Notes: generated from the sequence alone by a model not told the origin. A stretch of 64,000 nucleotides of DNA from Puia sp. (GCA_965214575.1 CBDCCE010000017.1:30256-94255), one strand, 5' to 3'. Shown: positions 1 through 64,000, numbered from the stretch's first letter. Numbers and translations: made by a program.

Positions 1-1799
1 GCCTTTTTCCCGTTGGCATATACTTTCCAGTTATTTCTTACCACAGGGGTCATGTTTAAAATAACCAGGATATCGTTTTCAGGATCTTTACCTTTTCTTC
101 TGAATACGATGACCGATTCCTGACGGTGTTCCAGATCGATCCATTCAAAACCATCAACGTTAAACTGATTTTCATACAGGGCGGGTTCGGCCCTGAGTAA
201 AAGATTCAGATCGCGCACACAATCCTTCATTTTCCAGTGCAATTCATATTTCAGCAGGTACCATTGCAATTCGCTTTTATGATTCCATTCGTCGGTCGCG
301 CCGAATTCGTCACCCATGAAAAGGAGTTTACCTCCGGGATGCATGAACATGTAACTGTACATCAGTCGAAGATTGGCAAACTTCTGCCAGTCATCGCCGG
401 GCATCTTATATAACATCGGAGATTTTCCATGTACCACTTCATCGTGACTCAGCGGTAACATAAAATTCTCATCGTAGAAGTACATCAGGCTAAACGTGAA
501 TTTGTCCTGCAGGCCTTTGCGCAATAAAGGATCGGCTTTGAAATAGTCGAGCGTATCGTGCATCCAGCCCATCATCCATTTCATGCCAAATCCGAGTCCA
601 CCGGCAAATGTGGGACGGCTGATTCCCGGCCAGTCTGTTGCTTCTTCGGCGATCGTTTGTGTATCCGGAAAATCCCTGTACAGCGTTTCGTTGAGGTCTT
701 TAATAAACGCGATGGCTTCCAGATTTCCATCTCCGCCAAATTCGTTGGGTTCCCACTGACCTTCTGTGCGGGAGTAATTTAATTTAAGCATGGAGCTCAC
801 TGCATCCACGCGAATCCCGTCCGCATGAAATTTATCACACCAGAAACGGCCGCTGCTGATGAGGAAGGATTTAACTTCTCCTCTTTTATAATTAAAAATA
901 TAACTGTTCCAGTCGGGATGATAGCCTTTGCGCATATCCGAATATTCATAGGTATTTGCGCCGTCAAACATATAGAGACCGTGGGCATCATAGGGAAAAT
1001 GGGAAGGAACCCAATCCAGGAGTACTCCGATACCCGCCTCATGAAAAGCACCCACGAGTTCCATAAAGGACTGGGGATCTCCAAAACGGGAAGTCGGTGC
1101 AAAATATCCTACGCCCTGATAACCCCAGCTTCCGTCGTAAGGATATTCCATTACGGGCATCAGCTCTACGTGTGTAAAACCCATTTCCTTCACATAAGGC
1201 ACCAGCCTTTCGCGGATCTGGTCATAGGTATTATACGTTTCTTCATCTTCTGCATTCGGACGCATCCAGCTGGCCAGATGCACTTCATACACACTCCATG
1301 GCTGGTCCAGCGAATTGTGTTTTTTCCGCGTTTTCATCCATTGATCATCCTTCCAGTGATAATCCAGATCCCAGGTAATGGTAGCGGTTTTGGGTCTTTG
1401 TTCCCAGAAATGTCCGAACGGGTCTCCCTTAACGGTTTCAGAATCGTTAAAGCCCCGGATATGATATTTATAAATTTCCCCGCGACTGATGTTGGGTATA
1501 AAGCCTTCCCATATGCCTGATTTTTCAAGTCGTACAAAAAGCGGATGGGCATCCGGTTTCCAGTCGTTGAAATTTCCGATTACGGAGACGGCTGTTGCAT
1601 TGGGCGCCCATACGGCAAAATAATATCCTTTTGTTCCCAGCACTTCCCGCGCGTGAGAACCAAATATTTCATACAGACTATAATGTGTGCCGCTTTGAAA
1701 ATTACTGATGTCAGCATCAGAAAAAAGGGAGTAGTTCCAAACGGGTTTCGTGGAATCTACAAAATGCGTGTTCTCGTAATTTGATATCTGTTCTTTCAC
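1..1799 (-). CDS. glgB: 1,4-alpha-glucan branching enzyme (GH13); the 3' end runs off the window
   Basis: Absent from the ORF track because there is no stop inside the window. Manual minus-strand translation from GTG at 1799 gives VKEQISNYENTHF..GYYFAVWAPNATAVSVIGNFNDW..SVYEVHLASWMR..YQGVGYFAPTSRFG..LLDWVPSHFP..HADGIRVDAVSSMLKL..IAEEATDW..LPLSHDEVVHGK, which are branching-enzyme/GH13 motifs. Plus-strand ORFs at 558-1784 are antisense shadows. Confidence 0.85.
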   Translation of the reverse strand, partial: MKEQISNYENTHFVDSTKPVWNYSLFSDADISNFQSGTHYSLYEIFGSHAREVLGTKGYYFAVWAPNATAVSVIGNFNDWKPDAHPLFVRLEKSGIWEGFIPNISRGEIYKYHIRGFNDSETVKGDPFGHFWEQRPKTATITWDLDYHWKDDQWMKTRKKHNSLDQPWSVYEVHLASWMRPNAEDEETYNTYDQIRERLVPYVKEMGFTHVELMPVMEYPYDGSWGYQGVGYFAPTSRFGDPQSFMELVGAFHEAGIGVLLDWVPSHFPYDAHGLYMFDGANTYEYSDMRKGYHPDWNSYIFNYKRGEVKSFLISSGRFWCDKFHADGIRVDAVSSMLKLNYSRTEGQWEPNEFGGDGNLEAIAFIKDLNETLYRDFPDTQTIAEEATDWPGISRPTFAGGLGFGMKWMMGWMHDTLDYFKADPLLRKGLQDKFTFSLMYFYDENFMLPLSHDEVVHGKSPMLYKMPGDDWQKFANLRLMYSYMFMHPGGKLLFMGDEFGATDEWNHKSELQWYLLKYELHWKMKDCVRDLNLLLRAEPALYENQFNVDGFEWIDLEHRQESVIVFRRKGKDPENDILVILNMTPVVRNNWKVYANGKK

Positions 1800-1804
1800 C
1801 TTTA

Positions 1805-3739
1805 CTAATGTACGATCTTATTATCAGTCGGCCGTTTTTTTAGCTGCAGTATTCTGATGGAACGGGCAGGAATATTCAATTTATCATTTAACGGATAGTT
1901 ATTGCCCGTGATGATATCGGTGGCAGAAACAAAGCCGTCTGTTCTTTCTGAAAAATCGCTGAACCGGATGGCTTCTGTCAGGCTGTCGGAGTTGAGTGCG
2001 CAGAGAATGGTTTCTTTTTCATCATAACGAAAATAAACATATACCCCTTTTGACGGAATATACTGCATAAGCTTTCCTTTTGTGAGTGCGGAGGATGATT
2101 TTCTGAAACCGGCCAGTTTGGAAACATAATTAAAAGCCCTGTTTTCCATTTCCGTTCGTCCTTCGGGAAGAAATTTATTTTTTGGATCACCGGCAAAACC
2201 TCCGGGGAAGTCTTCTCTGACCATGGCATCTGAAGGATTCTTGAAATTTTTCATCAGAATTTCTGTACCATAATATAAATGAGGAATACCCCTTTCTGTT
2301 AACAGCAGTCCCAATCCCATTTCAAAATTGGCATAGTCTTCTCCTGCCACGGAATAAAACCGGTCCATATCGTGATTGTCGAGGAAAATGCAGTTGTTCA
2401 TCGGATCCCTATACAGTATGTCTTCCGCGAGTGTGGTGTACAGTTTCATGACGCCATCTGACCACCCGTAATTTTTCTTCAGGGCCTCCAGCATGGCTGA
2501 ACAAACCGGGAAATCAAGAATACCCGTGAGATTGCTCTTCCAGGCGACGTTCAGATTATTGCGGCAGAAATAAGCCCCGGCGGCTACAGTACTTACTGTG
2601 GCTTCGCCCAGTGAGGTGATGGCAGGAAATTCTTTTTCAAGTGCTGCGTTGAGATTATTCAGGAAAGCGGGATCGCAATATTTATAAGTGTCCACCCGCC
2701 ATCCGTCCAGCTGAAAGGTTTCGGTCATCCAGATGGCCTGTTGAATCAGATAGGTGGCCAGCAGCGGATTTTTGAGATTGAGATCAGGCAGATGCGGAAC
2801 AAACCATCCGGCTTCCATGACTTCCCTGTCTTTTGCAGAGGCATGAATATCGAAGATCGCCTGTTCACGATGACTGGTGTTCTGGTATTCCGGCCATTGA
2901 TTGATCCAGTCCGGTTCGGGGGGGTCGCTCATGATCCAGTGCGAAGCACCGATATGATTATATACTGCATCCTGGATCAGTTTCAATCCGCGGGCATGCG
3001 CTGCCTTCACCAGATTAAGGTAAGCCTGTTTGCCGCCCAGCCGTTGATCGATTTCATAGTGATCGGTAAACCAATAGCCGTGGTAACCACTCATCCATCC
3101 AGGAGGCTCTTTTTCCAGGGGCATATCGTTTTCAATCACCGGCGTAAGCCATATTGCGGTGGCACCGAGTTGCTGAATATAGTCGAGGTGATTGATAACT
3201 CCCTGCAGATCGCCGCCGTGACGGGCAAGCGGATTATTCCTGTCGGCAATCGTGTCGCGGAGTGTACTGAATTTATCATTGCCCGGATCGCCATTACTGA
3301 ACCGGTCGGGCATCAGGAGATAAATAAAATCGGATGAGTTTATTCCGCGGGCCCAGGTTTTGCCTTTGTCCGGAGTCTGCTTCAGTAAAGGAATACCCAT
3401 TACATAATAAGTATCCTGGACATGTATATCGAAAGACAGTTTTCCCGCTCTGGCATTCGGTCCAACAGTAAAATGCAGGAAAAGATAATTTGGATTTTTA
3501 GTTTTTTGAATGGAGTCCAGTGTAATTCCCGGATTGTATTTTTGGCTAAAAGAAACCTGGCCCCTTCCAAAATTTTTCGCCCTTACCATCAATTGCAAAT
3601 GGGGATTTTTCATTCCGATCCACCAGGTTTTAGGATACAGGCTGATTCCAAGGGCGTGCAGCATGGAATCTTCCTTCAGGCTTTGGCAAAAAGAGAAATG
3701 TATTGTCAATAAAAGCGGAAGAAAAAATAACTTTCTCAT
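1805..3739 (-). CDS. Secreted GH13 alpha-amylase family hydrolase (cyclomaltodextrinase/neopullulanase-like)
   Basis: 644 aa ORF with an N-terminal signal peptide (MRKLFFLPLLLTIHFSFC). GH13 motifs are present: DRFSNGDP, GGDLQG, DAVYNH, GWRVDTYKY, FLDNHD. Confidence 0.85.
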   Translation of the reverse strand: MRKLFFLPLLLTIHFSFCQSLKEDSMLHALGISLYPKTWWIGMKNPHLQLMVRAKNFGRGQVSFSQKYNPGITLDSIQKTKNPNYLFLHFTVGPNARAGKLSFDIHVQDTYYVMGIPLLKQTPDKGKTWARGINSSDFIYLLMPDRFSNGDPGNDKFSTLRDTIADRNNPLARHGGDLQGVINHLDYIQQLGATAIWLTPVIENDMPLEKEPPGWMSGYHGYWFTDHYEIDQRLGGKQAYLNLVKAAHARGLKLIQDAVYNHIGASHWIMSDPPEPDWINQWPEYQNTSHREQAIFDIHASAKDREVMEAGWFVPHLPDLNLKNPLLATYLIQQAIWMTETFQLDGWRVDTYKYCDPAFLNNLNAALEKEFPAITSLGEATVSTVAAGAYFCRNNLNVAWKSNLTGILDFPVCSAMLEALKKNYGWSDGVMKLYTTLAEDILYRDPMNNCIFLDNHDMDRFYSVAGEDYANFEMGLGLLLTERGIPHLYYGTEILMKNFKNPSDAMVREDFPGGFAGDPKNKFLPEGRTEMENRAFNYVSKLAGFRKSSSALTKGKLMQYIPSKGVYVYFRYDEKETILCALNSDSLTEAIRFSDFSERTDGFVSATDIITGNNYPLNDKLNIPARSIRILQLKKRPTDNKIVH

Positions 3740-5130
3740 GACGCAGCAAGTCTTTGCTGTTTCCTGCTGATCCGGATATCTCCTTCATCATAAACAAAAA
3801 GCACACTGATGGCTGCGCAGAATAAAAAGAAACCGGCAAGTACAATAGCATAAATAGGCTGACCGCCATAAATATGTTTTACTATGGAGCCTCCAAATAA
3901 GCCATTTACGATCTGGGGAAGGGTAATAAAAAAATTAAAGATGCCCATATAAATACCGAGTTTACCCGGAGGAATGGATCCGGAAAGAATAACATAAGGC
4001 ATGGCCAGAATGCTGGCCCAGGCCAGTCCGACACCGATCATGGAAAAATTCAGCATGGCCGGGTCCTTCACAAAAAAGATTGAAATTAAACCCGCCCCAC
4101 CGGCCATCAGAGAAAATGCGTGAGTTGCTTTTCTGCCTATCTTTCTGGCAATGGATGGTAATAAAAGCGCATAGAACATGGCGATACCGTTATATACACC
4201 GAAAGCCGAACTCACTTTATTACCTGCTTCATTATATGCGACCGATTTGGAATAGTCGCCGGATAAACCGTAGATATGTGTGGCTACGGCATCTGTTGTA
4301 AACACCCACATACTGAATAAAGCAAACCAGGAAAAGAACTGCACCAGTCCAAGCTGTTTCATGGTTTTCGGCATATGCCGGAAGTCATGTATGATTTCCC
4401 TGACACCCGATTTTTTATGTGATTTGTCTGGTTTGCCGTGATACCTCTCATATTCTGCCGGCGCGTATTCTTTGGAAAAGAATACCGTGATCAGTATCGC
4501 AATGATGAATACTGTGGCGCCGATGTAAAATGAATATTTGATATTATCGGCCACACCGGAGCTGCCGGGCTGAAGACTGAAACCATGATTGCCCAGAAAC
4601 TCGGGAAGGTAAGAACCGCCCACGGCACCCAGGCCGATGAGAAAAGTCTGAATACTAAACCCCAGTGTCCTTTGTTTGTCGGGCAGGTTATCCGCTACCA
4701 GTGCGCGAAAAGGTTCCATCGCAATATTAAACGAGGTATCCATTACCATCACCATTCCGGCACCGATCCACAATGCGGGTACAACGGAAGCAAAAGCTCC
4801 GGAGTTTGGAAGAAATATCAACGCGAGGGAGGAAAGGATCGCGCCCGTTAAAAAGTAGGGTTTTCTTCTGCCCAGACGATTCCAGGTTTTGTCGCTATAG
4901 TGACCGATCAGCGGTTGCACAATCATTCCGACAACCGGTGCAACGAGCCAGAAAGCGGGCAGCTGATCCACATCCGCACCGAATGAGCGAAGAATGCGGC
5001 TTGTGTTTCCGTTTTGCAAAGCGAATCCGAACTGGATACCCATGAAGCCGAAACTCATCGTAACAATCTGCCAGATGGTAAGTTGCGGTTTGGGAGCCAG
5101 TTTAACCGGCCCTGAAGAAGAAGTGGTCAT
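3736..5130 (-). CDS. MFS sugar transporter (GPH/SLC45-like, probable maltose/maltodextrin uptake)
   Basis: 464 aa multi-pass hydrophobic ORF. The N-terminal motif is GHYSDKTWNRLGRRKPY. It overlaps the downstream amylase gene by 4 nt within the glycogen cluster. Confidence 0.75.
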   Translation of the reverse strand: MTTSSSGPVKLAPKPQLTIWQIVTMSFGFMGIQFGFALQNGNTSRILRSFGADVDQLPAFWLVAPVVGMIVQPLIGHYSDKTWNRLGRRKPYFLTGAILSSLALIFLPNSGAFASVVPALWIGAGMVMVMDTSFNIAMEPFRALVADNLPDKQRTLGFSIQTFLIGLGAVGGSYLPEFLGNHGFSLQPGSSGVADNIKYSFYIGATVFIIAILITVFFSKEYAPAEYERYHGKPDKSHKKSGVREIIHDFRHMPKTMKQLGLVQFFSWFALFSMWVFTTDAVATHIYGLSGDYSKSVAYNEAGNKVSSAFGVYNGIAMFYALLLPSIARKIGRKATHAFSLMAGGAGLISIFFVKDPAMLNFSMIGVGLAWASILAMPYVILSGSIPPGKLGIYMGIFNFFITLPQIVNGLFGGSIVKHIYGGQPIYAIVLAGFFLFCAAISVLFVYDEGDIRISRKQQRLAAS

Positions 5131-5145
5131 AGCAATCGTTAAAAA

Positions 5146-6420
5146 CTATATCACAAAACCGTTTGGAATCACTGCACCTTTTTTAACCACCACGATACCG
5201 TCTTTCACAGTATATAAAGCGTGGTCCGTATTTTCAAGGTGTGGTCCTCCGTTGATGCGCACGTCATCTCCGATTCGGGCGTTCTTATCTACAATACAAT
5301 TGCGGATATAACAGCGATCGCCGATACCGACAGAAGGGAGTCCGTGTTCCCGGTCGTGACGAATTTCTTCGATCGTTTCATAATAATCTATTCCCATCAG
5401 GTAACTGCTGACGATGGTCGTGGCAATTCCGATCCGGGTGCGGATACCGATCACACTGCTTTCAATGCGCGATGCATTGATAATGCAGCCCTCCGCGATA
5501 ATGGTTTTTTCGAGCGTCGTCCCACTGATTTTCGCAGGTGGAAGCATTCGGGCACGCGTATAAATGGCGTTGCTGTTATCGAATAAATTGAAATCCGGAA
5601 TTTCTTTGGTCAGTCCGAGATTGGCTTCGAAGAAAGAATAAATGTTTCCGATATCTGTCCAGTAGCCATCGTATTGAAAACTGACTACTTTGTATTTGTC
5701 GATTGACTGGGGCAGGATTTCCTTTCCGAAATCGGTGGCTTCCACATATTCATTCTGTAAAAGATCCTGCAGGAGCTGGCGGTTAAAAATATAAATACCC
5801 ATGGAAGCCAGGTAGTTTCTGCCCTGGTGCTGCATGGCTTCACCCGTATCGCTGGTCCAGTCTTTCAACACTTCTTTTTTTGGCTTTTCAATGAAAGAAG
5901 TGATAAAACCGCGATCGTCCTTCTTCAGGATGCCAAATTCAGACGCTTCGCGATCAGCCACCGGAATGGTCGCGATGGTAATCTCGGCGTTCTGGTTAAT
6001 ATGATTATTCAGCATTTCCATAAAATTCATCTGGTAAAGCTGATCACCCGAAAGAATGAGAATATAATCCGCTTCAAAGGGGCCGAGATGACGGAGACAT
6101 TGTCTGACCGCATCCGCTGTTCCCTGATACCAGGTTGGATTATCAGGCGTTTGTTCTGCTGCCAGTATATCCACGAAGGCAGAACTGAATGCACTGAAAT
6201 GGTAGGTGTTTTTAATATGCCTGTTCAGCGAAGCGGAATTGAACTGGGTAAGAACAAACATACGGTCGATACCCGAATTGAGGCAATTGGAAATAGGAAT
6301 ATCTACCAGCCGGTATTTTCCTGCAATCGGAACAGCTGGTTTGGACCTGCTTGCGGTGAGTGGATATAAACGTGTGCCGGCTCCGCCGCCTAAAATAACC
6401 GCTAAAACTTTTTTTGACAT
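5146..6420 (-). CDS. glgC: Glucose-1-phosphate adenylyltransferase
   Basis: 424 aa. The N-terminus LAVILGGGAGTRLYPLTASRSKPAVPIAGKYRLVDIPISNCLNSGI is typical of ADP-glucose pyrophosphorylase, and there is a C-terminal left-handed beta-helix region. Confidence 0.9.
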   Translation of the reverse strand: MSKKVLAVILGGGAGTRLYPLTASRSKPAVPIAGKYRLVDIPISNCLNSGIDRMFVLTQFNSASLNRHIKNTYHFSAFSSAFVDILAAEQTPDNPTWYQGTADAVRQCLRHLGPFEADYILILSGDQLYQMNFMEMLNNHINQNAEITIATIPVADREASEFGILKKDDRGFITSFIEKPKKEVLKDWTSDTGEAMQHQGRNYLASMGIYIFNRQLLQDLLQNEYVEATDFGKEILPQSIDKYKVVSFQYDGYWTDIGNIYSFFEANLGLTKEIPDFNLFDNSNAIYTRARMLPPAKISGTTLEKTIIAEGCIINASRIESSVIGIRTRIGIATTIVSSYLMGIDYYETIEEIRHDREHGLPSVGIGDRCYIRNCIVDKNARIGDDVRINGGPHLENTDHALYTVKDGIVVVKKGAVIPNGFVI

Positions 6421-6442
6421 ACAATCTTATTTAATAATCCTT

Positions 6443-7855
6443 TTAAAGCGAGACATAAAGGTCGAGGTATTTTTGCATGCTGGTTTCCCAGCTAAAATCC
6501 AGTCGCATCATTCTTCTTCTCAATTCTTCCATCAGCAGGTGATCCTGGTATAATTGAACAGCGCGCCATATCGCATGGGTGATATCTCCTACTATGGCAT
6601 TATTGAACCGGATACCGTATCCGTCCGGATCACCGAAATCCTTAACCGTATCTTTCAATCCACCCGTAGCTCTTACGACAGGAACGGTTCCGTACCGCAT
6701 GGCGTACATCTGATTTAGGCCGCAGGGTTCCACTCGACTGGGCATTAAAATGAAATCGGCTCCGGCATACATCACGTGACTCAGCGATTCGTCGTAACCT
6801 ATAAAAAGACTAAAGTCACCTTCACTAAAACCACTTACTCTTTCCAGATTGTCCTGAATTCCCGGCGCGCCACTTCCCAGAATGAGAAAATTCATTTTCC
6901 GGCCGATATAATAAAATGAATCGCCGATGGCCTGGGGAAGCAGGTCAGCTCCTTTCTCTCCGACCAGTCTGCCAATAAAAGCGATTAGTGGTTTATCTAT
7001 TTCCAGACCAAACCGCTGACAAAGTATTTCTTTATTTTTTGATTTGCCAGCGGCATTCGATTTAATATTATAATGGTATTCCAGGTAACTGTCTGTTTCC
7101 GGATCCCATACTTTGGTATCAATGCCATTCAGAATTCCCGTACACTTCCCTTTTTCATATTCGAAAAGAGCTTCCAGTCCATTCGCCGCCCAGCGCAGTT
7201 CATCCATATAACTCTGGCTCACCGTGGTTACTTTCCAGGCGCAGCGCACCCCGCAGGCCAGCGCGTTGATGCTTTTGTTCCATTCGAGCAAACCCGATTT
7301 CCAGGTATCCCAGGCCGGTATATAATAGCTTTTTTCCCAGCCCAGCCATCCCTGGTACTCACCGTTATGGATGGTCAGCACGGTTTTTACTTCACGCAAA
7401 TGCTGGTAACGGTAACAGTGTTTTAACATGAAAGGAATAAGCGCTGCCTGGTGATCGTGCACGTGCACCACGTCGGGATGATGTTTCCAGGTGGCCAGCC
7501 AGTCCACCACTGCGATCTGAAAAGAGATAAACCTTTCGGAGTCGTCGTCGTATCCATAAATTTTATCGCGGTCAAGCAGACCATTAATATCTACGAGATA
7601 GAGATCGAAACCCAGTATGTTTTTTTTTTCTTTAATGATGGTATAGATAAACCACCAGTTTCCCAGATTGGTATATCCTTTATGCACCACATCAAATTCG
7701 TTGTTGTAAAGAAATTTGGTCTTGTACATCGGCATCACCACTTTGGCGATATGCTCTGCTTCCGTTTGGTATTTCGGTAAGGCGCCCACTACATCCCCCA
7801 GCCCTCCGGCCTTGGCGACCGGATAACACTCTGCTGAAACGTGTAAAATCTCCAT
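6443..7855 (-). CDS. glgA: Glycogen synthase (GT5)
   Basis: 470 aa. MEILHVSAECYPVAKAGGLGDVVGALPK is the canonical GlgA N-terminus. The gene is adjacent to glgC. Confidence 0.9.
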   Translation of the reverse strand: MEILHVSAECYPVAKAGGLGDVVGALPKYQTEAEHIAKVVMPMYKTKFLYNNEFDVVHKGYTNLGNWWFIYTIIKEKKNILGFDLYLVDINGLLDRDKIYGYDDDSERFISFQIAVVDWLATWKHHPDVVHVHDHQAALIPFMLKHCYRYQHLREVKTVLTIHNGEYQGWLGWEKSYYIPAWDTWKSGLLEWNKSINALACGVRCAWKVTTVSQSYMDELRWAANGLEALFEYEKGKCTGILNGIDTKVWDPETDSYLEYHYNIKSNAAGKSKNKEILCQRFGLEIDKPLIAFIGRLVGEKGADLLPQAIGDSFYYIGRKMNFLILGSGAPGIQDNLERVSGFSEGDFSLFIGYDESLSHVMYAGADFILMPSRVEPCGLNQMYAMRYGTVPVVRATGGLKDTVKDFGDPDGYGIRFNNAIVGDITHAIWRAVQLYQDHLLMEELRRRMMRLDFSWETSMQKYLDLYVSL

Positions 7856-7958
7856 GAAATGAGGTTGTATATAAAAGCGATCGTCAGAATAGAGATCAAT
7901 TTAAGAAGGATTACGCGATTCTCATGCTATATGAAAAAATTTTTCATCAAGCCAAAAC

Positions 7959-9470
7959 TTGACTACTTTCAGCACTCAATTAAAAGCTTGCCAGCCCATG
8001 AGCCAAAACACCAAATGGTCACAATTTTCCGTTCTAATCAGTGTTTTCTTTTTCTGGGGTTTTGTCGCCGCCAGCAACGATATCCTGATTCCTGTTTTTA
8101 AAGAGAAACTGCATTTGCAGCAATGGCAGTCCCAAATGATATCTTTTGCATTTTATGTGGCTTATACGGTAGGATCCATAATTTATTTTTTCATTTCCAA
8201 AGCCTACGGCGGAGATATTCTGAACCGGATCGGGTATAAAAATGGAATCGCAGTAGGATTGGTGATCTCTGCCATTGGAACACTTTTGTTTTATCCGGCT
8301 GCGCAGACTTCTTCTTTCGCCTTAATGATAACAGGTCTATTTATTGTCGGACTCGGATTTTCCCTGCAGCAAACGGCTGCCAATCCGCTGGCTATTATTA
8401 TGGGTGACCCAAAAACCGGATCCCAGCGACTCAGTCTCGCGGGTGGCGTCAATAATTTTGGAACCACGATAGGTCCCCTGCTGGTGAGCTTCGCTATTTT
8501 TGGAACGGTTGCCGTGGGTACAAAAGGAGTAGCCAGTATTGAAAGTATAAAAACACCTTATCTGATATTGGGAATCGCTTTTCTGGTGGTAGCGGCCATC
8601 TTTAAATTCTCCTCTCTCCCTAATAAGATAGATCTTGATGCCGTTGCGGCTGAAGAAGCAGCCAGCGGAGTTAAAGTGATTGATAAAGGCGGACCCTTAA
8701 AATACACACAACTTGCGCTTGGTATGCTCGGCATTTTTGTATATGTGGGAGTAGAAGTCAGCACCGCCAGCAACCTGCCTGAGTTTATGAAGGAACATGT
8801 GGCTACTGCAGACGGACTTCCTTTTCCGACGGAGAATATTGCCCCTTTTGTTTCTCTTTACTGGGCGAGCCTGATGATTGGCCGATGGACTTCCTCTGTG
8901 GGAGCTTTCGGTGTGAGTACCAGTGCCAAAAAAGTGTTGAATTTTGTTATGCCTTATCTGGCCTTCGGTGTTTTCCTGCTTGTCAACAAGATTGCGAAAC
9001 ATGATATCACGCCTTTTTATATTTATGCATTCGTGATTATTGCCATGATTGCCGGCACACTGCTCAGCCGCGGAAATCCGGCGCGGCAGTTACTTATTTT
9101 TTCGGGAATGGCCATTGTTGCCCTTTTTATAGGAATGTTATCCCATGGCATGACCAGCGTTTACGCGTTTATCAGCGTGGGTTTATTTTGTTCAACACTC
9201 TGGCCATGTATATTTACCCTGGCGATTGCCGGATTGGGCAGGCATACAAACGAAGGCGCCAGTTTTCTGGTGATGATGATTTTTGGAGGAGGAATTATCA
9301 GCCTGTTACAGGGTTATCTCGCGGACAATCGCTTCCTGGGAATTCAATGGTCTTATCTGGTGGGCGTGGCCTGTTTTACCTATCTCGCATTTTATGCAGT
9401 TAAAGTGAAAGCTGTGCTGAAGAGTCAGGGAATTGATTATGATGCCCTTCAGCAGTCCGGCGGACATTAA
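7959..9470 (+). CDS. Sugar MFS transporter (FucP/GluP glucose-galactose family)
   Basis: 503 aa with 12-TM-like hydrophobicity. The motif FFFWGFVAASNDILIPVFK is typical of the FucP/GluP family. An alternative start exists at 7998 (MSQNTKW). The gene is upstream of the glucokinase. Confidence 0.8.
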   Translation: MTTFSTQLKACQPMSQNTKWSQFSVLISVFFFWGFVAASNDILIPVFKEKLHLQQWQSQMISFAFYVAYTVGSIIYFFISKAYGGDILNRIGYKNGIAVGLVISAIGTLLFYPAAQTSSFALMITGLFIVGLGFSLQQTAANPLAIIMGDPKTGSQRLSLAGGVNNFGTTIGPLLVSFAIFGTVAVGTKGVASIESIKTPYLILGIAFLVVAAIFKFSSLPNKIDLDAVAAEEAASGVKVIDKGGPLKYTQLALGMLGIFVYVGVEVSTASNLPEFMKEHVATADGLPFPTENIAPFVSLYWASLMIGRWTSSVGAFGVSTSAKKVLNFVMPYLAFGVFLLVNKIAKHDITPFYIYAFVIIAMIAGTLLSRGNPARQLLIFSGMAIVALFIGMLSHGMTSVYAFISVGLFCSTLWPCIFTLAIAGLGRHTNEGASFLVMMIFGGGIISLLQGYLADNRFLGIQWSYLVGVACFTYLAFYAVKVKAVLKSQGIDYDALQQSGGH

Positions 9471-9500
9471 TTTTTTAAATTCAGTTGAAGAAAAGCAGCC

Positions 9501-10487
9501 ATGTCAAAAGCAACGTCAACCCCGGCAGCACTGGAGCCTCTGGCTATCGGTATTGATATCGGAGGAACAGGAACCAAGTTTGGAATTGTAGATCGTATTG
9601 GAAATGTTTTATTTTCAGGAGATCTGTCCACCAGGAAACATAAAAAGATAGAAACCTTTATTGATGAGCTGTATGAAAAACTTTCGGCTCTCATTCAAAC
9701 GGTGGGAGGATCCGGAAGGATCAGAGGTATCGGAGTCGGTGCGCCCAATGGAAATTTTTATACAGGAACCATCGAATACGCCCCTAACCTTCCCTGGAAA
9801 GGCATTGTTCCGCTTGCCCAATTGATTCAGGATAAATTTCAGCTCACCAGTATTCTTACCAATGATGCCAATGCGGCAGCGATTGGCGAAATGATGTATG
9901 GAGCAGCTCAGGGCATGAAGGATTTCATCATGATCACACTCGGTACCGGAGTGGGCAGCGGCATTGTTGCTAACGGACATCTGATCCTGGGTCACGATGG
10001 ATTTGCGGGAGAACTTGGTCATACCATCATCATACCCGATGGGAGATACCATGAAGGAACGGGTAAACACGGATCTCTTGAAAGCTATGCATCCGCCACA
10101 GGCGTTATGCTGACGGCGAAAGAAGTTCTTGAAAAAACCAAAGAAGAAAGCCTGTTGAGAAAAATTCCCGTGGATGAAATTGATTCGCGCAAAGTATACG
10201 ATGCGGCTATTCAGGGAGATAAAGTAGCACGTGAAATATTCGACTATACAGGAAAGATCCTCGGTATGGCCCTGGCCAATTTTGTGATGTTCTCCAGTCC
10301 CGAAGCGATTATCCTTTTCGGCGGACTCACCAAAGCAGGAGATTTACTGCTAAAACCAACCCGCAAGCATATGGAGGCTAATCTGATTCAGGTATTCCAG
10401 AATCGGGTGAAGATTCTTGTTAGTCACCTCAGAGAATCTGACGCGGCCATACTTGGTGCCAGCGCTCTGGTCTGGGATATGGCTTAA
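9501..10487 (+). CDS. glk: ROK family glucokinase
   Basis: 328 aa. It has the ATP-binding motif AIGIDIGGTGTKFGIVD and the ROK signature region GHDGFAGELGH. Confidence 0.85.
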   Translation: MSKATSTPAALEPLAIGIDIGGTGTKFGIVDRIGNVLFSGDLSTRKHKKIETFIDELYEKLSALIQTVGGSGRIRGIGVGAPNGNFYTGTIEYAPNLPWKGIVPLAQLIQDKFQLTSILTNDANAAAIGEMMYGAAQGMKDFIMITLGTGVGSGIVANGHLILGHDGFAGELGHTIIIPDGRYHEGTGKHGSLESYASATGVMLTAKEVLEKTKEESLLRKIPVDEIDSRKVYDAAIQGDKVAREIFDYTGKILGMALANFVMFSSPEAIILFGGLTKAGDLLLKPTRKHMEANLIQVFQNRVKILVSHLRESDAAILGASALVWDMA

Positions 10488-10534
10488 AAAGCTTAAGGCC
10501 TAAAACCCAAGGCTTAAAGTTTAAAGCCTAAAAC
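10482..10534. repeat. Short A-rich GCYTAAAG-type tandem repeat block (dispersed family, locus 1)
   Basis: The sequence gcttaaaaagcttaaggcctaaaacccaaggcttaaagtttaaagcctaaaac begins at the glk stop codon. Related blocks occur at 32315-32356, 59121-59172 and more weakly at 62360-62385. Confidence 0.6.
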
Positions 10535-10608
10535 TGGCGGAGGCGGATGGCATGATTTTTAAAACCATAAGGCGACATCCCTAATGGAATTCATTTAAAA
10601 ATCATGTT

Positions 10609-10743
10609 ATGAAGAAATTCGTTTTTGCATTTTTATGTATTGCTTTTCTGGCCAGCTGTGCGCCAGGCCGACATGGACAACCACCGGCACCGCCAACACC
10701 TCCCGGTGCTGCGGCACCGCCCCCGCCTCCTCCTCATCCTTAA
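10609..10743 (+). CDS. 44 aa proline-rich lipoprotein
   Basis: Below the ORF-track size cut-off. Manual translation gives MKKFVFAFLCIAFLASCAPGRHGQPPAPPTPPGAAAPPPPPPHP, with a signal peptide plus a lipobox (LASC). A strong hairpin follows. Confidence 0.45.
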   Translation: MKKFVFAFLCIAFLASCAPGRHGQPPAPPTPPGAAAPPPPPPHP

Positions 10744-10765
10744 TTTGATAGAACTTTAAATAAAA

Positions 10766-10791
10766 CCCTGGAGATCAGCTGATTTCCAGGG
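10766..10791. terminator. Bidirectional hairpin between the convergent lipoprotein ORF and lipA
   Basis: CCCTGGAgATCAGCTGATtTCCAGGG is a near-perfect palindrome. It lies between the two convergent 3' ends. Confidence 0.6.
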
Positions 10792-10795
10792 TTAT

Positions 10796-11803
10796 TCATT
10801 TTAAATACTGCCGAAATAAACTATACAGTATCCAGCAGCAAAAACGAAAGTGTAAACTGCATTTATCAGCTTTGAGCGGCGAGTTCTTTTTCCTGCAGCC
10901 AGAGGTTTCTGCCAAAATTCGGAAAACATGTCTTTCACTATGATAGGAAGAGCGCACCAGCGGCCCGCTTTCCACATAATCCAGTCCCAGCTGGTAGCCG
11001 ATTTCCCGGAACTCAGCAAATTCATCCGGATGAACAAAACGATCCACCGGCAGATGTTTTTTGGTAGGCTGGAGATACTGACCAATGGTAATGACATCCA
11101 CTCCGCTATTAGCCAGGTCTTTTATGGTTTGTATGACTTCTTCTTTTTTTTCACCCAGTCCCAGCATAATTCCGCTCTTGGTGCGCATGCCGCCTTTTTT
11201 GAGTATCTGGAGGGTTTGCATACTTCTCCAGTAACGGGCCTGGATGCGAACCTGTTTGGTAAGCCTTTCCACCGTTTCAATATTGTGGGATACCACTTCC
11301 GGGGCGACTTCAACGATACGCCGGATATTTTCTGATTCGCCTTTGAAATCAGGAATGAGGGTTTCCAGTGTAGTATCGGGATTGAGTGATTTCACCGCGC
11401 GAATCGTATTCTGCCAGATAATACTTCCTCCGTCTTTGATTTCATCTCTGTCCACCGAAGTAATGACCGCATGTTTCACTTTCATCAGGTGAATGGCTTC
11501 CGCCACACGTTGTGGCTCATCCCAATCCACCGGCAGAGGTCTGCCCGTGGCAACCGCACAGAATCCGCAGCTTCGGGTACAAATATTTCCCAGAATCATA
11601 AAGGTAGCTGTGCCTGCGCCCCAGCACTCGCCCATATTGGGGCAATTACCGCTTTCGCAGATGGTGTGCAGTTTATGCTGGTCCACCAGGTTTCTGACCT
11701 GTTTGAAATTTTCCCCTATAGGAAGTTTAACCCTAAGCCAGCTGGGCTTTTTGATCCTTGTTTCTGAATCTGTGGATGAAATAACGGGAAGTTCCTGCAT
11801 CAT
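10796..11803 (-). CDS. lipA: Lipoyl synthase (radical SAM)
   Basis: 335 aa. It has the [12 protein letters not shown] and CTRSCGFC cysteine clusters and SSYHSERH near the usual C-terminus. The ORF continues about 40 aa beyond that point. Confidence 0.9.
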
Positions 11804-11816
11804 GAGGCAAAATTAA

Positions 11817-11835
11817 TCACTTTCGCTTGCCAAAC
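11817..11835 (+). repeat. Left att core (direct repeat copy 1)
   Basis: TCACTTTCGCTTGCCAAAC is identical 19/19 to 27586-27604. The flanking bases differ on both sides (a|..|t versus t|..|a). Confidence 0.85.
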
Positions 11836-11873
11836 TTGTAAAATCAATACCATAGCCGCTTTCAGCGTTTCGA

Positions 11874-11899
11874 GGTACATTCAAGGTACAAGATTGGGC
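11874..11899 (+). promoter_or_regulatory. Candidate arm-type recombinase/regulator binding repeat (left end)
   Basis: GGTACATTCAAGGTACAAGATTGGGC resembles AGTACGTTCAGGGTACAAGATAAGGC at 27444-27469 (20 of 26 identical, same orientation). Both contain GTACAAGAT. Confidence 0.4.
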
Positions 11900-12164
11900 G
11901 CTAAAGTGAGGTTTAAAAAAATAAAGTTACGGTGAAATGGACAAAATCTATACGCTGCAAAACCTGCTGCATATTTATATACAAATAGTAGGAAACTTTT
12001 TTATGACCGTATCCTTATCCAAATTTGGCATTTAAAAAATTGTTTAAGACGCGATTATGGACCAATGGGAACTCGATTGAATATCATTCCCAAAAACGTC
12101 TAAAAGCCTTTACAGACGTGATTTTTATCCACTTTACCAAAATATTTTTTGCGGAGAGGCAAGG

Positions 12165-12467
12165 AAAATCTGTGCATAAATCAGAGGACTGAATACAGGC
12201 TTGACATACAGAATTTATCAACCAGGTTTTTCCACAGGTGTGGAAAAGGAAGAGGCGGAAATCTGAAAAGGAAAAAATACTTTCGGTATAGACAGAAAGC
12301 TGCCTGGTTGCAACAGACAGCAATTTGTATATCCCTAAGTTCGGTACTTTTTGCCGGAATCCACATTAGAGATATGGACTGCGGCTAGGATCATTACCTC
12401 GACCGTAAACGCTATCAAGGTGATTTAGTAAGCACAACGGGTATCATTTCTATGATGCCCGTTTTTT
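12165..12467 (+). ncRNA. Candidate island-encoded structured RNA (about 300 nt, class unknown; 5' end uncertain)
   Basis: There is no credible ORF here. Nested helices are visible:
- 12206-12215 pairs with 12322-12330 (ATACAgAATT/AATTTGTAT).
- 12219-12226 pairs with 12303-12310 (CAACCAGG/CCTGGTTG, 8/8).
- A hairpin at 12228-12247 (TTTTCCAC-aggt-GTGGAAAA).
- A hairpin at 12277-12289 (ATAC-tttcg-GTAT).
- 12393-12399 pairs with 12418-12424.
The region ends in a strong intrinsic terminator. Confidence 0.4.
12438..12467 (+). terminator. Rho-independent terminator
   Basis: The CGGGTATCAT-ttct-ATGATGCCCG stem is 10 bp with one G.U pair. TTTTTT follows. Confidence 0.75.
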
Positions 12468-12618
12468 ATATTGCTAAAATTATATTCTGGAACGTGTGAT
12501 ACCAAGTTTATTTACACGATGTTAATAAAAACGGCATTCTGAGTTTAACAAGCGAAATTTATCCACAGTAGTGCATAACTGGTAATTTTTGATTAAAAAC
12601 TGCACTAAATTTTGACCT

Positions 12619-13008
12619 ATGAAAATAATCCTTTGGTTACTGTTGGTTCCATTTTCTGGGTTCTCACAAAAGCCCAATATCAATACTATAGTTATTCCAG
12701 GAACGACGATGGAAAAGGCAACGATGGTTTTAATTGATAAGGGGTATATGATCGGGGCGGCTACGCCTAATTTGGTCACAACCGTACCTAAAAAATCAGC
12801 AAACCAAATCACAATCGTTTTTCAAATTCTAATACATGATTCAACTGGTTTTCTTCAAGGCACCTATGACGGAAAACAAATAGTGCCAGGTTTGTGGGAG
12901 CATTCAGAATCTTACGCGGGGCACTACAAAGGCGGGTCATTTAAAATAATGGACAGCCTGGCAAAAGCCATTGGCCAACCTGTGACTTACATAAAAAAAG
13001 GTCCATAG
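12619..13008 (+). CDS. Hypothetical secreted protein (island cargo)
   Basis: 129 aa ORF with an N-terminal signal peptide (MKIILWLLLVPFSGFSQKP). I recognise no family. Confidence 0.5.
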   Translation: MKIILWLLLVPFSGFSQKPNINTIVIPGTTMEKATMVLIDKGYMIGAATPNLVTTVPKKSANQITIVFQILIHDSTGFLQGTYDGKQIVPGLWEHSESYAGHYKGGSFKIMDSLAKAIGQPVTYIKKGP

Positions 13009-13206
13009 GAATGTCGGTATTGGCGTAAACCCTACCAGCAGACTACTCGGACCCTCGGAAGATCATACGATTGTTGGGCTGCAAATATATGCCTGGATTT
13101 GTTACGTCCCAATAGTGAAAAACTCTTATGCTGTCGCATTGGATTATTTTTATGTTTTGCTGGAAATTTGGTATTTTCACTTTGCATATTGTCTCAAATT
13201 CATACC

Positions 13207-13234
13207 GGCCCAAGTGTCTACCTGGGCCTTTTTT
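13207..13234 (+). terminator. Rho-independent terminator
   Basis: The GGCCCA-(10 nt)-TGGGCC stem is followed by TTTTTT. Confidence 0.5.
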
Positions 13235-13271
13235 AATCTGTACCGCTGTAAGACTGACAAAATTATAAGCG

Positions 13272-13466
13272 ATGCAACCGGTCCAAACACAAATACAAAT
13301 CGAATTTCTTTTAGCGGAAATTCAACGCCTGGAAAAAGCGCTTGATATTGCCATGAAGAACGACCGTGAGTTGCTTGAAACCAAAAAGCTGCTGCACGAA
13401 ATCAGATTGTTAAGGGAACGGCTTGGCGAGCTGTCAAAGCAAAAAGAAACCGCAAAGGATATTTAA
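13272..13466 (+). CDS. Hypothetical small coiled-coil protein
   Basis: 64 aa ORF with a heptad-like charged/leucine pattern (LLAEIQRLEKALDIAMKNDRELLETKKLLHEIRLLRERLGEL). Confidence 0.35.
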   Translation: MQPVQTQIQIEFLLAEIQRLEKALDIAMKNDRELLETKKLLHEIRLLRERLGELSKQKETAKDI

Positions 13467-13573
13467 AATTCCCTATTTTCATTGTTCATCTCATAAGTTT
13501 GTAAAATCAAATCCATGGCCTTTGTTTCTACAAAGGCCATATTTAGTTTTATATTTGCTAAATATATTAGCAA

Positions 13574-13774
13574 ATGCCAAATTACAAAATAACCATTTAC
13601 CTCAGAAGCGGCAAGAAAATGACCGGCATCCGGTATCATTCATCTCAAGATATTGGTATGATAAAATCGTTTGCAATAGAAAAATTCAAAAAGGCGTTCC
13701 CTCTTGAGCGGCTGGATTATGTGGACGTAGATCCGACTGCGCTCGGTAAGAACATTGACGTTAAAAATCTTTAA
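13574..13774 (+). CDS. Hypothetical small protein
   Basis: 66 aa ORF with an ATG start. I recognise no family. Confidence 0.35.
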   Translation: MPNYKITIYLRSGKKMTGIRYHSSQDIGMIKSFAIEKFKKAFPLERLDYVDVDPTALGKNIDVKNL

Positions 13775-14016
13775 AGCCATTTAAACCGCGCGAGAATTGT
13801 ATGGACAAGTATAAGCCTGCTCTTCTATCGAGATATTGAATTGTGGCGCGTTAAATCGACTATTAGAAGTAGTCGAGACGTTTGCTATGGTACATTGGTT
13901 TTGAAATGGATATGCACAATATGTTAATAAGAAAGTGTAGAATAATTCATCATTTGCGATCTGAGTCCCCTATATATTAGGTAAATTTGTTAAGCTCTTT
14001 TCCATAAAATTATGAA

Positions 14017-14047
14017 TTGGTCTTTATTGACCTTTTTTATAACTTTG
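14017..14047 (+). promoter_or_regulatory. Candidate Bacteroidota-type promoter (-33 TTG / -7 TAACTTTG)
   Basis: TAACTTTG at 14040-14047 fits the TAnnTTTG -7 consensus. A TTG lies 20 nt upstream. The terminator at 14123-14157 lies about 100 nt downstream, which suggests a short transcript. Confidence 0.3.
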
Positions 14048-14122
14048 CACCCTTGTAAGGAAGTAACAACTGAGATCGAAAGTGTATTTTGTTAACAATC
14101 ATTTTTGGTTTTAAAAATTCTG

Positions 14123-14157
14123 AAGCCTGGGGTTGATCTCCCAGGCTTTTGCTGTTT
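14123..14157 (+). terminator. Rho-independent terminator
   Basis: The AAGCCTGGG-(8 nt)-CCCAGGCTT stem is 9 bp and perfect. TTgcTgTTT follows. Confidence 0.55.
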
Positions 14158-14220
14158 CTACAGCGGCCATGAGTCGCCTTGAAGTACTCGATCATGTCAC
14201 ACGAGTAAATTTCAGAAGTT

Positions 14221-14364
14221 ATGCTACCTTACAAGGACCCTGCAGAACCCTGCCGTTGTACAGACGGCATCGTTTATACTCCGTGGATTACTGTAAAAGG
14301 TAAACGCGTATATAAAGGAAAAGGAAAGGTTTTCGCCTTTCCATGTACAAGATGTTCTAAATAA
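14221..14364 (+). CDS. Candidate 47 aa Cys-rich micro-protein (CxC...CxxC)
   Basis: Manual translation gives MLPYKDPAEPCRCTDGIVYTPWITVKGKRVYKGKGKVFAFPCTRCSK, which has four Cys in a zinc-ribbon-like arrangement. A terminator follows directly. Confidence 0.25.
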   Translation: MLPYKDPAEPCRCTDGIVYTPWITVKGKRVYKGKGKVFAFPCTRCSK

Positions 14365-14381
14365 GACGGGTTAGTCCGTAC

Positions 14382-14416
14382 GGGTCCGGCAGGTAAGAAC
14401 TGTCCGGGCCCTTTTT
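14382..14416 (+). terminator. Rho-independent terminator
   Basis: The GGGTCCGG-(14 nt)-CCGGGCCC stem has one G.U pair. TTTTT follows. Confidence 0.55.
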
Positions 14417-14518
14417 ATTAACGGTTTAAATGTACACTTCGATATTGAAGTACCCATATTTATTTTGTTGTGCTAAAATCGTGCCGGTAGCATTATTGAA
14501 ATTCAAGGCGTTATAAAC

Positions 14519-14767
14519 TCACAACCCATAAGCGTCACATATCTGCCGAGATTTCTCGTCGTCAGATAGCAGGGGGCTTTCGTCAACCACGTTAAGAGCT
14601 TCGTATTGACACAGCTCAGAAAATTTTCTGTCTACGTCTTCTGGTTTCCATCCTTTTTTAGCAGCGACTGCATCCGATAACAAGGCAAACAAAACATTCA
14701 CCCTTGCATTTAGGTAAATGTTCTGTTTAATCAATTCCGCTATCGTTTTCTCCAGATTTGTTATCAT
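14519..14767 (-). CDS. Hypothetical protein, last gene of the island minus-strand operon
   Basis: 82 aa ORF. It overlaps the stop of the tape-measure-like gene by 4 nt, which suggests translational coupling. Confidence 0.4.
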   Translation of the reverse strand: MITNLEKTIAELIKQNIYLNARVNVLFALLSDAVAAKKGWKPEDVDRKFSELCQYEALNVVDESPLLSDDEKSRQICDAYGL

Positions 14768-16305
14768 TGTCCTGCAATTATTTGAGAGTCGTTTACCGCT
14801 GATAGCATAACCTGAGTCATAATTTCCTTTATTTTTTTTGATCCTTCATTGATCGTTGTGAACGTATTTTGCATGTGTGGCGCGAGACCTCCGTTAATAG
14901 TTACATGGATAGTGGTGGACTTGTTTCCGACTGTCTTAGCAGCTGCTCCTGTACCTGTGGGGGACGATCCGGCTCCAGCTCCAGGCAAAGCACCTTTTTT
15001 AAACAAGCTCTTTGGAGAATCTGTTTTCTTTTCTTCAGCATGGTCCTTTGCAAAGTCCGCCATACCCTCGGTAAAGCCTTTGTGAAATGCCCCGCCCATC
15101 CTACTGCCAGCGTTAGCGATTGCGCTTATCGTTTGATTTGCGCCTTCGAGAACAAGGGACGGATTAAATGTTAACGTGCCATGTATAACTTTTCCTACTC
15201 CGGTAAACACATCGACCACTATTCGAGCAAACTCTTTCATCGTTTCCCATACTCCCATTAAACCCGCTCTAAATGTTGCAGAGTTCCGATATGCCGCTAT
15301 AAATCCAGCCGCGAGAAGCGCTATGCCACCGACAATTAGCGTGATTGGATTCGCCCAAAATGCCGCGTTTAAGAGCCATTGCGCAACCGTCATTAATTTA
15401 GTTGCTACAGTTGTTGCGACCATAACGGTTTCATAAATTAAAAGGCCTCCAGCCACAATACCTACAGCTACTCCGATAGCGATCAATAGTTCGCGATGTT
15501 TTGACATAAAGCTTATGCTGCCTTGAAAAAGATTTGCAACGCGCTCAAGTATTGGGGCCAATCCGGCCTTAAGTTTCATAACAACTCCGCCAACGCTCAT
15601 TTGTATTGCTCCCATTGTTTTATGATACCTGAAAAGTGGGTCCGAGTCAGCTGCTGCCTTTGCAGATCCGGCGAACTCAGTTTGCAATTCCTTTAAAATC
15701 ATTTTCTGAGCCTCAGCTGCGTGGCCTGTCTCAGCCAATTTTTTAATAATATCGGTCTGAGTTTGATTAAAGTTTACACCAACACGGCGTAGAGCTGTAA
15801 TACCTCTGGCGGGGTCCTGCAATGCTTTGCCGACCATGATCGCGGTTTCATTCAGTCCTTTATGCAGCCTGGTTGACATGTCTAATATCGACTGAGAAGC
15901 ATCGCCGAACGTAGTTTTCGTAACCGACGGAAACGTCAATAACTGCGCCTGCATGTCGGTTATTTCCGCCCTGGAGAATGCAAATTGCTTGGATAATCCT
16001 TTTGCACTTTCCTCTAAACCTTCAAACGTCAATCCTGCTACGCCCCTGGTGCTTTCTAATCCAGCTCGTACCTGCGATTCCGCAAGGTGCAACTCATGAA
16101 ATTTCTCAGCGCCAACTTTTGCATATTCAGCAACCTGGAAACCGCCAAATGCGAGACCAAGTACGCCTACCATACCTAAAGCAGTTTTTTTTATGTTGCT
16201 CATAGTGCCATGAAAGGCATTTGCCTCATGTTCCGCGCTTTTTAATTTACCTGTAAGCAAATCCTTAAGCGTAAGGGTATACTTAACTTCGTGTTCTTGT
16301 GACAT
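14764..16305 (-). CDS. Phage tail tape measure-like protein
   Basis: 513 aa. The segment GKALQDPARGITALRRVGVNFNQTQTDIIKKLAETGHAAEAQKMILKELQTEFAGSAKAAA matches the conserved tape-measure core I know from phage and GTA tape-measure proteins. There is a central block of transmembrane-like helices and a Gly/Ala-rich tail. Confidence 0.7.
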   Translation of the reverse strand: MSQEHEVKYTLTLKDLLTGKLKSAEHEANAFHGTMSNIKKTALGMVGVLGLAFGGFQVAEYAKVGAEKFHELHLAESQVRAGLESTRGVAGLTFEGLEESAKGLSKQFAFSRAEITDMQAQLLTFPSVTKTTFGDASQSILDMSTRLHKGLNETAIMVGKALQDPARGITALRRVGVNFNQTQTDIIKKLAETGHAAEAQKMILKELQTEFAGSAKAAADSDPLFRYHKTMGAIQMSVGGVVMKLKAGLAPILERVANLFQGSISFMSKHRELLIAIGVAVGIVAGGLLIYETVMVATTVATKLMTVAQWLLNAAFWANPITLIVGGIALLAAGFIAAYRNSATFRAGLMGVWETMKEFARIVVDVFTGVGKVIHGTLTFNPSLVLEGANQTISAIANAGSRMGGAFHKGFTEGMADFAKDHAEEKKTDSPKSLFKKGALPGAGAGSSPTGTGAAAKTVGNKSTTIHVTINGGLAPHMQNTFTTINEGSKKIKEIMTQVMLSAVNDSQIIAGQ

Positions 16306-16307
16306 TC

Positions 16308-16694
16308 CTATGAAATTTTATAATCTAATTCTATTATTTGTCTTAATCCTCCAACGCCTCCAGAATACTCAACCGATTTGCATTTATATGTACCGTTGCG
16401 TTCAGGTAAAACTTTGTCTACGAGCTGCACATTATCGCCCTGTCTTACATAAGGAATTCCGAACGTTGTAAACTTTCCGTGAAGTCCATTGTAATAATAT
16501 TTTTTGAGTTCGTTTGTTGCAAGGGCTACAAGCTGGTCTATAGTTGTTGCTCCCAGGTATACCAGGTCCCTTCGTTCGCCGTCAACATTCGGAGGCCAGT
16601 TGTCTGTTGAATTTTTTTTCTGAAATGTTTTTACTCCTTTAGAAGTTAGTGTTACCAAAACCTCTATCCGCTTGAGTTTTGTTTTTTTTTCCAC
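16308..16694 (-). CDS. C-terminal part of a gpD/XkdQ-like tail hub protein (downstream frame of a split gene)
   Basis: 128 aa ORF whose only start is a GTG inside an A9 run. It lies in the +1 frame relative to ORF 16639-17535. The C-terminus (GDNVQLVD..NGTYKCKSVEYSGGVGGLRQIIELDYKIS) resembles the ends of late-control-D-like proteins. Confidence 0.4.
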   Translation of the reverse strand: MEKKTKLKRIEVLVTLTSKGVKTFQKKNSTDNWPPNVDGERRDLVYLGATTIDQLVALATNELKKYYYNGLHGKFTTFGIPYVRQGDNVQLVDKVLPERNGTYKCKSVEYSGGVGGLRQIIELDYKIS

Positions 16695-17535
16695 CTTGTT
16701 TATTGATCTCTCCGGTTTCTTCGGAAATAGTGTTGTGTGCTACAGCGCTCAATACAATTTCGTCTAGCCGCCTATACGTTAACTCGTCTGAAATTATCCC
16801 GCCTTGAATTTGATAAGTTTTAGAATAAGATGGCGGGTTATTAAAAATAAAAACTTTTGTTCCGTCTGCTATTGCGTCCTCTTCATTGTAAACAAAGCTG
16901 CCGCATCTTAACTCGTTACCTCTAAAATATGCTTCAAAATGAAAATCTTTTTTTAATTGCGCGAGTACTTCGCAAATAGTCGTTGAATCAGAACTTCTAT
17001 AAATCCCTACTACGGTTTGTGTTTTTTTACTTACTGTAAAAGGCAGTCCAACAAGAGTTATCATGTCTGCAAGCATGTCCTCTACCGTGCCGGTGTAATT
17101 TTTGTTTGGGGAGTTGGCCTGTTTCAACGTCCACATATTGTCTTCGCACTCAATTTCAATAGGAATTTTACTTGACACTTTCGAAATGTATCCTTCGAAA
17201 ATTGTATTCAGGGGTGCTACTTCATTATGTCTGCTGTCAAAATATTTGTATCCTGCCTGGATAGTAACCTTGTCACCACGCAAAAATAAAGGTGGCGTAT
17301 CTGAGAATCCTCCTATAGACTTGTTGGTTCCAGCAAGTGAATAGCGTCTGCCGTTCTCGTCTGTTACGTAGACTTTTTTGGGGATTACAATTTTAGCTTT
17401 ATCCGTCAACGTCTTCCACGAGCTTTCCGATTCAAAAGTGTGAACAAAATTAAATGTTAACGTTTTATTGCGACCGGGATAATCGGTTGTCGGAGCCTGC
17501 GTAAATGTAATTACAGAAATATTTCTAAACATCAT
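16639..17535 (-). CDS. N-terminal part of a gpD/XkdQ-like tail hub protein
   Basis: 298 aa. The pattern PLFLRGDKVTIQAGY..NTIFEGYISKVSSKIPIEIECEDNMWTLKQ is typical of the phage late control D / XkdQ family. The frame ends 13 codons after the A9 run. Confidence 0.4.
   Translation of the reverse strand: MMFRNISVITFTQAPTTDYPGRNKTLTFNFVHTFESESSWKTLTDKAKIVIPKKVYVTDENGRRYSLAGTNKSIGGFSDTPPLFLRGDKVTIQAGYKYFDSRHNEVAPLNTIFEGYISKVSSKIPIEIECEDNMWTLKQANSPNKNYTGTVEDMLADMITLVGLPFTVSKKTQTVVGIYRSSDSTTICEVLAQLKKDFHFEAYFRGNELRCGSFVYNEEDAIADGTKVFIFNNPPSYSKTYQIQGGIISDELTYRRLDEIVLSAVAHNTISEETGEINKQGGKKNKTQADRGFGNTNF
16682..16690 (-). other. A9 homopolymer (T9 on the plus strand) at the junction of two overlapping frames
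   Basis: The minus strand reads CAA GGT GGA AAA AAA AAC AAA. Removing one A, or a +1/-2 shift, joins the 298 aa ORF to the 128 aa ORF. Confidence 0.8.
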
Positions 17536-17755
17536 TGTCGGAAACGATTGCGCAGCTTATAGCTGCATGTTGCGCGGTGCGTTCGTAGATTTTAAATGTC
17601 TCGCCTGAAATGGTCCTTTTCTTTTCATGGTTCGTATAACTCCCATTATTGTTAAGGCACCAATATTCGATTTTGGGTTCCGTTAATCCCATGCGCGTCA
17701 TCGCGTCAACCAGCGTGTTAGATTCTGGATTTTCTTTTAGTGGTGGGTATAGCAT
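17525..17755 (-). CDS. Hypothetical protein
   Basis: 76 aa ORF, tightly packed with an 11 nt overlap on the downstream gene. Confidence 0.35.
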   Translation of the reverse strand: MLYPPLKENPESNTLVDAMTRMGLTEPKIEYWCLNNNGSYTNHEKKRTISGETFKIYERTAQHAAISCAIVSDNDV

Positions 17756-17757
17756 GA

Positions 17758-18048
17758 TTATTTCTTTGTGCGGTTTGCAATTTCAGCCATCTTCGCGGCG
17801 GCGCTCGTTACAATAGGGTTATCTACTTTTGTGATAACCTTTTCCTTTTTGGGTTGGGCTATCGAAGTGTTAACGGGCTTGCTGTACTTATTTTTTAGTT
17901 CGTTCATTTTAGCGGCTGCTGCATTTACTCGCTCGGCGCTGGTTTCACGGCTGATTTTCTTTGTCATAGCGATATTGTTTTTAATTGTCTTAAACTGCTT
18001 CATTGTATTTTCGCCATTCAGGTAAGCGTTTAGTAATCTTGTGTCCAT
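17758..18048 (-). CDS. Hypothetical Lys/Ala-rich protein
   Basis: The ORF-track call (17758-18114) runs through a terminator hairpin, so it is trimmed to the ATG at 18048 (MDTRLLNAYL). It contains an internal repeat AAAAKMNELKN / SAAAKMAEIAN. Confidence 0.35.
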   Translation of the reverse strand: MDTRLLNAYLNGENTMKQFKTIKNNIAMTKKISRETSAERVNAAAAKMNELKNKYSKPVNTSIAQPKKEKVITKVDNPIVTSAAAKMAEIANRTKK

Positions 18049-18060
18049 TGTAAGAAATTG

Positions 18061-18103
18061 AAAAAATAAAAACCAGGCGAGTCTAATATTAAACTCACCT
18101 GGC
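18061..18103 (-). terminator. Rho-independent terminator
   Basis: The minus strand has a CCAGGTGAGT-(10 nt)-ACTCGCCTGG stem with one G.U pair. TTTTTATTTTTT follows. Confidence 0.7.
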
Positions 18104-18258
18104 AAAAAAGACAATTGGCTCTATGGAGGATTGAAATCCTAAGCCCTCGCCGTTTATGAAAGCACTTTAGTAAGCCGCTGGCTTAACTGAGGGCGTTGCG
18201 CTTGGCAAAATTCCGGGTGCCGGGTTAACCGGTTTGTCGTTATTCATGATTGATTTAT

Positions 18259-18456
18259 TTACTGTACTGTTAAACTAATTTGTAAAGTTTTCAATTCCAT
18301 TTCAACGAACCATTTCTCGCTATCGTGCGAAATCAGTCCACTCGAATAGCTGACGATTTCTGTTCCTGGATTTGCGTTCCATGTGTTCCTGACGAATTCG
18401 AAAAATGTACCGAGTTCTTTCGGATCAAATTCGAGTCTTACTGTTTTATTTTCCAT
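18259..18456 (-). CDS. Hypothetical protein
   Basis: 65 aa ORF. It lies 7 nt downstream of the 236 aa ORF. Confidence 0.3.
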   Translation of the reverse strand: MENKTVRLEFDPKELGTFFEFVRNTWNANPGTEIVSYSSGLISHDSEKWFVEMELKTLQISLTVQ

Positions 18457-18463
18457 TGTTTAG

Positions 18464-19174
18464 TTATTTACGTGTGATTGTTAAGTTTTCTTCAAAAAAT
18501 GTTTTTAAAACGTCCGCGTCTGCAACATAGCCTACGGCGGCATGTTTTAATTTCAGAAGGTCGACAAGGTTATCGTATGCGGCCTGCTGGTAAATGTTTG
18601 CAGGCGCGTAATCGGTTATTAGGCTGGCTTCGTATGCCTCGTTTTTTTCAACCGCCCGAGTTAAACCAGCCTTTTTGTATAGCCTATCTACGAAATAAGG
18701 CTCGACAGCAAGCGGATTACAGTTGAATATCGTTTTGAATCTAGCGACGCTGTTAGCCTCGCATTCCAAAACAGATTTGAGAAACGTTTCTGCTTGTTTC
18801 TTTCCTTCTGTATGAGCAAACTCAATGTCTTCTTTACGCTGCTTAGCTCTTTGTTTTAACTGAATTCCAATAAAATGCTCTCGTACTTTATCCTGGTTAC
18901 TGTTGAATTTTTCGTTATAAACCTTAACAGCTTCTGCGTATGCCGGGTAATTCGGGTGCGCATCGCCGTCAATAGTTTCAGGATACCATTCCGTAGCTGT
19001 TCTTATGAATGAAGCGGCATCCTGTTCACCCTGAAATACAGATATTCCGACGTTGCTATCGAACTTTTCAGGATTTGAAAAACTAAGAGCTTTTTGCTTT
19101 ACGAAATATCCCACACCGCCATTGTCTTTTATGATTTTTCGGTAGGACTCTTTCAGTTCTTTAATTCGTGACAT
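18464..19174 (-). CDS. Hypothetical protein
   Basis: 236 aa ORF with charged, helical-looking composition. I recognise no family. Confidence 0.5.
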   Translation of the reverse strand: MSRIKELKESYRKIIKDNGGVGYFVKQKALSFSNPEKFDSNVGISVFQGEQDAASFIRTATEWYPETIDGDAHPNYPAYAEAVKVYNEKFNSNQDKVREHFIGIQLKQRAKQRKEDIEFAHTEGKKQAETFLKSVLECEANSVARFKTIFNCNPLAVEPYFVDRLYKKAGLTRAVEKNEAYEASLITDYAPANIYQQAAYDNLVDLLKLKHAAVGYVADADVLKTFFEENLTITRK

Positions 19175-19188
19175 ATGTTTTGGTTTGT

Positions 19189-19530
19189 TTAAATTTCTGT
19201 AGGGAAAAATATTATAATAGGCGCGTTTCTTTCTTTGACAGCGTTTATAAATAGTAGCCTATTCTTAAATCGCTTACTGGGAATAATTAAGGGTAACCCT
19301 GTATCTTTATATCGCGTTACGACTTCGAGAGTGTCTGAAAGTTTTACCTCACTAAAATCAGGCTCGTCGTAAGGGGTTTGCTTTTTCAAACGACTGAGAA
19401 AATCATTCTTATTTCCCGAGATTAAAAAGATCGCCGAGCCTCCTGATACCATACAGATATCTGCTTTTTTCATTCGGTGCTCTGAAAGAAGTTTATCGTA
19501 AATCACTTGGAGGGTTTTGATGGTTCGCAA
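19189..19530 (-). CDS. Hypothetical protein
   Basis: 113 aa ORF. It overlaps the upstream 190 aa ORF by 28 nt in another frame. Confidence 0.35.
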   Translation of the reverse strand: MRTIKTLQVIYDKLLSEHRMKKADICMVSGGSAIFLISGNKNDFLSRLKKQTPYDEPDFSEVKLSDTLEVVTRYKDTGLPLIIPSKRFKNRLLFINAVKERNAPIIIFFPTEI

Positions 19531-20075
19531 AGCAGAACGACATGAATATTAAGCCGCCTGGATTCGGATTCACATAATCGAACGATAGGATCAGTATCAG
19601 GTATGTTATTTTTACACTGAATAAGGATTACGCGCTCTTCCCTTTTTAATTGTTCAAATTTGTAAGTAAGAATGCCGAGTTTTTCAGCGTCCGTCTTATA
19701 GCTATGAACTGAAATGAGCGCTAAATTTTCCTTCAAATGTTTGTTCAACTCGGTCCACAGGTCGTAAACTTCGGATTGTGTTATGTTCGAAATCTTGGTT
19801 ACCTGTCCTCGCCTGGACATGATATCCAAAATAGCGGCTTCTTGGTGACGTGTAAACTTTCTGGCTGACCTTTTTGTCAAATGCTCTTGCAATGCAGTTT
19901 TTTTAAATAAAAGAACCTTATGCGGCTTCTCGAATTCGATTTCCCGCTTACTCGTTAAATCATACACGCTCTGTACTGCGAGGCCAAGAAAGGCCGCTGC
20001 GTCCGTTATATTTAAATATCCCTCGGGTACGGCAATAGACTTGGCCTTACCGCTCTTCGTTGTTGTAGCTGGCAT
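19503..20075 (-). CDS. HTH (excisionase/MerR-like HTH_17) DNA-binding protein with an unknown C-terminal domain
   Basis: 190 aa. The N-terminus YLNITDAAAFLGLAVQSVYDLTSKREIEFEKPHKVLLFKKTALQEHL has the same HTH pattern as the island's other excisionase-like protein (24923-25231). Confidence 0.5.
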   Translation of the reverse strand: MPATTTKSGKAKSIAVPEGYLNITDAAAFLGLAVQSVYDLTSKREIEFEKPHKVLLFKKTALQEHLTKRSARKFTRHQEAAILDIMSRRGQVTKISNITQSEVYDLWTELNKHLKENLALISVHSYKTDAEKLGILTYKFEQLKREERVILIQCKNNIPDTDPIVRLCESESRRLNIHVVLLCEPSKPSK

Positions 20076-20333
20076 AGAAAAATAATTAATTACCTCTCGT
20101 TTGAAGAGGGAATAATCCTGTTTGTGTTTTGTTTGGGAACTACTCAGAAAGAGAGTAGCAGTTGCATAGTTATAAGACCAATTACTCCTACAAAATTAAC
20201 TAAAAATAACGAAACATGCAAGCATCCGTGCTAACTAAGTAGCCTACATTGCAGGCTGGCAGAGGGTTACACGGTTAAGACATAGTTCTAAAAGTCAATA
20301 CAGCAATAGCTTTGCGAGCAAAAAAACATATTT

Positions 20334-20363
20334 ATAAAAGCCCGGATTTTACTCCAGGCTTTT
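20334..20363 (-). terminator. Rho-independent terminator (hairpin usable on both strands)
   Basis: The minus strand has an AGCCTGGA-(6 nt)-TCCGGGCT stem with one G.U pair. TTTTAT follows. It lies just downstream of the ORF ending at 20380. Confidence 0.55.
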
Positions 20364-20379
20364 GACATTTTTGTTACTA

Positions 20380-20571
20380 CTAAGCAATTTTCTTCAGGTC
20401 GTTGATTGTAACGTACTGCTGAATCAGCTTGCCGTCTTTATCGAAGCCCGTTACCTGTATATCGCCGTCCTCACACATTTCTATAAGGTCTACCGGCGCT
20501 CCCACCTTGAATGAGTGTCCGTTTTCGTTGTTGCTTTTCTTGATCTGGTACATCGGGTTCGGGGTTTTCAT
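20380..20571 (-). CDS. Hypothetical small protein
   Basis: The ORF-track call (123 aa) overlaps the terminase 3' end. It is trimmed to the internal ATG at 20571 (MKTPNPMYQIKK.., 63 aa). Confidence 0.3.
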   Translation of the reverse strand: MKTPNPMYQIKKSNNENGHSFKVGAPVDLIEMCEDGDIQVTGFDKDGKLIQQYVTINDLKKIA

Positions 20572-20713
20572 TTTGTTTTGATTTGTTGATGAAGTAAAAG
20601 TAATATCCGGTTTGGGCCTGGCTGCAATTATTCGATAGGCTGGAAAAAGTCGGAACAGGTTTCTACGTGAGAGTTGCGAAGGTGCCTTCGACGAATGGAC
20701 GGTTTTTAGCGGT

Positions 20714-22210
20714 TTAATACCAATTTTTTCCCGTGATATCATTTCTGCCAAATGTGCTGTTTAATCCGGAGAATCCTCGCAGTTTTGTACGGAATTCGTT
20801 AGGGAACGCTACGACAGCAGCATATCTAAAGAGGTCCGCAAAGTGTCCGTACTGCTCGTACGTCTCTCCGGTTTCCTGGTCCTTGAACGTTTTCTTCAAT
20901 GCGGTACCGTCCGAGTCCTCTAACAAATACAATAAGTCAGCTATCATTTTAGTACAATGATCGCCTATTACGATTCTGACTCCTTTATATCCCTCCTCTC
21001 CCCCTGCGAAAACGTCGTTGATAAATTCTTTACTCTTAATAACCGAAGGATTTCCGCCGCCCTTTCCGTCTTTCCCTTTTTTCGGTACCCGGTCGTTAGG
21101 CCTGAATTGTTCAAGCGCTTGAATAATAATACTAATATCATCATGCCCCCTTTCATTCCTGGTATCCTCATGACGACCGGACGCATCCCCGGCTACAGTC
21201 ATGCCCTCGGTATGGCCTTTATATCGCTTACATATCTCCCTACAAACAGCCGACGTGTTATTATTTGGACTCCTTAGCTGGATCTCGTCGACCATGTATA
21301 ACGTGTTCATCGATTTCTGAAAAATACCACAGCTTACACCGGGCTTAACATTAAAGTCAAAGGATACAATAAGCGGAAGTTTCGGATTGTACGCAATTTT
21401 ACAAGTATTGACACTCATTTTGAATGTAGAAAAGAACGTGCCTCCGACAATCTTACTTCCCCATCTGCCTAACGCGTATATTCCGAAATAATACGGGTCG
21501 CTCTTCTCTTTACCTAATATCTCCGCCAATGACTGAGGGGTTATGTGCGGATTGTCTCTGTAGGTTGAGTGCATTACCGTGTAAGCGCTAACTACAGTCT
21601 CCCTATTGCCGATATCGGTATAAGTTTTACTACTGAACGAAAGTTCATCCTTGCCCTCAAAGAATCGTTTCCAAAACCAATTGTCGCGGTAGTCTCCCTC
21701 CTTTACCTCAGGGTTAATAGTAAATATTTCCTGGAGATACTCGGCCCTGTTAGTTCTTATGGTCGACGTAATTGTGATGAAGTCGCTGTAATTAATTATA
21801 TCCTCCTCATACCATGCGCCCGTTGGGTCTTTGACGGATTTAATAGATGTTACGTCGTCACAACCACGCGCTATGAAACGGTTGCCATTCAATGTACAAA
21901 CGATCTCCAGAGGATTGAGTTTAAACTCAAAGAACTCTTTCAATCCGAGCGTTATTATGGTCTGCTTTATTGTCTCATAGCTGCTCTCTTTTATTGAGTT
22001 GTATCTATTACGGATAAGCATGTACAGGAAATACGGCTCGTAAACGCATCGAAAGATTAGTTTCTTGGCAGCAAAATCGGACTTACTGGACCCTCGGCCT
22101 CCATATAAAATGAGATAGCGGTCCTTATTTTCTACCAACGGGATAAACCGCTCGTTAATAAGATCCTCCCAAGCTCCCCAATTGATTATAACGTCTTGCT
22201 GTGGTTTCAT
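20714..22210 (-). CDS. terL: Phage terminase large subunit (PBSX/Terminase_3-like)
   Basis: 498 aa. It has the Walker A motif LILYGGRGSSKSDFAAKK and Walker B-like acidic motifs (GAWYEEDI), with a C-terminal nuclease-like half. A small terminase-like ORF lies directly upstream. Confidence 0.85.
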   Translation of the reverse strand: MKPQQDVIINWGAWEDLINERFIPLVENKDRYLILYGGRGSSKSDFAAKKLIFRCVYEPYFLYMLIRNRYNSIKESSYETIKQTIITLGLKEFFEFKLNPLEIVCTLNGNRFIARGCDDVTSIKSVKDPTGAWYEEDIINYSDFITITSTIRTNRAEYLQEIFTINPEVKEGDYRDNWFWKRFFEGKDELSFSSKTYTDIGNRETVVSAYTVMHSTYRDNPHITPQSLAEILGKEKSDPYYFGIYALGRWGSKIVGGTFFSTFKMSVNTCKIAYNPKLPLIVSFDFNVKPGVSCGIFQKSMNTLYMVDEIQLRSPNNNTSAVCREICKRYKGHTEGMTVAGDASGRHEDTRNERGHDDISIIIQALEQFRPNDRVPKKGKDGKGGGNPSVIKSKEFINDVFAGGEEGYKGVRIVIGDHCTKMIADLLYLLEDSDGTALKKTFKDQETGETYEQYGHFADLFRYAAVVAFPNEFRTKLRGFSGLNSTFGRNDITGKNWY

Positions 22211-22211
22211 G

Positions 22212-22586
22212 TTAGAAGGGTTTGGGGTTGTCAGTTATAGGAACTGCTTTTGAAGGATGTGTTAATTCAGTAAATGGTATATCCTGTATTTCTGCTGCCG
22301 GTTGCTGAGGTCTACGTAGGCTATGAATTACCTGAACAACGCGGGGTCCGCTATCTACTGTAACCTCAGTTCGCGCGAGCTTAGGCTCCAGGAATTCTAC
22401 CACGCTTACCAACAAGCGAGCAAAATCTCCGTCGCTCATGGTATCAAGGAATGTATTAAACCGTTTATGGTTTCGCATTGCGTTGTAGAGTTCCTGGGTG
22501 CGGCTAATATGCTCTTTTGTTTTTTCGCTTAATGCTCCCTCGGGCCTGCCTGCCGGGTTGCCCGATTGTCCCTTTTTGAATGCCAT
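22212..22586 (-). CDS. Putative small terminase / DUF5681-type protein
   Basis: 124 aa. The N-terminal KKGQSGNPAGRP motif is common in phage small-terminase-like proteins. The stop lies 1 nt before the terL start. Confidence 0.4.
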   Translation of the reverse strand: MAFKKGQSGNPAGRPEGALSEKTKEHISRTQELYNAMRNHKRFNTFLDTMSDGDFARLLVSVVEFLEPKLARTEVTVDSGPRVVQVIHSLRRPQQPAAEIQDIPFTELTHPSKAVPITDNPKPF

Positions 22587-22588
22587 AA

Positions 22589-22744
22589 TTATTTTATTAT
22601 CGGGTACACTTGCTTTAATAGTTCCATATAAAGTGTTACAAGCTCTTTGTTCGAAAGACCTTGTAATTCTTTTTCGAATTTCTTCTGATTGTCGGAAATG
22701 AATGCCATTAATAGGCGCTCTGTTCTTGTGCTTTTCTGTTTCAT
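22589..22744 (-). CDS. Candidate 51 aa protein
   Basis: Manual translation gives MKQKSTRTERLLMAFISDNQKKFEKELQGLSNKELVTLYMELLKQVYPIIK. The stop lies 2 nt before the small-terminase-like ATG. Confidence 0.25.
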   Translation of the reverse strand: MKQKSTRTERLLMAFISDNQKKFEKELQGLSNKELVTLYMELLKQVYPIIK

Positions 22745-22814
22745 TATTGTGTGTTTTTTATGTGTTTTTGTACCTTAACCGGACCTAAATCCGTTATTAT
22801 ATTGGTTTTCAGTG

Positions 22815-23660
22815 TTATTTATGTTTGGATAGGGAAAGTGAATCGCAAATCCGGTAAAATGTTCCTAACCTGACCTTACCTGAATTTTTCAGAAGACTAC
22901 TGTATTTCCGATCTGTTACCTCGGCTTTGTAATCTGCATGCGTCGAACTGACCTTGTGAAACCATTCCCGGCCCGACTCTCCAAACTCTGAGGCGAGCGC
23001 CAATCCAATCCGAACCCAATTATCATAGCCTTCAGTAACATTCAGCTGCTCAGCTACGATCCTATCGACATACGCCTGGACCTTTATTGCGTCTTTGCCG
23101 GTTGAATTTGCTGCCTGTTTCGCCGGTTTCGCATACACAAGGCCGGTATATCTGACGGCGTTCGGGTTTATGAAACTGGTTTCCGGTGTATTGTCGCTTA
23201 CTCCGCGCAGCCTGTTGACGTTTTTGCCGCTTGGATCTATTGGAACATTCGCTTTTTCGAAAAGCTCGTAAAGGGCCTGAAAATGCGCCTGGTGAGCTTC
23301 CGGATATTTGATCGGTATAACGGCGTAGACCCCGCGCCCGGAAACGGACAGTCCGGCAAATAGAATAAAATCAAACTGCCTGAGCCAGGCGAGAAAATGC
23401 AGCCAATCCGTTACGCCTTGGTCCCATTCTATACAAATCAGTCCCGTGTGTATACCTGCCTCGCGATTTTTACTAACACACGAAATGAAATAACAGGGCA
23501 GCATTGCTTTAGCCCGGTCGCGATCTTCTTTATCGGCCATTTCACGAATTCTCTCGACTTGCAACCGGTACAAATCGGTACAAAGCGCTTCCCAGAGAGT
23601 CGTTTGCTGTCCGACCCTGTCGAAATAGTTATTAAAACGGGTAATAATTGTATATAACAT
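22815..23660 (-). CDS. Primase (BT4734/VirE-N AEP-like domain plus a PriCT-2-like C-terminal domain)
   Basis: 281 aa. AMLPCYFISC..GLICIEWD..FAGLSVSGRGVYAVIP resembles the BT4734-like primase N domain. The C-terminal GYDNWVRIGLALASEFGESGREWFHKVSS resembles PriCT-2. Confidence 0.55.
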   Translation of the reverse strand: MLYTIITRFNNYFDRVGQQTTLWEALCTDLYRLQVERIREMADKEDRDRAKAMLPCYFISCVSKNREAGIHTGLICIEWDQGVTDWLHFLAWLRQFDFILFAGLSVSGRGVYAVIPIKYPEAHQAHFQALYELFEKANVPIDPSGKNVNRLRGVSDNTPETSFINPNAVRYTGLVYAKPAKQAANSTGKDAIKVQAYVDRIVAEQLNVTEGYDNWVRIGLALASEFGESGREWFHKVSSTHADYKAEVTDRKYSSLLKNSGKVRLGTFYRICDSLSLSKHK

Positions 23661-23680
23661 TGTAAGTCATTGTAAAAATC

Positions 23681-23786
23681 AACCGGTCCAATGGTCCAAT
23701 TGTACCGGTACAGTCGTTTTTGTACCGGTACTGGTTTGGTACAGTCTACTATATAGGAGACTGTACCACTGTACCACTGTACCGAC
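23681..23786. promoter_or_regulatory. Iteron block, candidate island origin of replication
   Basis: The block fills the intergenic gap between the ATPase stop and the primase start. It contains:
- GGTCCAAT x2 in tandem (23685-23700);
- TGTACCGGTAC x2 (23701-23711 and 23721-23731);
- GGTACAGTC x2 (23707 and 23738);
- the inverted repeat GGTACAGTCT/AGACTGTACC around the AT-rich actatatagg;
- ACTGTACC x3 in tandem (23760-23783). Confidence 0.6.
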
Positions 23787-24851
23787 CTATACCAAAAGCC
23801 TCCAATTCTGGTCCGGCCCCTGATTTATCATTCCGTGAATTTTCATTTCTTTAAACATGGCTTTGGAGGTATTCAAGCCCTTGCCCGAAACCTTCATTAT
23901 TCTTTCAATAGCGTCGCTATAAGCAAAGGAGTTTGGCGGCGCAAAGGCCTCGTCTGTGATCTTACGGATCAGTTCAACCCGTTTTCTGTCCTTTTCGCCT
24001 GGATCAGCTTTCGCAGCCTCTCCCAAATAGGCATGATACCCTTTCGACTTATCGTACACGAACTGAATAGCTGGAGCGTCGGAGTTTCCGCCGTTACGCA
24101 GGAGCTTCGCCTCGATGGTGCTAATCTCTCCTTCCCTTTTGATATTTATTACGCTTTCTGATTTGCGCTGAAGTTGAGAACCGAGGTGACCGCGCTCTTT
24201 TCCGGACCCGCCCGGATTAAGGTGCATGATTACAATAACTGGGGCTTTGAATTGAATCGCAAGCTGTTCAAACGCTTTTACCAGGCCATTGCTCAGCATG
24301 GCATCGTTAACGTCGTCTATGTAGTCAGCTCCGCCGTCAAGAGCTATTAAATGAATGCCTCCGAACTTATCGGCAGCGCCCTGACAGATTTCCTGGGTAA
24401 CGACAGCGTAATCCGCGAGAGACAGGCGGCGAATGTTATAAGAAAGGAAATTTTCCGGGCATGTCTGTAAACCAGCGCGCCGGATTATTGATCGGATATT
24501 TTGTTGATGCCGGGACCGGCTTTGCTCGGTTTCGATATGAACAACAGCGAGACCGTGAGAGTTTGTTAGCACGTCCCAACCTGGAAAGCCGTCGTATTCG
24601 CCCGACGCGATTGCGCCGGATAGCGTTACCCCGAGCAGGGAGGTTTTTCCGGCCTTAGGGTCGGCAGCGATTGTAGTTATGTTTTCCGGCGTGCTGAGAA
24701 TTGCTTCGCCGAATTTTATGATAGCACGCGGTTCGGTCTCGATAGTGGTATCGGTAACGCGTAGGGTTTCATATTTCTGTAAGAAATCTTTTACAGATAA
24801 GGCGTATACGTCTTGGTCTTGTGCGAAATAATTTGTATCTTGTGGGTGCAT
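23787..24851 (-). CDS. RecA-fold P-loop ATPase (AAA_25/RepA-like putative replicative helicase)
   Basis: 354 aa. It has Walker A ADPKAGKTSLL and Walker B IHLIALDGGADY. It is paired with the primase gene. Confidence 0.55.
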   Translation of the reverse strand: MHPQDTNYFAQDQDVYALSVKDFLQKYETLRVTDTTIETEPRAIIKFGEAILSTPENITTIAADPKAGKTSLLGVTLSGAIASGEYDGFPGWDVLTNSHGLAVVHIETEQSRSRHQQNIRSIIRRAGLQTCPENFLSYNIRRLSLADYAVVTQEICQGAADKFGGIHLIALDGGADYIDDVNDAMLSNGLVKAFEQLAIQFKAPVIVIMHLNPGGSGKERGHLGSQLQRKSESVINIKREGEISTIEAKLLRNGGNSDAPAIQFVYDKSKGYHAYLGEAAKADPGEKDRKRVELIRKITDEAFAPPNSFAYSDAIERIMKVSGKGLNTSKAMFKEMKIHGMINQGPDQNWRLLV

Positions 24852-24864
24852 TTAAAAGAATTGG

Positions 24865-24903
24865 AAAGCGTTCCGGCTTGCAGGCCATTGGAGCGCTTTT
24901 TTT
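24865..24903. terminator. Strong hairpin with a T7 tract on the plus strand; separates the int-xis unit from the replication unit
   Basis: The AAAGCGTTCC-GGC..GCC-GGAGCGCTTT stem is followed by TTTTTTT on the plus strand. On the minus strand the U tract is interrupted. Confidence 0.5.
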
Positions 24904-24922
24904 GTGAAGCTGCCTATAGTGG

Positions 24923-25231
24923 TTATTTGGATTTAGCGCGAAATCTTACGCCCGGTTTGCGGGGACCTGATTTTATCCAGGCTGATAGTTCGGCTTTCGA
25001 AAAATAAAGGAATTTGCCCTTTTTGTATGCGTTGAAAGACTTTGCGCGGACGTAGCTCCGGATTGTGTCCTCTGATACTCCCAGATATGCAGCAGCTCCA
25101 TCAATTTTTAATAATTGATCTTCGTCCGCGACAGACTTAGTAGACGGTTTTAATGCATCTTGGACAATCTGTCTGATAAGCTCCAAGCTTTCTGATGAAA
25201 GCTCTTGCGTAATGGTAATATTGTTGCTCAT
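24923..25231 (-). CDS. xis: Excisionase-like HTH_17 DNA-binding protein
   Basis: 102 aa. LLKIDGAAAYLGVSEDTIRSYVRAKSFNAYKKGKFLYFSKAELSAWI is the excisionase/MerR-type HTH pattern. It lies in the integrase transcription unit. Confidence 0.6.
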   Translation of the reverse strand: MSNNITITQELSSESLELIRQIVQDALKPSTKSVADEDQLLKIDGAAAYLGVSEDTIRSYVRAKSFNAYKKGKFLYFSKAELSAWIKSGPRKPGVRFRAKSK

Positions 25232-25431
25232 GACCGATTGCCTTTTGTGGGTTCGGTAATTAACTGAGGCTGAACGGTAGTGACTGTGGGCGCGGGAACC
25301 TGACCTGAGTAGGTCGGATGTTTAATATCCAAGAGCAAATCTTCGATGTGCCGCAATCTCTTGTCTATTATTTCGAACGGATTGTTCATTTGCTGAGTGT
25401 CATTTTTTATTGACCCAACAAAATTACTCAA
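25228..25431 (-). CDS. Hypothetical small protein
   Basis: 67 aa ORF with a 4 nt ATGA-type overlap on the xis-like gene. Confidence 0.35.
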   Translation of the reverse strand: MSNFVGSIKNDTQQMNNPFEIIDKRLRHIEDLLLDIKHPTYSGQVPAPTVTTVQPQLITEPTKGNRS

Positions 25432-25476
25432 TGCTCTTGGCGAGTTCCGGGATGCTCCGGAGCGAGTAGGTGTAAA

Positions 25477-26199
25477 TTATTCCGAGTCTGCGTCTATCCT
25501 CTTTTCGAGAATGTTGGCTTCGTCCGTAGCCGTAGCGATGCCTTCAGGAGAATTGAGCAAGGGAATAACGCTCCTGATTCTTTCCAGTTTGTTTATACTT
25601 GCCTGATTCGAGCCGTTCGGAGCTTTTTTCTCAAGTCCTATTCGGGCTTGTCTATCGAGGATCGCGGAATATTCATCTTTCAATTTTCTTGGAGGCACTT
25701 CTCGTAAATATTCGGCGACAGAAATTCTGTCGTAAAAGCAAATCAATGCGATCTGTTTTTGTGATAACTGAACATTGTCCACATTGCTATTGTAGTGCCT
25801 ATTCCGGAAATTAGAATTATTCAGATACTTTAAATAGTCAATTAGCCCAAGTAGGCAAGCCATTTTATAATACTGTTCGGTCAGACTGCCATTAAGTAAA
25901 TCGCTTAGCTCTGCGTAATATAACTTTTCGATTCGACCGCCAATCCTCTGTAATTCCTTTTGTTTTTTCGCTTCATCCGACAATGGGCTTAACGGATTTT
26001 CAACCGGAGAATATTTTTTCTCGCCTTCGAATGAATCTTTTCTCCAGATATGAAAATTTTCTTTCTCCTCTACAGTCGGAGCGGTCCAATATTTTACGCC
26101 CGGTTCTCTAATCGCTTGTACTGGATGGTTAAGCAATCCGTTCGCATACTTGTCAATATCAAGCGTAGGCAAAAAGGCTATTTGTAGTTCGGGCAGCAT
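25477..26199 (-). CDS. Hypothetical protein co-transcribed with the integrase
   Basis: 240 aa ORF. Its start overlaps the integrase stop by 1 nt. I recognise no family. Confidence 0.45.
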   Translation of the reverse strand: MLPELQIAFLPTLDIDKYANGLLNHPVQAIREPGVKYWTAPTVEEKENFHIWRKDSFEGEKKYSPVENPLSPLSDEAKKQKELQRIGGRIEKLYYAELSDLLNGSLTEQYYKMACLLGLIDYLKYLNNSNFRNRHYNSNVDNVQLSQKQIALICFYDRISVAEYLREVPPRKLKDEYSAILDRQARIGLEKKAPNGSNQASINKLERIRSVIPLLNSPEGIATATDEANILEKRIDADSE

Positions 26200-27422
26200 T
26201 ACTGGTTATTGAGTTTTGAAAAATCAAAATCGTCCATCCTCGCGGCGGCTGCAACCATCGCCGGATTTCTGATTTCAGAATAGATCTGAGTTGTTTTGAT
26301 ATCTGAGTGAGACATCATTTTACTCTGAGTATGCAAGTCGGTGCCTCTCTCTTGCTGAAGCACAGCCCACGTATGCCTAAAACCGTGAAAGGTCATGTGT
26401 TTTGTTATTCCAGCGGCCTTAACCCATTTGTGCATTTTCCTATTATTTTCAGTTGAATAAGCCAGGCCCGGAAATACAAACTCTTCAGGATCTCTCCTTT
26501 CTCCTATCAATGCAACCGAAACGGCGCTATTAGGAACGGGAATAGCCATTGCTTTTTTGTTTTTCTCAGTTATAAAGGAGATATAATCTCCGGTCGCCTC
26601 ACTCCGCTGCACTTCAGACCATTTCAGCTTTGCTATATCCCCGTATCTTAAATTGGTCAGCGCTGAGAAAATCGCCGCGCTTTTCAATACGGGTAGCTCA
26701 GGGAAAGGTTTGTCAATTAACATCTGCAACTCCTCAGCGGTCAAATAGTCGATTTTCGTTTCCTTTTCAGGTATTGACTCCACCAATGAACTCAGATCAG
26801 TAGTAATAATTTGCGGATCGGCAGCGTAGGCCTCTTTAAGCGCGGCTTTGAATTTATGAAAATATGTCGCGGCCGTATTTTGACCCAAAACGGAGAGAAG
26901 GTGCCTTTTAAAGCCATCGCAAAAAGATCTATTAAGGCTGGTTATCGGTAACGATCCTGCTGTATGCTGTTTTAGGTGCTTAATAAAGCTCGTCCAACCG
27001 TCAACCGTCGAGCCAGTTCTCTCCTTCGCCAAACCCTCGCAGTATACGATAAAATCGACCGTTTTTGCCTTTGCGGCTAAAAATGAGTAATCGCCCTTAT
27101 TAATCATTCGCTGGCGGTTCACTTCCCCGGCTACAGCTTCGAGCAGGGTTTCTTCGTTGGCGAGGGACTGTTCAGCTGTCAGCTTTCTTTTTTTTGGCTT
27201 GCCAGACTTGTCCAGTACCGGACGAATCGCCTTATTTGGTTTCCCATGCTTATCTACGTATTCCTGAATTTCATACTCAATGTCGCTATAAAGGAATTTA
27301 CCGGTAAACTCCCGACGTGTCTCCGCTTGGGTCTCGGAGGGCTTAATTGGAGGGTAAAAATCATAGTAAAGACTAATGAGATTACCCTTAATCGGTTTGC
27401 GTCTTAAATTAACTTTTGCCAT
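26199..27422 (-). CDS. int: Tyrosine site-specific integrase (Bacteroidota arm-binding/SAM-like type)
   Basis: 407 aa. The C-terminal catalytic motifs are HGFRHTWAVL (HxxR) and IKTTQIYSEI (nucleophile Tyr). The N-terminus MAKVNLRRKPIKGNLISLYYDFYP is typical of Bacteroidota element integrases. Confidence 0.9.
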   Translation of the reverse strand: MAKVNLRRKPIKGNLISLYYDFYPPIKPSETQAETRREFTGKFLYSDIEYEIQEYVDKHGKPNKAIRPVLDKSGKPKKRKLTAEQSLANEETLLEAVAGEVNRQRMINKGDYSFLAAKAKTVDFIVYCEGLAKERTGSTVDGWTSFIKHLKQHTAGSLPITSLNRSFCDGFKRHLLSVLGQNTAATYFHKFKAALKEAYAADPQIITTDLSSLVESIPEKETKIDYLTAEELQMLIDKPFPELPVLKSAAIFSALTNLRYGDIAKLKWSEVQRSEATGDYISFITEKNKKAMAIPVPNSAVSVALIGERRDPEEFVFPGLAYSTENNRKMHKWVKAAGITKHMTFHGFRHTWAVLQQERGTDLHTQSKMMSHSDIKTTQIYSEIRNPAMVAAAARMDDFDFSKLNNQ

Positions 27423-27443
27423 AGGGTTTTAAGGTACGATTAA

Positions 27444-27469
27444 AGTACGTTCAGGGTACAAGATAAGGC
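27444..27469 (+). promoter_or_regulatory. Candidate arm-type binding repeat (right end)
   Basis: AGTACGTTCAGGGTACAAGATAAGGC is preceded by a further GGTAC at 27433. It is the counterpart of 11874-11899. Confidence 0.4.
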
Positions 27470-27517
27470 CAAAAATCCACATATCAAAGCCCCGTTAAAA
27501 ACATCTTTTAAATGAGA

Positions 27518-27551
27518 AAACCCGCTCCAGTATTGACTTTGGAGCGGGTTT
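27518..27551 (-). terminator. Hairpin terminator just inside the right att, downstream of the host gene that enters the island
   Basis: The AAACCCGCTCCA-(10 nt)-TGGAGCGGGTTT stem is 12 bp. On the minus strand TTTTCTCATTT follows. Confidence 0.65.
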
Positions 27552-27585
27552 GCTATATGTTTTCTGTGGGTTTAATATTAGCCGT

Positions 27586-27604
27586 TCACTTTCGCTTGCC
27601 AAAC
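27586..27604 (+). repeat. Right att core (direct repeat copy 2)
   Basis: TCACTTTCGCTTGCCAAAC. Read on the minus strand, it encodes the last five codons plus the TGA stop of ORF 27586-28395 (FGKRK*). Confidence 0.85.
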
Positions 27605-28395
27605 ATAATCGCAATATAGGCATTGAAAAACAGCTGTTTAGGTGGCACATAAGCCATGAGTGGCATTTTGCTGAAGTAGTATTCGCCGGTTACTCCGGCT
27701 TCAAACGCCGTCACGCTCGTATTATAACGGCCATAGTCGAAGCGCATAGCCAGTTTGGCGTTGAGTCCGGGTGTAAACTGCAAATGGTTCCAGCCGCCGC
27801 CCAGGCCTTTTGTATCATACACTTCATATGCACTGTCGAATATCTTGGGATAGGTACTCTGGATCATATACGTGCTGGGAGGAGGAAAAGGAAATACATC
27901 AAGCACATATTGCTTCAGCATGCCCAGGGAAACGCCACCACTGTACAGGTAGGTTACGGCCACACCGTTTTTGTTGCCCTTGCTGCCGATTAAATGCTGC
28001 TGGCCAATAGCTGCTTTGAGTTCATAGAAATTGTTCATTCTTCCAACAGACACGTAATTGTAAGAATATCCGTCACCGGATACGGCTTCTTTATGATCCT
28101 TGGGATCTTTTATTTCGTTCAGTTCAATAGTGAGCGTGCGTGTCTTATGGTTGTTGATGAATTTGCCCCGGTCGTAAAAAATGCCATAGCCGTTGGTGTT
28201 CAGTCTGAAGCCAAGCGCCCAGTAGTGATCAAAAACCAGATCACCCTCTTCCTCCATTTTCATCATCTGTTTCATCCGCTGTTTTTTTGCGGAATTTTTG
28301 TCATTGTTGTATACAGGCGTGGTCGATTGCTGGGCTAAAACAGGAAGAGTAATGAGGAAGAGGCAGAAAAGAAACAATACGTTTTTTAGCGGCAT
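27586..28395 (-). CDS. Hypothetical outer-membrane/beta-barrel-like protein (integration target gene)
   Basis: Trimmed to MPLKNVLFLFCLFLITLPVLAQQ (signal peptide) at 28395, because the longer call overlaps the OsmC gene. The protein is rich in alternating aromatic/Gly beta-strand-like segments. Confidence 0.55.
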   Translation of the reverse strand: MPLKNVLFLFCLFLITLPVLAQQSTTPVYNNDKNSAKKQRMKQMMKMEEEGDLVFDHYWALGFRLNTNGYGIFYDRGKFINNHKTRTLTIELNEIKDPKDHKEAVSGDGYSYNYVSVGRMNNFYELKAAIGQQHLIGSKGNKNGVAVTYLYSGGVSLGMLKQYVLDVFPFPPPSTYMIQSTYPKIFDSAYEVYDTKGLGGGWNHLQFTPGLNAKLAMRFDYGRYNTSVTAFEAGVTGEYYFSKMPLMAYVPPKQLFFNAYIAIMFGKRK

Positions 28396-28419
28396 GATTG
28401 GAATTACTGCTGTAAATTT

Positions 28420-28866
28420 ATGAAAAAATATATGACCTCCACTGTTATTTACGAAGGAGATCTCAGAACGGTTGCCCTGCACAACGCATCCGGATCAACT
28501 ATAGAAACTGACGCTCCCGTCGACAATCAGGGTAAGGGTGAAAGATTCTCTCCAACTGATCTGGTAGCCACGGCTCTTGGATCCTGCATGCTGACGATTA
28601 TGGGGCAAAAAGCCCGCGACCTGAATATAGACCTGAAAGGCACAAGAATCGAAATACAAAAGATCATGAAGGCCGAACCCCGCCGGATATCAGGAATCTC
28701 TTTAACATTTCATTTACCCGGTGAACTTCATCTGTCTGAAAAACACAGAACGATTCTGCAGCGCGCGGCAGATACCTGTCCGGTAAAGTATAGTATTCAT
28801 CCGGATATTGAGCTGGAGGTAAATTATAACTGGCATACTGCAGTGGAAGATTTCTCAAGTTATTAG
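28420..28866 (+). CDS. OsmC family protein
   Basis: 148 aa. GERFSPTDLVATALGSCMLTIMG and the C-terminal CPV motif are typical of the OsmC/Ohr family. Confidence 0.75.
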   Translation: MKKYMTSTVIYEGDLRTVALHNASGSTIETDAPVDNQGKGERFSPTDLVATALGSCMLTIMGQKARDLNIDLKGTRIEIQKIMKAEPRRISGISLTFHLPGELHLSEKHRTILQRAADTCPVKYSIHPDIELEVNYNWHTAVEDFSSY

Positions 28867-30134
28867 TTTTTCTTACGGGGCTGAAGCAGGTTTTTTCCGA
28901 TATCACAGTCCAGGCATTTGCGTTGGTCACAGAATTGTTTTTTCAGTTCCGTGAGTGCCTGTGAACCGGATGATTTTTTCACTTCTATGCCTATTCGCCT
29001 CCAACCTTCGATCAGGTGATTTTGCTCACAGGGCATTTCTTCCAGCCAGTGAATGGCTTTTCTTACTACAGCGGGTTCAGGGGTCAGTTTACCATAGGTG
29101 TAAATTAAGGGTATCACCCCATTGATAATGATGCGGTCGCAGGTATTCCTTCCCAGAATCTTTTCACGGAATGATGATGGCCTGTCAAATACATAGTGGT
29201 TATTCCAGTATGCGCTTGCCTGAACAGTCAGCATTTTTCGTAAATCCTGAACGGACCGACAGGAAACGGCCAGGGAAAAAGTTATTGCGTTTGAGGCACA
29301 GAAAGACGCGAGCTGGGAGAGACGGATTCCAGGAAAGTTTTCCGGTCTCATGCGTAGAAAATGCACAGGCTCGTAAATCTTTTTCAATCTGTATTTTTTC
29401 TTCAAAAACTGATATTCCCTTTTTAACATTCGGGGATAGTCATCACTGAATTCTTTTTCGAGCAGGTTAGCCTGTCCCATAAAGAGCGCTTCGAGCTGGA
29501 TAAGATGTGAACGGTGTTTCGCAATAAGTGAAAACGGAATGCTTCTGGCAATCGATTCAAAGGCAGCCGTATTTACCGGATTGCCGAAATTGGAGGCAAC
29601 CATCCACCATAGCTGCTGCTCCCAGTGAAACTGATTTTCCCGGAGAGATTCCAGAATCTGGTACATTTTACGATTCAGCCGCATCAGCAGTAAACGGGAA
29701 GCCCAGTATTCCCAATGGCTGCAGGCTGTTTTATTTGCAGAGGATTCACAGGGAATAAAAACGGGTTTTTGCATCCAGCCTGCATAAGTTTCCAGCATAA
29801 GCCGCGGAATTCTGTTACAGAGTACGAGCTCCGGAATATTTCTTCTGATATTCGATTGATCCTGTTTCCAAACCACATGCAGCATCACATTTCTGTAGTT
29901 GTCATCCTGAGCGTGACTGTGTTTCACCCACCCGGATGAAAACAGATGCAGTTCCACACTGCCCACCCAGTGATTGCCATTGATACGAATTCGGGCGTTA
30001 ACAAAATCCGGACCCTGGTCCTGATTTTCTTCTCCCGGGAAATCAATCAGCAGGGGTTCTCCGCTAACCAGTTCCAGCCCCTGCTGATTAAAATACCGGT
30101 TTTTCCATATGAACTGAAGTAGTTTTTCCGTCAT
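28863..30134 (-). CDS. DUF2851 family protein
   Basis: 423 aa. The N-terminus EKLLQFIWKNRYF..GPDFVNARIRI..WVGSVELHLFSSGWVKHSH resembles DUF2851 as I recall it. Confidence 0.55.
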   Translation of the reverse strand: MTEKLLQFIWKNRYFNQQGLELVSGEPLLIDFPGEENQDQGPDFVNARIRINGNHWVGSVELHLFSSGWVKHSHAQDDNYRNVMLHVVWKQDQSNIRRNIPELVLCNRIPRLMLETYAGWMQKPVFIPCESSANKTACSHWEYWASRLLLMRLNRKMYQILESLRENQFHWEQQLWWMVASNFGNPVNTAAFESIARSIPFSLIAKHRSHLIQLEALFMGQANLLEKEFSDDYPRMLKREYQFLKKKYRLKKIYEPVHFLRMRPENFPGIRLSQLASFCASNAITFSLAVSCRSVQDLRKMLTVQASAYWNNHYVFDRPSSFREKILGRNTCDRIIINGVIPLIYTYGKLTPEPAVVRKAIHWLEEMPCEQNHLIEGWRRIGIEVKKSSGSQALTELKKQFCDQRKCLDCDIGKNLLQPRKKN

Positions 30135-30232
30135 TCAGGTTGAATCATTTTTTATAAAGCTAGAAAAATGAAAAACCCTGATGAAGTTGAAAACTACGGA
30201 AGTGAATAAGAAAATAACGGTTGGATTTTGCG

Positions 30233-30793
30233 CTAAAACAGGCGGAGTTCCTGCAACACGCGGCTCACGGGTAATCCCATCACGTTATAAAAGTCGCCAT
30301 CAATGGAATGTATGCCGGTTACACCAATCCATTCCTGAATGGCATAGGCTCCTGCTTTATCGAACGGCTGATAACGATCCACATAATGCAGAATCGCTTC
30401 CCGGCTCAGTTCATGAAAACGCACACTGGTTTTTTCAGCAAACAGAATTTCTTTTGATCCATTCGTAATACAAACGCCGGTTATCACCTCATGCACGCGA
30501 CCGGAGAGCAGACTCAGCATACGGATGGCGTCGGCACTATCCAGTGGTTTGCCCAGCATCTGACGACCGAGCACCACAATCGTGTCCGCAGCGACTATAC
30601 ATTTTTTATCGCCCAGTTTATTGAGCACGAGAGCGGCTTTCTGACTGGCCAGAAAAACAGGAATTTCCGAAACAGGCATACCATCCGGAACCGATTCTTC
30701 GGAATGACTGACGATCACATCAAACGGAATTTCGGCCCATTCGAGCAGCTGCTTTCGCCTGGGCGAAGCGGAGGCAAGGATTATCCGATCCAT
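30233..30793 (-). CDS. maf: Maf-like nucleoside triphosphate pyrophosphatase
   Basis: Trimmed to MDRIILASASPRRKQLL at 30793. It has the Maf motifs ASASPRR, AADTIV and AYAIQ. Confidence 0.85.
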   Translation of the reverse strand: MDRIILASASPRRKQLLEWAEIPFDVIVSHSEESVPDGMPVSEIPVFLASQKAALVLNKLGDKKCIVAADTIVVLGRQMLGKPLDSADAIRMLSLLSGRVHEVITGVCITNGSKEILFAEKTSVRFHELSREAILHYVDRYQPFDKAGAYAIQEWIGVTGIHSIDGDFYNVMGLPVSRVLQELRLF

Positions 30794-31746
30794 GACGTGT
30801 AATATTTCAGGAATACCATCGACAATATACCCATGGCCATAACCGATTTGATCCATATACTCAATTGATGAAAGTCGGCCGAAGTATCTGCCCGCGACAA
30901 TTTTTTAAGTATCCTGAGTATGGGATAAATAACCAGAAAACAGGTAAACAAAATGGTCAGCCACCATCGGTATTGCAAAACATAAAACTGAATAAATATT
31001 AATGCGGCCACCAGCAGGGTTAACCAGCAGGCGCAAAAGAATTTGGAAGCGTTCAGTCCCCATACGAGCGGCATCGTCCTACGGCCATACCGTGCATCAC
31101 CCTCCATATCTTCCATATCTTTTATTACTTCCCGCACCAGTGAAATGACGAAGGCAAAGCAGGAATACACAACCGCAAATTTATAGACTCTGGAAAGCGC
31201 TCCGTGAAATGCAGGATCTACAAAACGATGAAGCCTGAATTCGCAGAGATAGAGGATAGCAATCACCCAGGCGGTGAGAAATGAAATCAATACATTTCCG
31301 ATCAGCAATTTTTTCTTGAATGTGGTACTGTAAAACCAGAGCAGCATCACGCAAACAAGATTTGAAGGTCCGATAAATATATTTTTCAATTTCCAGGAAA
31401 GATAGAATCCGATACCAATTCCAATACCGGAAAGAATCCAGTGCCAGATAATGGCCCATCGCCTTTTGATAATCTCTTCCACCACCACTTTCCCGGGTTT
31501 ATTTACACGGTCAATATTCAGATCGAAATAATCATTGATGATGTATCCTGCAGCGGCAATAAATACTGAAGAAAGACAGAGCCAGACAAAATCTTCGGGT
31601 TTCAGAATGTTTTCGCGAACCGGGTTTCCCTGAAAGAAACTGGGTATTAAAATACAGAAGTAAAACAGCGCCTGGGTAAGTGCAATAAAAATCAGATTGG
31701 GCCATCGGATCAATCTGAAAAAAGCAGCTACAGCACTTGGTTTCAT
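30781..31746 (-). CDS. UbiA family prenyltransferase
   Basis: 321 aa multi-pass membrane ORF with the NDYFDLNIDRVNKP aspartate-rich motif. Confidence 0.7.
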   Translation of the reverse strand: MKPSAVAAFFRLIRWPNLIFIALTQALFYFCILIPSFFQGNPVRENILKPEDFVWLCLSSVFIAAAGYIINDYFDLNIDRVNKPGKVVVEEIIKRRWAIIWHWILSGIGIGIGFYLSWKLKNIFIGPSNLVCVMLLWFYSTTFKKKLLIGNVLISFLTAWVIAILYLCEFRLHRFVDPAFHGALSRVYKFAVVYSCFAFVISLVREVIKDMEDMEGDARYGRRTMPLVWGLNASKFFCACWLTLLVAALIFIQFYVLQYRWWLTILFTCFLVIYPILRILKKLSRADTSADFHQLSIWIKSVMAMGILSMVFLKYYTSWIG

Positions 31747-31760
31747 AAGACGTTTACACT

Positions 31761-32282
31761 TTAGCGGGAAGGAACAAATGATTCCAGATCCCAGTTTCCA
31801 TGAAGTCGGAGAAGTTTCTCGATCACATCCCGTACACAGCCCCTTCCCCCGTTATGTGGCGAAATATATCGCGCGGTCTGCAGTATCTCGGGCGCCGCAT
31901 CGGCAGGCGCGCATGGCATTGCCGCTTTTAACATGGGATTCAAATCGGGAATATCATCTCCCATATATAAAGTTTCAGACCAGCTGAGTTTATTTTTTTC
32001 GAGGAATTCTTCCAGCTTTTTCACCTTGTCGCCCACATTGAGAAAAACATGCATGATACCCAGTTTCTGCAATCTGATTTGCGCGCCGACACCGTTCCCG
32101 CCGGAAATTACCGCGATCTGATATTTTTTCTTTACCGCCAGCTGCAAGGCATATCCGTCTCTTACGCTCATCTGCCTTACCTGCTCCCCTGTTTCAAAAA
32201 CCATCAGGCTGCCATCGGTCAGAACACCGTCAATATCAAATATCAGTGTGGTAATGGGTTTGAAAGACTCCAGCAGATTCAT
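31761..32282 (-). CDS. kdsC: HAD-IIIA phosphatase, KDO 8-phosphate phosphatase-like
   Basis: 173 aa. It has the motifs IFDIDGVLTDG and YMGDDIPD. Confidence 0.7.
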   Translation of the reverse strand: MNLLESFKPITTLIFDIDGVLTDGSLMVFETGEQVRQMSVRDGYALQLAVKKKYQIAVISGGNGVGAQIRLQKLGIMHVFLNVGDKVKKLEEFLEKNKLSWSETLYMGDDIPDLNPMLKAAMPCAPADAAPEILQTARYISPHNGGRGCVRDVIEKLLRLHGNWDLESFVPSR

Positions 32283-32314
32283 GCATTCATTTGCAGCAAA
32301 AGTATTGTTTTAAG

Positions 32315-32356
32315 CTTAAAGCCTAAAGCCAAAAGCCTAAAGCATTCAGCTTAAAG
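32315..32356. repeat. Six tandem heptamers CYWAAAG (dispersed family, locus 2)
   Basis: cttaaag cctaaag ccaaaag cctaaag cattcag cttaaag. The block lies between the stop of 32351-33109 and the kdsC start. Confidence 0.65.
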
Positions 32357-33109
32357 ATTATTTATGATTTCATGTGTGAATAAATCATAAAATTTTAAAA
32401 TATCAGGGTGTCCTTTCAGCAATTCCCGGTGTTTTTCCAGCGTGGCCAGATCATTTCGGATAGCGGGACCAGTCTGCGTTTCTGCCGGAGGCGTAGTTCG
32501 AATCCGGGTTACGGTTTCCTCAATCAGGGGCTGCAATGCAGAAAAAGAAATATTTTCCTTCTCACAAAATGAAGCGGCGAGAGCAAATAAATAGTTGCCG
32601 AAATTATTTACAATGGTTGCTGCCAGATGATATTTTAACCTGTCCTGATCACCGGCTTCTGTAACTTTTACGGCAATGCCTGAAGCAAATTTTTTCAGCA
32701 GGTCCGTTGTCTTTTGATTATTCCCTTCCATCAGGATAGATAAGGGCGGAATAATTTCTATTTCTTTTCTCAGGCTTTGCAAAGGATATAACACACCATA
32801 AGCATCTCCAGAGTTTTTCAGTTCCGCTATCGATACCGACCCCGCGGTATGCACCACCGGAAGCTGAACCTTACCTAAATCTTTTGCAAACTGGTGAATC
32901 GACTCATCACGGATCGCAATGATCATCAGGTCTGCCTTCTTTTCAATCGATGAGATATAGGAAGTAGAACTGGTACCCAAACGTATCGCCAGTGTATTTG
33001 CATGACTGCCATGGGGACTGTATACCTGAACAATGCGATGTCCCGCCGCAAGTGATTTGCGCCCCAGCACGGTGGCCACATTTCCGGAACCAATAAGAAC
33101 TATATCCAT
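32351..33109 (-). CDS. Rossmann-fold NAD(P)-binding protein (DUF2520-type)
   Basis: 252 aa. The N-terminus is MDIVLIGSGNVATVLG. Confidence 0.55.
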   Translation of the reverse strand: MDIVLIGSGNVATVLGRKSLAAGHRIVQVYSPHGSHANTLAIRLGTSSTSYISSIEKKADLMIIAIRDESIHQFAKDLGKVQLPVVHTAGSVSIAELKNSGDAYGVLYPLQSLRKEIEIIPPLSILMEGNNQKTTDLLKKFASGIAVKVTEAGDQDRLKYHLAATIVNNFGNYLFALAASFCEKENISFSALQPLIEETVTRIRTTPPAETQTGPAIRNDLATLEKHRELLKGHPDILKFYDLFTHEIINNL

Positions 33110-33142
33110 GACAAGGTATTCCGGACAGACCGATCAGGAGAA

Positions 33143-33721
33143 TCAGGATTTCTTTTTCTGCGATTTTGGTGCCCAGATGGCCAACATGCGTTTGCCTTCC
33201 ATTTTCGGCATGCCTTCCAGAACACCCACTTCATTGAGTCTCTCTGCGAATTTGAGCAAAAGCAATTCTCCTCTTTCGCGGAACTGGATGGCCCTTCCCT
33301 TAAATTGAACGTAGGCTTTTACTTTATCACCGTCTTTCAGGAATTTCTCCGCATGTTTTGCCTTGAAATCAAAATCATGATCGTCGGTGTTTGGCGTAAA
33401 CCGGATTTCTTTTACCTCAGAGGCCTTGCTTTTGGCCTTCATTTCCTTCTCTTTCCTTTTCTTTTCGTAAAGGAATTTGTTATAGTCTATAATCTTACAG
33501 ACCGGAGGATCTGCGTTGGGGGAAATTTCTACGAGATCAAGTTGCTGATCCTGAGCCATCTTCTGCGCTTCGGCCGTAGGATAAACCCCTACGGTTACAT
33601 TCTCTCCGACCAAACGTACATTCGGTACGCGGATCATATTGTTGGTACGGTGTTCCTGTTGTTGTTCTTTTCTGAATCTTGGATTAAAATTACCTCTTGG
33701 AGGTCTCGGTGGAAATGCCAT
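33143..33721 (-). CDS. infC: Translation initiation factor IF-3
   Basis: 192 aa. It has the IF-3 motifs VRLVGEN..LDLVEISPNADPPVCKIIDYNKFLYE and lies directly downstream of thrS. Confidence 0.9.
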   Translation of the reverse strand: MAFPPRPPRGNFNPRFRKEQQQEHRTNNMIRVPNVRLVGENVTVGVYPTAEAQKMAQDQQLDLVEISPNADPPVCKIIDYNKFLYEKKRKEKEMKAKSKASEVKEIRFTPNTDDHDFDFKAKHAEKFLKDGDKVKAYVQFKGRAIQFRERGELLLLKFAERLNEVGVLEGMPKMEGKRMLAIWAPKSQKKKS

Positions 33722-33763
33722 TTATTGTTTTTAGTTGAACGATAGTAAAGATCTTTCTGATTT

Positions 33764-35692
33764 TTAAGACCTTTGTTTTATTTCTGATTTAATTTCTCTG
33801 ATGAAATCATCCACATCCTGAACGCCTATGTCTCCTCTTCCCTGCCGCCTGACCGACACTTTATTTTCAGTCATTTCTTTCTCTCCGATCACGAGCATAT
33901 AAGGAACGCGCGCCAGTTCGGTATCCCTGATCTTCTTACCAATTTTCTCACTCCGGTCATCGATACCTACACGAATATCCGCATTTTTGAGCGATTCCTG
34001 AACAGTTTGTGCGTACTCCAGGAACTTATCACTGATTGGAAGCAATTTAACCTGTTGCGGAGCCAGCCACAAGGGGAATTTACCGGCATAATGCTCCAGT
34101 AAAAAACCGATAAACCTTTCGTGCGTTCCCAGCGGAGCCCGGTGGATAATCAGGGGGGTTTCCGGGCGGTTTTCACTGTTTGTATATTCCAGCTTAAACC
34201 TCCTGCCCTGTGCGAAATCCACCTGGTTGGTTGCCAGTGTAAATTCCCTTCCGATCGTGCTCCAGATCTGTACATCAATCTTTGGTCCATAAAACGCTCC
34301 TTCGCCCATGACCTCCACAAAAGGGGTGTTGGTATCCTGCAGCACTTTCCTGACCATGGCCTCGGTTTCCAGCCAGAGTTCGGGTTCGTTGATATATTTT
34401 TCGCCCAGTTTGGCCGGATCGTGCAGACTAAGGCGCATCACATATTTTTCGATCCCGAAGATTTTGAAATACTTCAGGTACATTTCATTTACCGCCCTGA
34501 ATTCGCTGTCAAAATCCTCCTTTCGGCAGTAGATATGCGCATCGTTCATGTGCAGGCAGCGCACACGCATAAGTCCAAACAGTTCACCACTTTGTTCATA
34601 CCGGTAACAGGTTCCATATTCAGCCAGCCGAAGGGGTAAATCCTTGTAACTCCTGGGTTCTGCTGCAAAAATCTTGTGATGATGCGGGCAATTCATCGAT
34701 TTTAAATAATATCTGGTGCCGTCCAGTTCCATGGGAGGATACATGCTATCCTGGTAATAGGGTAAATGACCGGAAGTCAGGTATAGGCTTTCCTTGCCAA
34801 TATGAGGGGTTACAACCCTTTGATAACCTGCTTTTTGCTCGGTTTCCTTGGCCAGTTTTTCCAGTTCCTCAATAATGATGGTTCCGTTGGGCATCCAGAG
34901 AATTAAACCCTGTCCCACTTCGTCATCCATGGTATAGATACCCATTTCCTTCCCGAGCTTGCGATGATCCCTTTTTTTCGCTTCTTCCAGCATCAGCAGG
35001 TATTCATCCAACTCCTTTTTGGAAGGAAAACTCACGCCGTACAAACGGGTAAGCTGTTTATTCTTTTCATCTCCCTTCCAGTAGGCTCCCGCAATATTGG
35101 TCAGCTTGAGCGCTTTTATAAAGCCTGTATCCGGGATATGCGGCCCGCGACAGAGATCCGTGAAGGCCCCCTGCGTGTAAAAAGTGATTTCTCCGTCGTT
35201 CAGATTCTGCAGGAGATCGAGTTTATATTCATCTCCTTTTTCCTGGAAGAAATGAACCGCTTCTGCCTTGGGAACCTCCCTGCGAATGAATTTATTCTGT
35301 TTGCCGGCCAGTTCTGTCATTTTGGTTTCGAGTTTTCGCAGATCTTCTTCTGTGATCGCCCTCCCACCCAGATCCATATCGTAGTAGAAACCGTTTTCCA
35401 CAGCCGGACCCACCCAGAATTTAACTCCCGGAAAAACAGACTCAACGGCTTCTGCCATCAAATGGGCGGTAGAATGCCAGAAAGTGGATTTTCCTTCGGG
35501 ATCATTCCATGTCAGTAATTTTAATGCCGCATCCTGTGTAATGGGACGTGTGGCATCCCATACCTCGCCATTAACATTCGCCGCAATAACCTTTCTCGCC
35601 AGTCCTTCGCTGATTGATTTCGCTATGTCCAGGGAAGTTGATCCTTCCGGATATTCCCTTACCGCACCATCTGGTAATGTGATTTTTATCAT
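33764..35692 (-). CDS. thrS: Threonine--tRNA ligase
   Basis: 642 aa. It has the TGS N-terminus (MIKITLPDGAVREY) and class II motifs (FRDLPLRLAEYGTCYRYEQSG, HRAPLGTHERF). Confidence 0.95.
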   Translation of the reverse strand: MIKITLPDGAVREYPEGSTSLDIAKSISEGLARKVIAANVNGEVWDATRPITQDAALKLLTWNDPEGKSTFWHSTAHLMAEAVESVFPGVKFWVGPAVENGFYYDMDLGGRAITEEDLRKLETKMTELAGKQNKFIRREVPKAEAVHFFQEKGDEYKLDLLQNLNDGEITFYTQGAFTDLCRGPHIPDTGFIKALKLTNIAGAYWKGDEKNKQLTRLYGVSFPSKKELDEYLLMLEEAKKRDHRKLGKEMGIYTMDDEVGQGLILWMPNGTIIIEELEKLAKETEQKAGYQRVVTPHIGKESLYLTSGHLPYYQDSMYPPMELDGTRYYLKSMNCPHHHKIFAAEPRSYKDLPLRLAEYGTCYRYEQSGELFGLMRVRCLHMNDAHIYCRKEDFDSEFRAVNEMYLKYFKIFGIEKYVMRLSLHDPAKLGEKYINEPELWLETEAMVRKVLQDTNTPFVEVMGEGAFYGPKIDVQIWSTIGREFTLATNQVDFAQGRRFKLEYTNSENRPETPLIIHRAPLGTHERFIGFLLEHYAGKFPLWLAPQQVKLLPISDKFLEYAQTVQESLKNADIRVGIDDRSEKIGKKIRDTELARVPYMLVIGEKEMTENKVSVRRQGRGDIGVQDVDDFIREIKSEIKQRS

Positions 35693-35793
35693 GCCTTTCT
35701 TAATTCCTTTAGGGGTTGCAAAATTAACAAACTCTTGCCAGAATAAGTTTTCTCAGAAATCTGCGGAAAATATTTTTATCTAATTTGCCATTG

Positions 35794-36936
35794 ATGAAAA
35801 GAGTCATTCGTTTTTTCCCGCTGCTGTTTGTTTTTTCAGTCTTTTCAGCAGTTACTCTTCCGGCACAGGATCTGACAGGAATATGGCGTGGCCATTTCCG
35901 TTCCAATGAGGCTTTGGAGCGAACGACGGGCAGCGAGGACAGGTTCCGTCCGGATGATCGTTATAAAATGGAAGTTCAGATTGCCCAGGTAAAAAACCAT
36001 TTTGAAGCCATCACTTATTCTTACAAGAATACCGAATTCTATGGTAAGGCAGAAGCCGCCGGCACCCTGAATATCCAAAGCAAAAAAGTTGTTTTGAAAG
36101 AGGGTAAACTGCTGGAAGTACAGTTTGCAAACGGTATTGTTTGTATGATGACCTGTTTTTTACAGTATACCAAACTGGGCAATGATGAATATTTACAGGG
36201 TACTTATTACAGTACAAATAGCCGGGATTCGAGTATTGACTGTGGGAAAGGAAGCATTTTTTTGCACAGGGTAACCGAATCCGATTTTCATAAGGAACCT
36301 TTCCTCGAAAAAAGGGAACATGAACTGCTGGTTCGCAAGAATAATAAAAAGACGATACCTGCAACAGTTCGACCCGTTGCGCCGCTAACAAAAACTGCCG
36401 TTCCGGCGGTTAAGTCGCCTGCAAAAACGCCCACAGTTTCAAAAAAACAAACTGCTCCACCCGTCGCAAAAAGAGCTCCCCATATTTCTGAACAGCCAAC
36501 AGCGCTGATGAGTAATTCGCCGGCTAAACGAACAGACAGTATTACCGGTATGCCACAGCCCCTTATCCCCATTCCGGAAATTCTTAAGAGCCGGACGAAT
36601 TCATTGCTTAAGACACTGACGGTAAATCACAATGTGATCGAACTTCGAATATATGACGACGGGGCTATTGACAACGATACGGTGTCTGTCTACTACGACA
36701 ATAAGCTGATTATTTCCAAAGCCAGACTGAGCGATCAGCCCATTACGGTAAAAATTACGGTTGATCCGTCAGATCATCCTCACGCACTGGTGATGGTTGC
36801 GGAAAACCTCGGAGACATTCCTCCCAATACTTCACTGCTTGTTGTACGCGACGGCGAAAAAAGATACGAAGAGCGGATCATTTCTACCGAGCAGAAGAAT
36901 GTGCAGGTCAATTTCGTTTACAAAAAAATTGAATAA
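35794..36936 (+). CDS. Hypothetical secreted protein with a Pro/Ala/Thr/Lys-rich linker
   Basis: The ATG at 35794 (MKRVIRFFPLLFVFSVFSAVTLPAQ) begins a signal peptide. The central linker is PVAPLTKTAVPAVKSPAKTPTVSKKQTAPPVAKRAP. Confidence 0.5.
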   Translation: MKRVIRFFPLLFVFSVFSAVTLPAQDLTGIWRGHFRSNEALERTTGSEDRFRPDDRYKMEVQIAQVKNHFEAITYSYKNTEFYGKAEAAGTLNIQSKKVVLKEGKLLEVQFANGIVCMMTCFLQYTKLGNDEYLQGTYYSTNSRDSSIDCGKGSIFLHRVTESDFHKEPFLEKREHELLVRKNNKKTIPATVRPVAPLTKTAVPAVKSPAKTPTVSKKQTAPPVAKRAPHISEQPTALMSNSPAKRTDSITGMPQPLIPIPEILKSRTNSLLKTLTVNHNVIELRIYDDGAIDNDTVSVYYDNKLIISKARLSDQPITVKITVDPSDHPHALVMVAENLGDIPPNTSLLVVRDGEKRYEERIISTEQKNVQVNFVYKKIE

Positions 36937-36946
36937 GGGCTAACCA

Positions 36947-37057
36947 GTATGGGAGTACAGGAGTGTTTCTGTTAAAATGAACACTCCCCTACTTCTGTAC
37001 CCACATACTCTTATACTTGCCTAGAAAATAGCTGCCGAAGGCAACTATTTTCTAGGC
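36947..37057. terminator. Two long hairpins between convergent genes
   Basis: An imperfect long hairpin lies at 36947-37008 (inner stem GGAGTGTT/AACACTCC). A perfect 13 bp stem GCCTAGAAAATAG/CTATTTTCTAGGC lies at 37019-37057 and overlaps the M28 peptidase stop codon. Neither has a clear U tract. Confidence 0.45.
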
Positions 37058-38559
37058 AACTTCTCCTCTCTCTGTGCGGCATCATAAACGAAAGAAGCGA
37101 TGATCGTGGCCGCCTGTTTCATATCCTCGGCGCTCAGGTGGTCGTAGCTGTCCATATTACTGTGGTGGGTTCTTGAGCCATATTCGAGGGGATCCTGAAT
37201 AAACTGAAAAGCGGGCAGTCCGACGGCATCGAAGGAAAGATGGTCAGTTCCTCCGGTATTTTGCAAAGTGATGGTTTCGGCACCCAGATCATGAAAGGGC
37301 TCAAACCACTGTTTGAAAATGGGCCCGGCAGACGCATTTCCCTGCAGATAAATTCCCCTGATTTTACCACTGCCATTGTCCAGATTCAGGTACACGGAAA
37401 GTTTATCCCCGGCTGCATTGAATTTTTTTGTTGCTGTATCCGTAAAATGATTTTTCACATAATTCTTTGATCCGTGAAGACCGGTCTCTTCACCACCCCA
37501 CAGCGCAATGCGGATCGTACGGCGGGGTTTCACGCCAACCGTCTTTAGTATACGCACTACTTCCAGCATCACGGCAGAACCCGCTGCATTGTCTGTGGCC
37601 CCGGTAGAAGCCTGCCAGGAATCCAGGTGCCCGCCAATCATGACCAGCTGGTCTTTCAGTTTCTTATCCGTTCCGGGAATATCTGCTACCACGTTATAGC
37701 CGTTCTGATCCTGGTCAAGAATTTTTGCCTGCAGGTCAAGATCAACAGTCACTTTAATCTGGTGTAAAAGCAAACGCTGTGTAGTCAGGAAATCTTCCAT
37801 GGAAACAGAAATGTCGTTAAGTGTCGCGATCATCTCTGTGTTATAGGGGATCCCATTCTGAACGAACACCGTTCCATCCGAATTACGGGGAGAAGTGGTG
37901 AGGATTGCCAGTGCACCTTCCTGAAGAGCAAATTTTTTCACCTGCGCGAGCATATTGGCTGCGGCCAGGTAGGCGATCATGCTATTATTGGGTGCAACCG
38001 GCGCTTTAGGATCAAAGCCGGCCAGTTTTGTCAAATCCGAATCATTGTACCTCACGGCATCTGCCTGAAATCCCAGTTTCAGGCTGTCGTTTCTTTTTAT
38101 TAAAATGATTTTGTCTTTCAGTTTGCCTGCATAAGCCGGCAACCCGCTTGAATCTTTAATATCCAGCAAGATCACTTCCGCATGCTGTAACCCACTGGTG
38201 CCTTTCGAAAAGGTTTTAGGAAATCCGATCAGCGGCTTATAGTAAGGAGCCGTCATCGCCAGATAATACTTCTCCAGCTCCCAGCCCTTACCCCAGTGCC
38301 CCCAGGATTCCAGCGCTGCGTTTTCCAGTCCCCAGGAGACGAGTCTGTTTTTCGCCCAGTTGGCAGCTCTGAAATATCCCGGAGCCTGCATCAGCCGGGG
38401 ACCATTCGCATCCGTGAGGTTAAAAACAATCTCCATAACCTGGGAATGATTCAGGCCCTCATTGCGGATTTTGGCCAGCATAACGGTATCCTGTATTTCC
38501 CGCTGCGCAAATAAACCGGCAGTTATTAATAAGAATGGAATAAGTATCCCCTTTTTCAT
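37045..38559 (-). CDS. M28 family aminopeptidase with a PA domain
   Basis: 504 aa with a signal peptide. It has the zinc-ligand motifs GGHLDSW, GATDNAAG and WGGEETGLHGS. Confidence 0.8.
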   Translation of the reverse strand: MKKGILIPFLLITAGLFAQREIQDTVMLAKIRNEGLNHSQVMEIVFNLTDANGPRLMQAPGYFRAANWAKNRLVSWGLENAALESWGHWGKGWELEKYYLAMTAPYYKPLIGFPKTFSKGTSGLQHAEVILLDIKDSSGLPAYAGKLKDKIILIKRNDSLKLGFQADAVRYNDSDLTKLAGFDPKAPVAPNNSMIAYLAAANMLAQVKKFALQEGALAILTTSPRNSDGTVFVQNGIPYNTEMIATLNDISVSMEDFLTTQRLLLHQIKVTVDLDLQAKILDQDQNGYNVVADIPGTDKKLKDQLVMIGGHLDSWQASTGATDNAAGSAVMLEVVRILKTVGVKPRRTIRIALWGGEETGLHGSKNYVKNHFTDTATKKFNAAGDKLSVYLNLDNGSGKIRGIYLQGNASAGPIFKQWFEPFHDLGAETITLQNTGGTDHLSFDAVGLPAFQFIQDPLEYGSRTHHSNMDSYDHLSAEDMKQAATIIASFVYDAAQREEKLPRK

Positions 38560-38642
38560 GCGAAAAGTTTAGTTGGGGGCGAATATAAAATCCATATGCC
38601 TTTTCGGGAAGGCCTTTTATATAAACGGAAAATGGTTTTTAG

Positions 38643-39272
38643 TTATTCGGCTGAAGGAGCTGAAAAACGGATGCTGTCGATCAGCTCACCACATTCCTGC
38701 GTTATTTTCCTGTCGGTTGAGGGATTTTTTCCCAGATAGGGATTGATAATCTTACCTGACGGGCTAAGCCAGTAACCTTCGGAAGAATCTGCAAAAGCTG
38801 TAGGACAGCGCATATGGTAAACTATGCTGCCCTCATAGCGTACGGTCCGCACCAGCGAGTACAATTCGTCTGTTATGATGTTGAGTTCCCTCTTTTTCTG
38901 TTCCAGGGACTGTTCACCATTCAGCCCCTTAATATCACCCTGGATAGACTGCGCCAGGCTGGCTGCAGTCTGAATAATGGCCGTATCCGCTTTAAACTGA
39001 TCAAAACGGATGCTGTCTATGGAGTGACTCAGGTCAGCGGAAGCCCCGGTTATACCCGTGCTGTCTGAGGCTGCAAACAGCTCCGTCAGATGGTAATAAC
39101 TATTTAAAACCGCAGAGAAAGACCTGTTGAACGCTGAGGTTTTTGTCCCCACAGCCAGTGGCGCGTCTTTTTGATCGGATTTTTCAGGAGCCGTGTTGCT
39201 TTTATGGAGCACGAGATAGGAAATTCCCAGTGCGAGGGCCAGCACGCTAACCAGTAAGACGGCCTTCTTCAT
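38643..39272 (-). CDS. Hypothetical membrane-anchored/secreted protein (possibly DUF3347-like)
   Basis: Trimmed to MKKAVLLVSVLALALGISYL at 39272. The family assignment is from memory only. Confidence 0.45.
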   Translation of the reverse strand: MKKAVLLVSVLALALGISYLVLHKSNTAPEKSDQKDAPLAVGTKTSAFNRSFSAVLNSYYHLTELFAASDSTGITGASADLSHSIDSIRFDQFKADTAIIQTAASLAQSIQGDIKGLNGEQSLEQKKRELNIITDELYSLVRTVRYEGSIVYHMRCPTAFADSSEGYWLSPSGKIINPYLGKNPSTDRKITQECGELIDSIRFSAPSAE

Positions 39273-39350
39273 GAAATAGAATTTAATCAAAGGTAATTCT
39301 AAATGCATTTGCTTTAATTTTGCGCGTTTGATTTAATACCCAATCACTAT

Positions 39351-41306
39351 ATGCTGGCAGGTTTTCAGAATTTGACTTTTGAGTTTGGTGCGCGTGAGAT
39401 ACTTGAAGATGCCACATGGCATATTCAGCCCGGTGAACATATTGGTCTGATCGGATACAATGGAACCGGCAAATCGACTTTGTTGAAATTACTTGCCGGA
39501 GAGTACACCCCTTCCGGCGGCACGGTTGAAAGAAGCAAAAGCACCAGTATCGGATACCTGCATCAGGATCTGCTGAGTTTTGATACAAGCGACAGCATTC
39601 TCAAGGTGGCCATGGGCGCTTTTGAGAAAGTATTGTTGGTGGAAAAGGAATTGGAGGATCTGGTCAGGCAGATGGAAGAAGAAGAGAAGGCCGGGAAAAC
39701 CCAGTCAGAGCAATTACTGAACAGCTATACGGACAAACTTCATGAAATGGATTTGCTCGACGGGTATAATATTCATCACAAAACAGAAGAGGTTCTGCAG
39801 GGACTCGGTTTTGCCAACGCCCATCTCAACAGACCCTACCGGGAATTCAGCGGGGGCTGGCGTATGCGTGTGCTGCTCGCCAAAATGATTTTACAGAAAC
39901 CGGATCTGCTGCTGCTGGATGAGCCCACGAATCACCTCGATCTTCCGTCCATCGAATGGCTTGAAAAATATCTGAAGAACTATCAGGGATCGGTGGTTAT
40001 CGTGAGTCACGATAAATTTTTCCTGGACCGCATGGTAGATAAAATAGTTGAACTCTATCAGCAGGACCTCCATTTTTATAACGGGAATTATTCTTTTTAT
40101 GAAAAGGAAAAAGAAATGCGGATCACAATTCAGCAAAAAGCTTACGAAAATCAGAAAGATTATATCAAACAGCAGGAAAGATTTATTGAGCGGTTCAAAG
40201 CCAAAGCCAGCAAGGCGGCAGCAGCACAGTCCGCTATGAAAAGACTGGATAAAATTGACCGTATCGAAAATGTGGAAATGGAAAGGCCGGATATGCGAAT
40301 TCAGTTTCGGATCGACCGGCCGCCGGGTAAAGTACTCGTACACCTGAAAGACGCGAGTAAAAGCTTTGGCGAAAATCAGATCATACAACATGCCGAAGCA
40401 GAAATTGAACGGGGCGACAAGATCGCGCTGATCGGGGCAAACGGAAAAGGGAAATCTACCGTACTGCGTATCGTGGCCGGCACCGAACCGTTTAGCGGAG
40501 AACGAATCTGGGGTCATCATGTGGATGCCAGTTTTTATGCCCAGCATCAATTGGAATCCCTCAATCTCAATGATTCCGTACTGGAAGAAATGAAACAGGC
40601 CGGCTCGGGTAAAAATGAACTTGAGCTCCGGACCCTCCTGGGATGCTTTCTTTTTTCGGGCGATGACGTGGATAAAAAAGTCAAAGTACTCAGTGGGGGT
40701 GAAAAAGCCCGCGTTGCCCTGGCAAAAACCATCGCTGGAAAAGCGAACTTTCTTTTATTGGATGAACCTACGAATCATCTGGATATCCATTCATGCGAAC
40801 TTCTGGCAGAAGCGCTGAACAAATACGAAGGCAGCTATATACTCGTGAGTCACGACAGGTTTTTCATTTCCAAAACAGCCAATAAAATTTGGGAAATTGA
40901 AGACGGCCGGATCAAAGTATTTAAAGGAACTTATGACGAGTGGGTGGAGTGGAACAAAAGAATGGCAGCCCAGGGAAAACCCGCAGCGGGCAAACCTAAG
41001 GCAGAAAAACAGGCCGTTGAACAGGTAAAGCAACCGGTTATTACACAACCCGTCAATAAAGAAGCAAAAAAACAAATTCAGAAGCAGCAGAAACTGGTGG
41101 AGCAACTCGATGCGGATATCAGGCGTCTTAAAACGGAAAGCAGCAGACTGGAACTGGATTTGTCGGCCCCGGAAATTTACTCTGACCGGCAGAAATTTCT
41201 TGTCGCTGAATCCGAATACAAGAAGGCAGCTCTTAGTCTGACCATCGCCCTTCAGAACTACGACTCGGCATTGGAAAAACTCATGGAGCTGGAAGAGGAA
41301 GCTTAG
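39351..41306 (+). CDS. ABC-F family ATPase (Uup/YheS-like, two ABC domains plus a C-terminal coiled coil)
   Basis: 651 aa. It has two Walker A motifs (GYNGTGKST, GANGKGKST) and two LSGG signatures (FSGGWRMR, LSGGEKAR). It has no transmembrane domain. Confidence 0.9.
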   Translation: MLAGFQNLTFEFGAREILEDATWHIQPGEHIGLIGYNGTGKSTLLKLLAGEYTPSGGTVERSKSTSIGYLHQDLLSFDTSDSILKVAMGAFEKVLLVEKELEDLVRQMEEEEKAGKTQSEQLLNSYTDKLHEMDLLDGYNIHHKTEEVLQGLGFANAHLNRPYREFSGGWRMRVLLAKMILQKPDLLLLDEPTNHLDLPSIEWLEKYLKNYQGSVVIVSHDKFFLDRMVDKIVELYQQDLHFYNGNYSFYEKEKEMRITIQQKAYENQKDYIKQQERFIERFKAKASKAAAAQSAMKRLDKIDRIENVEMERPDMRIQFRIDRPPGKVLVHLKDASKSFGENQIIQHAEAEIERGDKIALIGANGKGKSTVLRIVAGTEPFSGERIWGHHVDASFYAQHQLESLNLNDSVLEEMKQAGSGKNELELRTLLGCFLFSGDDVDKKVKVLSGGEKARVALAKTIAGKANFLLLDEPTNHLDIHSCELLAEALNKYEGSYILVSHDRFFISKTANKIWEIEDGRIKVFKGTYDEWVEWNKRMAAQGKPAAGKPKAEKQAVEQVKQPVITQPVNKEAKKQIQKQQKLVEQLDADIRRLKTESSRLELDLSAPEIYSDRQKFLVAESEYKKAALSLTIALQNYDSALEKLMELEEEA

Positions 41307-41393
41307 TTAGTGTGGAAGTGTGGAAGTGACCGTCTTTGTGTAATTTCATAGTAAACCGATTAGTCTATTAAAAAAAACCTGTTTTTCGTTTTT

Positions 41394-43646
41394 GTGCGAT
41401 TACTGTTTATAACAGGCTCCTTTCTTTTTGGTATGGTCTCCCCTGCTTTTTGTCAGGATTCCCTGCTTCATTCCGGTCCTTCAAATATTCATAAAAGACC
41501 CCGGCTGGGGCTGACCCTGAGTGGAGGCGGCGCCAAAGGGCTGGCCCATATCGGTATACTTAAAGCCATCGATTCTGCAGGTCTGTCTGTGGATTATCTG
41601 ACTGGCACCAGCATGGGAAGCATTATCGGATCACTCTACGCCGCAGGTTATTCCGCGGATTCCATTCTGTATATCGCCCGGCGGATGAACTGGGATCAGA
41701 TTCTCTCCAACCAGGGCTCCATGCGAAATATCATCATGGAGGAAAAAGATGAGTATGGGAAATATGATCTTGAACTGCCCTGGGTAAATAATTTTTTCAG
41801 AATATCCACCGGTGTACTGGAAGGTCAGGAATTGTGGCTCAAGTTTTCTGAACTTTTATTCCCCGCGTATCAGATTAAAAATTTTGATTCACTCAACATT
41901 CCTTTTAAGTGTATTGCAACGGATATTTCTACCGGTCAGGCTGTTGTTCTCGATAGCGGGGAAATTGTTTCGGCGGTTCGGGCCAGCATGGCCATTCCCT
42001 CGGTATTTACGGCGGTGGAATATAATGGACATCTCCTGGTAGATGGCGGCATCGTACGGAATTTTCCTGTGAAAGATGTCCGTGAAATGGGCGCCCAGTT
42101 TGTTATCGGCAGCAATGTGACGAGCAGCCTTTTGCCCGCCAGCAAAGTGAACAATGCCATCCAGGTGCTTTTGCAGGTGGCTTTTTTCCGTGAGGCCGAA
42201 GACACCAAACTGGAAGTGCCACTCTGTAATATTTACGTGCAGACACCACTGGATAAATATAGCATGGGCACTTTTGCCGACGCCAATGCTATTATAGATT
42301 CCGGACTCGCTGAAGGACGAAGACTTTATCCGGCACTTAAAAAACTGGCCGATTCACTCAATACTTTATACGATTCCGCCACACGGGAAAAAGAACTGCC
42401 CGACCTGCAAAGTGTGAAGATTTCTTCCTTCGAGGTAAACGGCCTGAAGTTTACGACGCAGGATTTTTTCATCCACACCACCGGGTTGCTTACCAATCAT
42501 GTCTATACCCCCCGCATGCTTTCCTATATGGTGAGAAGAGCCGGTGGCACCCGGTATTATAACCGGATTATTTATCATCTCAATCCGCAGCCGGATCATT
42601 CGGCAAAAATCATTTTTGATGTATCTGAAAATCCGCTCACATTTGGAAAACTCTCACTGCACTACAATCAGTTTTCAGGAATCAGCGCCATATTGAATAT
42701 CACTTCCCGCGACTTCTTTACGCCTAACTCGAGAAGCTCCGTAACACTGAATATCGGAGAGAATTTCCGGGTTAAAGCAGAACATCTGCAGTATCTCGGA
42801 CGCGGGAGAAAATTTGCACTCAGACTTTTCACACAGTTCGATCAGCTGAATATTACAACTTACTCGCACACCAAAGAAGCCGGAATTTATAATCAGAATT
42901 ATTTTGTGATGGATAGCCGTCTGGGATATTCAACCAACCGTGATGTAACAGTAGGAATCGGAACGCGCTTTGAATGGACAAGGTATAAGCCATCCATTAC
43001 CTCTGCGCTGGCTTTTAATGGAACGGATAATTTCCCGACCAGCTACCTGTATTTTAATCATAACTCGCTCGACCGGCCCGTATATGCGAGAAAGGGGGTG
43101 AAATCCGCGCTGGAAGCAGACTGGGTGTTCACACAAAATCCCGATATCCAGCTTCACACCAATACCAGGGATATCGATACGCTCACGGCTAGTAATGCCT
43201 ATCCCCGGTTCACATTTCACCTGGAAAGTTATACACCGATCGGTGACAGGAGCACACTGCTCTTCTTGTTACAAAGCGGACTGAATTTTCAAAAGGGAAA
43301 TATCATGAACCAGTTTTCCCTGGGAGGACTGACCCCCAATTTTCACAATCAGATCACATTTGCGGGATTAAGGGAAGGGGCTTACTATGCTTCCAGTACA
43401 GCGGCCATCCAGACCGGCTTTCGTTATAATTTTTACGGAAATCTTTTCCTTACCGGAAGGGCCAATGTCATGTTCAATAACTTTGTGAAGAATGATAAGA
43501 AATTTTTCGACACACCCGACTTTCTATCCGGCTATTCCCTGACCTTCACATACAATTTTGTGTTGGGACCTCTTGAACTGAGTGCCATGTATTGCGATCA
43601 GTGGAAACGCGTGATGGGATATGTGAATATCGGAATTCCATTTTAG
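41394..43646 (+). CDS. Patatin-like phospholipase fused to an Omp85/surface-antigen beta-barrel (PlpD-like)
   Basis: 750 aa with a GTG start. It has the patatin motifs GLTLSGGGAKG and GTSMGS (nucleophile Ser) and DGG. The C-terminal half is beta-strand-rich and ends in an aromatic residue (..NIGIPF). Confidence 0.8.
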   Translation: MRLLFITGSFLFGMVSPAFCQDSLLHSGPSNIHKRPRLGLTLSGGGAKGLAHIGILKAIDSAGLSVDYLTGTSMGSIIGSLYAAGYSADSILYIARRMNWDQILSNQGSMRNIIMEEKDEYGKYDLELPWVNNFFRISTGVLEGQELWLKFSELLFPAYQIKNFDSLNIPFKCIATDISTGQAVVLDSGEIVSAVRASMAIPSVFTAVEYNGHLLVDGGIVRNFPVKDVREMGAQFVIGSNVTSSLLPASKVNNAIQVLLQVAFFREAEDTKLEVPLCNIYVQTPLDKYSMGTFADANAIIDSGLAEGRRLYPALKKLADSLNTLYDSATREKELPDLQSVKISSFEVNGLKFTTQDFFIHTTGLLTNHVYTPRMLSYMVRRAGGTRYYNRIIYHLNPQPDHSAKIIFDVSENPLTFGKLSLHYNQFSGISAILNITSRDFFTPNSRSSVTLNIGENFRVKAEHLQYLGRGRKFALRLFTQFDQLNITTYSHTKEAGIYNQNYFVMDSRLGYSTNRDVTVGIGTRFEWTRYKPSITSALAFNGTDNFPTSYLYFNHNSLDRPVYARKGVKSALEADWVFTQNPDIQLHTNTRDIDTLTASNAYPRFTFHLESYTPIGDRSTLLFLLQSGLNFQKGNIMNQFSLGGLTPNFHNQITFAGLREGAYYASSTAAIQTGFRYNFYGNLFLTGRANVMFNNFVKNDKKFFDTPDFLSGYSLTFTYNFVLGPLELSAMYCDQWKRVMGYVNIGIPF

Positions 43647-45319
43647 GCTGAGGCTGTTAAACCGATCAGATCCAGGATTTCTTTTTCCTTTGCGATAGCC
43701 TGCTCCTGCATTTTTTTCCCCTCGGCCAGCATCCCGCCGATTTGTTTGTCGGACTCCGAACCGGCAGCATTAATACAAACATTCAGATAGGCTCCCATCA
43801 CCGCACTCCTGGCACATAGCGCACCGACACCGGCATCTGATTTTGAATTCGGATTTCCGCTGACCGCCATGGCCCGGATAACATCCATAGAAAGAAGTGC
43901 CACCTGCATAACGCGGAATGGAACCTTAATGGCATGAAGGTTGGCCTCGGCCATCGCCCTTGTTCTGATCGAGCCTTCATTTTCAGTTCCCTTTGGAAGG
44001 GCGCGGGCCTTCATGATGCCCTCAAATGCTTTTGTATCTGCGTCAACGAGGGAGAGCAACTCTTTTTTATACGCTGAACCCTTTTCTGCCCATTCACTAA
44101 ATGGCTCCCAGTCGCGTTTAAGTGCAGAGAGGTTGGCCACCATAGCTGCGAGTCCTGCACCCAGCACGCCAAGATAAGCCGATACGGATCCGCCTCCGGG
44201 TGCCGGAGATTCACTGGCAGTTTCGTCTGCAAAATCTGTCAGCGATAGCCGAACCAGCTTTTCGTTTCCAGTATCTTTTAGCAGATATTCAATAATTCGT
44301 TCTTCCGGTTTGAAGGGAGCCAGTTCATCCAGCCCCATAGTGAGTATGGCAATCCGGATCAGTTCCTTATCGGAAACACCTGCAGAGCGTTGCTGTTTTT
44401 TAAGAAAATAAATACCCGCATCCAGCAATGATTGCAGCGGAATTAATCCGACAAGCTCACTGCCGGTTACCCTGATTCCGCGGGCTTCCGCCTTACGGCA
44501 CACTTCATCAAAAGCCATATGAAGTGGTGTTACTCCGATATTTGTAAGGTTCATGGAAATCTGGGCGATGCCATATTCTTCGATAAACCATCCGATCGCT
44601 TTGATCGATTTAAGTGAACCGGGCAGCATTACATTCTGCCCCTTATCGTCTTTCACTATTTCGCCATACACCGGATCACCGGTTCTTTTTATTCTGCCGG
44701 CTTCCCGCACATCGAATGCGATACTGTTGGCGCGCCTGACAGAAGTGGTGTTCAGATTGATATTATAAGCCACCAGGAAATCGCGTGCCCCTATTACCGT
44801 CGCTCCCCTTTTTTTATCAAATACTGCGGGTCCGAAGTCGGGTTTCCATTCCGGTTTTCTTATTTTTTCTTCAAAGCCTTCGTATTCACCGGCACGTATA
44901 ACCGATAAATTATTTCTCGTGCTATTTTTCTGCGCCGCCTCATACAGGTATACCGGGATAGATAATTCCCTGCCCACCCGTTCCGCCAGCCTGATCGCCC
45001 ATTGAACAGTCTCTTCCATGGAAATGCCTGCGACCGGTATCAGCGGACAAACATCTGTAGCACCCATTCTGGGATGTTCTCCCTTGTGCAGCTGCATGTC
45101 AATCAGTTCGCCTGCCATCTTAATGGCACGGAAAGCAGCTTCCACAACGGCTTCGGGGTTTCCTACAAAAGTGACCACCGTACGGTTGGTTGCTTTTCCG
45201 GGATCCACATTCAGCAGCTTCACGCCTTCAACGATTTCAATTTCCTTCGTGATCGATTGAATGATCTGATTGTCGGTTCCTTCACTGAAATTGGGAACAC
45301 ATTCAATTATAGGTATCAT
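43643..45319 (-). CDS. ftcD: Bifunctional glutamate formimidoyltransferase / formimidoyl-THF cyclodeaminase
   Basis: 558 aa. The N-terminus MIPIIECVPNFSEG is canonical for the formiminotransferase. The C-terminal helical domain is cyclodeaminase-like. The gene is part of the hut cluster. Confidence 0.85.
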   Translation of the reverse strand: MIPIIECVPNFSEGTDNQIIQSITKEIEIVEGVKLLNVDPGKATNRTVVTFVGNPEAVVEAAFRAIKMAGELIDMQLHKGEHPRMGATDVCPLIPVAGISMEETVQWAIRLAERVGRELSIPVYLYEAAQKNSTRNNLSVIRAGEYEGFEEKIRKPEWKPDFGPAVFDKKRGATVIGARDFLVAYNINLNTTSVRRANSIAFDVREAGRIKRTGDPVYGEIVKDDKGQNVMLPGSLKSIKAIGWFIEEYGIAQISMNLTNIGVTPLHMAFDEVCRKAEARGIRVTGSELVGLIPLQSLLDAGIYFLKKQQRSAGVSDKELIRIAILTMGLDELAPFKPEERIIEYLLKDTGNEKLVRLSLTDFADETASESPAPGGGSVSAYLGVLGAGLAAMVANLSALKRDWEPFSEWAEKGSAYKKELLSLVDADTKAFEGIMKARALPKGTENEGSIRTRAMAEANLHAIKVPFRVMQVALLSMDVIRAMAVSGNPNSKSDAGVGALCARSAVMGAYLNVCINAAGSESDKQIGGMLAEGKKMQEQAIAKEKEILDLIGLTASA

Positions 45320-45357
45320 ATTGCAATATTCGTGTGGACAATGTTAAGAAAAGAAAA

Positions 45358-47406
45358 TCAATCTGTTTCCGAAAGCTGCCTGCGCGGACGGATGAAATCG
45401 AGCGGTTTTTTTAAAAAATATCGTCCCAGAATACCCAGAAATTCGGGGTACTCTTTTATGCGAACGCCCCGCGATTTAACAGCTACTATAAAAGCCAGAG
45501 AAAAACTAACAAGAAAGTTCATCAATCCGATGGCCAGCACACCCAAAAAGATAGTTACCAGATAGGAAACGGGAACATTCCGGATACCCAGGCCATATAA
45601 AGCCACGGATACATTACCTGCCGAGATGGTGATGTGCCGGATATCGAAAGGAATTCCCACAATCTTGCTGACGATGGACGACATTCCCAGCATAAAACCC
45701 AGAGAAATATTGCCAATGATGGCCCCCGCATTATTTTCAATAAAAGCGGACCTGCGCAGCCTTTTTTCCGGTGTGGCTTTGGCACGCCACCAGGGATGAT
45801 TTTTCAGGCGCTCCCCTATTCTTCCATAAAGAATTTTATTCTGCACATAACCTCCTATGATTCCGGTAAGAAAAAGAAATACGCCCGTGTTGCAGGCATA
45901 CAGGAGCGACAGGCTATGCCAGGGATGTTGGCTTTCCAGCATCGCCATGGCTTTTTCTCCTTCGAGAATTTTTGTTTTAGTAATCAGTTCATATAACCAG
46001 GCAAGGAAAAAGGCGCCAGGAAAAACGATCAGCAGATTGCCAATAAAAGAAGCAATCTGGCTGCGTGATACCCTCGCTACCGTTATGGCCAGATTGTATA
46101 AATTGGGTTTAAAGGTATTTCCCTTCGTGTCCAGTGTACTCGCCACGGCACTGGCCGTAAACGCAGGCTGTTTTGTGGCCAGCGTTCCGCCCGTGGCATC
46201 AATAAGAAGAAAACCCACACTGTAGTTGATCGAGTAAGCGAAACCATGCCATAAAATCGGCAGGTCAACTGCGGTAATCAGATTTTTGAATACAGCTACA
46301 AATGACGTTACTGCCCCTCCCTTCATGGCACTCCACATCATTTTACGGTACTCTTTTTTGTTTGTGGTTATATAGTGACTTCCCTTCGATCCTTTATGCT
46401 CCGCAATCTGATAAGCCAGATAACCCAGCGACTGGGAAAGAAATGCGCGGATACTGTTTTTAGTATTTTCATTTCTTACCAGCAGTTTAAAAAAAGAAAT
46501 AAAATTATCGGAATTAAACCGGGCGTTGTCGTCCAGAATATCTGTAATCAGTTCAATCCGGCTCAGTTTATAACTTAGAATGAGTAAAATATACGTCTGA
46601 TGAATACTTGTTCCGCTGCTCGAATGATTCTGCCTGATATAGTCAATCGAGTCCACACCCTTACGCGCAAGTATATGCAGCTTTTCACTGGCCTCAGTAA
46701 ACAGCCCGACATCTTCATCGACCAGCGATTTTTCCATTTTTTGAGTCAGTTCAATCTGATTCAGGAAGGGATTGTCATCCATTTTGTGGCTGGCGAGATG
46801 TTTGACTATTTCTTTTTCAAGGCCCAGATTGGCCACCTGAAAACTGAGCAGCTTGAGTGCTTGCATCAGCTGATTCAGAATATGCTTATCATCAATGGAA
46901 AAAACAAATCCGATGGATTCAAAAAAAATCTTCCATTGGTCGTGTGGAATTTTTTCAACCCACTGATAGTCATCTGAACGGTAAAATACATGAGAGATGA
47001 CGAATAGAAAATCATTTTCATTTTGAAGCGAAGGAATGATTTTATGCCTCAGTCTGCCGAAGAATTCCTGCCAGAAACCGTTGGCCAGCGGTATGCCACT
47101 TTCTGTCAGTGCTGCTGAAAAATCAGTCTGAACAAGTTGTGACAGGAGGGCATTGTGCAAATTGGATAAGAGAATCGGGTGTTCATTCATCTGCCGGATG
47201 AGTATCTGAAGATTTTTGGCAGGATCTTTTTTACCGCGGGAAGGGCGAATGGCGGAAAAAAATGAAATGAGAAAATCAAGTCCTCCTTTTTTATCCCTGA
47301 CAGGTATCACCGTGCTGCGGCGGGTGACCGACTCAATAAAATCAACCGGTTTTTTTTTATTGGAAAGGATAGTTGGCATAGGCACTGAATGAAACCCAAT
47401 ATACAA
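45358..47406 (-). CDS. Large multi-pass membrane protein of unknown function
   Basis: 682 aa with a soluble N-terminal half and a C-terminal half of several hydrophobic helices. It may belong to the family Pfam annotates as 'site-specific recombinase' (PF10136), but I cannot verify this without a profile search. Confidence 0.5.
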   Translation of the reverse strand: MYIGFHSVPMPTILSNKKKPVDFIESVTRRSTVIPVRDKKGGLDFLISFFSAIRPSRGKKDPAKNLQILIRQMNEHPILLSNLHNALLSQLVQTDFSAALTESGIPLANGFWQEFFGRLRHKIIPSLQNENDFLFVISHVFYRSDDYQWVEKIPHDQWKIFFESIGFVFSIDDKHILNQLMQALKLLSFQVANLGLEKEIVKHLASHKMDDNPFLNQIELTQKMEKSLVDEDVGLFTEASEKLHILARKGVDSIDYIRQNHSSSGTSIHQTYILLILSYKLSRIELITDILDDNARFNSDNFISFFKLLVRNENTKNSIRAFLSQSLGYLAYQIAEHKGSKGSHYITTNKKEYRKMMWSAMKGGAVTSFVAVFKNLITAVDLPILWHGFAYSINYSVGFLLIDATGGTLATKQPAFTASAVASTLDTKGNTFKPNLYNLAITVARVSRSQIASFIGNLLIVFPGAFFLAWLYELITKTKILEGEKAMAMLESQHPWHSLSLLYACNTGVFLFLTGIIGGYVQNKILYGRIGERLKNHPWWRAKATPEKRLRRSAFIENNAGAIIGNISLGFMLGMSSIVSKIVGIPFDIRHITISAGNVSVALYGLGIRNVPVSYLVTIFLGVLAIGLMNFLVSFSLAFIVAVKSRGVRIKEYPEFLGILGRYFLKKPLDFIRPRRQLSETD

Positions 47407-47409
47407 AGC

Positions 47410-48663
47410 TTAACCGACGAATAGACCCCTGATCATTACTTTATCAATAAGATTTGAACCAAACCGGTAAGGAAGATAGGCTAATGAAGGAACCGGTCTC
47501 GTGATGATCAGGTTTGCCAGCTTGCCCCGGGTAATGGATCCCAGTGACGGACCAACTCCCATCGCATAAGCTCCGTTGAGTGTTGCCGCATTGAGGGCTT
47601 CCTCAGGCAATAGTTTCATCTGTATACAGGCCAGCGCAACCACCATATTCATATTTCCCGTTGGTGAAGATCCCGGATTATAATCGGACGCCAGCGCCAG
47701 TGCACAGCCTGCATCCAGCAGCCGCCGGGCCGGAGGAAAAGGCATTCGAAGAAAAAAAGCGGCTGTTGGTAATAAAGTGCAGAATCCCTTCCAGCCTGAA
47801 TTTTTGATACGGTTAATTTCTTCATCGGGCATGGTTTCGAGATGATCCATGGAAACGGCATTTAGCAGAATTCCTTTTTCTATTCCGCCGATGGAATTCA
47901 GCTGATTTACATGCAGTTTGGGTTCAAGACCAACAGCCTGTCCTGCACGCACAATCCTTTCTGTTTCGCCGGGACTGAAAAATCCGTTCTCACAAAAAAC
48001 ATCAATATAATCTGCCAGTTTTTCTTTTGCAATAACAGGCAGCATGTCATCAATGATCTGACGGATATAACCCTCATGATTCCCTCGGAATTCCAGCGGG
48101 TAGGTATGTGCTCCGAGAAAAGTAGATCTGATCTGCAGCGGAGATTTTTCCCTTAGCCTGCGAATCACGCGCAACATTTTTAATTCGGATTCAGTGGATA
48201 ATCCATATCCGCTTTTTATTTCAATGGCTCCGGTGCCCAGAGCGGCAACTTCTTCAAGCCTTTTCCAGGAGAGCCGGAAAAGTTCCTCCTCTGTTATTTG
48301 GTTTATTTTCTCCACGGTATTCAGAATTCCTCCGCCGCGCGAATTAATTTCTGCGTAACTGAGTCCCCGTATTTTATCTACCATTTCATTTTCGCGACTT
48401 CCCGCAAATACGAGATGGGTATGACTGTCGCACCAGGCGGGCATCACCAGCTGACCGCTACAATCTGTGGAATGTTCCGGTAAAGCGGATAGTTCATTTT
48501 CAAGGGAAATCATGCTGCCATATCCCGCAATTTCATCTCCTTCAATCAGCAGCCACGCATTATCCAGACAGGGAAGTTCAGCCATTTCTGATCCATGAAG
48601 AGGCGAGGATCCGGAACGGACATTTACGAGCTGCCGGATATGTGTAAGGATATGACTCTGCAT
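47410..48663 (-). CDS. hutI: Imidazolonepropionase
   Basis: 417 aa amidohydrolase. It has the motifs PAWCDSHTHLVFAG and CALALASDYNPGSSP. Confidence 0.9.
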   Translation of the reverse strand: MQSHILTHIRQLVNVRSGSSPLHGSEMAELPCLDNAWLLIEGDEIAGYGSMISLENELSALPEHSTDCSGQLVMPAWCDSHTHLVFAGSRENEMVDKIRGLSYAEINSRGGGILNTVEKINQITEEELFRLSWKRLEEVAALGTGAIEIKSGYGLSTESELKMLRVIRRLREKSPLQIRSTFLGAHTYPLEFRGNHEGYIRQIIDDMLPVIAKEKLADYIDVFCENGFFSPGETERIVRAGQAVGLEPKLHVNQLNSIGGIEKGILLNAVSMDHLETMPDEEINRIKNSGWKGFCTLLPTAAFFLRMPFPPARRLLDAGCALALASDYNPGSSPTGNMNMVVALACIQMKLLPEEALNAATLNGAYAMGVGPSLGSITRGKLANLIITRPVPSLAYLPYRFGSNLIDKVMIRGLFVG

Positions 48664-48665
48664 GA

Positions 48666-50321
48666 TCAGAGTTGAAATTTCTCTTTTGTTTGCTGCGCGA
48701 GTTCATAACCGGCGTCTGCATGACGTATCACACCCAGTCCGGGATCATTGCGCAGAACACGCGACAAACGGGCGGCCGCTGCTTCGGTGCCGTCGGCGAC
48801 GATCACCATGCCGGCATGAATGCTGTATCCCATACCCACTCCGCCGCCATGATGCAGACTCACCCAGCTGGCCCCGCCAGCCGTATTAACAAGTGCATTG
48901 AGTATGGGCCAGTCCGCCACCGCATCACTTCCGTCCAGCATGGCTTCTGTTTCGCGGTTGGGCGAGGCCACAGATCCCGTATCCAGGTGATCTCTTCCAA
49001 TCACAATCGGAGCCTGAACTTTTCCGGTACGCACCAGTTCGTTGAAAGCGAGTCCCGCTTTCTCCCTCTCCCCCTGTCCAAGCCAGCAGATTCGTGCAGG
49101 AAGACCCTGGAATGCTATTTTTTCTTTGGCCAGTTTTAACCAGCGTTGTAAAGAATGATTATCCGGAAACAGATTCACCATGAGTTCGTCGGTCACCGCA
49201 ATATCCTGCGGATTACCACTGAGCGCAGCCCATCGAAAGGGCCCTTTTCCTTCGCAAAAAAGCGGTCTTATGTAAGCCGGAACAAAGCCGGGAAAGTCGA
49301 AAGCATTTTCCAAACCGTGTTCCTTAGCCCTCGCGCGGATATTGTTTCCATAGTCAAATGTAACGGCACCTTTTTTTTGAAGGGCCAGCATTTTTTCTAC
49401 GTGCAGTTTCATGGAATCATAAGCGAGTTCAAGATATCTTTCCCGGTTGGCTTCCCGTAATACTCTGGCTTCTTCAATGGAAATCTGATGGGGCCAGTAT
49501 CCAATCAGCGGATCGTGTGCCGAAGTCTGATCCGTCAAGGTATCCGGAATAATATTTCGTTCCAGCAGCCTGTCGAGTAATTCCACCGCATTCACATGCA
49601 CTCCGATAGAGACTGCCTTGCCGTCTTTTTTTGCCTGCAGGGCCAGATCAATGGCTTCATCCAGACCCTCCACGCCATAGTCAAGATATTTTGTTTCAAG
49701 TCTTTTCTGAATCCGCCACCACTCCACTTCTGCAATAAGCGCCACGCCTCCGTTCATTGTGATTGCCAGGGGCTGCGCGCCACCCATACCACCCAGTCCT
49801 GCTGTTACATTCAGTGTGCCTGTCAGCGAACCATTAAAATGTTTGTCGGCTGCCGCTGCATAAGTTTCATAAGTACCCTGCACAATTCCCTGTGAGCCGA
49901 TATAGATCCATGAGCCGGCGGTCATCTGCCCATACATCATCAATCCTTTTTTTTCCAGTTCATCGAAATGTTCCCAGGTTGCCCATTTCGGAACCAGCTG
50001 GGAATTCGAAATAATTACCCTCGGTGCATCGGAATGGGTTTTCATACGAGCCACCGGCTTACCACTTTGTACCAGCAGGGTTTCATCATTCTCCAGAATT
50101 TTCAGGTTAGCGAGTATATCATCCAGGGCCCGAAAATTTCTGGCCGCTTTTCCGCGGCCACCGTATACAATTAATTCATCGGGGCGTTCAGCCACTTCAG
50201 GGTCCAGATTATTCAGCAGCATACGGTAAGCGGCTTCCTGAATCCATCCTTTGCAATGCAGTTGCGACCCTGTGGGGGTTTTGTATTTTATTGGATCGTA
50301 CAATGACTTCGTCTTTTGCAT
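48666..50321 (-). CDS. hutU: Urocanate hydratase
   Basis: 551 aa. It has the motifs [20 protein letters not shown] and TAGSWIYIG. Confidence 0.95.
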
Positions 50322-50325
50322 GGTA

Positions 50326-51891
50326 TCAGTTTAGAGAAAATTCGTCATAGTCCTTATTGAGTTCGCTTCCCTGTGCAGCAGCGAAGCGGTTGGTTTCCTG
50401 AACGAAACTAAAGGATTCGATCATGGATTTGATTTTACGTATATCGTCGGCAAAAATCCGGTCCTCATTGGCAAAGCTCACCTGCTGGCGAACAAACTGA
50501 TGGGCGTGTTCCAGAATGGAACTGCTGCGCAGGGGACGCCGGAATTCGATGGCCTGGCAGGCAGTCATCAGTTCAATGGCCAGAATATATTCGAGGTTCT
50601 CGAGTACCATTTCCAGTTTACGGCCGCTAATGCTGCCCATACTCACGTGATCTTCCTGACCCAGTGAAGTAGGAATACTGTCAGCGCTGGCAGGAAAACA
50701 AAGCGTTTTGTTTTCTGTCACCAATGCTGCCGTTGTGTATTGGGGAATCATGAAACCGCTGTTTAGGCCCACGTCATTCATTAATAAAAGTGGCAGGCCC
50801 CATTTGCCTTCCAGCAGCAGGTAACATCGGCGGTCGGAAATATTGCCTGCTTCAGAAGCAGCAATGGTGGCATAGTCGAGAGGAATAGCCAGGGGCTGAC
50901 CATGAAAATTGCCTCCGCTGATGGTATCCTCTGCGGAGAAAATAAGCGGGTTGTCGGTCACCGAATTCAGTTCGATCTGGGTCAGTTCTTTTAAATGCAG
51001 CCAGGCATTGCGGCTGGCTCCGTGCACCTGGGGCATGCAACGCAGGGAATAGGGATCCTGTACCCTTCCGCAGTCAATATGACTTTGCATGATTTCCGAT
51101 CCGGACAAAAGTTTCCGGAGACGCTGGGCCACCAGCTGGTTTCCTTTATAAGGACGAAGCTTATGCAGACGCTCATCAAAAGGCGATTTGGTTCCCGTTA
51201 AAGCTTCCAGGCTCATGGCACCGATAAGATCGGCGGACTCCAGACAATGATGCATGCGACGCAGGTTGGCCACGGCATAAGCAAGAATAAACTGGGTTCC
51301 GTTAATTAAAGCAAGACCCTCTTTGGGGCCAAGCTGGAGAGGCTTCAGTCCGTGTTCGGTAAGCACAGACAAACTATTGCGTATCTGCCCCTTCACCCAC
51401 AACTCCCCAAGGCCGATCAGCGGCAGAAAAAGATGGGCGAGAGGTGCCAGATCGCCTGAAGCGCCCACTGAGCCTTTTTCGGGTACAACAGGTGAGATAT
51501 CCTGGTCAATGAACCAGCATATCCGGGTCAGTGTTTCGGGTTGAATACCCGAATAACCCTGGGCCAGCGATTGTACCTTGGTTATCATCATGATTTTGGA
51601 AAGAAAGGGCGAAATGGATTTACCCACACCCACACTATGGCTTTGCAGGATTTTATGCTGAAGGGTTTGTGTGTCTTCGGCGGATATATGGGTATTGGCG
51701 AGCACGCCGAACCCGGTATTAATGCCATAAACGGTTTTCTCCATGGAAACGATTTCGCGAACACGATCCCTGCTCTGAAGGATGCGGGCCATGGAAGAAT
51801 CCGGTATAATACCCCGCATGCTGCCCTCGGCAAGGGCAATTACGATGGCAGGTGTCAGTTTTTCTGAGCCGTAATGAAATGGTTCGGGCAT
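50326..51891 (-). CDS. hutH: Histidine ammonia-lyase
   Basis: Trimmed to the ATG at 51891 ([13 protein letters not shown]). The MIO-forming motif is [14 protein letters not shown]. Confidence 0.9.
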
Positions 51892-51957
51892 GGGACTGTT
51901 CAATAATTTGCTTATGGATATATTTGCCGGCGCCGGGCATCGGGCACCCAGATAACC

Positions 51958-53154
51958 ATGCATAATATCACGAAAATAAAACTCTTTAGGATACTTCTCC
52001 GGATCACTTATGTGCCCTCCCTGATTTTCCTCTATCCATTGGCCCTTCTGCGAAAGAAATCAGAGACCGGCCTTTTTTTCTTTTTTGACCGGTATGCGAT
52101 GGGCGGGGCCCAGAGGATCCACCTCGATATACTCAAATCTATTCCGGATATTCAAAAACAGGTCTTTTTCACAAGATTTTCACCAAATGATTTATTCAGG
52201 AATGAGTTTTACAGTATTCCTAATAGTGTTTCCAATGACATTCATATCTGGTGTGATTACCTGCTGTTGAGATTGTTTTCGGTACATTATTATTGTTTTT
52301 ACATAAATAGACATGAGACTTCACAGGTATTTGGCGCCAACTCAACTTTTTTTTATGACATGCTTCCATTTCTTAACAGAAAATGCACCCGATCAGAATT
52401 ACTTCACAATTTCACATTTGGGAAAAGAGGCATGGAATTTTTTGGCCTGGAGAATTTCGATAGACTTGATCACCGGATTATTTATGACTTTTATACCAGA
52501 GAAAATATTGAAAAACAATATGCAGAATTTAAAATATCACCGATATACCTTGAACGATTACTTTTTATTGAGCCGGGTGTAGATGTTCCATTAGAATTAG
52601 ATAAAAAATTTAGTGACCCACTCAAAATTATATGTGCAGGAAGGGGGGGATCGCAAAAAAGAATCTGGTTGGTGAACGAAATTGCAGAGTATTTTATCAA
52701 TCAAAATCTGCCGGTAGATTTTCATTTTGCGGGCACTCTGATAGTTGAATTGTCAGAACATGTAAAAAAGCACAGTACGCTTCATGGTGAAATCAGCGAC
52801 CCCGCTATGATGAAGACCATCCTGTTTGAATCAAATATCGCATTACTGACTTCTATTTACGAGGGATTTCCTATGTTTATTAAAGAAAGTATGGCTCAGG
52901 GATGTATACCCATAGCTACCGCCCTTCCCGGCAATCTGATGCATTTGAAAGATCGTTCCAACAGCCTGTTGGTTCACGAAATTCTGGATGAAAAAGAAAT
53001 TGTTCGCCAGGCTATAGAGATTATAAAGGAGTTGTTGGCAAATAAAAATTTAGCTATACGTATAAGTGGCGAAGCTTATACGTATGCTAAAAATCATTTC
53101 AGTCGGGCAGAATTCAACAAAAAATACCAATCATTACTGTCTTCCCCTCATTAG
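51958..53154 (+). CDS. Glycosyltransferase (GT4/GT1-like)
   Basis: 398 aa. The C-terminal motif is EGFPMFIKESMAQGCIP (EX7E-like). Confidence 0.55.
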   Translation: MHNITKIKLFRILLRITYVPSLIFLYPLALLRKKSETGLFFFFDRYAMGGAQRIHLDILKSIPDIQKQVFFTRFSPNDLFRNEFYSIPNSVSNDIHIWCDYLLLRLFSVHYYCFYINRHETSQVFGANSTFFYDMLPFLNRKCTRSELLHNFTFGKRGMEFFGLENFDRLDHRIIYDFYTRENIEKQYAEFKISPIYLERLLFIEPGVDVPLELDKKFSDPLKIICAGRGGSQKRIWLVNEIAEYFINQNLPVDFHFAGTLIVELSEHVKKHSTLHGEISDPAMMKTILFESNIALLTSIYEGFPMFIKESMAQGCIPIATALPGNLMHLKDRSNSLLVHEILDEKEIVRQAIEIIKELLANKNLAIRISGEAYTYAKNHFSRAEFNKKYQSLLSSPH

Positions 53155-54110
53155 TTAAATTTGTATGTGACTTTCAAATGGGGATGTTTGCTGGCATCGG
53201 AATAACGAATGCCGCAGAATAACCTCGAAGTATACGCAACTTCGCTCTGAAGCCTGATTCCAAAACCATAGTTCGCGGTGGCAGTCATGTCCTTGACCAG
53301 GTTGGTGACGTCAACGTCGATCAGATCCAGTTGCGGAAGATTGGTATGAGGAATCAATATATTGTTTGTTGTTGTCGTGACAGGTTGTGTTGCCCAACCG
53401 GAATTCATACTCCAGCTATTCACAATTCTTTCAATATAAATAGCATTGTTAGTGCCAAAATTAGCATCTACAAGATTTCCATTCATAGGTGTTGGGTTAG
53501 AATATAAACTTAGCTTTGCCGATTCAATAGTAATATTAGCAGGCAATTTTGCAAGGTTGAAAAACAAGGCACCTCTAAGAATATCGGGCCCATTGAATGT
53601 CCATGTAGCTGCATCTATTTCCGGGCTGTTCGGATCTGTATAATCTGCGCCAAGGCCATTGCCGGCAATAGTTAAATCATAATAACCATCCTGTGCATTC
53701 GCCGTAAGCATAACGCTATCCAGCAAAGATGGTTTAACCAATACGGATACTGTATCAATTCCTGTAGCTCCCCCATTGTCTATCACCATTAACTGAAAAA
53801 GATAGGACCCGGATTGGCTGAATTTTACATTTGTAGTGGGAGCACCGGGGTTTTCAATGACTGTTTCTTTCGGTCCTGACACCTGGCTCCACAAATAAGC
53901 TGAAACAACGCCATCTGAGTCAGTTCCATTTCCAATCAGGTTAACGGTATCCACGGGCATGGTCAACTCATGATGATTTCCAGCATGTGCAACCGGTACT
54001 TTATTGTCGATATCCGGTACGGGTGCGGGGTCATTGTCTTTCTGGCAACCGTAAAATCCAATAATGAGAACAGAAGCTAAACTGAGTCGGGTGAAAAGGT
54101 CTTTCAGCAT
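53151..54110 (-). CDS. Lipoprotein with a PKD-like Ig domain and a DNRLRE-like C-terminal domain
   Basis: The ATG at 54110 begins a signal peptide plus lipobox (IIGFYGC). It has the PKD-like segment DSDGVVSAYLWSQVSGP..FQLMVIDNGGATGIDTVSVLV and the C-terminal segment AKLSLYS..IERIVNSW..WATQP. Confidence 0.5.
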   Translation of the reverse strand: MLKDLFTRLSLASVLIIGFYGCQKDNDPAPVPDIDNKVPVAHAGNHHELTMPVDTVNLIGNGTDSDGVVSAYLWSQVSGPKETVIENPGAPTTNVKFSQSGSYLFQLMVIDNGGATGIDTVSVLVKPSLLDSVMLTANAQDGYYDLTIAGNGLGADYTDPNSPEIDAATWTFNGPDILRGALFFNLAKLPANITIESAKLSLYSNPTPMNGNLVDANFGTNNAIYIERIVNSWSMNSGWATQPVTTTTNNILIPHTNLPQLDLIDVDVTNLVKDMTATANYGFGIRLQSEVAYTSRLFCGIRYSDASKHPHLKVTYKFN

Positions 54111-54184
54111 GGTTGGGGTTTGATTCAAAGATATAAGGAACGATGAATTGCTCCTTTAAGTAGAAACACTTAGCCGGGTTAACT

Positions 54185-55123
54185 TTACGTTGTTTTTTTC
54201 CGAAACATAAAATGAATGCCCATCAGAATTTTCGAAAAGAACCCGGTATTTAACAGGGTTTTTGGAATCTTTCCCTGGACACGGATCATTTTTTCAATAA
54301 CGTGGGGCACATTCCCAAAGTATCCGCTTGCCTTAATTTTTTGCTCCGTGTCAATATTCATATTTCTTACAAAACGCCACCAGGAATCATAAATGCGCAG
54401 ACTATCCATACTGTTTGCATTCATTTTTTCCAGCAGCAAAAAGCGTTCGGGAATTTCAATCTCTGCTTTTCCAAAACTTGACCGGGTTACCTGGGTCGGA
54501 CTAATGCCAATCCGAACCAGAGCTTCCGGAATATATTCAACCGCCGGATATTTTTTCAGATACCGTATATAAAAGTCGATGTCTACCAGCCACTGCATTC
54601 TGTTATCAAAAAAAAGCGCTTCAACCTTTCTGAACAGAACGCAGCTGGGTGGACCAATCCGGTTTGAAGCGATGAGTATTTCAGGATTCTTGTTCAATAT
54701 TGAATAAGAAGATCCGTTTCTGACAGTCCGGGTTTTACCATCCTGAAAAACATTGATGTAGGCAGAATAGAAAAAGGAAATATCCCTATTCCGGGTCGCT
54801 CGCGCGTAGGCTGACAAACTATCCGGATCACTGAACCAGTCGTCGTCGTGCATGGGCTTGATCCATAAACCCCGCGCCTGGCGGAGGCCCTCGTTCCAGT
54901 TTTCAGGGCTTCCTAGTGTATGTATATTTTTAAAATACCTGATCATTGGCTTCAGGGGATGACCCGCGGCCAGGGTTTCTACTTCATCTCCCGGACTATC
55001 ATCGGTCAGAATCACTTCAAAATCCCTGAAACGCTGGGTTTCAATTGAATCGAGCAGCCTTTTCAGATAGTCCGCACGCTGGTAGGCAGGTATACATATG
55101 GAAATAAGCGGAGGTTCTCCCAT
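54185..55123 (-). CDS. Glycosyltransferase family 2
   Basis: 312 aa. ISICIPAYQRADYLKRLLDSIETQRFRDFEVILTDDS is a GT2 N-terminal signature. Confidence 0.85.
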   Translation of the reverse strand: MGEPPLISICIPAYQRADYLKRLLDSIETQRFRDFEVILTDDSPGDEVETLAAGHPLKPMIRYFKNIHTLGSPENWNEGLRQARGLWIKPMHDDDWFSDPDSLSAYARATRNRDISFFYSAYINVFQDGKTRTVRNGSSYSILNKNPEILIASNRIGPPSCVLFRKVEALFFDNRMQWLVDIDFYIRYLKKYPAVEYIPEALVRIGISPTQVTRSSFGKAEIEIPERFLLLEKMNANSMDSLRIYDSWWRFVRNMNIDTEQKIKASGYFGNVPHVIEKMIRVQGKIPKTLLNTGFFSKILMGIHFMFRKKTT

Positions 55124-55223
55124 AAGACAAAAATAGGTTCTGTGGATAAATCAGCCCGATATTAATCTTCCCTTACCAAATTATAGCACGAAAATTGTTC
55201 ATACGTATTTGAACACTTCCATT

Positions 55224-55496
55224 ATGATCATTCAATTCAACAAAAATATTCAGTTTTCGAAACTGATTAAAGCAGAAGGCCGCCTGAGGGAATTTAACTT
55301 TCGTAAAGTGAACGGACTGCATGAAGAACTGTTTACAGTAGACGTAAGTGATGACCGCGGCAACCGGATCATGTTCAAAATGCGCAAAGAAGCAAACGAA
55401 TGGCTGTTACAAACCGAGCAACCGCTGCCAGAATGGGTAAAATCAAATACCGTAAAGTTTAATGAGGCCATTGAGGAAGAGCTCAGAATATCCTGA
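55224..55496 (+). CDS. Hypothetical small protein
   Basis: The ORF-track start at 55209 is TTG. The first ATG is at 55224. I recognise no family. Confidence 0.35.
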   Translation: MIIQFNKNIQFSKLIKAEGRLREFNFRKVNGLHEELFTVDVSDDRGNRIMFKMRKEANEWLLQTEQPLPEWVKSNTVKFNEAIEEELRIS

Positions 55497-55531
55497 TTAC
55501 ACTTATATTTATTGCAGCGATTTTCCCCTGC

Positions 55532-56044
55532 ATGGTTCAATTCACCGCCGTCATACAACAATTTGCCGAACAGGGTGAGAAGACGGGCTGGTCCTATGTG
55601 ACCGTTCCCGTTGACATTGCTCAAAAGCTGAAGCCGGGTAATAAAAAGTCTTTTCGGGTGAAGGGGAAACTGGATAACTATCCCATCGCGCAGCAGGCAC
55701 TTCTTCCCATGGGCAATGGAAATTTTATTCTTCCGTTGAAAGCAGATCTGCGAAAAGCCATTCATAAAAATAAAGGCGCTATGCTTAAACTGAGCCTGGC
55801 AGAAGACAAAAAACCACTGCAGCTCTCTGCCGAGTTGCAGGAATGCCTCTCAGACTCACCACTCGCAGAAAAAAATTTTAAAGCCCTGCCCCTGTCGCAT
55901 CAGATGTATTACAGTAAATGGATTGAATCGGGAAAGTCGGTGCAGACGAGGGCCAAACGAATTCACTGCACTATTTTGGGCATGGAAAAAAATCTGAGCT
56001 ATGCCGAAGTGCTGAAGTTAAATGCACAATCTGTTAATAAGTAA
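55532..56044 (+). CDS. YdeI/DUF1905 family protein
   Basis: 170 aa. The N-terminal segment EKTGWSYVTVPVDIAQKLKPGNKKSFRVKGKLDNYPI is DUF1905-like, and the C-terminal half is YdeI-like. Confidence 0.65.
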   Translation: MVQFTAVIQQFAEQGEKTGWSYVTVPVDIAQKLKPGNKKSFRVKGKLDNYPIAQQALLPMGNGNFILPLKADLRKAIHKNKGAMLKLSLAEDKKPLQLSAELQECLSDSPLAEKNFKALPLSHQMYYSKWIESGKSVQTRAKRIHCTILGMEKNLSYAEVLKLNAQSVNK

Positions 56045-56136
56045 GTTGATGGAATTTCAATTATAAAGAATTAAATTTGGTTACACGCCTCGTACAATAA
56101 GAAGACACCTCATTTGAAAACTTAAAAATTCCTGAA

Positions 56137-57108
56137 TTGACTGAAACGATTATTAACCTGGAAACTGTTAACCCGATCGAATTTTTTGGAGTTAACAATG
56201 GCAAATTAGACATCCTGAAAAAAAAATTTCCACTTCTTAAAATTTTATCACGCGGAACACAAATCAAACTGAGCGGCGCACCTGAACAGGTAGAAACAGC
56301 AAAAGAAAAAATTGACCTCCTCCTCCAGTACCTGGAGCGAAACGGAAATCTTACAGAAAATTACTTCAACCAGATCCTCGGCGGAGATGACGCCGAAACG
56401 GTCGACAATTTCGTGGACAGAAATCCAAATGATATCCTGGTATTCGGCCCCAACGGCAAAACGGTTCGGGCAAGAACGATTAATCAGAAAAAGCTGGTTA
56501 CTGCCTCCGAAAGAAATGATATCCTCTTCGCCATCGGGCCCGCGGGTACGGGTAAAACTTATACTGCCGTCGCCATGGCCGTACGCGCTTTGAAGAACAA
56601 ACAGGTAAAGAAAATAATCCTGACGCGTCCCGCGGTGGAGGCGGGCGAAAATCTTGGATTCCTTCCGGGAGATCTGAAGGAAAAAATCGATCCTTACCTG
56701 CGTCCGTTATATGATGCGCTGGATGATATGATTCCTGCCGACAAGCTCGGGTATTATATGACCACGCGAACCATCGAAATTGCACCTCTGGCTTATATGC
56801 GCGGTCGTACGCTCGACAATGCTTTTATCATTTTGGATGAGGCACAGAATTCCACCGAACTTCAACTGAAGATGTTCCTTACGCGTATAGGACCCAGTGC
56901 GAAAGCGATCATTACCGGCGATCTTACACAGATCGATCTGCCCAAAAATCAGAAAAGTGGTCTCGCAAAAGCACTCTATATCCTCAAGGGCATCGAAGGA
57001 ATTGCCCATATTGAACTGGATGAAGAAGATGTGGTTCGTCACCGGCTGGTAAAAGCCATCATCAGGGCATACGACAAAGACAAGGTGATTGAACAAGGGG
57101 GTGCCTGA
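56137..57108 (+). CDS. phoH: PhoH family ATPase
   Basis: 323 aa with a TTG start. It has Walker [14 protein letters not shown], Walker [10 protein letters not shown] and the motif [11 protein letters not shown]. Confidence 0.9.
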
Positions 57109-57129
57109 ATCCCTTAGTTTTGTATTTCA

Positions 57130-57546
57130 ATGAAGCGTATGCTGAAAAACCTTTTTGCAAGTACCATATTCCTTTTTATTATATCCTGTAACGCCGGAAA
57201 AACCTTTAATAAAGCGGAAGACGCGCAGGATGCGGGGCGACAGTTTATCCGGGCCTCCCTGGATGGTGATTATGAAAAGGCAAGATTTTATCTGTTAAGC
57301 GATTCTGTCAACCTCCTGCTGATCAGTAAATGGCAGCAGGGGTTTGATCAGATGGACCGGGATACGCGTCAGAGTTACCGGGAGGCCAGTATCCTTCCCA
57401 TTAGTATCCGGGCCCTTAACGATTCGGTGACGACCTATACTTTTTCAAACAGCTTCCGGAAAGACACGACGACGGTTCATATCGTTAGAAGAAACGGTGA
57501 ATGGCTGGTTGATCTGAAGGAAATACTGAACGAAAAACACTCCTGA
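57130..57546 (+). CDS. Hypothetical lipoprotein
   Basis: 138 aa with a signal peptide and lipobox (LFIISCNAG). Confidence 0.5.
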   Translation: MKRMLKNLFASTIFLFIISCNAGKTFNKAEDAQDAGRQFIRASLDGDYEKARFYLLSDSVNLLLISKWQQGFDQMDRDTRQSYREASILPISIRALNDSVTTYTFSNSFRKDTTTVHIVRRNGEWLVDLKEILNEKHS

Positions 57547-57604
57547 CGCGGCCGTTTTGCGCTCTGGCACTGAATGAGTAGGTTTGCAGCCTCAACCCCA
57601 ACTT

Positions 57605-58156
57605 ATGAATAAGATGAATGTTTCTCATCCCTGGCATGGCGTTCCATACGGAGATCATGCGCCCCGCATCGTCAATGCCATTATAGAAATCCCGCAGGGA
57701 GCACGCGCCAAATATGAAATTGATAAAGAATCCGGTCTGTTGAAGCTGGACAGGGTTATCTATTCGTCTTTTTACTATCCCGTGAATTATGGTTTTATTC
57801 CCCAAACCTACGGCGACGACAAGGATCCGCTGGATATTCTGGTGATCACCTCCCTTCCTGTCGTACCTCTTTGCCTCATGGAGGCGAAAGTTCTGGGTGT
57901 TATGCAAATGATCGATAACGGAGACGGAGATGACAAAATCATTGCTGTGGCAGCCACCGATCCCGGAGTCAATCACTACAATAATATAGAAGAACTTCCC
58001 AAGCACTTTTTCGATGAACTGCGGCATTTCTTTGAAGAGTATAAAAAGCTCGAAAATAAAGCAGTAAAAGTGGAGGAGTTTGGAGATAAAACGATGGCAC
58101 TGAAGGTAATAGAAAATGCCATCGCCTTTTACAAAAAGGAATTTGGCAATAAATAG
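57605..58156 (+). CDS. ppa: Inorganic pyrophosphatase (family I)
   Basis: Trimmed to the ATG at 57605. It has the motifs EIPQGARAKYEIDKE, YGFIPQTYGDDKDPLD and DNGDGDDKIIAV. Confidence 0.9.
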   Translation: MNKMNVSHPWHGVPYGDHAPRIVNAIIEIPQGARAKYEIDKESGLLKLDRVIYSSFYYPVNYGFIPQTYGDDKDPLDILVITSLPVVPLCLMEAKVLGVMQMIDNGDGDDKIIAVAATDPGVNHYNNIEELPKHFFDELRHFFEEYKKLENKAVKVEEFGDKTMALKVIENAIAFYKKEFGNK

Positions 58157-58216
58157 CCTGATTTATTTATGTATTCCATTCCCTGCTGCATCTTTATAGA
58201 AAGCTGATCCATTACG

Positions 58217-58783
58217 GTGCACCCGAAATCACATACCCGACTTACCGATCAGGAGATTCTGAGCCATTTTTATGCCGATCATAACAATCAATGGCTGGGC
58301 GACCTACTCGAGAGATATACCCTTCTGCTCTATGGGGTGTCTATGAAGTACCTGAAAAATCCGGAAGAAGCCCGTGATGCCGTACAACAGATTTTTCTGA
58401 AAGTCATTACGGAGCTGCACAAATACGAAGTCACTTATTTCAGCTCCTGGCTCTATATGATCGCGAAAAATCATTGTCTGATGAAATTAAGGAATCAACG
58501 GAGGGATGTTTCCGTGGATCAGGTGGCAGAGCCATTCATCGAGGCTGATCAGACTGATCCTTTCCGGAGTGAAACACTTTTGAACGACCTGGGAGAAGCC
58601 CTGCAGCACTTAAGTCAGGAACAGAAAACCTGTGTACGACTTTTCTACCTCGAAAAGAAATCATACCAGTCGATTACTGAGGAAACAGGCTTCAGCATGC
58701 TGCAGGTAAAAAGCTATATTCAAAATGGCAAAAGAAATCTCAGACTTTTACTCGAAAAAAAAATTGACTCATTGGAGAATTAA
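58217..58783 (+). CDS. ECF-type RNA polymerase sigma factor
   Basis: 188 aa with a GTG start. Region 2 is DAVQQIFLKV..SWLYMIAKNHCL and the region 4 HTH is SYQSITEETGFSMLQVKSYIQNGKRNL. Confidence 0.85.
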   Translation: MHPKSHTRLTDQEILSHFYADHNNQWLGDLLERYTLLLYGVSMKYLKNPEEARDAVQQIFLKVITELHKYEVTYFSSWLYMIAKNHCLMKLRNQRRDVSVDQVAEPFIEADQTDPFRSETLLNDLGEALQHLSQEQKTCVRLFYLEKKSYQSITEETGFSMLQVKSYIQNGKRNLRLLLEKKIDSLEN

Positions 58784-58785
58784 TC

Positions 58786-59139
58786 ATGACAGAAAATTCA
58801 AACGATAAAAGGCCTTCCGGGAAAAAACTTCCAGTCCCGCTGGATCAACATCTGCGAACGCTGCTTGAAGAGAAGGACCTGGGTCGCTTCCACGATCAGC
58901 TTCCGGAAGGTTTTATCTCAGATGCTGCAGAAGGATTAAAGGACCTGCCGGATTCCGAACAACTAGACTCTGTTCTGAATCAGCTGAATCACGACATGCA
59001 CCGGCAATTGGGGAATAAAAAGGCAAAAAGGAAAAGACGATCCATCGCAGATATGTCATGGACCTATTGGACCATCATCATCATATTAATTCTGGCCGTT
59101 TTGGGATATTTTATAATAAGCCTAAAGCTCAAAGCGTAA
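58786..59139 (+). CDS. Putative anti-sigma factor (single C-terminal TM helix)
   Basis: 117 aa. It lies 2 nt after the sigma gene stop. The C-terminal TM helix is WTYWTIIIILILAVLGYFIISL. Confidence 0.5.
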   Translation: MTENSNDKRPSGKKLPVPLDQHLRTLLEEKDLGRFHDQLPEGFISDAAEGLKDLPDSEQLDSVLNQLNHDMHRQLGNKKAKRKRRSIADMSWTYWTIIIILILAVLGYFIISLKLKA

Positions 59140-59172
59140 AGCATTTATAGGCCTAAAGCTCAAAGCCTAAAA
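59121..59172. repeat. CYNAAAG heptamer repeat block (dispersed family, locus 3)
   Basis: cctaaag ctcaaag cgtaaag ... cctaaag ctcaaag cctaaaa. The first units encode the last residues (SLKLKA*) of the anti-sigma ORF. Confidence 0.6.
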
Positions 59173-59242
59173 CCTCTTTTTGGATCTCAGATTTTACTTA
59201 AGAATTGTAAACATGAAGAGCTGTAAGCTTTTAGCTTTAGGC

Positions 59243-60340
59243 TTATTGGTATTGAATGTAAACCGGCTTGGGCTTAAGTTTCATGACCTCTTCGGGAGTC
59301 ATCATACTGCTGCCGGCTTCGCGAAAGTCATTTTTGTAAAACAATTTGAAGCCTGTAAACTGAACCGGTTCCCGGGAAACATATTCCCGATAAGTAGTCA
59401 GTTTACGCGATTTGGCACCCCAGCCATCCATATCAATGACCACCTGTACCTGAGGATCCGGTCTGATGCTTTTATAATTGCGGATCATCGCCTGTGTAAA
59501 GCGGTGGACCACCAGCACTTTTGGCGGAAGTTGATTATTCTTAACAATATTTGAAAGATACCTGATGGTAAAGTTGATGTCTGAATCGTTCATGGTGCCT
59601 ATCACAGATCCGGGCTTCTTGCCGGTTTTCATGGAAAACTCCGGATCTATTCCCAGATGAACCTGCGGCATTTTTAAATAGGGCTCCAACATCGGAACTT
59701 CTTCCTGAACCGTACTCATACCCACCTGAATGTCGAGAAAAACGAGGGCGTTGATTCTCGCCGCCATCCGGATTACCGAATCGATCTGTTTGAATGGCAT
59801 CCGCAGACGGTATTTGTCACCCTTACCCGGATAACCCTGTGCTGTGACGGCTATATAGTGTAAAGCAGGTATCGCGGGGACTGTGGAATCCACAGCCTGC
59901 CATTTTTTTACTTCGGCCTTAAGTTTAGCAAACATCTCATCCGTCGGATATTCTCCCAGTACACCCATTTTTTTGGAGTAGAGGTTGCCATAATAGGCAA
60001 TTACCCGGTTAAAAGGAAAAATAGCTCCCGGTAAGGGATACTGAAGCCTAACCGGCCAGCGTCCGGAACTGTCTCCGTTGCTCAGGGCTTTATTGAGTAC
60101 ATCATACCTGACGGTATCCAGTACGGCTGGAGCTAAACGAAGCAGGGCTGAATCTTTGTTGACTGCTGTATCCTTATTGTTTGAAAGCAGCTCGGAATTG
60201 TTCCGGTGAAAGAAATTTCCGGAGCCTAAAGCCCGGAAAAAAAAGAGACCCGCGATGAGGGCAAGGGCCACCGAGGCAATGATTATATTTTGTTTCCTGA
60301 ACATACCGGTTCTGCCGGCCGTTTTGGGACTAAGTTCCAT
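59243..60340 (-). CDS. Hypothetical membrane-anchored protein
   Basis: 365 aa with an N-terminal TM helix (IIIASVALALIAGLFFF). An alternative start exists at 60304. I recognise no family. Confidence 0.5.
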   Translation of the reverse strand: MELSPKTAGRTGMFRKQNIIIASVALALIAGLFFFRALGSGNFFHRNNSELLSNNKDTAVNKDSALLRLAPAVLDTVRYDVLNKALSNGDSSGRWPVRLQYPLPGAIFPFNRVIAYYGNLYSKKMGVLGEYPTDEMFAKLKAEVKKWQAVDSTVPAIPALHYIAVTAQGYPGKGDKYRLRMPFKQIDSVIRMAARINALVFLDIQVGMSTVQEEVPMLEPYLKMPQVHLGIDPEFSMKTGKKPGSVIGTMNDSDINFTIRYLSNIVKNNQLPPKVLVVHRFTQAMIRNYKSIRPDPQVQVVIDMDGWGAKSRKLTTYREYVSREPVQFTGFKLFYKNDFREAGSSMMTPEEVMKLKPKPVYIQYQ

Positions 60341-60421
60341 AAAGAATTATTATTCGAAAGGGTAATGATCTTCAATTAAAACAAAACGATATATAAACTG
60401 CTTTATTTTACATTTTATAAG

Positions 60422-62050
60422 TTAAAAAACGATTTTCTTGTACCAGTTGATCAGGCCATTGGTGGAGGCATCGTGACTACCCGTTTCCTCGCCTGTTTTT
60501 AACTCGGGCAGAATCTTTCCGGCCAGCTCCTTGCCCAGCTCCACGCCCCACTGGTCGAATGAGAATATGTTCCAAATTACACCCTGAACAAAAATTTTAT
60601 GTTCGTAGAGCGCAATCAGCTGACCCAGCGTATAAGGTGTGATCACTTTGATCAGAAAGGAATTGGTCGGGCGGTTTCCGCTGAAAAACTTAAAGGGTAT
60701 CAATTCGGGCTTAACATGCGCTCCCAGCAGCTCATCGGGTGTACGGCCATTCATCAGTGCTTCGGTTTGCGCGAAGAAATTGGACATCAGTTTTGCGTGG
60801 TGATCGCCCAGGGGATTGTGACTGACTGCCGGCGCGATAAAGTCACAGGGTATTAACACCGTACCCTGATGAATAAGCTGGTAAAAAGCATGTTGCCCAT
60901 TCGTACCCGGCTCACCCCAAACCACGGGCCCTGTAGAATAATTTACAGGAACGCCATTGCGGTCTACGGATTTCCCATTACTCTCCATATTACCCTGTTG
61001 AAAATAGGCGGCAAACCGGTGCATATATTGATCGTAGGCCAGAATGGCCTCGGTTTGTGAACCGAAGAAATTCCGGTACCAGATCCCCAGCAGCGCCATA
61101 ATCACGGGAATATTTTTCTCAAAAGGCGTATTTTTAAAATGCTTGTCCGATGCATGGGCACCGTGCAGGAGTTCTTCGAAACGGGGATAACCCACCATCA
61201 GCGCGATGGACAGACCGATCGAGCTCCAAAGTGAATACCTTCCTCCCACCCAGTCCCAGAAAACGAACATATTGGAACGGTCGATTCCAAATTTCACTAC
61301 CTCCGCTTCGTTGGTCGAAAGCGCCACGAAGTGTTTGGCAATATGAGCTTCATCCACGGCCGACTTCAAAAACCATTCTCTCGCGCTGAAAGCGTTCGTC
61401 ATGGTTTCCTGTGTAGTAAAAGTTTTTGAAGCAATTAGAAAAAGAGTTTCCTCGGGATTAATCTGTTTTAATACTTCAACAATCTGCGTGGCATCCACAT
61501 TGGAAACAAAATAGGCCTGCATACCTTCGATCCAGTAATGTTTCAGCGCTTCGGTTACCATCACAGGGCCCAGATCACTACCGCCGATTCCGATATTCAC
61601 TATATTCCTTATCGGCTTTCCGCTGTATCCCTTCCATTCGTCCGTATGAATTTTAAGGCAGAACGACTTCATATGTTCGAGGGAGTCCACCACTTCGGGC
61701 ATCACGTCCTTTCCATCGGAAAAAACGGGCTCGCCGGAAAAATTACGGAGCGCGGTATGGAGTACAGACCGGTTTTCTGTTTCATTGATTTTTTCTCCGG
61801 CAAACATTGCCTGCAGGGCATCCCAAACCTTGCATTCTGCCGCCAAATCCAGCAAATGGGAAAAGGTTTCCGCATTTAAGAGATTTTTAGAATAGTCAAA
61901 AAGGATATCTCCAAAAATGATCGAATATTTGTTAAACCGTTCGCTGTCGTCCGTAAACAGTTTTTTCATCTGAATACCCTTCATATACTGCTGATCCGCT
62001 TGCAGTTTTTTCCAGGCTGCGGTTTCTACAGGGGTGGTATTTGGAAACAT
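60422..62050 (-). CDS. pgi: Glucose-6-phosphate isomerase
   Basis: Trimmed to the ATG at 62050. It has the PGI signatures [18 protein letters not shown] and [15 protein letters not shown]. Confidence 0.95.
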
Positions 62051-62141
62051 AAAAAGAGTTGGCTTTTTGTTTGCTAACAAAATTACGATTTGAATGTTGT
62101 TATTTACTAACGATTGAATTCATATTTATAAAACATCTTCT

Positions 62142-62360
62142 ATGAGTCAGGCTTTTGTTCGGGAAAATGATGAAATGATGTTGCAGGATGTGCCTCCCTC
62201 ACCCACTGCTCTTGCTATATACCTCACGCGTGAGAATAACGGAATCCGGGTTTACGAAAAACACCTGGTAAAGGATGCGGATCAGCACCGGGAAGTGCAT
62301 GTGATGAGCAACGGGCTCTCCTATGCGAAGGATGAAAATTCAAAATGGTACGTTATTTAA
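62142..62360 (+). CDS. Hypothetical small protein
   Basis: 72 aa ORF with an ATG start. I recognise no family. Confidence 0.35.
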   Translation: MSQAFVRENDEMMLQDVPPSPTALAIYLTRENNGIRVYEKHLVKDADQHREVHVMSNGLSYAKDENSKWYVI

Positions 62361-62406
62361 GCTGGAAGCTCAAAGCCCTTAGGTTTTTGAAGAATGGTGA
62401 AACAGG

Positions 62407-63426
62407 TTAAGACCAATTGGCGAGGGTACCGGAAAAAAGATCGACCATATCATTTGTTATATCCAGGTGGGTAACCATGCGCAGACGTTTCGGGGAGATC
62501 GTTAACAAAAGAATATCTTTTTCTTTCATTGAAGAAATAAATCGTTTGGGATCTTCTCCGTCAGTCAACTCAAAAACAACCAGGTTGGTTTCAACGGGTA
62601 AGACCATTTTTATTTTTGGATGGGCCAGCAGCGCGGATTCTATCTGCTTCGCATGCGCGTGATCTTCGCCCAGCCTGTCCACATGATGCTGGAGAGCATA
62701 AGATGCAGTGGCCGCCAGAAATCCTGCCTGTCTCAGTCCTCCGCCTAACACTTTGCGAACCCTTCTTGCCTGATGAATAAACGTCCGGGTGCCCAGAAGG
62801 ACACTGCCGGCAGGGCAACCCAGTCCTTTATTGAGACAAACCGATATGCTGTGGAAAAGATTTCCGTATGCCTCAGGCTGTTGCTTTTTTGCCACGAGCG
62901 CATTGAATAACCGCGCACCATCCAGGTGAAGGCGGAGTCCGTGATCATCGCAAACCTTCCTGATTCTTTTTATTTCTTCCAAATCGTAACAGGCTCCCCC
63001 TCCACGGTTGCAGGTATTCTCGAGACAGACCAGTGAACTGTGTGCCCGGTGAACGTCTTCTGGATTGATCACCGCCAAAACCTGCTCTGCGGAAATTTTG
63101 CCCCGCTCTCCGGCAAGGGTTCTTGTCTGGCAACCCGCGTTATAAGCGATACCCCCTCCTTCATAATAGAAAACATGCGACTCCTGTTCGCTGATCACCT
63201 CGTCGCCGGGTTTTGTATGACTCGCAATGGCAATCTGATTGGACATTGTTCCGCTGGCACACCATAACGCGGCTTCCATTCCGAACATTTCGGACATGTT
63301 ATTTTCCAACTCATTTACACTCGGGTCTTCCCTAAAAACGTCATCTCCTACGGGCGCGTTCATCATCGCCTGCATCATGCCCGGTGTAGGCTTTGTTACG
63401 GTATCGGAACGAAAATCAGCGATCAT
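62407..63426 (-). CDS. ltaE: Low-specificity L-threonine aldolase
   Basis: 339 aa. The N-terminus is [28 protein letters not shown], and there is a PLP-fold Lys region (CLNKGLG). Confidence 0.85.
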
Positions 63427-63503
63427 ACAATGTACTTGTTAAAATAAAACAGGAGCTGCCTGCTGGCATAACAATTGAAATATTACGATATAAAAATAAT
63501 ACT

Positions 63504-63719
63504 ATGGACAATTTAATTGTGAAAGGAACCTGGAACACGCTGAAAGGTAAATTAAAGCAGGCCTATGGAAATCTGACAGACGATGATCTGAAATACGAAG
63601 AAGGAAAGGAAGATGAATTGCTGGGCCGTCTGCAACAGAAAACCGGGAAAACAAAGGATGATTTAAAGAAATGGTTCAGTACGAGTCAGGAAACACATAC
63701 AGAAAAAACAAGGCTTTAA
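63504..63719 (+). CDS. csbD: CsbD family stress protein
   Basis: Trimmed to the ATG at 63504. [47 protein letters not shown] is the CsbD motif. Confidence 0.75.
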
Positions 63720-63738
63720 TTGAGCCTTATCCGGCGCT

Positions 63739-63771
63739 CCCTTCCCCTTCAAAAAGGGAAGGGTTTTTTTT
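63739..63771 (+). terminator. Rho-independent terminator
   Basis: The CCCTTCCCcTT-caaa-AAGGGAAGGG stem is followed by TTTTTTTT. Confidence 0.75.
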
Positions 63772-63821
63772 GCCTTTAACCAACCCGGGCCGTTTGTAAA
63801 TGAATCTTTAACTTGCGGCCT

Positions 63822-64000
63822 ATGACACAGGAAAAGCTATTCGATATGAGGTCCCGGCTGAGTGGACTGAGGAGGTTTCTTTGACGTCGAGAACCGACAG
63901 ATTAAAATCAACGAAGAAAGACAGTTAACCGGCAGTTCAGGCTTCTGGGAAGACAATGAGCGCGCCACAGCCATACTCAAAAACATTAAAGTCAATGAGT
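63822..64000 (+). CDS. prfB: Peptide chain release factor 2, 5' part (programmed +1 frameshift; runs off the window)
   Basis: Frame 0 reads MTQEKLFDMRSRLSGLRRFL followed by an in-frame TGA at 63882-63884. The +1 frame continues DVENRQIKINEERQLTGSSGFWEDNERATAILKNIKVNE, which is typical of the RF2 N-terminus. Confidence 0.85.
63871..63885 (+). promoter_or_regulatory. RF2 autoregulatory +1 frameshift site
   Basis: GGAGG ttt CTT TGA C is an internal SD-like element followed by the canonical CUU UGA C shift site. Confidence 0.85.

Follow-up and report, generated by a model that had tools for sequence, protein, structure and literature searches.

What occupies the 15.8 kb that separate lipA from the gene of a conserved secreted protein in a Puia sp. 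contig, and is it an island, a prophage or an element of another kind? Within the window, i.e. the whole stretch of 64,000 nucleotides analysed here, the sequence-only reading had marked an island bounded by a perfect 19 bp direct repeat and integrated into the 3' end of a protein-coding gene, and had suggested comparing the reconstructed empty site with related genomes. Two related loci with the orthologous site are available, L001 (contig CBCZYJ010000069.1, assembly GCA_965193675.1) and L124 from a related genome. The junctions comprise the following features:

10796-11803, minus strand: lipA (lipoyl synthase; Radical_SAM and LIAS_N matches), separated from the target gene by the element
11817-11835: 19-bp att core, copy on the lipA side (junction distal to the integrase); the L001 breakpoint lies inside this 19-mer
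11836-27604, minus strand: inserted element of 15,769 bp, one copy of the core included, absent from L001 and L124
11873-11899, plus strand: counterpart arm-type-like repeats, some 40 nt inwards from the lipA-side end
27432-27469, plus strand: RGGTACR / GTACGTTCAGGGTACAAGATAAGGC repeats near the integrase end, with a 25-nt repeat 84 % identical to 11875-11899
27518-27551, minus strand: hairpin with a 13-bp stem and a T-run following it on this strand, 35 nt beyond the restored stop codon
27586-27604: integrase-side copy of the att core, forming the final five codons of the target gene and its TGA; 19-mer conserved in L124
27586-28395, minus strand: target gene for a conserved 269-aa secreted protein with C-terminus ..AIMFGKRK; no Pfam family

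The 19-mer TCACTTTCGCTTGCCAAAC occurs exactly twice in the window, both times on the plus strand and with a 19/19 match, and the flanking bases differ on the left as well as on the right; shuffled controls gave no such match in 100 attempts, even with two mismatches allowed. Read on the minus strand, the right copy (G TTT GGC AAG CGA AAG TGA) supplies the last base of a Met codon followed by F-G-K-R-K-stop of the target ORF, and the left copy ends 13 nt from the lipA ATG (11803), both as proposed in the sequence-only reading, whose description of the repeat and of its differing surroundings holds as well. The target protein has a signal peptide and its real start is the ATG at 28395; a longer version with a GTG start was rejected, as it overlaps an OsmC gene on the other strand. 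Neither end had been thought to carry a tRNA or tmRNA gene, and ARAGORN finds none anywhere in the 64 kb window.

The exact predicted empty site, ..GCGATTATGTTTGGCAAGCGAAAGTGATTAATTTTGCCTCATGATGCAG.., is carried by L001 in the order 269-aa gene, one 19-mer, lipA. Its alignments cover window positions 9088-11835 and 27586-29062 at 99.9 % identity and overlap by exactly the 19-mer. A second empty site is provided by L124, where the target protein falls in the same 90 %-identity cluster, lipA follows 16 nt after the gene and the 19-mer is conserved. Two ways in which the proposal could have failed are thus answered: the 19-mer is no common dispersed repeat in any of the sequences compared, being single-copy in both related loci, where the flanks are joined, and the 15.8 kb are not shared by all relatives. 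Because both loci carry the predicted empty site, the 15,769 bp are a site-specific integrative element of the tyrosine-recombinase type which regenerates the FGKRK* end of its target gene, in line with the earlier view of a protein-gene attachment site. The element's tyrosine integrase recombined its 19-bp core with an identical stretch of 19 bp that forms the 3' end of the 269-aa gene, the restored last five codons and stop come from the element's core copy, and the element now lies between target gene and lipA. The state of L001 is compatible either with excision or with a population that never carried the element. GC content is 38-42 % over much of the element's length versus about 45 % in the flanks. 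Copies of RGGTACR cluster at both element ends, and the RGGTACR / GTACGTTCAGGGTACAAGATAAGGC repeats at the integrase end are candidate arm-type integrase sites. The hairpin is likely a terminator supplied by the element.

Integration into a gene 3' end is in itself ordinary. Phages 21 and e14 integrate in icd, likewise at a protein-gene 3' end that is regenerated; here as there, the att core overlaps the last codons and stop, and an identical replacement is supplied that leaves the target protein unchanged. In contrast to phage 21/e14, the target is an uncharacterised secreted protein upstream of lipA and the integrase belongs to a SAM_5-type lineage, typical of Bacteroidota. The nature of the element has to be read from its gene content:

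11836-14518, plus strand: integrase-distal low-GC region with only short ORFs
12135-12290: conserved non-coding block in this region
12171-12567: cluster of DnaA-box-like motifs in this region
12619-13008: 129-aa secreted protein in this region
13574-13774: 66-aa ORF in this region, conserved in L002 and L122
14764-16305, minus strand: tail tape-measure protein, 513 aa (phrog_27166, E 1e-30)
16308-17535, minus strand: baseplate central hub (gp27 / Mu gp44 / VgrG fold); phrog_4930 matches both pieces
17525-18456, minus strand: three small ORFs of 65, 118 and 76 aa
18464-19174, minus strand: F2, a family-specific, all-helical protein of 236 aa
19503-20075, minus strand: 190-aa protein with N-terminal HTH_17, a second excisionase-type DNA binder (PF12728, E 1e-7)
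20714-22210, minus strand: large terminase TerL, 498 aa, intact (PF04466, E 5.6e-33)
22212-22586, minus strand: small DUF5681 protein (PF18932, E 1.5e-7), its stop 1 nt before the TerL ATG
22815-23660, minus strand: primase with PriCT_2 domain (PF08707, E 1.7e-12; phrog_15962 DNA primase; weak BT4734-like N-terminal match)
23787-24851, minus strand: AAA_25 (RepA/DnaB-like) ATPase, putative replicative helicase (PF13481, E 1.4e-6)
24923-25231, minus strand: HTH_17 DNA-binding protein, excisionase/AlpA-like regulator (PF12728, E 8e-12; phrog_66 'excisionase and transcriptional regulator', E 4e-11)
25477-26199, minus strand: 240-aa protein of family F6, with homologues in L007, L122 and L123
26199-27422, minus strand: tyrosine integrase, 407 aa (PF00589, Phage_integrase, E 5e-18; PF13102, Phage_int_SAM_5, E 1e-11; phrog_1, E 1e-39)

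The integrase gene starts 163 bp inside the right repeat, and besides the domain matches its catalytic motifs R..HxxR..Y are present (LRYGD, HGFRH as HxxR, and TQIYSE), which bears out what had been claimed for this gene. Integrase, HTH_17 regulator, AAA_25 helicase (40 % identical to its L123 homologue) and primase give the element its own integration, regulation and replication modules, all within 15.8 kb and thus within the size of about 7-20 kb by which phage satellites are generally recognised. The 240-aa F6 protein has no match in Pfam, PHROG, NCBIfam, PADLOC or PDB, and the TIGR01764 match of the 190-aa HTH_17 protein falls below its cut-off. In the integrase-distal region, which may act as an origin or regulatory site, the DnaA-box-like cluster is a candidate origin.

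TerL is intact, with every column that is invariant across 29 homologues conserved in the element's copy. Since it stands directly before TerL, the DUF5681 protein is read as a small terminase; this putative TerS function is assigned from position and N-terminal motif (KKGxSGNPxGRP), both of which recur in all family members and in some related phages of about 40 kb. An A9 run (16683-16691) divides the hub into pieces of 298 and 128 aa; its homologues are single ORFs of about 411 aa. One added A restores the frame, and lipA shows errors of this class too, its 3' part having two 1-nt A-run deletions versus L001. An AF2 model of hub homologue P0122 matches eCIS, Mu gp44, T4 gp27 and VgrG hubs (E 1e-15 to 1e-11), confirming the hub fold at the level of predicted structure. 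Along its entire length the tape measure shares 47 % identity with that of myovirus contig L120; hub then tape measure is the gene order in the element, while phages have the reverse (tape measure, DUF6046, hub). For F2, AF2 predicts ten helices at pLDDT 94. Its relatives number only 13 among 1.84 billion representatives, and neither Foldseek, PDB nor PHROG gave a significant match; profile comparison revealed no similarity to the C-terminal domain of the phage protease/scaffold, and the Foldseek match to the Sid structure is non-significant (E 8.9).

Portal, major capsid, sheath, tube and lysis genes were found nowhere in the element by Pfam, PHROGs or tblastn with helper-type proteins, and portal, capsid, sheath and tube proteins of phages, used as tblastn queries, matched nothing in the element, in the window as a whole or in six related elements. 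In L039, a related phage of about 38 kb, Pfam does detect Portal_Mu (E 3e-74) and Phage_capsid_2. The element thus carries an incomplete set of virion genes, as phage satellites generally do, and lacks the portal, major capsid, tail tube/sheath and lysis cassette of an intact tailed prophage. Both a plain island and a whole prophage were rejected, given a terminase and two tail genes on the one hand and no capsid genes on the other.

Seven related elements have a common core of integrase, primase, small DUF5681 protein, TerL and F2, the latter present in 7/7; the element in the window has all five defining features within the family's 12-17 kb bounded by direct repeats. By hmmsearch, F2 is absent from all other fetched loci, including roughly 70 with a phage-type TerL. 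The element TerLs group in a clade of their own (97/100 NJ bootstraps) that excludes 45 phage TerLs, and the elements of this clade measure 12.5-16.2 kb and come from Chitinophagaceae-type genomes; IMG/VR contains no detected member, its best TerL being 51 % identical. While the present element sits in a protein gene, the four relatives with both ends defined (12,469, 14,890, 15,844 and 16,207 bp) occupy tRNA-Ser, tRNA-Arg, tRNA-Leu and tRNA-Arg, respectively. A portal of about 410-470 aa comes after TerL in the phage loci but never in the small elements. Each family element also carries a different few low-copy virion genes resembling those of Mu-like temperate myoviruses of about 38-43 kb, of which the present element has about one third the size. 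Such a ratio is usual for satellites and their helpers, e.g. P4/P2 and SaPI/80alpha.

Most likely, with a probability of roughly 0.65, the element is a phage satellite of a Chitinophagaceae-type (Bacteroidota) host, and it is best read as a new variant of this class. Because the element encodes a DNA-packaging motor and two tail components of its own yet lacks a capsid, the remaining parts of the virion probably come from a helper virus; the 64 kb window contains none. Once a Mu-like temperate myovirus of about 40 kb replicates in the same cell, the element would excise and replicate, its terminase would package element DNA into helper-made procapsids, either as single genomes in down-sized heads or as concatemers of roughly three copies in full-sized heads, and it would exit in particles made of the helper's major structural proteins. 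Conjecturally, hub and tape measure may take the place of the tail-initiation complex of the helper, and F2 is a candidate assembly-redirecting factor. Against the satellite stand the missing helper in the window, the lack of a detected clade member in IMG/VR, the split of a structural gene, the hub, which would be a pseudogene should the A9 run be genuine, and the reversed order of hub and tape measure, which could stem from rearranged debris.

The last two of these also feed the idea, unlikely on balance, of a defective prophage remnant, in which a Mu-like temperate myovirus of about 40 kb integrated here and lost most morphogenesis genes by deletion, so that it may still excise and has no route of transfer. 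Such an origin would account for TerL, hub and tape measure being 47-54 % identical to myovirus genes, for the split hub and scrambled order, and for 2.7 kb of integrase-distal DNA with almost no ORFs. Independent decay would, however, hardly yield at least seven elements that share a core, differ little in size and occupy five different att sites. As their TerLs are monophyletic, the small format appears old and inherited rather than separately reached, which argues for a lineage instead of debris. Further points against a remnant are a family-specific gene (F2) that phages lack, a TerL retaining all invariant residues, a hub split at a homopolymer in an assembly with the same error type in lipA, and perfect repeats with an empty site at 99.9 % identity.

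Still less probable is an island that keeps phage-like genes for host defence, with terminase, hub or tape-measure variants as decoys poisoning the assembly of infecting myoviruses, and that is transferred by another route. Satellites and islands often carry assembly-interference functions, one account describes tail-assembly interference systems in PICIs (PMC11364771), and the virion-gene homologues on family elements without exception encode low-copy proteins, including some that nucleate assembly. No PADLOC defence family matched in the element, though, and a complete conserved pair of small protein and TerL together with a replication module exceeds what interference needs; moreover, interference and satellite transfer are not mutually exclusive. 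Lowest in probability, and very improbable, is an autonomous miniature temperate phage whose unannotated ORFs (65-240 aa) encode highly divergent capsid, portal and tail proteins and which needs no helper. Tailed phages of 11-19 kb exist, about ten ORFs are without detectable family, and TerL, tape measure and hub are present. Yet the unassigned ORFs reach at most 240 aa versus about 410-470 aa for portals of related phages, the largest one in the structural region (F2) is confidently predicted as all-helical and is neither HK97-like nor portal-like, the contractile-tail type hub comes without sheath or tube homologue, and lysis genes were not detected.

Compared with known systems, the presumed satellite shares with cfPICIs a chromosomal location, a size of about 10-16 kb, an integrase, an AlpA-type regulator, a primase/replicase, small and large terminase (the former assigned here by position) and the presumed reliance on a helper for some virion parts; PMC10085698 counts TerL among the core components of cfPICIs. 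Unlike the element, cfPICIs encode capsid, protease, portal and head-tail connectors and take nothing but tails from the helper; major capsid, prohead protease, portal, head-tail adaptor and connector were all undetected here, whereas tail parts, which cfPICIs do not have, are present as hub and tape measure. The host phylum, Bacteroidota, differs as well, and at the sequence level nothing but generic domains is common to both. Size, about one third of that of the presumed helper, an integrase at one end, an Xis/AlpA-like HTH protein, an own primase/helicase and a packaging-specificity gene recall classical PICIs/SaPIs and P4-like satellites. However, those lack TerL and tail genes, classical PICIs/SaPIs redirecting the helper's TerL by TerS, Ppi or Rpp, whereas the element encodes an intact TerL as well as tail genes and its relatives usually use tRNA genes. 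Homologues of Sid, Psu, Delta, CpmA/B, Ppi and Stl were absent from Pfam and PHROG scans of the element, and none of the P4-like set Sid, Psu, Delta, Epsilon and alpha primase-helicase was found with Pfam, PHROG and NCBIfam.

The Mu-like temperate myoviruses of Bacteroidota (IMG/VR contigs of about 38-43 kb; L039, L119, L120) resemble the element in TerL (46-51 % identity), hub (about 53 %) and tape measure (47 %), and in some of them TerL is preceded by a small protein that shares the N-terminal motif of the element's DUF5681 protein. They differ in possessing Portal_Mu, Mu_F, protease, capsid, sheath (DUF2586), tube, baseplate, fibres and lysis genes, of which the element has its hub alone. 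The same size and gene mix, as far as the published annotation table goes, are found in ML_43_3791, one of the 'G8' virome scaffolds (Bellas et al. 2015, PMC4490671), a circular scaffold of 15,770 bp from the virus-size fraction that was interpreted as a satellite and is annotated with terminase, phage tail, Prim-Pol and integrase and, unlike the element, also with ParB and resolvase.

Insertion of the element into the 3' end of a protein-coding gene is integrase-mediated and precise, and it is probably recent. The site comprises the following features:

10796-11803, lipA, start codon at 11803
11817-11835, plus strand, left copy of the 19-mer, 13 nt from the lipA start codon
26199-27422, minus strand, tyrosine integrase, beginning 163 bp inside the right copy
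27586-27604, plus strand, right copy of the 19-mer
27586-28395, minus strand, target gene, 269 aa, ATG at 28395, signal peptide, no Pfam family
28420-28866, plus strand, OsmC-family gene, directly upstream of the target gene on the opposite strand

The sequence-only reading had described a perfect direct repeat bounding an island at the end of a protein gene, and every factual statement in it holds. The window contains exactly two copies of the 19-mer TCACTTTCGCTTGCCAAAC, which match 19/19 and are bordered by unlike bases on both sides; shuffled windows gave zero matches even at two mismatches. In minus-strand reading, the right copy comprises the third base of a Met codon, then F-G-K-R-K and the stop of the target ORF. 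The attachment site is, as proposed, the 3' end of a protein gene whose C-terminus is regenerated, the attB core spanning the last five codons plus stop, and no tRNA or tmRNA gene is present across the whole window. The integrase carries the catalytic motifs LRYGD, HGFRH and IYS and matches PF00589 and PF13102. A GTG start for the target ORF (27586-28482) was rejected, since this longer version overlaps the OsmC gene. RGGTACR repeats form one patch near each end, ~40 nt in from the lipA-side end and ~120-155 nt in from the integrase-side end; the patches share a 25-nt stretch of 84 % identity and are candidate arm-type integrase sites.

The empty site was found in two genomes. One is a 4,208-bp contig (L001; CBCZYJ010000069.1, GCA_965193675.1), retrieved by exact-sequence match of the 269-aa protein, in which lipA follows 13 nt after the 269-aa gene. 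It aligns to window positions 9088-11835 and 27586-29062 with 99.9 % identity; the alignments overlap by exactly the 19-mer, and the junction reads exactly as the empty site that had been reconstructed from the window. The other is a 577,805-bp contig of a related genome (L124), whose target protein falls in the same 90 %-identity cluster and where the order is OsmC, 269-aa gene, lipA with the 19-mer intact. The copy number of the 19-mer, suggested earlier as a check, is one in either locus. Since both genomes carry the empty site, the 15,769-bp interval bounded by the repeats represents a site-specific insertion. Elements that enter a protein gene at its 3' end and restore its C-terminus are familiar, e.g. 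phage 21 and e14 in icd. Hence, the finding is real but ordinary: a clean textbook case complete with its empty site, whose mechanism is not novel.

In empty sites, 13-16 nt lie between the target-gene stop and lipA, and the two genes probably share a transcript, so the insertion would separate lipA from its upstream gene, which in the window is 15.8 kb away. A strong hairpin followed by a T-run occupies 27518-27551, 35 nt past the regenerated stop. Given this putative terminator and the 15.8 kb gap, transcription of lipA should start inside the element or read through it. A sigma-70 promoter scan, whose model does not cover Bacteroidota promoters, returned 39 sites against 33 expected. The lipA product itself measures 335 aa with an odd C-terminus in the window and 312 aa in L001. 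The two sequences differ by indels at only two places, in each of which the window has lost one A from an A-run of lipA; these single-A deletions give rise to the aberrant product and point to homopolymer errors in the window assembly. The name of a related record, '..._np1212', suggests nanopore assemblies.

All recognisable genes of the element are encoded on the minus strand, in the following order from the integrase:

gene 1, minus strand, tyrosine integrase (PF00589, PF13102)
gene 2, minus strand, 240-aa protein of unknown function
gene 3, minus strand, 67-aa ORF
gene 4, minus strand, HTH_17 excisionase/AlpA-like protein
gene 5, minus strand, AAA_25 helicase-like ATPase
gene 6, minus strand, primase (PriCT_2; weak BT4734-like N-terminal match)
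gene 7, minus strand, 124-aa DUF5681 protein, stop 1 nt before TerL
gene 8, minus strand, large terminase TerL, 498 aa (PF04466, E 6e-33)
gene 9, minus strand, second HTH_17 protein, 190 aa
genes 10-14, minus strand, ORFs of 113, 236 (F2; 18464..19174), 65, 118 and 76 aa, function unknown
gene 15, minus strand, baseplate hub (phrog_4930), appearing as two ORFs (298 and 128 aa)
gene 16, minus strand, tape-measure protein, 513 aa (phrog_27166, E 1e-30)
gene 17, minus strand, 82-aa ORF

The hub is split within an A9 run (16683-16691), where one added A gives the frame matching its homologues, all of which are single ORFs of ~411 aa. In a Foldseek search, the AlphaFold model (pLDDT 84) of a full-length homologue with 54 % identity matched eCIS central hubs/spikes, phage Mu gp44, T4 gp27 and VgrG at E-values of 1e-15 to 1e-11. 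Because the shift amounts to one nucleotide within an A9 run, and lipA of this assembly also has A-run deletions relative to L001, a sequencing error is likelier than pseudogenisation, which was rejected as the preferred reading.

Genes for portal, major capsid, sheath, tube, head-tail connector or lysis were not found in the element by Pfam, PHROGs or NCBIfam, and its largest unassigned ORF measures 240 aa. This is not a problem of sensitivity, since on a related phage contig of ~38 kb (L039) Pfam recognises Portal_Mu (E 3e-74), Mu_F, a ClpP-type protease and Phage_capsid_2. Likewise, tblastn with phage portal and capsid proteins as well as the sheath and tube of phage contig L119 gave no match in the element, the rest of the window or six related small elements.

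Homology places the element in a monophyletic, size-constrained family. Among the matches listed, its nearest TerL homologues (53-79 % identity) belong to small elements carried by Chitinophagaceae-type genomes and metagenomes, including Ginsengibacter hankyongi, a Puia MAG and a 'Bacteroidetes bacterium' MAG. At least five close loci came from genome contigs, and a metagenome scan added one further short member. In IMG/VR, no clade member was detected: a single-protein TerL scan was empty and a profile scan returned only phage-type TerLs of at most 51 % identity. In a neighbour-joining tree of 53 TerLs, those of the small elements form an exclusive clade (97/100 bootstraps). An all-against-all comparison of seven elements, two of them incomplete contigs, defined a shared core of TerL and F2 (7/7 each), integrase and DUF5681 small protein (6/7 each) and primase (5/7). 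Every phage locus has a portal-sized ORF (~410-470 aa) within 5 kb downstream of TerL, whereas the small elements have none. The KKGxSGNPxGRP N-terminus of the small pre-TerL protein is common to elements and some phages, which fits a putative small terminase diverged in specificity. Both ends were mapped in four related elements:

Related elements with both ends mapped: element, length, integration site
L006, 12,469 bp, tRNA-Ser
L122, 14,890 bp, tRNA-Arg
L005, 15,844 bp, tRNA-Leu
L123, 16,207 bp, tRNA-Arg

L122 (1859-16796) and L123 (889-17126), clearly different members from two metagenomes, occupy the same tRNA-Arg(acg) site adjoining amino-acid permease and PQQ-dehydrogenase genes; the former encodes Mu_F, the latter a protease and a hub. 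The 12.5-kb Ginsengibacter element (L006) includes a tRNA-Asp gene (15180-15254) inside its direct repeats.

The nearest phage relatives are found in contigs of ~38-43 kb (TerL 46-51 %, hub ~53 % and tape measure 47 % identity, the latter over its full length), about three times the size of the small elements. These contigs carry Mu-like head genes, a DUF2586 sheath and a tube gene, then tape measure, DUF6046 and hub, and also encode baseplate, fibres, lysis genes and an integrase; by gene content, they are temperate myoviruses. At several of the ~38 kb phage loci (L039, L040-L043 and similar), a 203-aa ORF with the N-terminus GIYKITN..YIGQS closely precedes TerL, and the DUF5681-type small protein is absent from this position; by eye, that N-terminus resembles a GIY-YIG homing endonuclease. 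Homologues of phage virion genes occur in each small element as a different subset:

Virion-gene homologues in the small elements compared
Mu_F: L002, L005, L122
Protease domain: L123
Hub: window element, L007, L123
Tape measure: window element only
DUF6046: L006

Judged by homology, every protein in these subsets is a low-copy virion or assembly component, and none is a major building block.

F2 appears to be confined to this family. An exhaustive search of 1.84 billion representative proteins recovered 13 relatives (a word-index search returned the query alone), and the family HMM matched solely small elements among all fetched loci. AlphaFold predicts ten helices (pLDDT 94), and no significant match was obtained in PDB (profile, Foldseek), BFVD (Foldseek) or PHROGs. 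Assignment of F2 as a scaffold by homology is unsupported by these searches and by hhalign against the phage protease/scaffold C-terminal domain (probability 0.3 %). F2 comes immediately after a truncated protease gene in L123, the position of the scaffold domain in Mu-like phages; a scaffold-like role, drawn from this position and the helical prediction, would be speculation.

By homology, the element thus unites integration, replication and packaging modules with two tail-initiation proteins and does without the major virion genes. With a probability of about 0.65, we interpret it as a phage satellite of a Mu-like myovirus; no helper phage was found in the window. Such a satellite would excise and replicate during growth of the myovirus, its own terminase would package its DNA into helper capsids, and it would leave with helper tails, into which its hub and tape measure might be incorporated. 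A decaying yet still excisable prophage remnant is an unlikely origin, and the element stands in an exclusive TerL clade with a shared core and similar sizes. Less likely still is an island that uses its phage-like genes for interference or defence; PADLOC found no defence system in the element. An autonomous mini-phage is very improbable; on its gene content, the element alone cannot build a virion.

Among known systems, cfPICIs encode integrase, AlpA-type regulator, primase, TerS and TerL (PMC10085698), all of which the element shares, its TerS being putative. However, cfPICIs encode a whole capsid and no tail genes, the reverse of what the element shows, so it falls outside this class. TerL is lacking from classical PICIs and from P4, and none of their signature genes occurs in the element. 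Marine virion-encapsidated mobile elements were described with small but not large terminases (PMC9618062). The same gene mix, judged from the published annotation, is seen in a 15,770-bp circular virome scaffold that carries terminase, phage tail, Prim-Pol and integrase genes and for which satellite status was proposed in 2015 (PMC4490671). In the literature searched, no satellite family is described in Bacteroidota, nor any satellite with its own TerL, tail hub and tape measure yet without capsid genes; the small family was not found described and appears new within a known kind, the phage satellites.

Experimentally studied phage satellites stem mostly from Proteobacteria and Firmicutes. 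A bolder, tentative reading, which we consider rather doubtful as a whole, is a new satellite class of Bacteroidota with an unusual division of labour. Its members would each encode a full terminase of their own alongside one or two virion proteins of low copy number, some of which nucleate assembly; depending on the member, these are hub, tape measure, DUF6046, Mu_F or prohead protease. A Mu-like helper myovirus would supply the high-copy parts, with capsid, portal, sheath and tube coming from the helper, and F2 would be a new assembly-redirecting or scaffold factor. If the elements are satellites, the range of helper exploitation widens to replacement of packaging motor and tail-initiation complex, as opposed to capsid remodelling with a borrowed terminase. 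Such elements of 12-16 kb are likely scored as 'incomplete prophages' by annotation pipelines, and F2 offers a compact, conserved and wholly uncharacterised family protein for study.

Beyond the 82-aa ORF extends a 2.7-kb stretch of 38 % GC with short ORFs only. In this gene-poor, integrase-distal region, a 66-aa ORF (13574-13774, plus strand) is kept in the L002 (46 % identity) and L122 (34 %) elements. A non-coding block of ~150 nt (12135-12290) is 78 % identical to L122 16314-16467 and lies ~300-450 nt from the integrase-distal end in both elements. It was rejected as an RNA, its folding being no better than that of shuffles (z = -1.4); Rfam gave no match in the island. DnaA-box-like motifs (TTWTNCACA) number 12 in the window; four of them, the palindrome TTTTCCACAGGTGTGGAAAA among these, are clustered at 12171-12567, and 12135-12567 may be an origin or regulatory site. 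Finally, 22819-22850, within the 3' end of the primase gene, matches the integrase-side att junction in inverted orientation (26/32), host bases beyond the core included; the match could be due to chance or represent a secondary or ancestral att-like site.

Follow-up and report, generated by a model that had tools for sequence, protein, structure and literature searches.

Among described phage satellites, cfPICIs are the only SatelliteFinder family with a large terminase (TerL) of its own besides the small one (TerS) (PMC10085698). They are integrative islands that carry an integrase, a regulator, a primase and a phage-derived TerL. The island described here lies in a 64,000-nucleotide stretch of DNA (the window, meaning the whole stretch analysed); it is similar to cfPICIs in size and in these genes, including a TerL and TerS of its own. 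In contrast, cfPICIs encode a complete set of head genes (HK97 capsid, portal, protease, head-tail adaptor and connector), and only their tails are stolen. No head module was detected in the island, whose host belongs to the phylum Bacteroidota. The island has tail-tip genes instead, and the cfPICI model treats these as 'forbidden' markers. With a tape measure and a hub gene present, it departs from the SatelliteFinder rule that cfPICIs and PICIs have no tail or holin genes.

The PICIs of Gram-negative type resemble the island in the early order of integrase, HTH regulator and primase/replicase, in having their own small terminase, and in relying on helper capsids and tails, as the island would. 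The PICI core is represented in the island by the integrase, an HTH_17 protein (not Phage_AlpA), the primase and a TerS-like protein. PICIs differ in having neither TerL nor tail genes. No homologues of the redirection genes cpm, ppi and rpp were detected in the island, although a family-specific protein (C3, below) could be their analogue. The P4-like features looked for (psu-delta-sid operon, alpha primase, epsilon) gave no Pfam or PHROG match among the island ORFs.

EPIPs of Mycolicibacterium are satellites of about 11-16 kb with a tape measure, a gene their authors call unusual for satellites (preprint PMC12822802); a TerS-like gene is also common to both. EPIPs have a serine integrase, TerS only, a capsid or scaffold gene and genes of the head-tail connection (adaptor and stopper), and were isolated as particles. 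In the island the integrase is a tyrosine recombinase, a TerL and a hub are encoded, and head genes are missing. VEIMEs and PICMIs (marine, concatemer-packaged) are likewise small elements that integrate; most lack capsid genes, and a TerS occurs in some. They are defined by virion recovery and, in a comparison made by description, have no reported TerL or tail genes; the island, too, could plausibly be packaged as concatemers in helper heads of full size. The original prediction that a Bacteroidota element with an added tape measure and hub gene fits no satellite family has to be qualified, as a satellite tape measure has a precedent in the EPIPs. The original prediction also held that satellites are described mainly from Proteobacteria and Firmicutes; more than 99.9% of PICIs were found there (PMC10085698), but one Bacteroidota group already has satellites, VEIMEs having been found integrated in Flavobacteria genomes (10.1101/2022.07.26.501625).

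Gene content of the integrated element

The element, integrated in a Chitinophagaceae-like bacterium, is 15.8 kb long (11817-27604) and is flanked by perfect 19-bp direct repeats. The attL core (TCACTTTCGCTTGCCAAAC, 11817-11835) is identical to the attR core at 27586-27604; the chance expectation for such repeats in 20 kb is about 7e-4 by our own calculation. The attL copy lies just upstream of a host lipA-like gene (10796-11803), and attR covers the final five codons and stop of a host 298-aa gene (27586-28482, minus strand), its reverse complement encoding FGKRK and the stop. The boundaries originally given, 14519-27422, have to be widened on the left by 2.7 kb of low-GC (0.38) cargo with small plus-strand ORFs (11836-14518). 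Three of these encode 129 aa with a signal-peptide-like N-terminus (12619-13008), 64 aa (13272-13466) and 66 aa (13574-13774, with counterparts in islands L001 and L194). This arm has no credible match in Pfam, PADLOC or Rfam, the sole PADLOC match being a marginal one of the 64-aa ORF to Cmr5 (E 0.0046).

All other genes lie on the minus strand, and every gene call of the original prediction was recovered with Pfam and PHROGs. The tyrosine integrase (26199-27422; Phage_integrase 4.8e-18, Phage_int_SAM_5 1.1e-11) lies 164 bp from the repeat, and its translation shows the HxxR and catalytic Tyr motifs. It adjoins an early-region protein of 240 aa, C8 (25477-26199), which has no family match in Pfam, PHROGs or PADLOC but keeps its position in three relatives (L032, L009 and L194) and is weakly conserved in L193. 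A 67-aa ORF (25228-25431) also occurs in L032 and L193. It is followed by an excisionase or AlpA-like regulator (24923-25231; HTH_17 8e-12; phrog_66, excisionase/regulator, 4e-11) that matches the HTH_17 rather than the Phage_AlpA profile. This HTH_17 call stood, but not as a single copy: a second HTH_17 DNA-binding protein of 190 aa is encoded in the late region (19503-20075; 1.1e-7), has a relative in L194, and is a candidate late regulator.

The replication module consists of an AAA_25 (RecA-fold) ATPase (23787-24851; 1.4e-6), also found in L032, L009, L010 and L195 and a probable replicative helicase or initiator, and a primase with BT4734-like_N and PriCT_2 domains (22815-23660; PriCT_2 1.7e-12; phrog_15962, DNA primase). 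The BT4734-like_N match is sub-threshold. L003 and L004 encode fused primase-helicases, and the N-termini of these are homologues of the primase. The predicted iteron block near the ATPase and primase genes is real (23680-23795). It contains three copies of GGTACAGT, two of GTACCGGTACA and a 16-nt palindrome (palindrome at 23737-23768), and is a candidate replication origin. Att repeats, integrase, HTH_17 protein, primase, ATPase and iteron-like block together give the locus the make-up of a mobile element.

The TerS-like protein (22212-22586) has a DUF5681 N-terminus (1.5e-7). In the islands and in eight phage loci, a member of its family (F16) stands immediately upstream of TerL; in L195 the corresponding place is taken by a true Terminase_2 gene. 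TerL (20714-22210; Terminase_3 5.6e-33) is intact and of the PBSX / Terminase_3 type. The alignment shows no variation in its Walker A and Walker B motifs or in the acidic residues of the nuclease, and the comparison with L001 gives a dN of 0.14 with saturated dS, so that the enzyme looks functional.

The tape measure (14764-16305, 513 aa) is intact and matches phrog_27166 (1.1e-30), with a TMP_2 match (9e-6) under the Pfam cutoff; over residues 4-513 it shares 47% identity with its counterpart on phage contig L192. The neighbouring gene (16308-17535) was rightly called gpD/XkdQ-like, since phrog_4930, 'baseplate hub', spans both its 298-aa and 128-aa pieces end to end (2e-25 and 1e-15). These are not two ORFs in origin but one gene of about 409 aa with a +1 frameshift in a run of nine A (16682-16690). 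With one A deleted, the 409-aa protein aligns full-length with its homologues, which are intact (390-425 aa) on contigs of about 40 kb, and it shares 54% identity with the hub of L192. Given the frameshift, at least one 'tail gene' of this copy may be decaying; a sequencing artefact is weakly disfavoured, because the homopolymers of at least 8 bases checked elsewhere in the window sit inside intact ORFs.

The remaining ORFs are small. The 82-aa ORF whose start overlaps the tape-measure stop (14519-14767) has no family match in Pfam or PHROGs. Three ORFs of 76, 118 and 65 aa (17525-18456) matched nothing in Pfam, PHROGs or, with hhalign, 96 phage and island gene families, and the 118-aa ORF had no PADLOC match either. 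A 113-aa ORF (19189-19530) is weakly conserved in L194 (E 2e-4), and a 123-aa ORF (20380-20751) has no match in Pfam, PHROGs or hhalign.

As predicted, there is no coding-strand ORF above 240 aa besides the called genes, and Pfam, PHROGs and hhalign gave no match for a portal, capsid, protease, tail tube or lysis gene. Searches with Pfam, PHROGs and profile-profile comparison against related-phage families likewise found no sheath. As expected of a satellite, virion-building structural genes are lacking; the portal, major capsid protein (MCP), tail tube/sheath and lysis genes of a complete tailed phage or prophage are absent here although related phage contigs have them all.

A family of islands in Chitinophagaceae

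The proposed search for syntenic islands in Bacteroidota found nine others of 12.5-16.2 kb in Ginsengibacter, Puia and Chitinophagaceae MAGs, several of them in tRNA genes. They share a backbone of integrase, replication module, TerS, TerL and C3, and none of the nine has a portal or capsid gene. The sample is thus ten islands (the lineage has at least ten), several on incomplete contigs. The element studied here has the TerS-TerL-C3 trio, the integrase and replication backbone, a size within 12-16 kb and a TerL of the island clade. Three relatives have att repeats as well: those of L003 and L004 are perfect, the two copies of L032 match at 84%, and in every case one copy lies at the 3' end of a tRNA gene; the spacings are 15,844, 12,469 and 16,207 bp at tRNA-Leu, tRNA-Ser and tRNA-Arg, respectively. 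Judging from these repeats at tRNA genes, the islands are discrete and mobile.

TerL separates the islands from phages. All TerL relatives of at least 51.8% identity are in islands, with a window-type TerS upstream and without gp36 or portal downstream, whereas TerLs of 51.4% identity or less are nearly all in the phage order TerL-gp36-Portal_Mu-Mu_F-ClpP-MCP-sheath. Three islands found after this split was made match the same pattern. In a tree that includes seven of the ten islands, the island TerLs form a single clade (100/100 bootstrap) nested among, and derived from, those of complete Mu-like-head myoviruses of about 40 kb. The islands have integrases and replication modules of BT4734/PriCT, AAA_25, DUF6371 or DnaB type, unlike the Prim-Pol and helicase of the reference phage. 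The viral contigs of IMG/VR yielded no TerL of island type.

The 236-aa 'orphan' of the original prediction proved to be a conserved hallmark gene, C3 (18464-19174). This protein of about 200 aa (181-255 aa in relatives) is present in 10/10 islands versus 0/4 phage loci, and has 29 representatives among 1.84 billion proteins. Searches of Pfam, PHROGs and PDB gave no match, and its PADLOC match is marginal (CARF_HEPN, E 0.00077). C3 is the best candidate for a helper-interaction or redirection factor.

Downstream of C3 is a variable slot. It holds the hub and tape measure in this island and Mu_F, DUF6046, a hub or a ClpP protease in relatives. Each island has one or two different helper-type virion genes; the protease occurs in L032 only. 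The Mu_F genes of the islands group together as sisters (84/100), so Mu_F has been retained within the lineage. The island hubs are each nearer to phage hubs than to other island hubs (0/50), and therefore point to repeated capture from phages. The slot genes are exchanged with helper phages, and in particles they probably replace minor virion or DNA-delivery proteins with satellite versions.

Helper phages and competing explanations

The likely helpers and gene donors, judged by shared genes, are Bacteroidota myoviruses with Mu-like heads, represented by uncultured contigs of about 40-44 kb (L005/L006, L191 and L192) whose nearest cultured relatives are the Flavobacterium phages lotta8-1, pippi8-1 and FPSV. 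They have homologues of TerL, the TerS-like protein, hub, tape measure, DUF6046, Mu_F and ClpP at 26-54% identity. Unlike the islands, these phages are complete, having genes for portal, capsid, sheath, tube, baseplate and lysis. A co-resident helper was also sought, and the 64-kb window is without a helper prophage.

The element probably belongs to a so far undescribed family of integrative satellites that depend on a helper phage and reside in Bacteroidota of the Chitinophagaceae type, a reading held with some confidence. The original satellite interpretation gains from the nine relatives with a common backbone and no portal or capsid, and from the single TerL clade. We infer that the element depends on a helper and is packaged. 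A growing myovirus, either a prophage or an infecting phage, would trigger excision and replication of the island. The island terminase would then recognise island DNA and package it into helper-made procapsids via the helper portal, and helper tails and helper lysis would finish and release the particle. The island is about one third of the helper genome, which suggests headful packaging of concatemers of about three units, or down-sized capsids.

The frameshifted hub, the hub and tape measure in an order the reverse of that in phages and the missing DUF6046 could also mean that the locus is what is left of a full myovirus prophage, inert and immobile after deletion of its head, tail and lysis genes. 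This is quite improbable. TerL and the hub/tape-measure genes are about 18 kb apart in phages, so a single deletion cannot yield the gene set of the island, and no relative is a full prophage from which the element could derive by deletion. Ten islands share one small architecture, and independent decay would not repeat the same gene set or give one TerL clade. In addition, att repeats are perfect in three of the four islands where they were found and 84% identical in the fourth, the replication and integration modules differ from those of related phages, C3 is absent from phages, and the core genes other than the hub are all intact. A very small autonomous virus, with its capsid and portal among the unannotated ORFs, would account for the nine to ten ORFs without a detectable homologue, and the AlphaFold models of C3 and C8 are unusable (pLDDT 39 and 35). 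However, the biggest orphans, at 236 and 240 aa, are under portal size, the 236-aa family goes down to 181 aa, and neither model resembles the HK97 fold, both being helical throughout. The orphans, for which the original prediction had raised a hidden portal or capsid, matched no portal, capsid, protease or Mu_F profile of related phages; tail tube, sheath and lysis genes are absent as well, and such a virus is extremely improbable.

The island could instead act mainly against invading phages, with terminase, hub and tape measure poisoning packaging or tail assembly. Accessory virion genes do vary among the islands and track phage relatives, as in an arms race, and mobile elements and satellites are reported to encode interference with tail and virion assembly (PMC11364771, PMC10884400). 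On the other hand, TerS and TerL are kept intact and catalytically complete family-wide, which is costly for a decoy, and PADLOC found no credible defence system in the island, only the marginal matches given above. Interference as the main function is unlikely; it is also compatible with satellite transfer, since known satellites do both.

If the islands are helper-dependent satellites, the family supplies its own packaging enzyme and sometimes tail-tip genes, while capsids and tails apparently come from the helper. This may amount to a new hijacking logic, in which helper capsid and tail are combined with the satellite's own motor and, from an exchangeable slot, with its own versions of minor virion proteins that precede or accompany the DNA into the cell (tape measure, hub, DUF6046 in the Mu-N position, and Mu_F), and C3 represents a new class of redirection factor; the proposal is a tentative one, and rather doubtful. 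If it is true, particles could enter helper lysogens that exclude the helper, or tune ejection for a short genome.

Boundaries and gene content of the island

The integrated element covers 15.8 kb of the window (11817-27604) and is bounded by a perfect 19-bp direct repeat, TCACTTTCGCTTGCCAAAC, at 11817-11835 and 27586-27604. By our calculation, ~7e-4 such repeats are expected by chance per 20 kb. The right att copy forms the final five codons and stop of a host gene of 298 aa, and the left copy lies directly upstream of a lipA-like gene. The extent first proposed, 14519-27422, was too small because a low-GC arm of 2.7 kb, whose small ORFs lie on the plus strand, also belongs to the island. All recognisable genes between the att repeats are on the minus strand. 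Two ORFs of the cargo arm run opposite to the rest of the island: one of 129 aa (12619-13008, plus strand) with a signal-peptide-like N-terminus, and one of 66 aa (13574-13774, plus strand) that is conserved in two of the related islands, L001 and L194. A defence system was searched for in this arm and none was found; an Rfam search of the island gave no match. The 22 nt just inside attL (11836-11857, TTGTAAAATCAATACCATAGCC) are repeated with 86% identity at 13499-13520, 1.66 kb further inward; an older element end or a tandem insertion may have left this trace.

Each gene call of the original prediction was reproduced with Pfam and PHROGs. On the minus strand the island encodes a tyrosine integrase, an HTH_17 excisionase/regulator, an AAA_25 ATPase, a BT4734-like/PriCT_2 primase, a DUF5681 small-terminase-like protein (TerS), a Terminase_3 large terminase (TerL), a tape measure (phrog_27166, 1e-30) and a baseplate hub (phrog_4930). 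A second HTH_17 protein, 190 aa in length, had been missed in the late region. The iteron block described between the ATPase and primase genes is indeed there, with dense repeats including three copies of GGTACAGT, two of GTACCGGTACA and one palindrome; its makeup fits a replication origin.

The element had also been described as lacking portal and capsid genes, with every larger ORF already accounted for. The coding strand indeed has no further ORF above 240 aa beyond the recognised genes, and in profile-profile comparisons with 96 gene families built from fetched loci the island ORFs gave no match to portal, capsid, protease, Mu_F or another family. AlphaFold2 models of the 236-aa ORF (2-sequence alignment, pLDDT 39) and the 240-aa ORF (single sequence, pLDDT 35) are all-helical, at low confidence. 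Size, variability and predicted helical character argue against these orphans as an HK97-fold capsid or portal. They make a novel capsid among the island ORFs improbable without disproving one.

The ORFs of 298 and 128 aa, listed separately before, are one hub gene, and the PHROG profile is continuous across both. The call itself is based on PHROGs, a sub-threshold E217_GP41 match and synteny; the hub profile returned only spurious PadR matches from the PDB, and the narrower 'gpD/XkdQ' label is therefore tentative. The reading frames switch within an A9 homopolymer of the coding strand (16682-16690), and deletion of one A yields a 409-aa hub that aligns end to end with homologues of 390-425 aa. 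A general assembly error would produce such a break, yet it is disfavoured: the other window homopolymers of at least 8 bases lie, where checked, inside intact ORFs, and adjacent overlapping ORFs are distinct genes (Maf, UbiA). The frameshift is therefore more likely real, although it may stem from a local sequencing error. A run of this length permits transcriptional slippage, and the hub may perhaps be partly expressed rather than dead.

Related islands and helper-type phages

Homologues of the island TerL number in the hundreds. From genomes, metagenomes and IMG/VR, 190 TerL loci were fetched and sorted by tblastn with the proteins of L005/L006, a complete 44-kb contig of an uncultured myovirus with a Mu-like head. 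The gene order in this phage is TerS, TerL, gp36-like, Portal_Mu and Mu_F, followed by ClpP protease and capsid, then the tail genes (DUF2586 sheath, tube, TMP_3, DUF6046, hub) and the baseplate genes. The loci fall cleanly into two groups. Every locus with a TerL at least 51.8% identical to that of the window is a small island, in which a TerS of the window's type precedes TerL, an integrase is close by and neither gp36 nor portal follows downstream. For TerLs of 51.4% identity or less, gp36-like, portal and Mu_F genes follow in nearly all loci, and then ClpP where the flank is long enough. A neighbour-joining tree of 100 distinct TerLs takes in seven of the ten islands, and these form one clade (100/100 bootstraps) nested among phage TerLs. 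The other three (L193, L194, L195) were examined after the tree and are also islands, with host genes on both flanks. The search for syntenic islands proposed with the original prediction has in this way produced nine relatives of the window's element.

Att repeats are reported for three islands with complete flanks, in each of which one copy lies at the 3' end of a tRNA gene. The repeats are perfect in L003 (tRNA-Leu, spacing 15,844 bp) and L004 (tRNA-Ser, 12,469 bp), and 84% identical in L032 (tRNA-Arg, 16,207 bp). Within its att bounds L004, an island of Ginsengibacter, also contains a tRNA-Asp gene (15183-15257) near the tRNA-Ser attachment end. Among the island hosts, Ginsengibacter hankyongi BR5-29 has been isolated in culture.

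Clustering of the island proteins defines a backbone of integrase, HTH_17 protein, replication module, TerS, TerL and C3. C8, the early protein of ~240 aa beside the integrase (the window's 240-aa 'orphan'), is often part of it. The replication module differs between islands and can be AAA_25 plus primase, a fused BT4734/VapE primase-helicase, DUF6371/Zn-ribbon, or DnaB. In L193 the opposite strand carries DUF3800 and DUF5677 genes between the late genes and the integrase (13520-17539); they may be accessory or defence cargo.

In the islands, as in eight phage loci, the gene directly preceding TerL belongs to the TerS-like family; in L195 this place is occupied by a true Terminase_2 gene. Walker A, Walker B with the catalytic Glu, and the acidic nuclease residues of TerL are invariant across the island clade. 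Between the window's TerL and its 79%-identical relative, dN is 0.14 and dS is saturated. Two TerL homologues of ~800 aa (P0042 and P0071) combine Terminase_3 with a precomputed PF14890 or PF07591 assignment. We take these to be intein/Hint-type domains, and the two proteins may be intein-containing terminases.

C3 can be considered the hallmark of the family. The 236-aa ORF of the window had been treated as an orphan; searched with a C3 profile, all 10 islands yield a single ORF each, and 4 phage loci yield none. The C3 family has 29 representatives among 1.84 billion proteins, with lengths of 181-255 aa and large indels. Searches of Pfam, of PHROGs (with each member) and of PDB sequences (with the profile) gave noise or no match, and the window's C3 has only a marginal match in PADLOC. 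The subfamily of the window's C3 (18464-19174), to which the homologues P0243-P0247 and P0249 also belong, has an additional ~80-aa segment. This looks, from its sequence, like an internal duplication of a 'HP.H..A...Y..F' module that is single in other members.

An exchangeable slot for virion genes

Downstream of TerL and C3 the islands carry helper-type virion genes, the subset differing from island to island. Mu_F is found in L001, L003 and L194, DUF6046 in L004, L010, L193 and L195, and a hub in the window, L032 and L009; the tape measure is confined to the window among the islands. A ClpP head protease gene occurs in L032 (7843-8526; 227 aa, phrog_94, 5e-35), directly upstream of C3, TerS and TerL, and this island has no capsid gene as substrate for such a maturation protease. 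From TerL to C3 the window and L194 agree, each with a 113-aa-like and a 190-aa-like ORF on the way. Past C3 the window has hub and tape measure, whereas L194 has Mu_F, which marks this region as an exchangeable slot.

In the window the tape measure shares 47% identity, over its full length, with its counterpart in the helper-type myovirus contig L192, and the hubs of window and contig share 54%. Tape measure, DUF6046, hub is the order in L192, L005 and L191, also helper-type; in the window the hub precedes the tape measure and DUF6046 is missing. The island gene set might be thought to derive from such a phage by a single deletion. This is excluded, since TerL and the tail-tip genes are ~18 kb apart in these phages, with all head genes between them. 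The Mu_F genes of the islands group as sisters (84/100); Mu_F was therefore kept through island divergence. Each island hub is nearer to phage hubs than to the other island hubs (0/50), which indicates repeated capture from phages; inheritance of the hub within the island lineage is rejected, as the window and L032 hubs are not sister (0/50). DUF6046 (L005 9420-10001; L004 14459-15076) faintly resembles DNA_circ_N (E 0.13) and a Sipho_tail RIFT domain (E 0.017). Its place between tape measure and hub is that of the phage Mu N protein.

A probable new family of phage satellites

The ten islands, the island TerL clade and the common backbone support, at the level of comparative genomics, the original reading of the element as a satellite. 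Within that known category it is supported as a new family with unusual gene content. The island would probably excise, via its integrase and HTH_17 protein, and replicate from the iteron origin when a ~40-kb myovirus from this group becomes active. TerS and TerL of the island would then package its DNA into helper procapsids, and helper tails and helper lysis would complete and release the particle. The role of redirection or docking factor would fall most obviously to C3. Islands of 12.5-16.2 kb are about one third of the size of helper-type contigs (~40-44 kb). This ratio is compatible with concatemer packaging, as in VEIMEs and PICMIs, and also with capsid down-sizing of the kind known from P4 and SaPI. 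Judged by what is known of Mu N, SPP1 gp7/Mu_F, tape measures and hubs, the accessory virion genes have one thing in common: their products are minor parts of the virion, placed at the portal or tail tip, and go into the cell together with the DNA. Satellite versions of these proteins might alter DNA delivery, a suggestion made with low confidence; more conservatively, the accessory virion genes could interfere with helper assembly.

Known satellites differ from the island family in several ways. SatelliteFinder forbids tail and holin genes, treats TerL as specific to cfPICIs, and places >99.9% of PICIs in Proteobacteria or Firmicutes (PMC10085698). The cfPICIs combine TerL with a full head module, whereas the island family has TerL without one. 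EPIPs carry a tape measure, a gene that according to their authors is unknown in other satellites except for a proposed PLE11 case; what sets them apart from the island is their head genes and serine integrase (PMC12822802). VEIMEs, some of them integrated in Flavobacteria genomes (10.1101/2022.07.26.501625), mostly lack capsid genes and in some cases have TerS, with TerL unreported, as compared by description. Literature searches, incomplete in coverage, found no description of the island family. Among cultured phages, the Flavobacterium myoviruses lotta8-1, pippi8-1 and FPSV come closest to the helper type, with 26-29% identity in TerL and hub.

Satellite biology has been built mostly on Proteobacteria and Firmicutes. 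Since detection tools bar tail genes and read TerL as a cfPICI marker (PMC10085698), a family of this kind would be missed or labelled defective prophage. If the satellite interpretation is true, satellites would extend to soil and freshwater Chitinophagaceae, with C3 as a hallmark gene and G. hankyongi BR5-29 as a cultured host. The family would also introduce a further type of gene content, 'own terminase, no capsid, optional tail-tip genes', intermediate between PICI and cfPICI. The variable virion-gene slot could reveal which helper components satellites profit from replacing.
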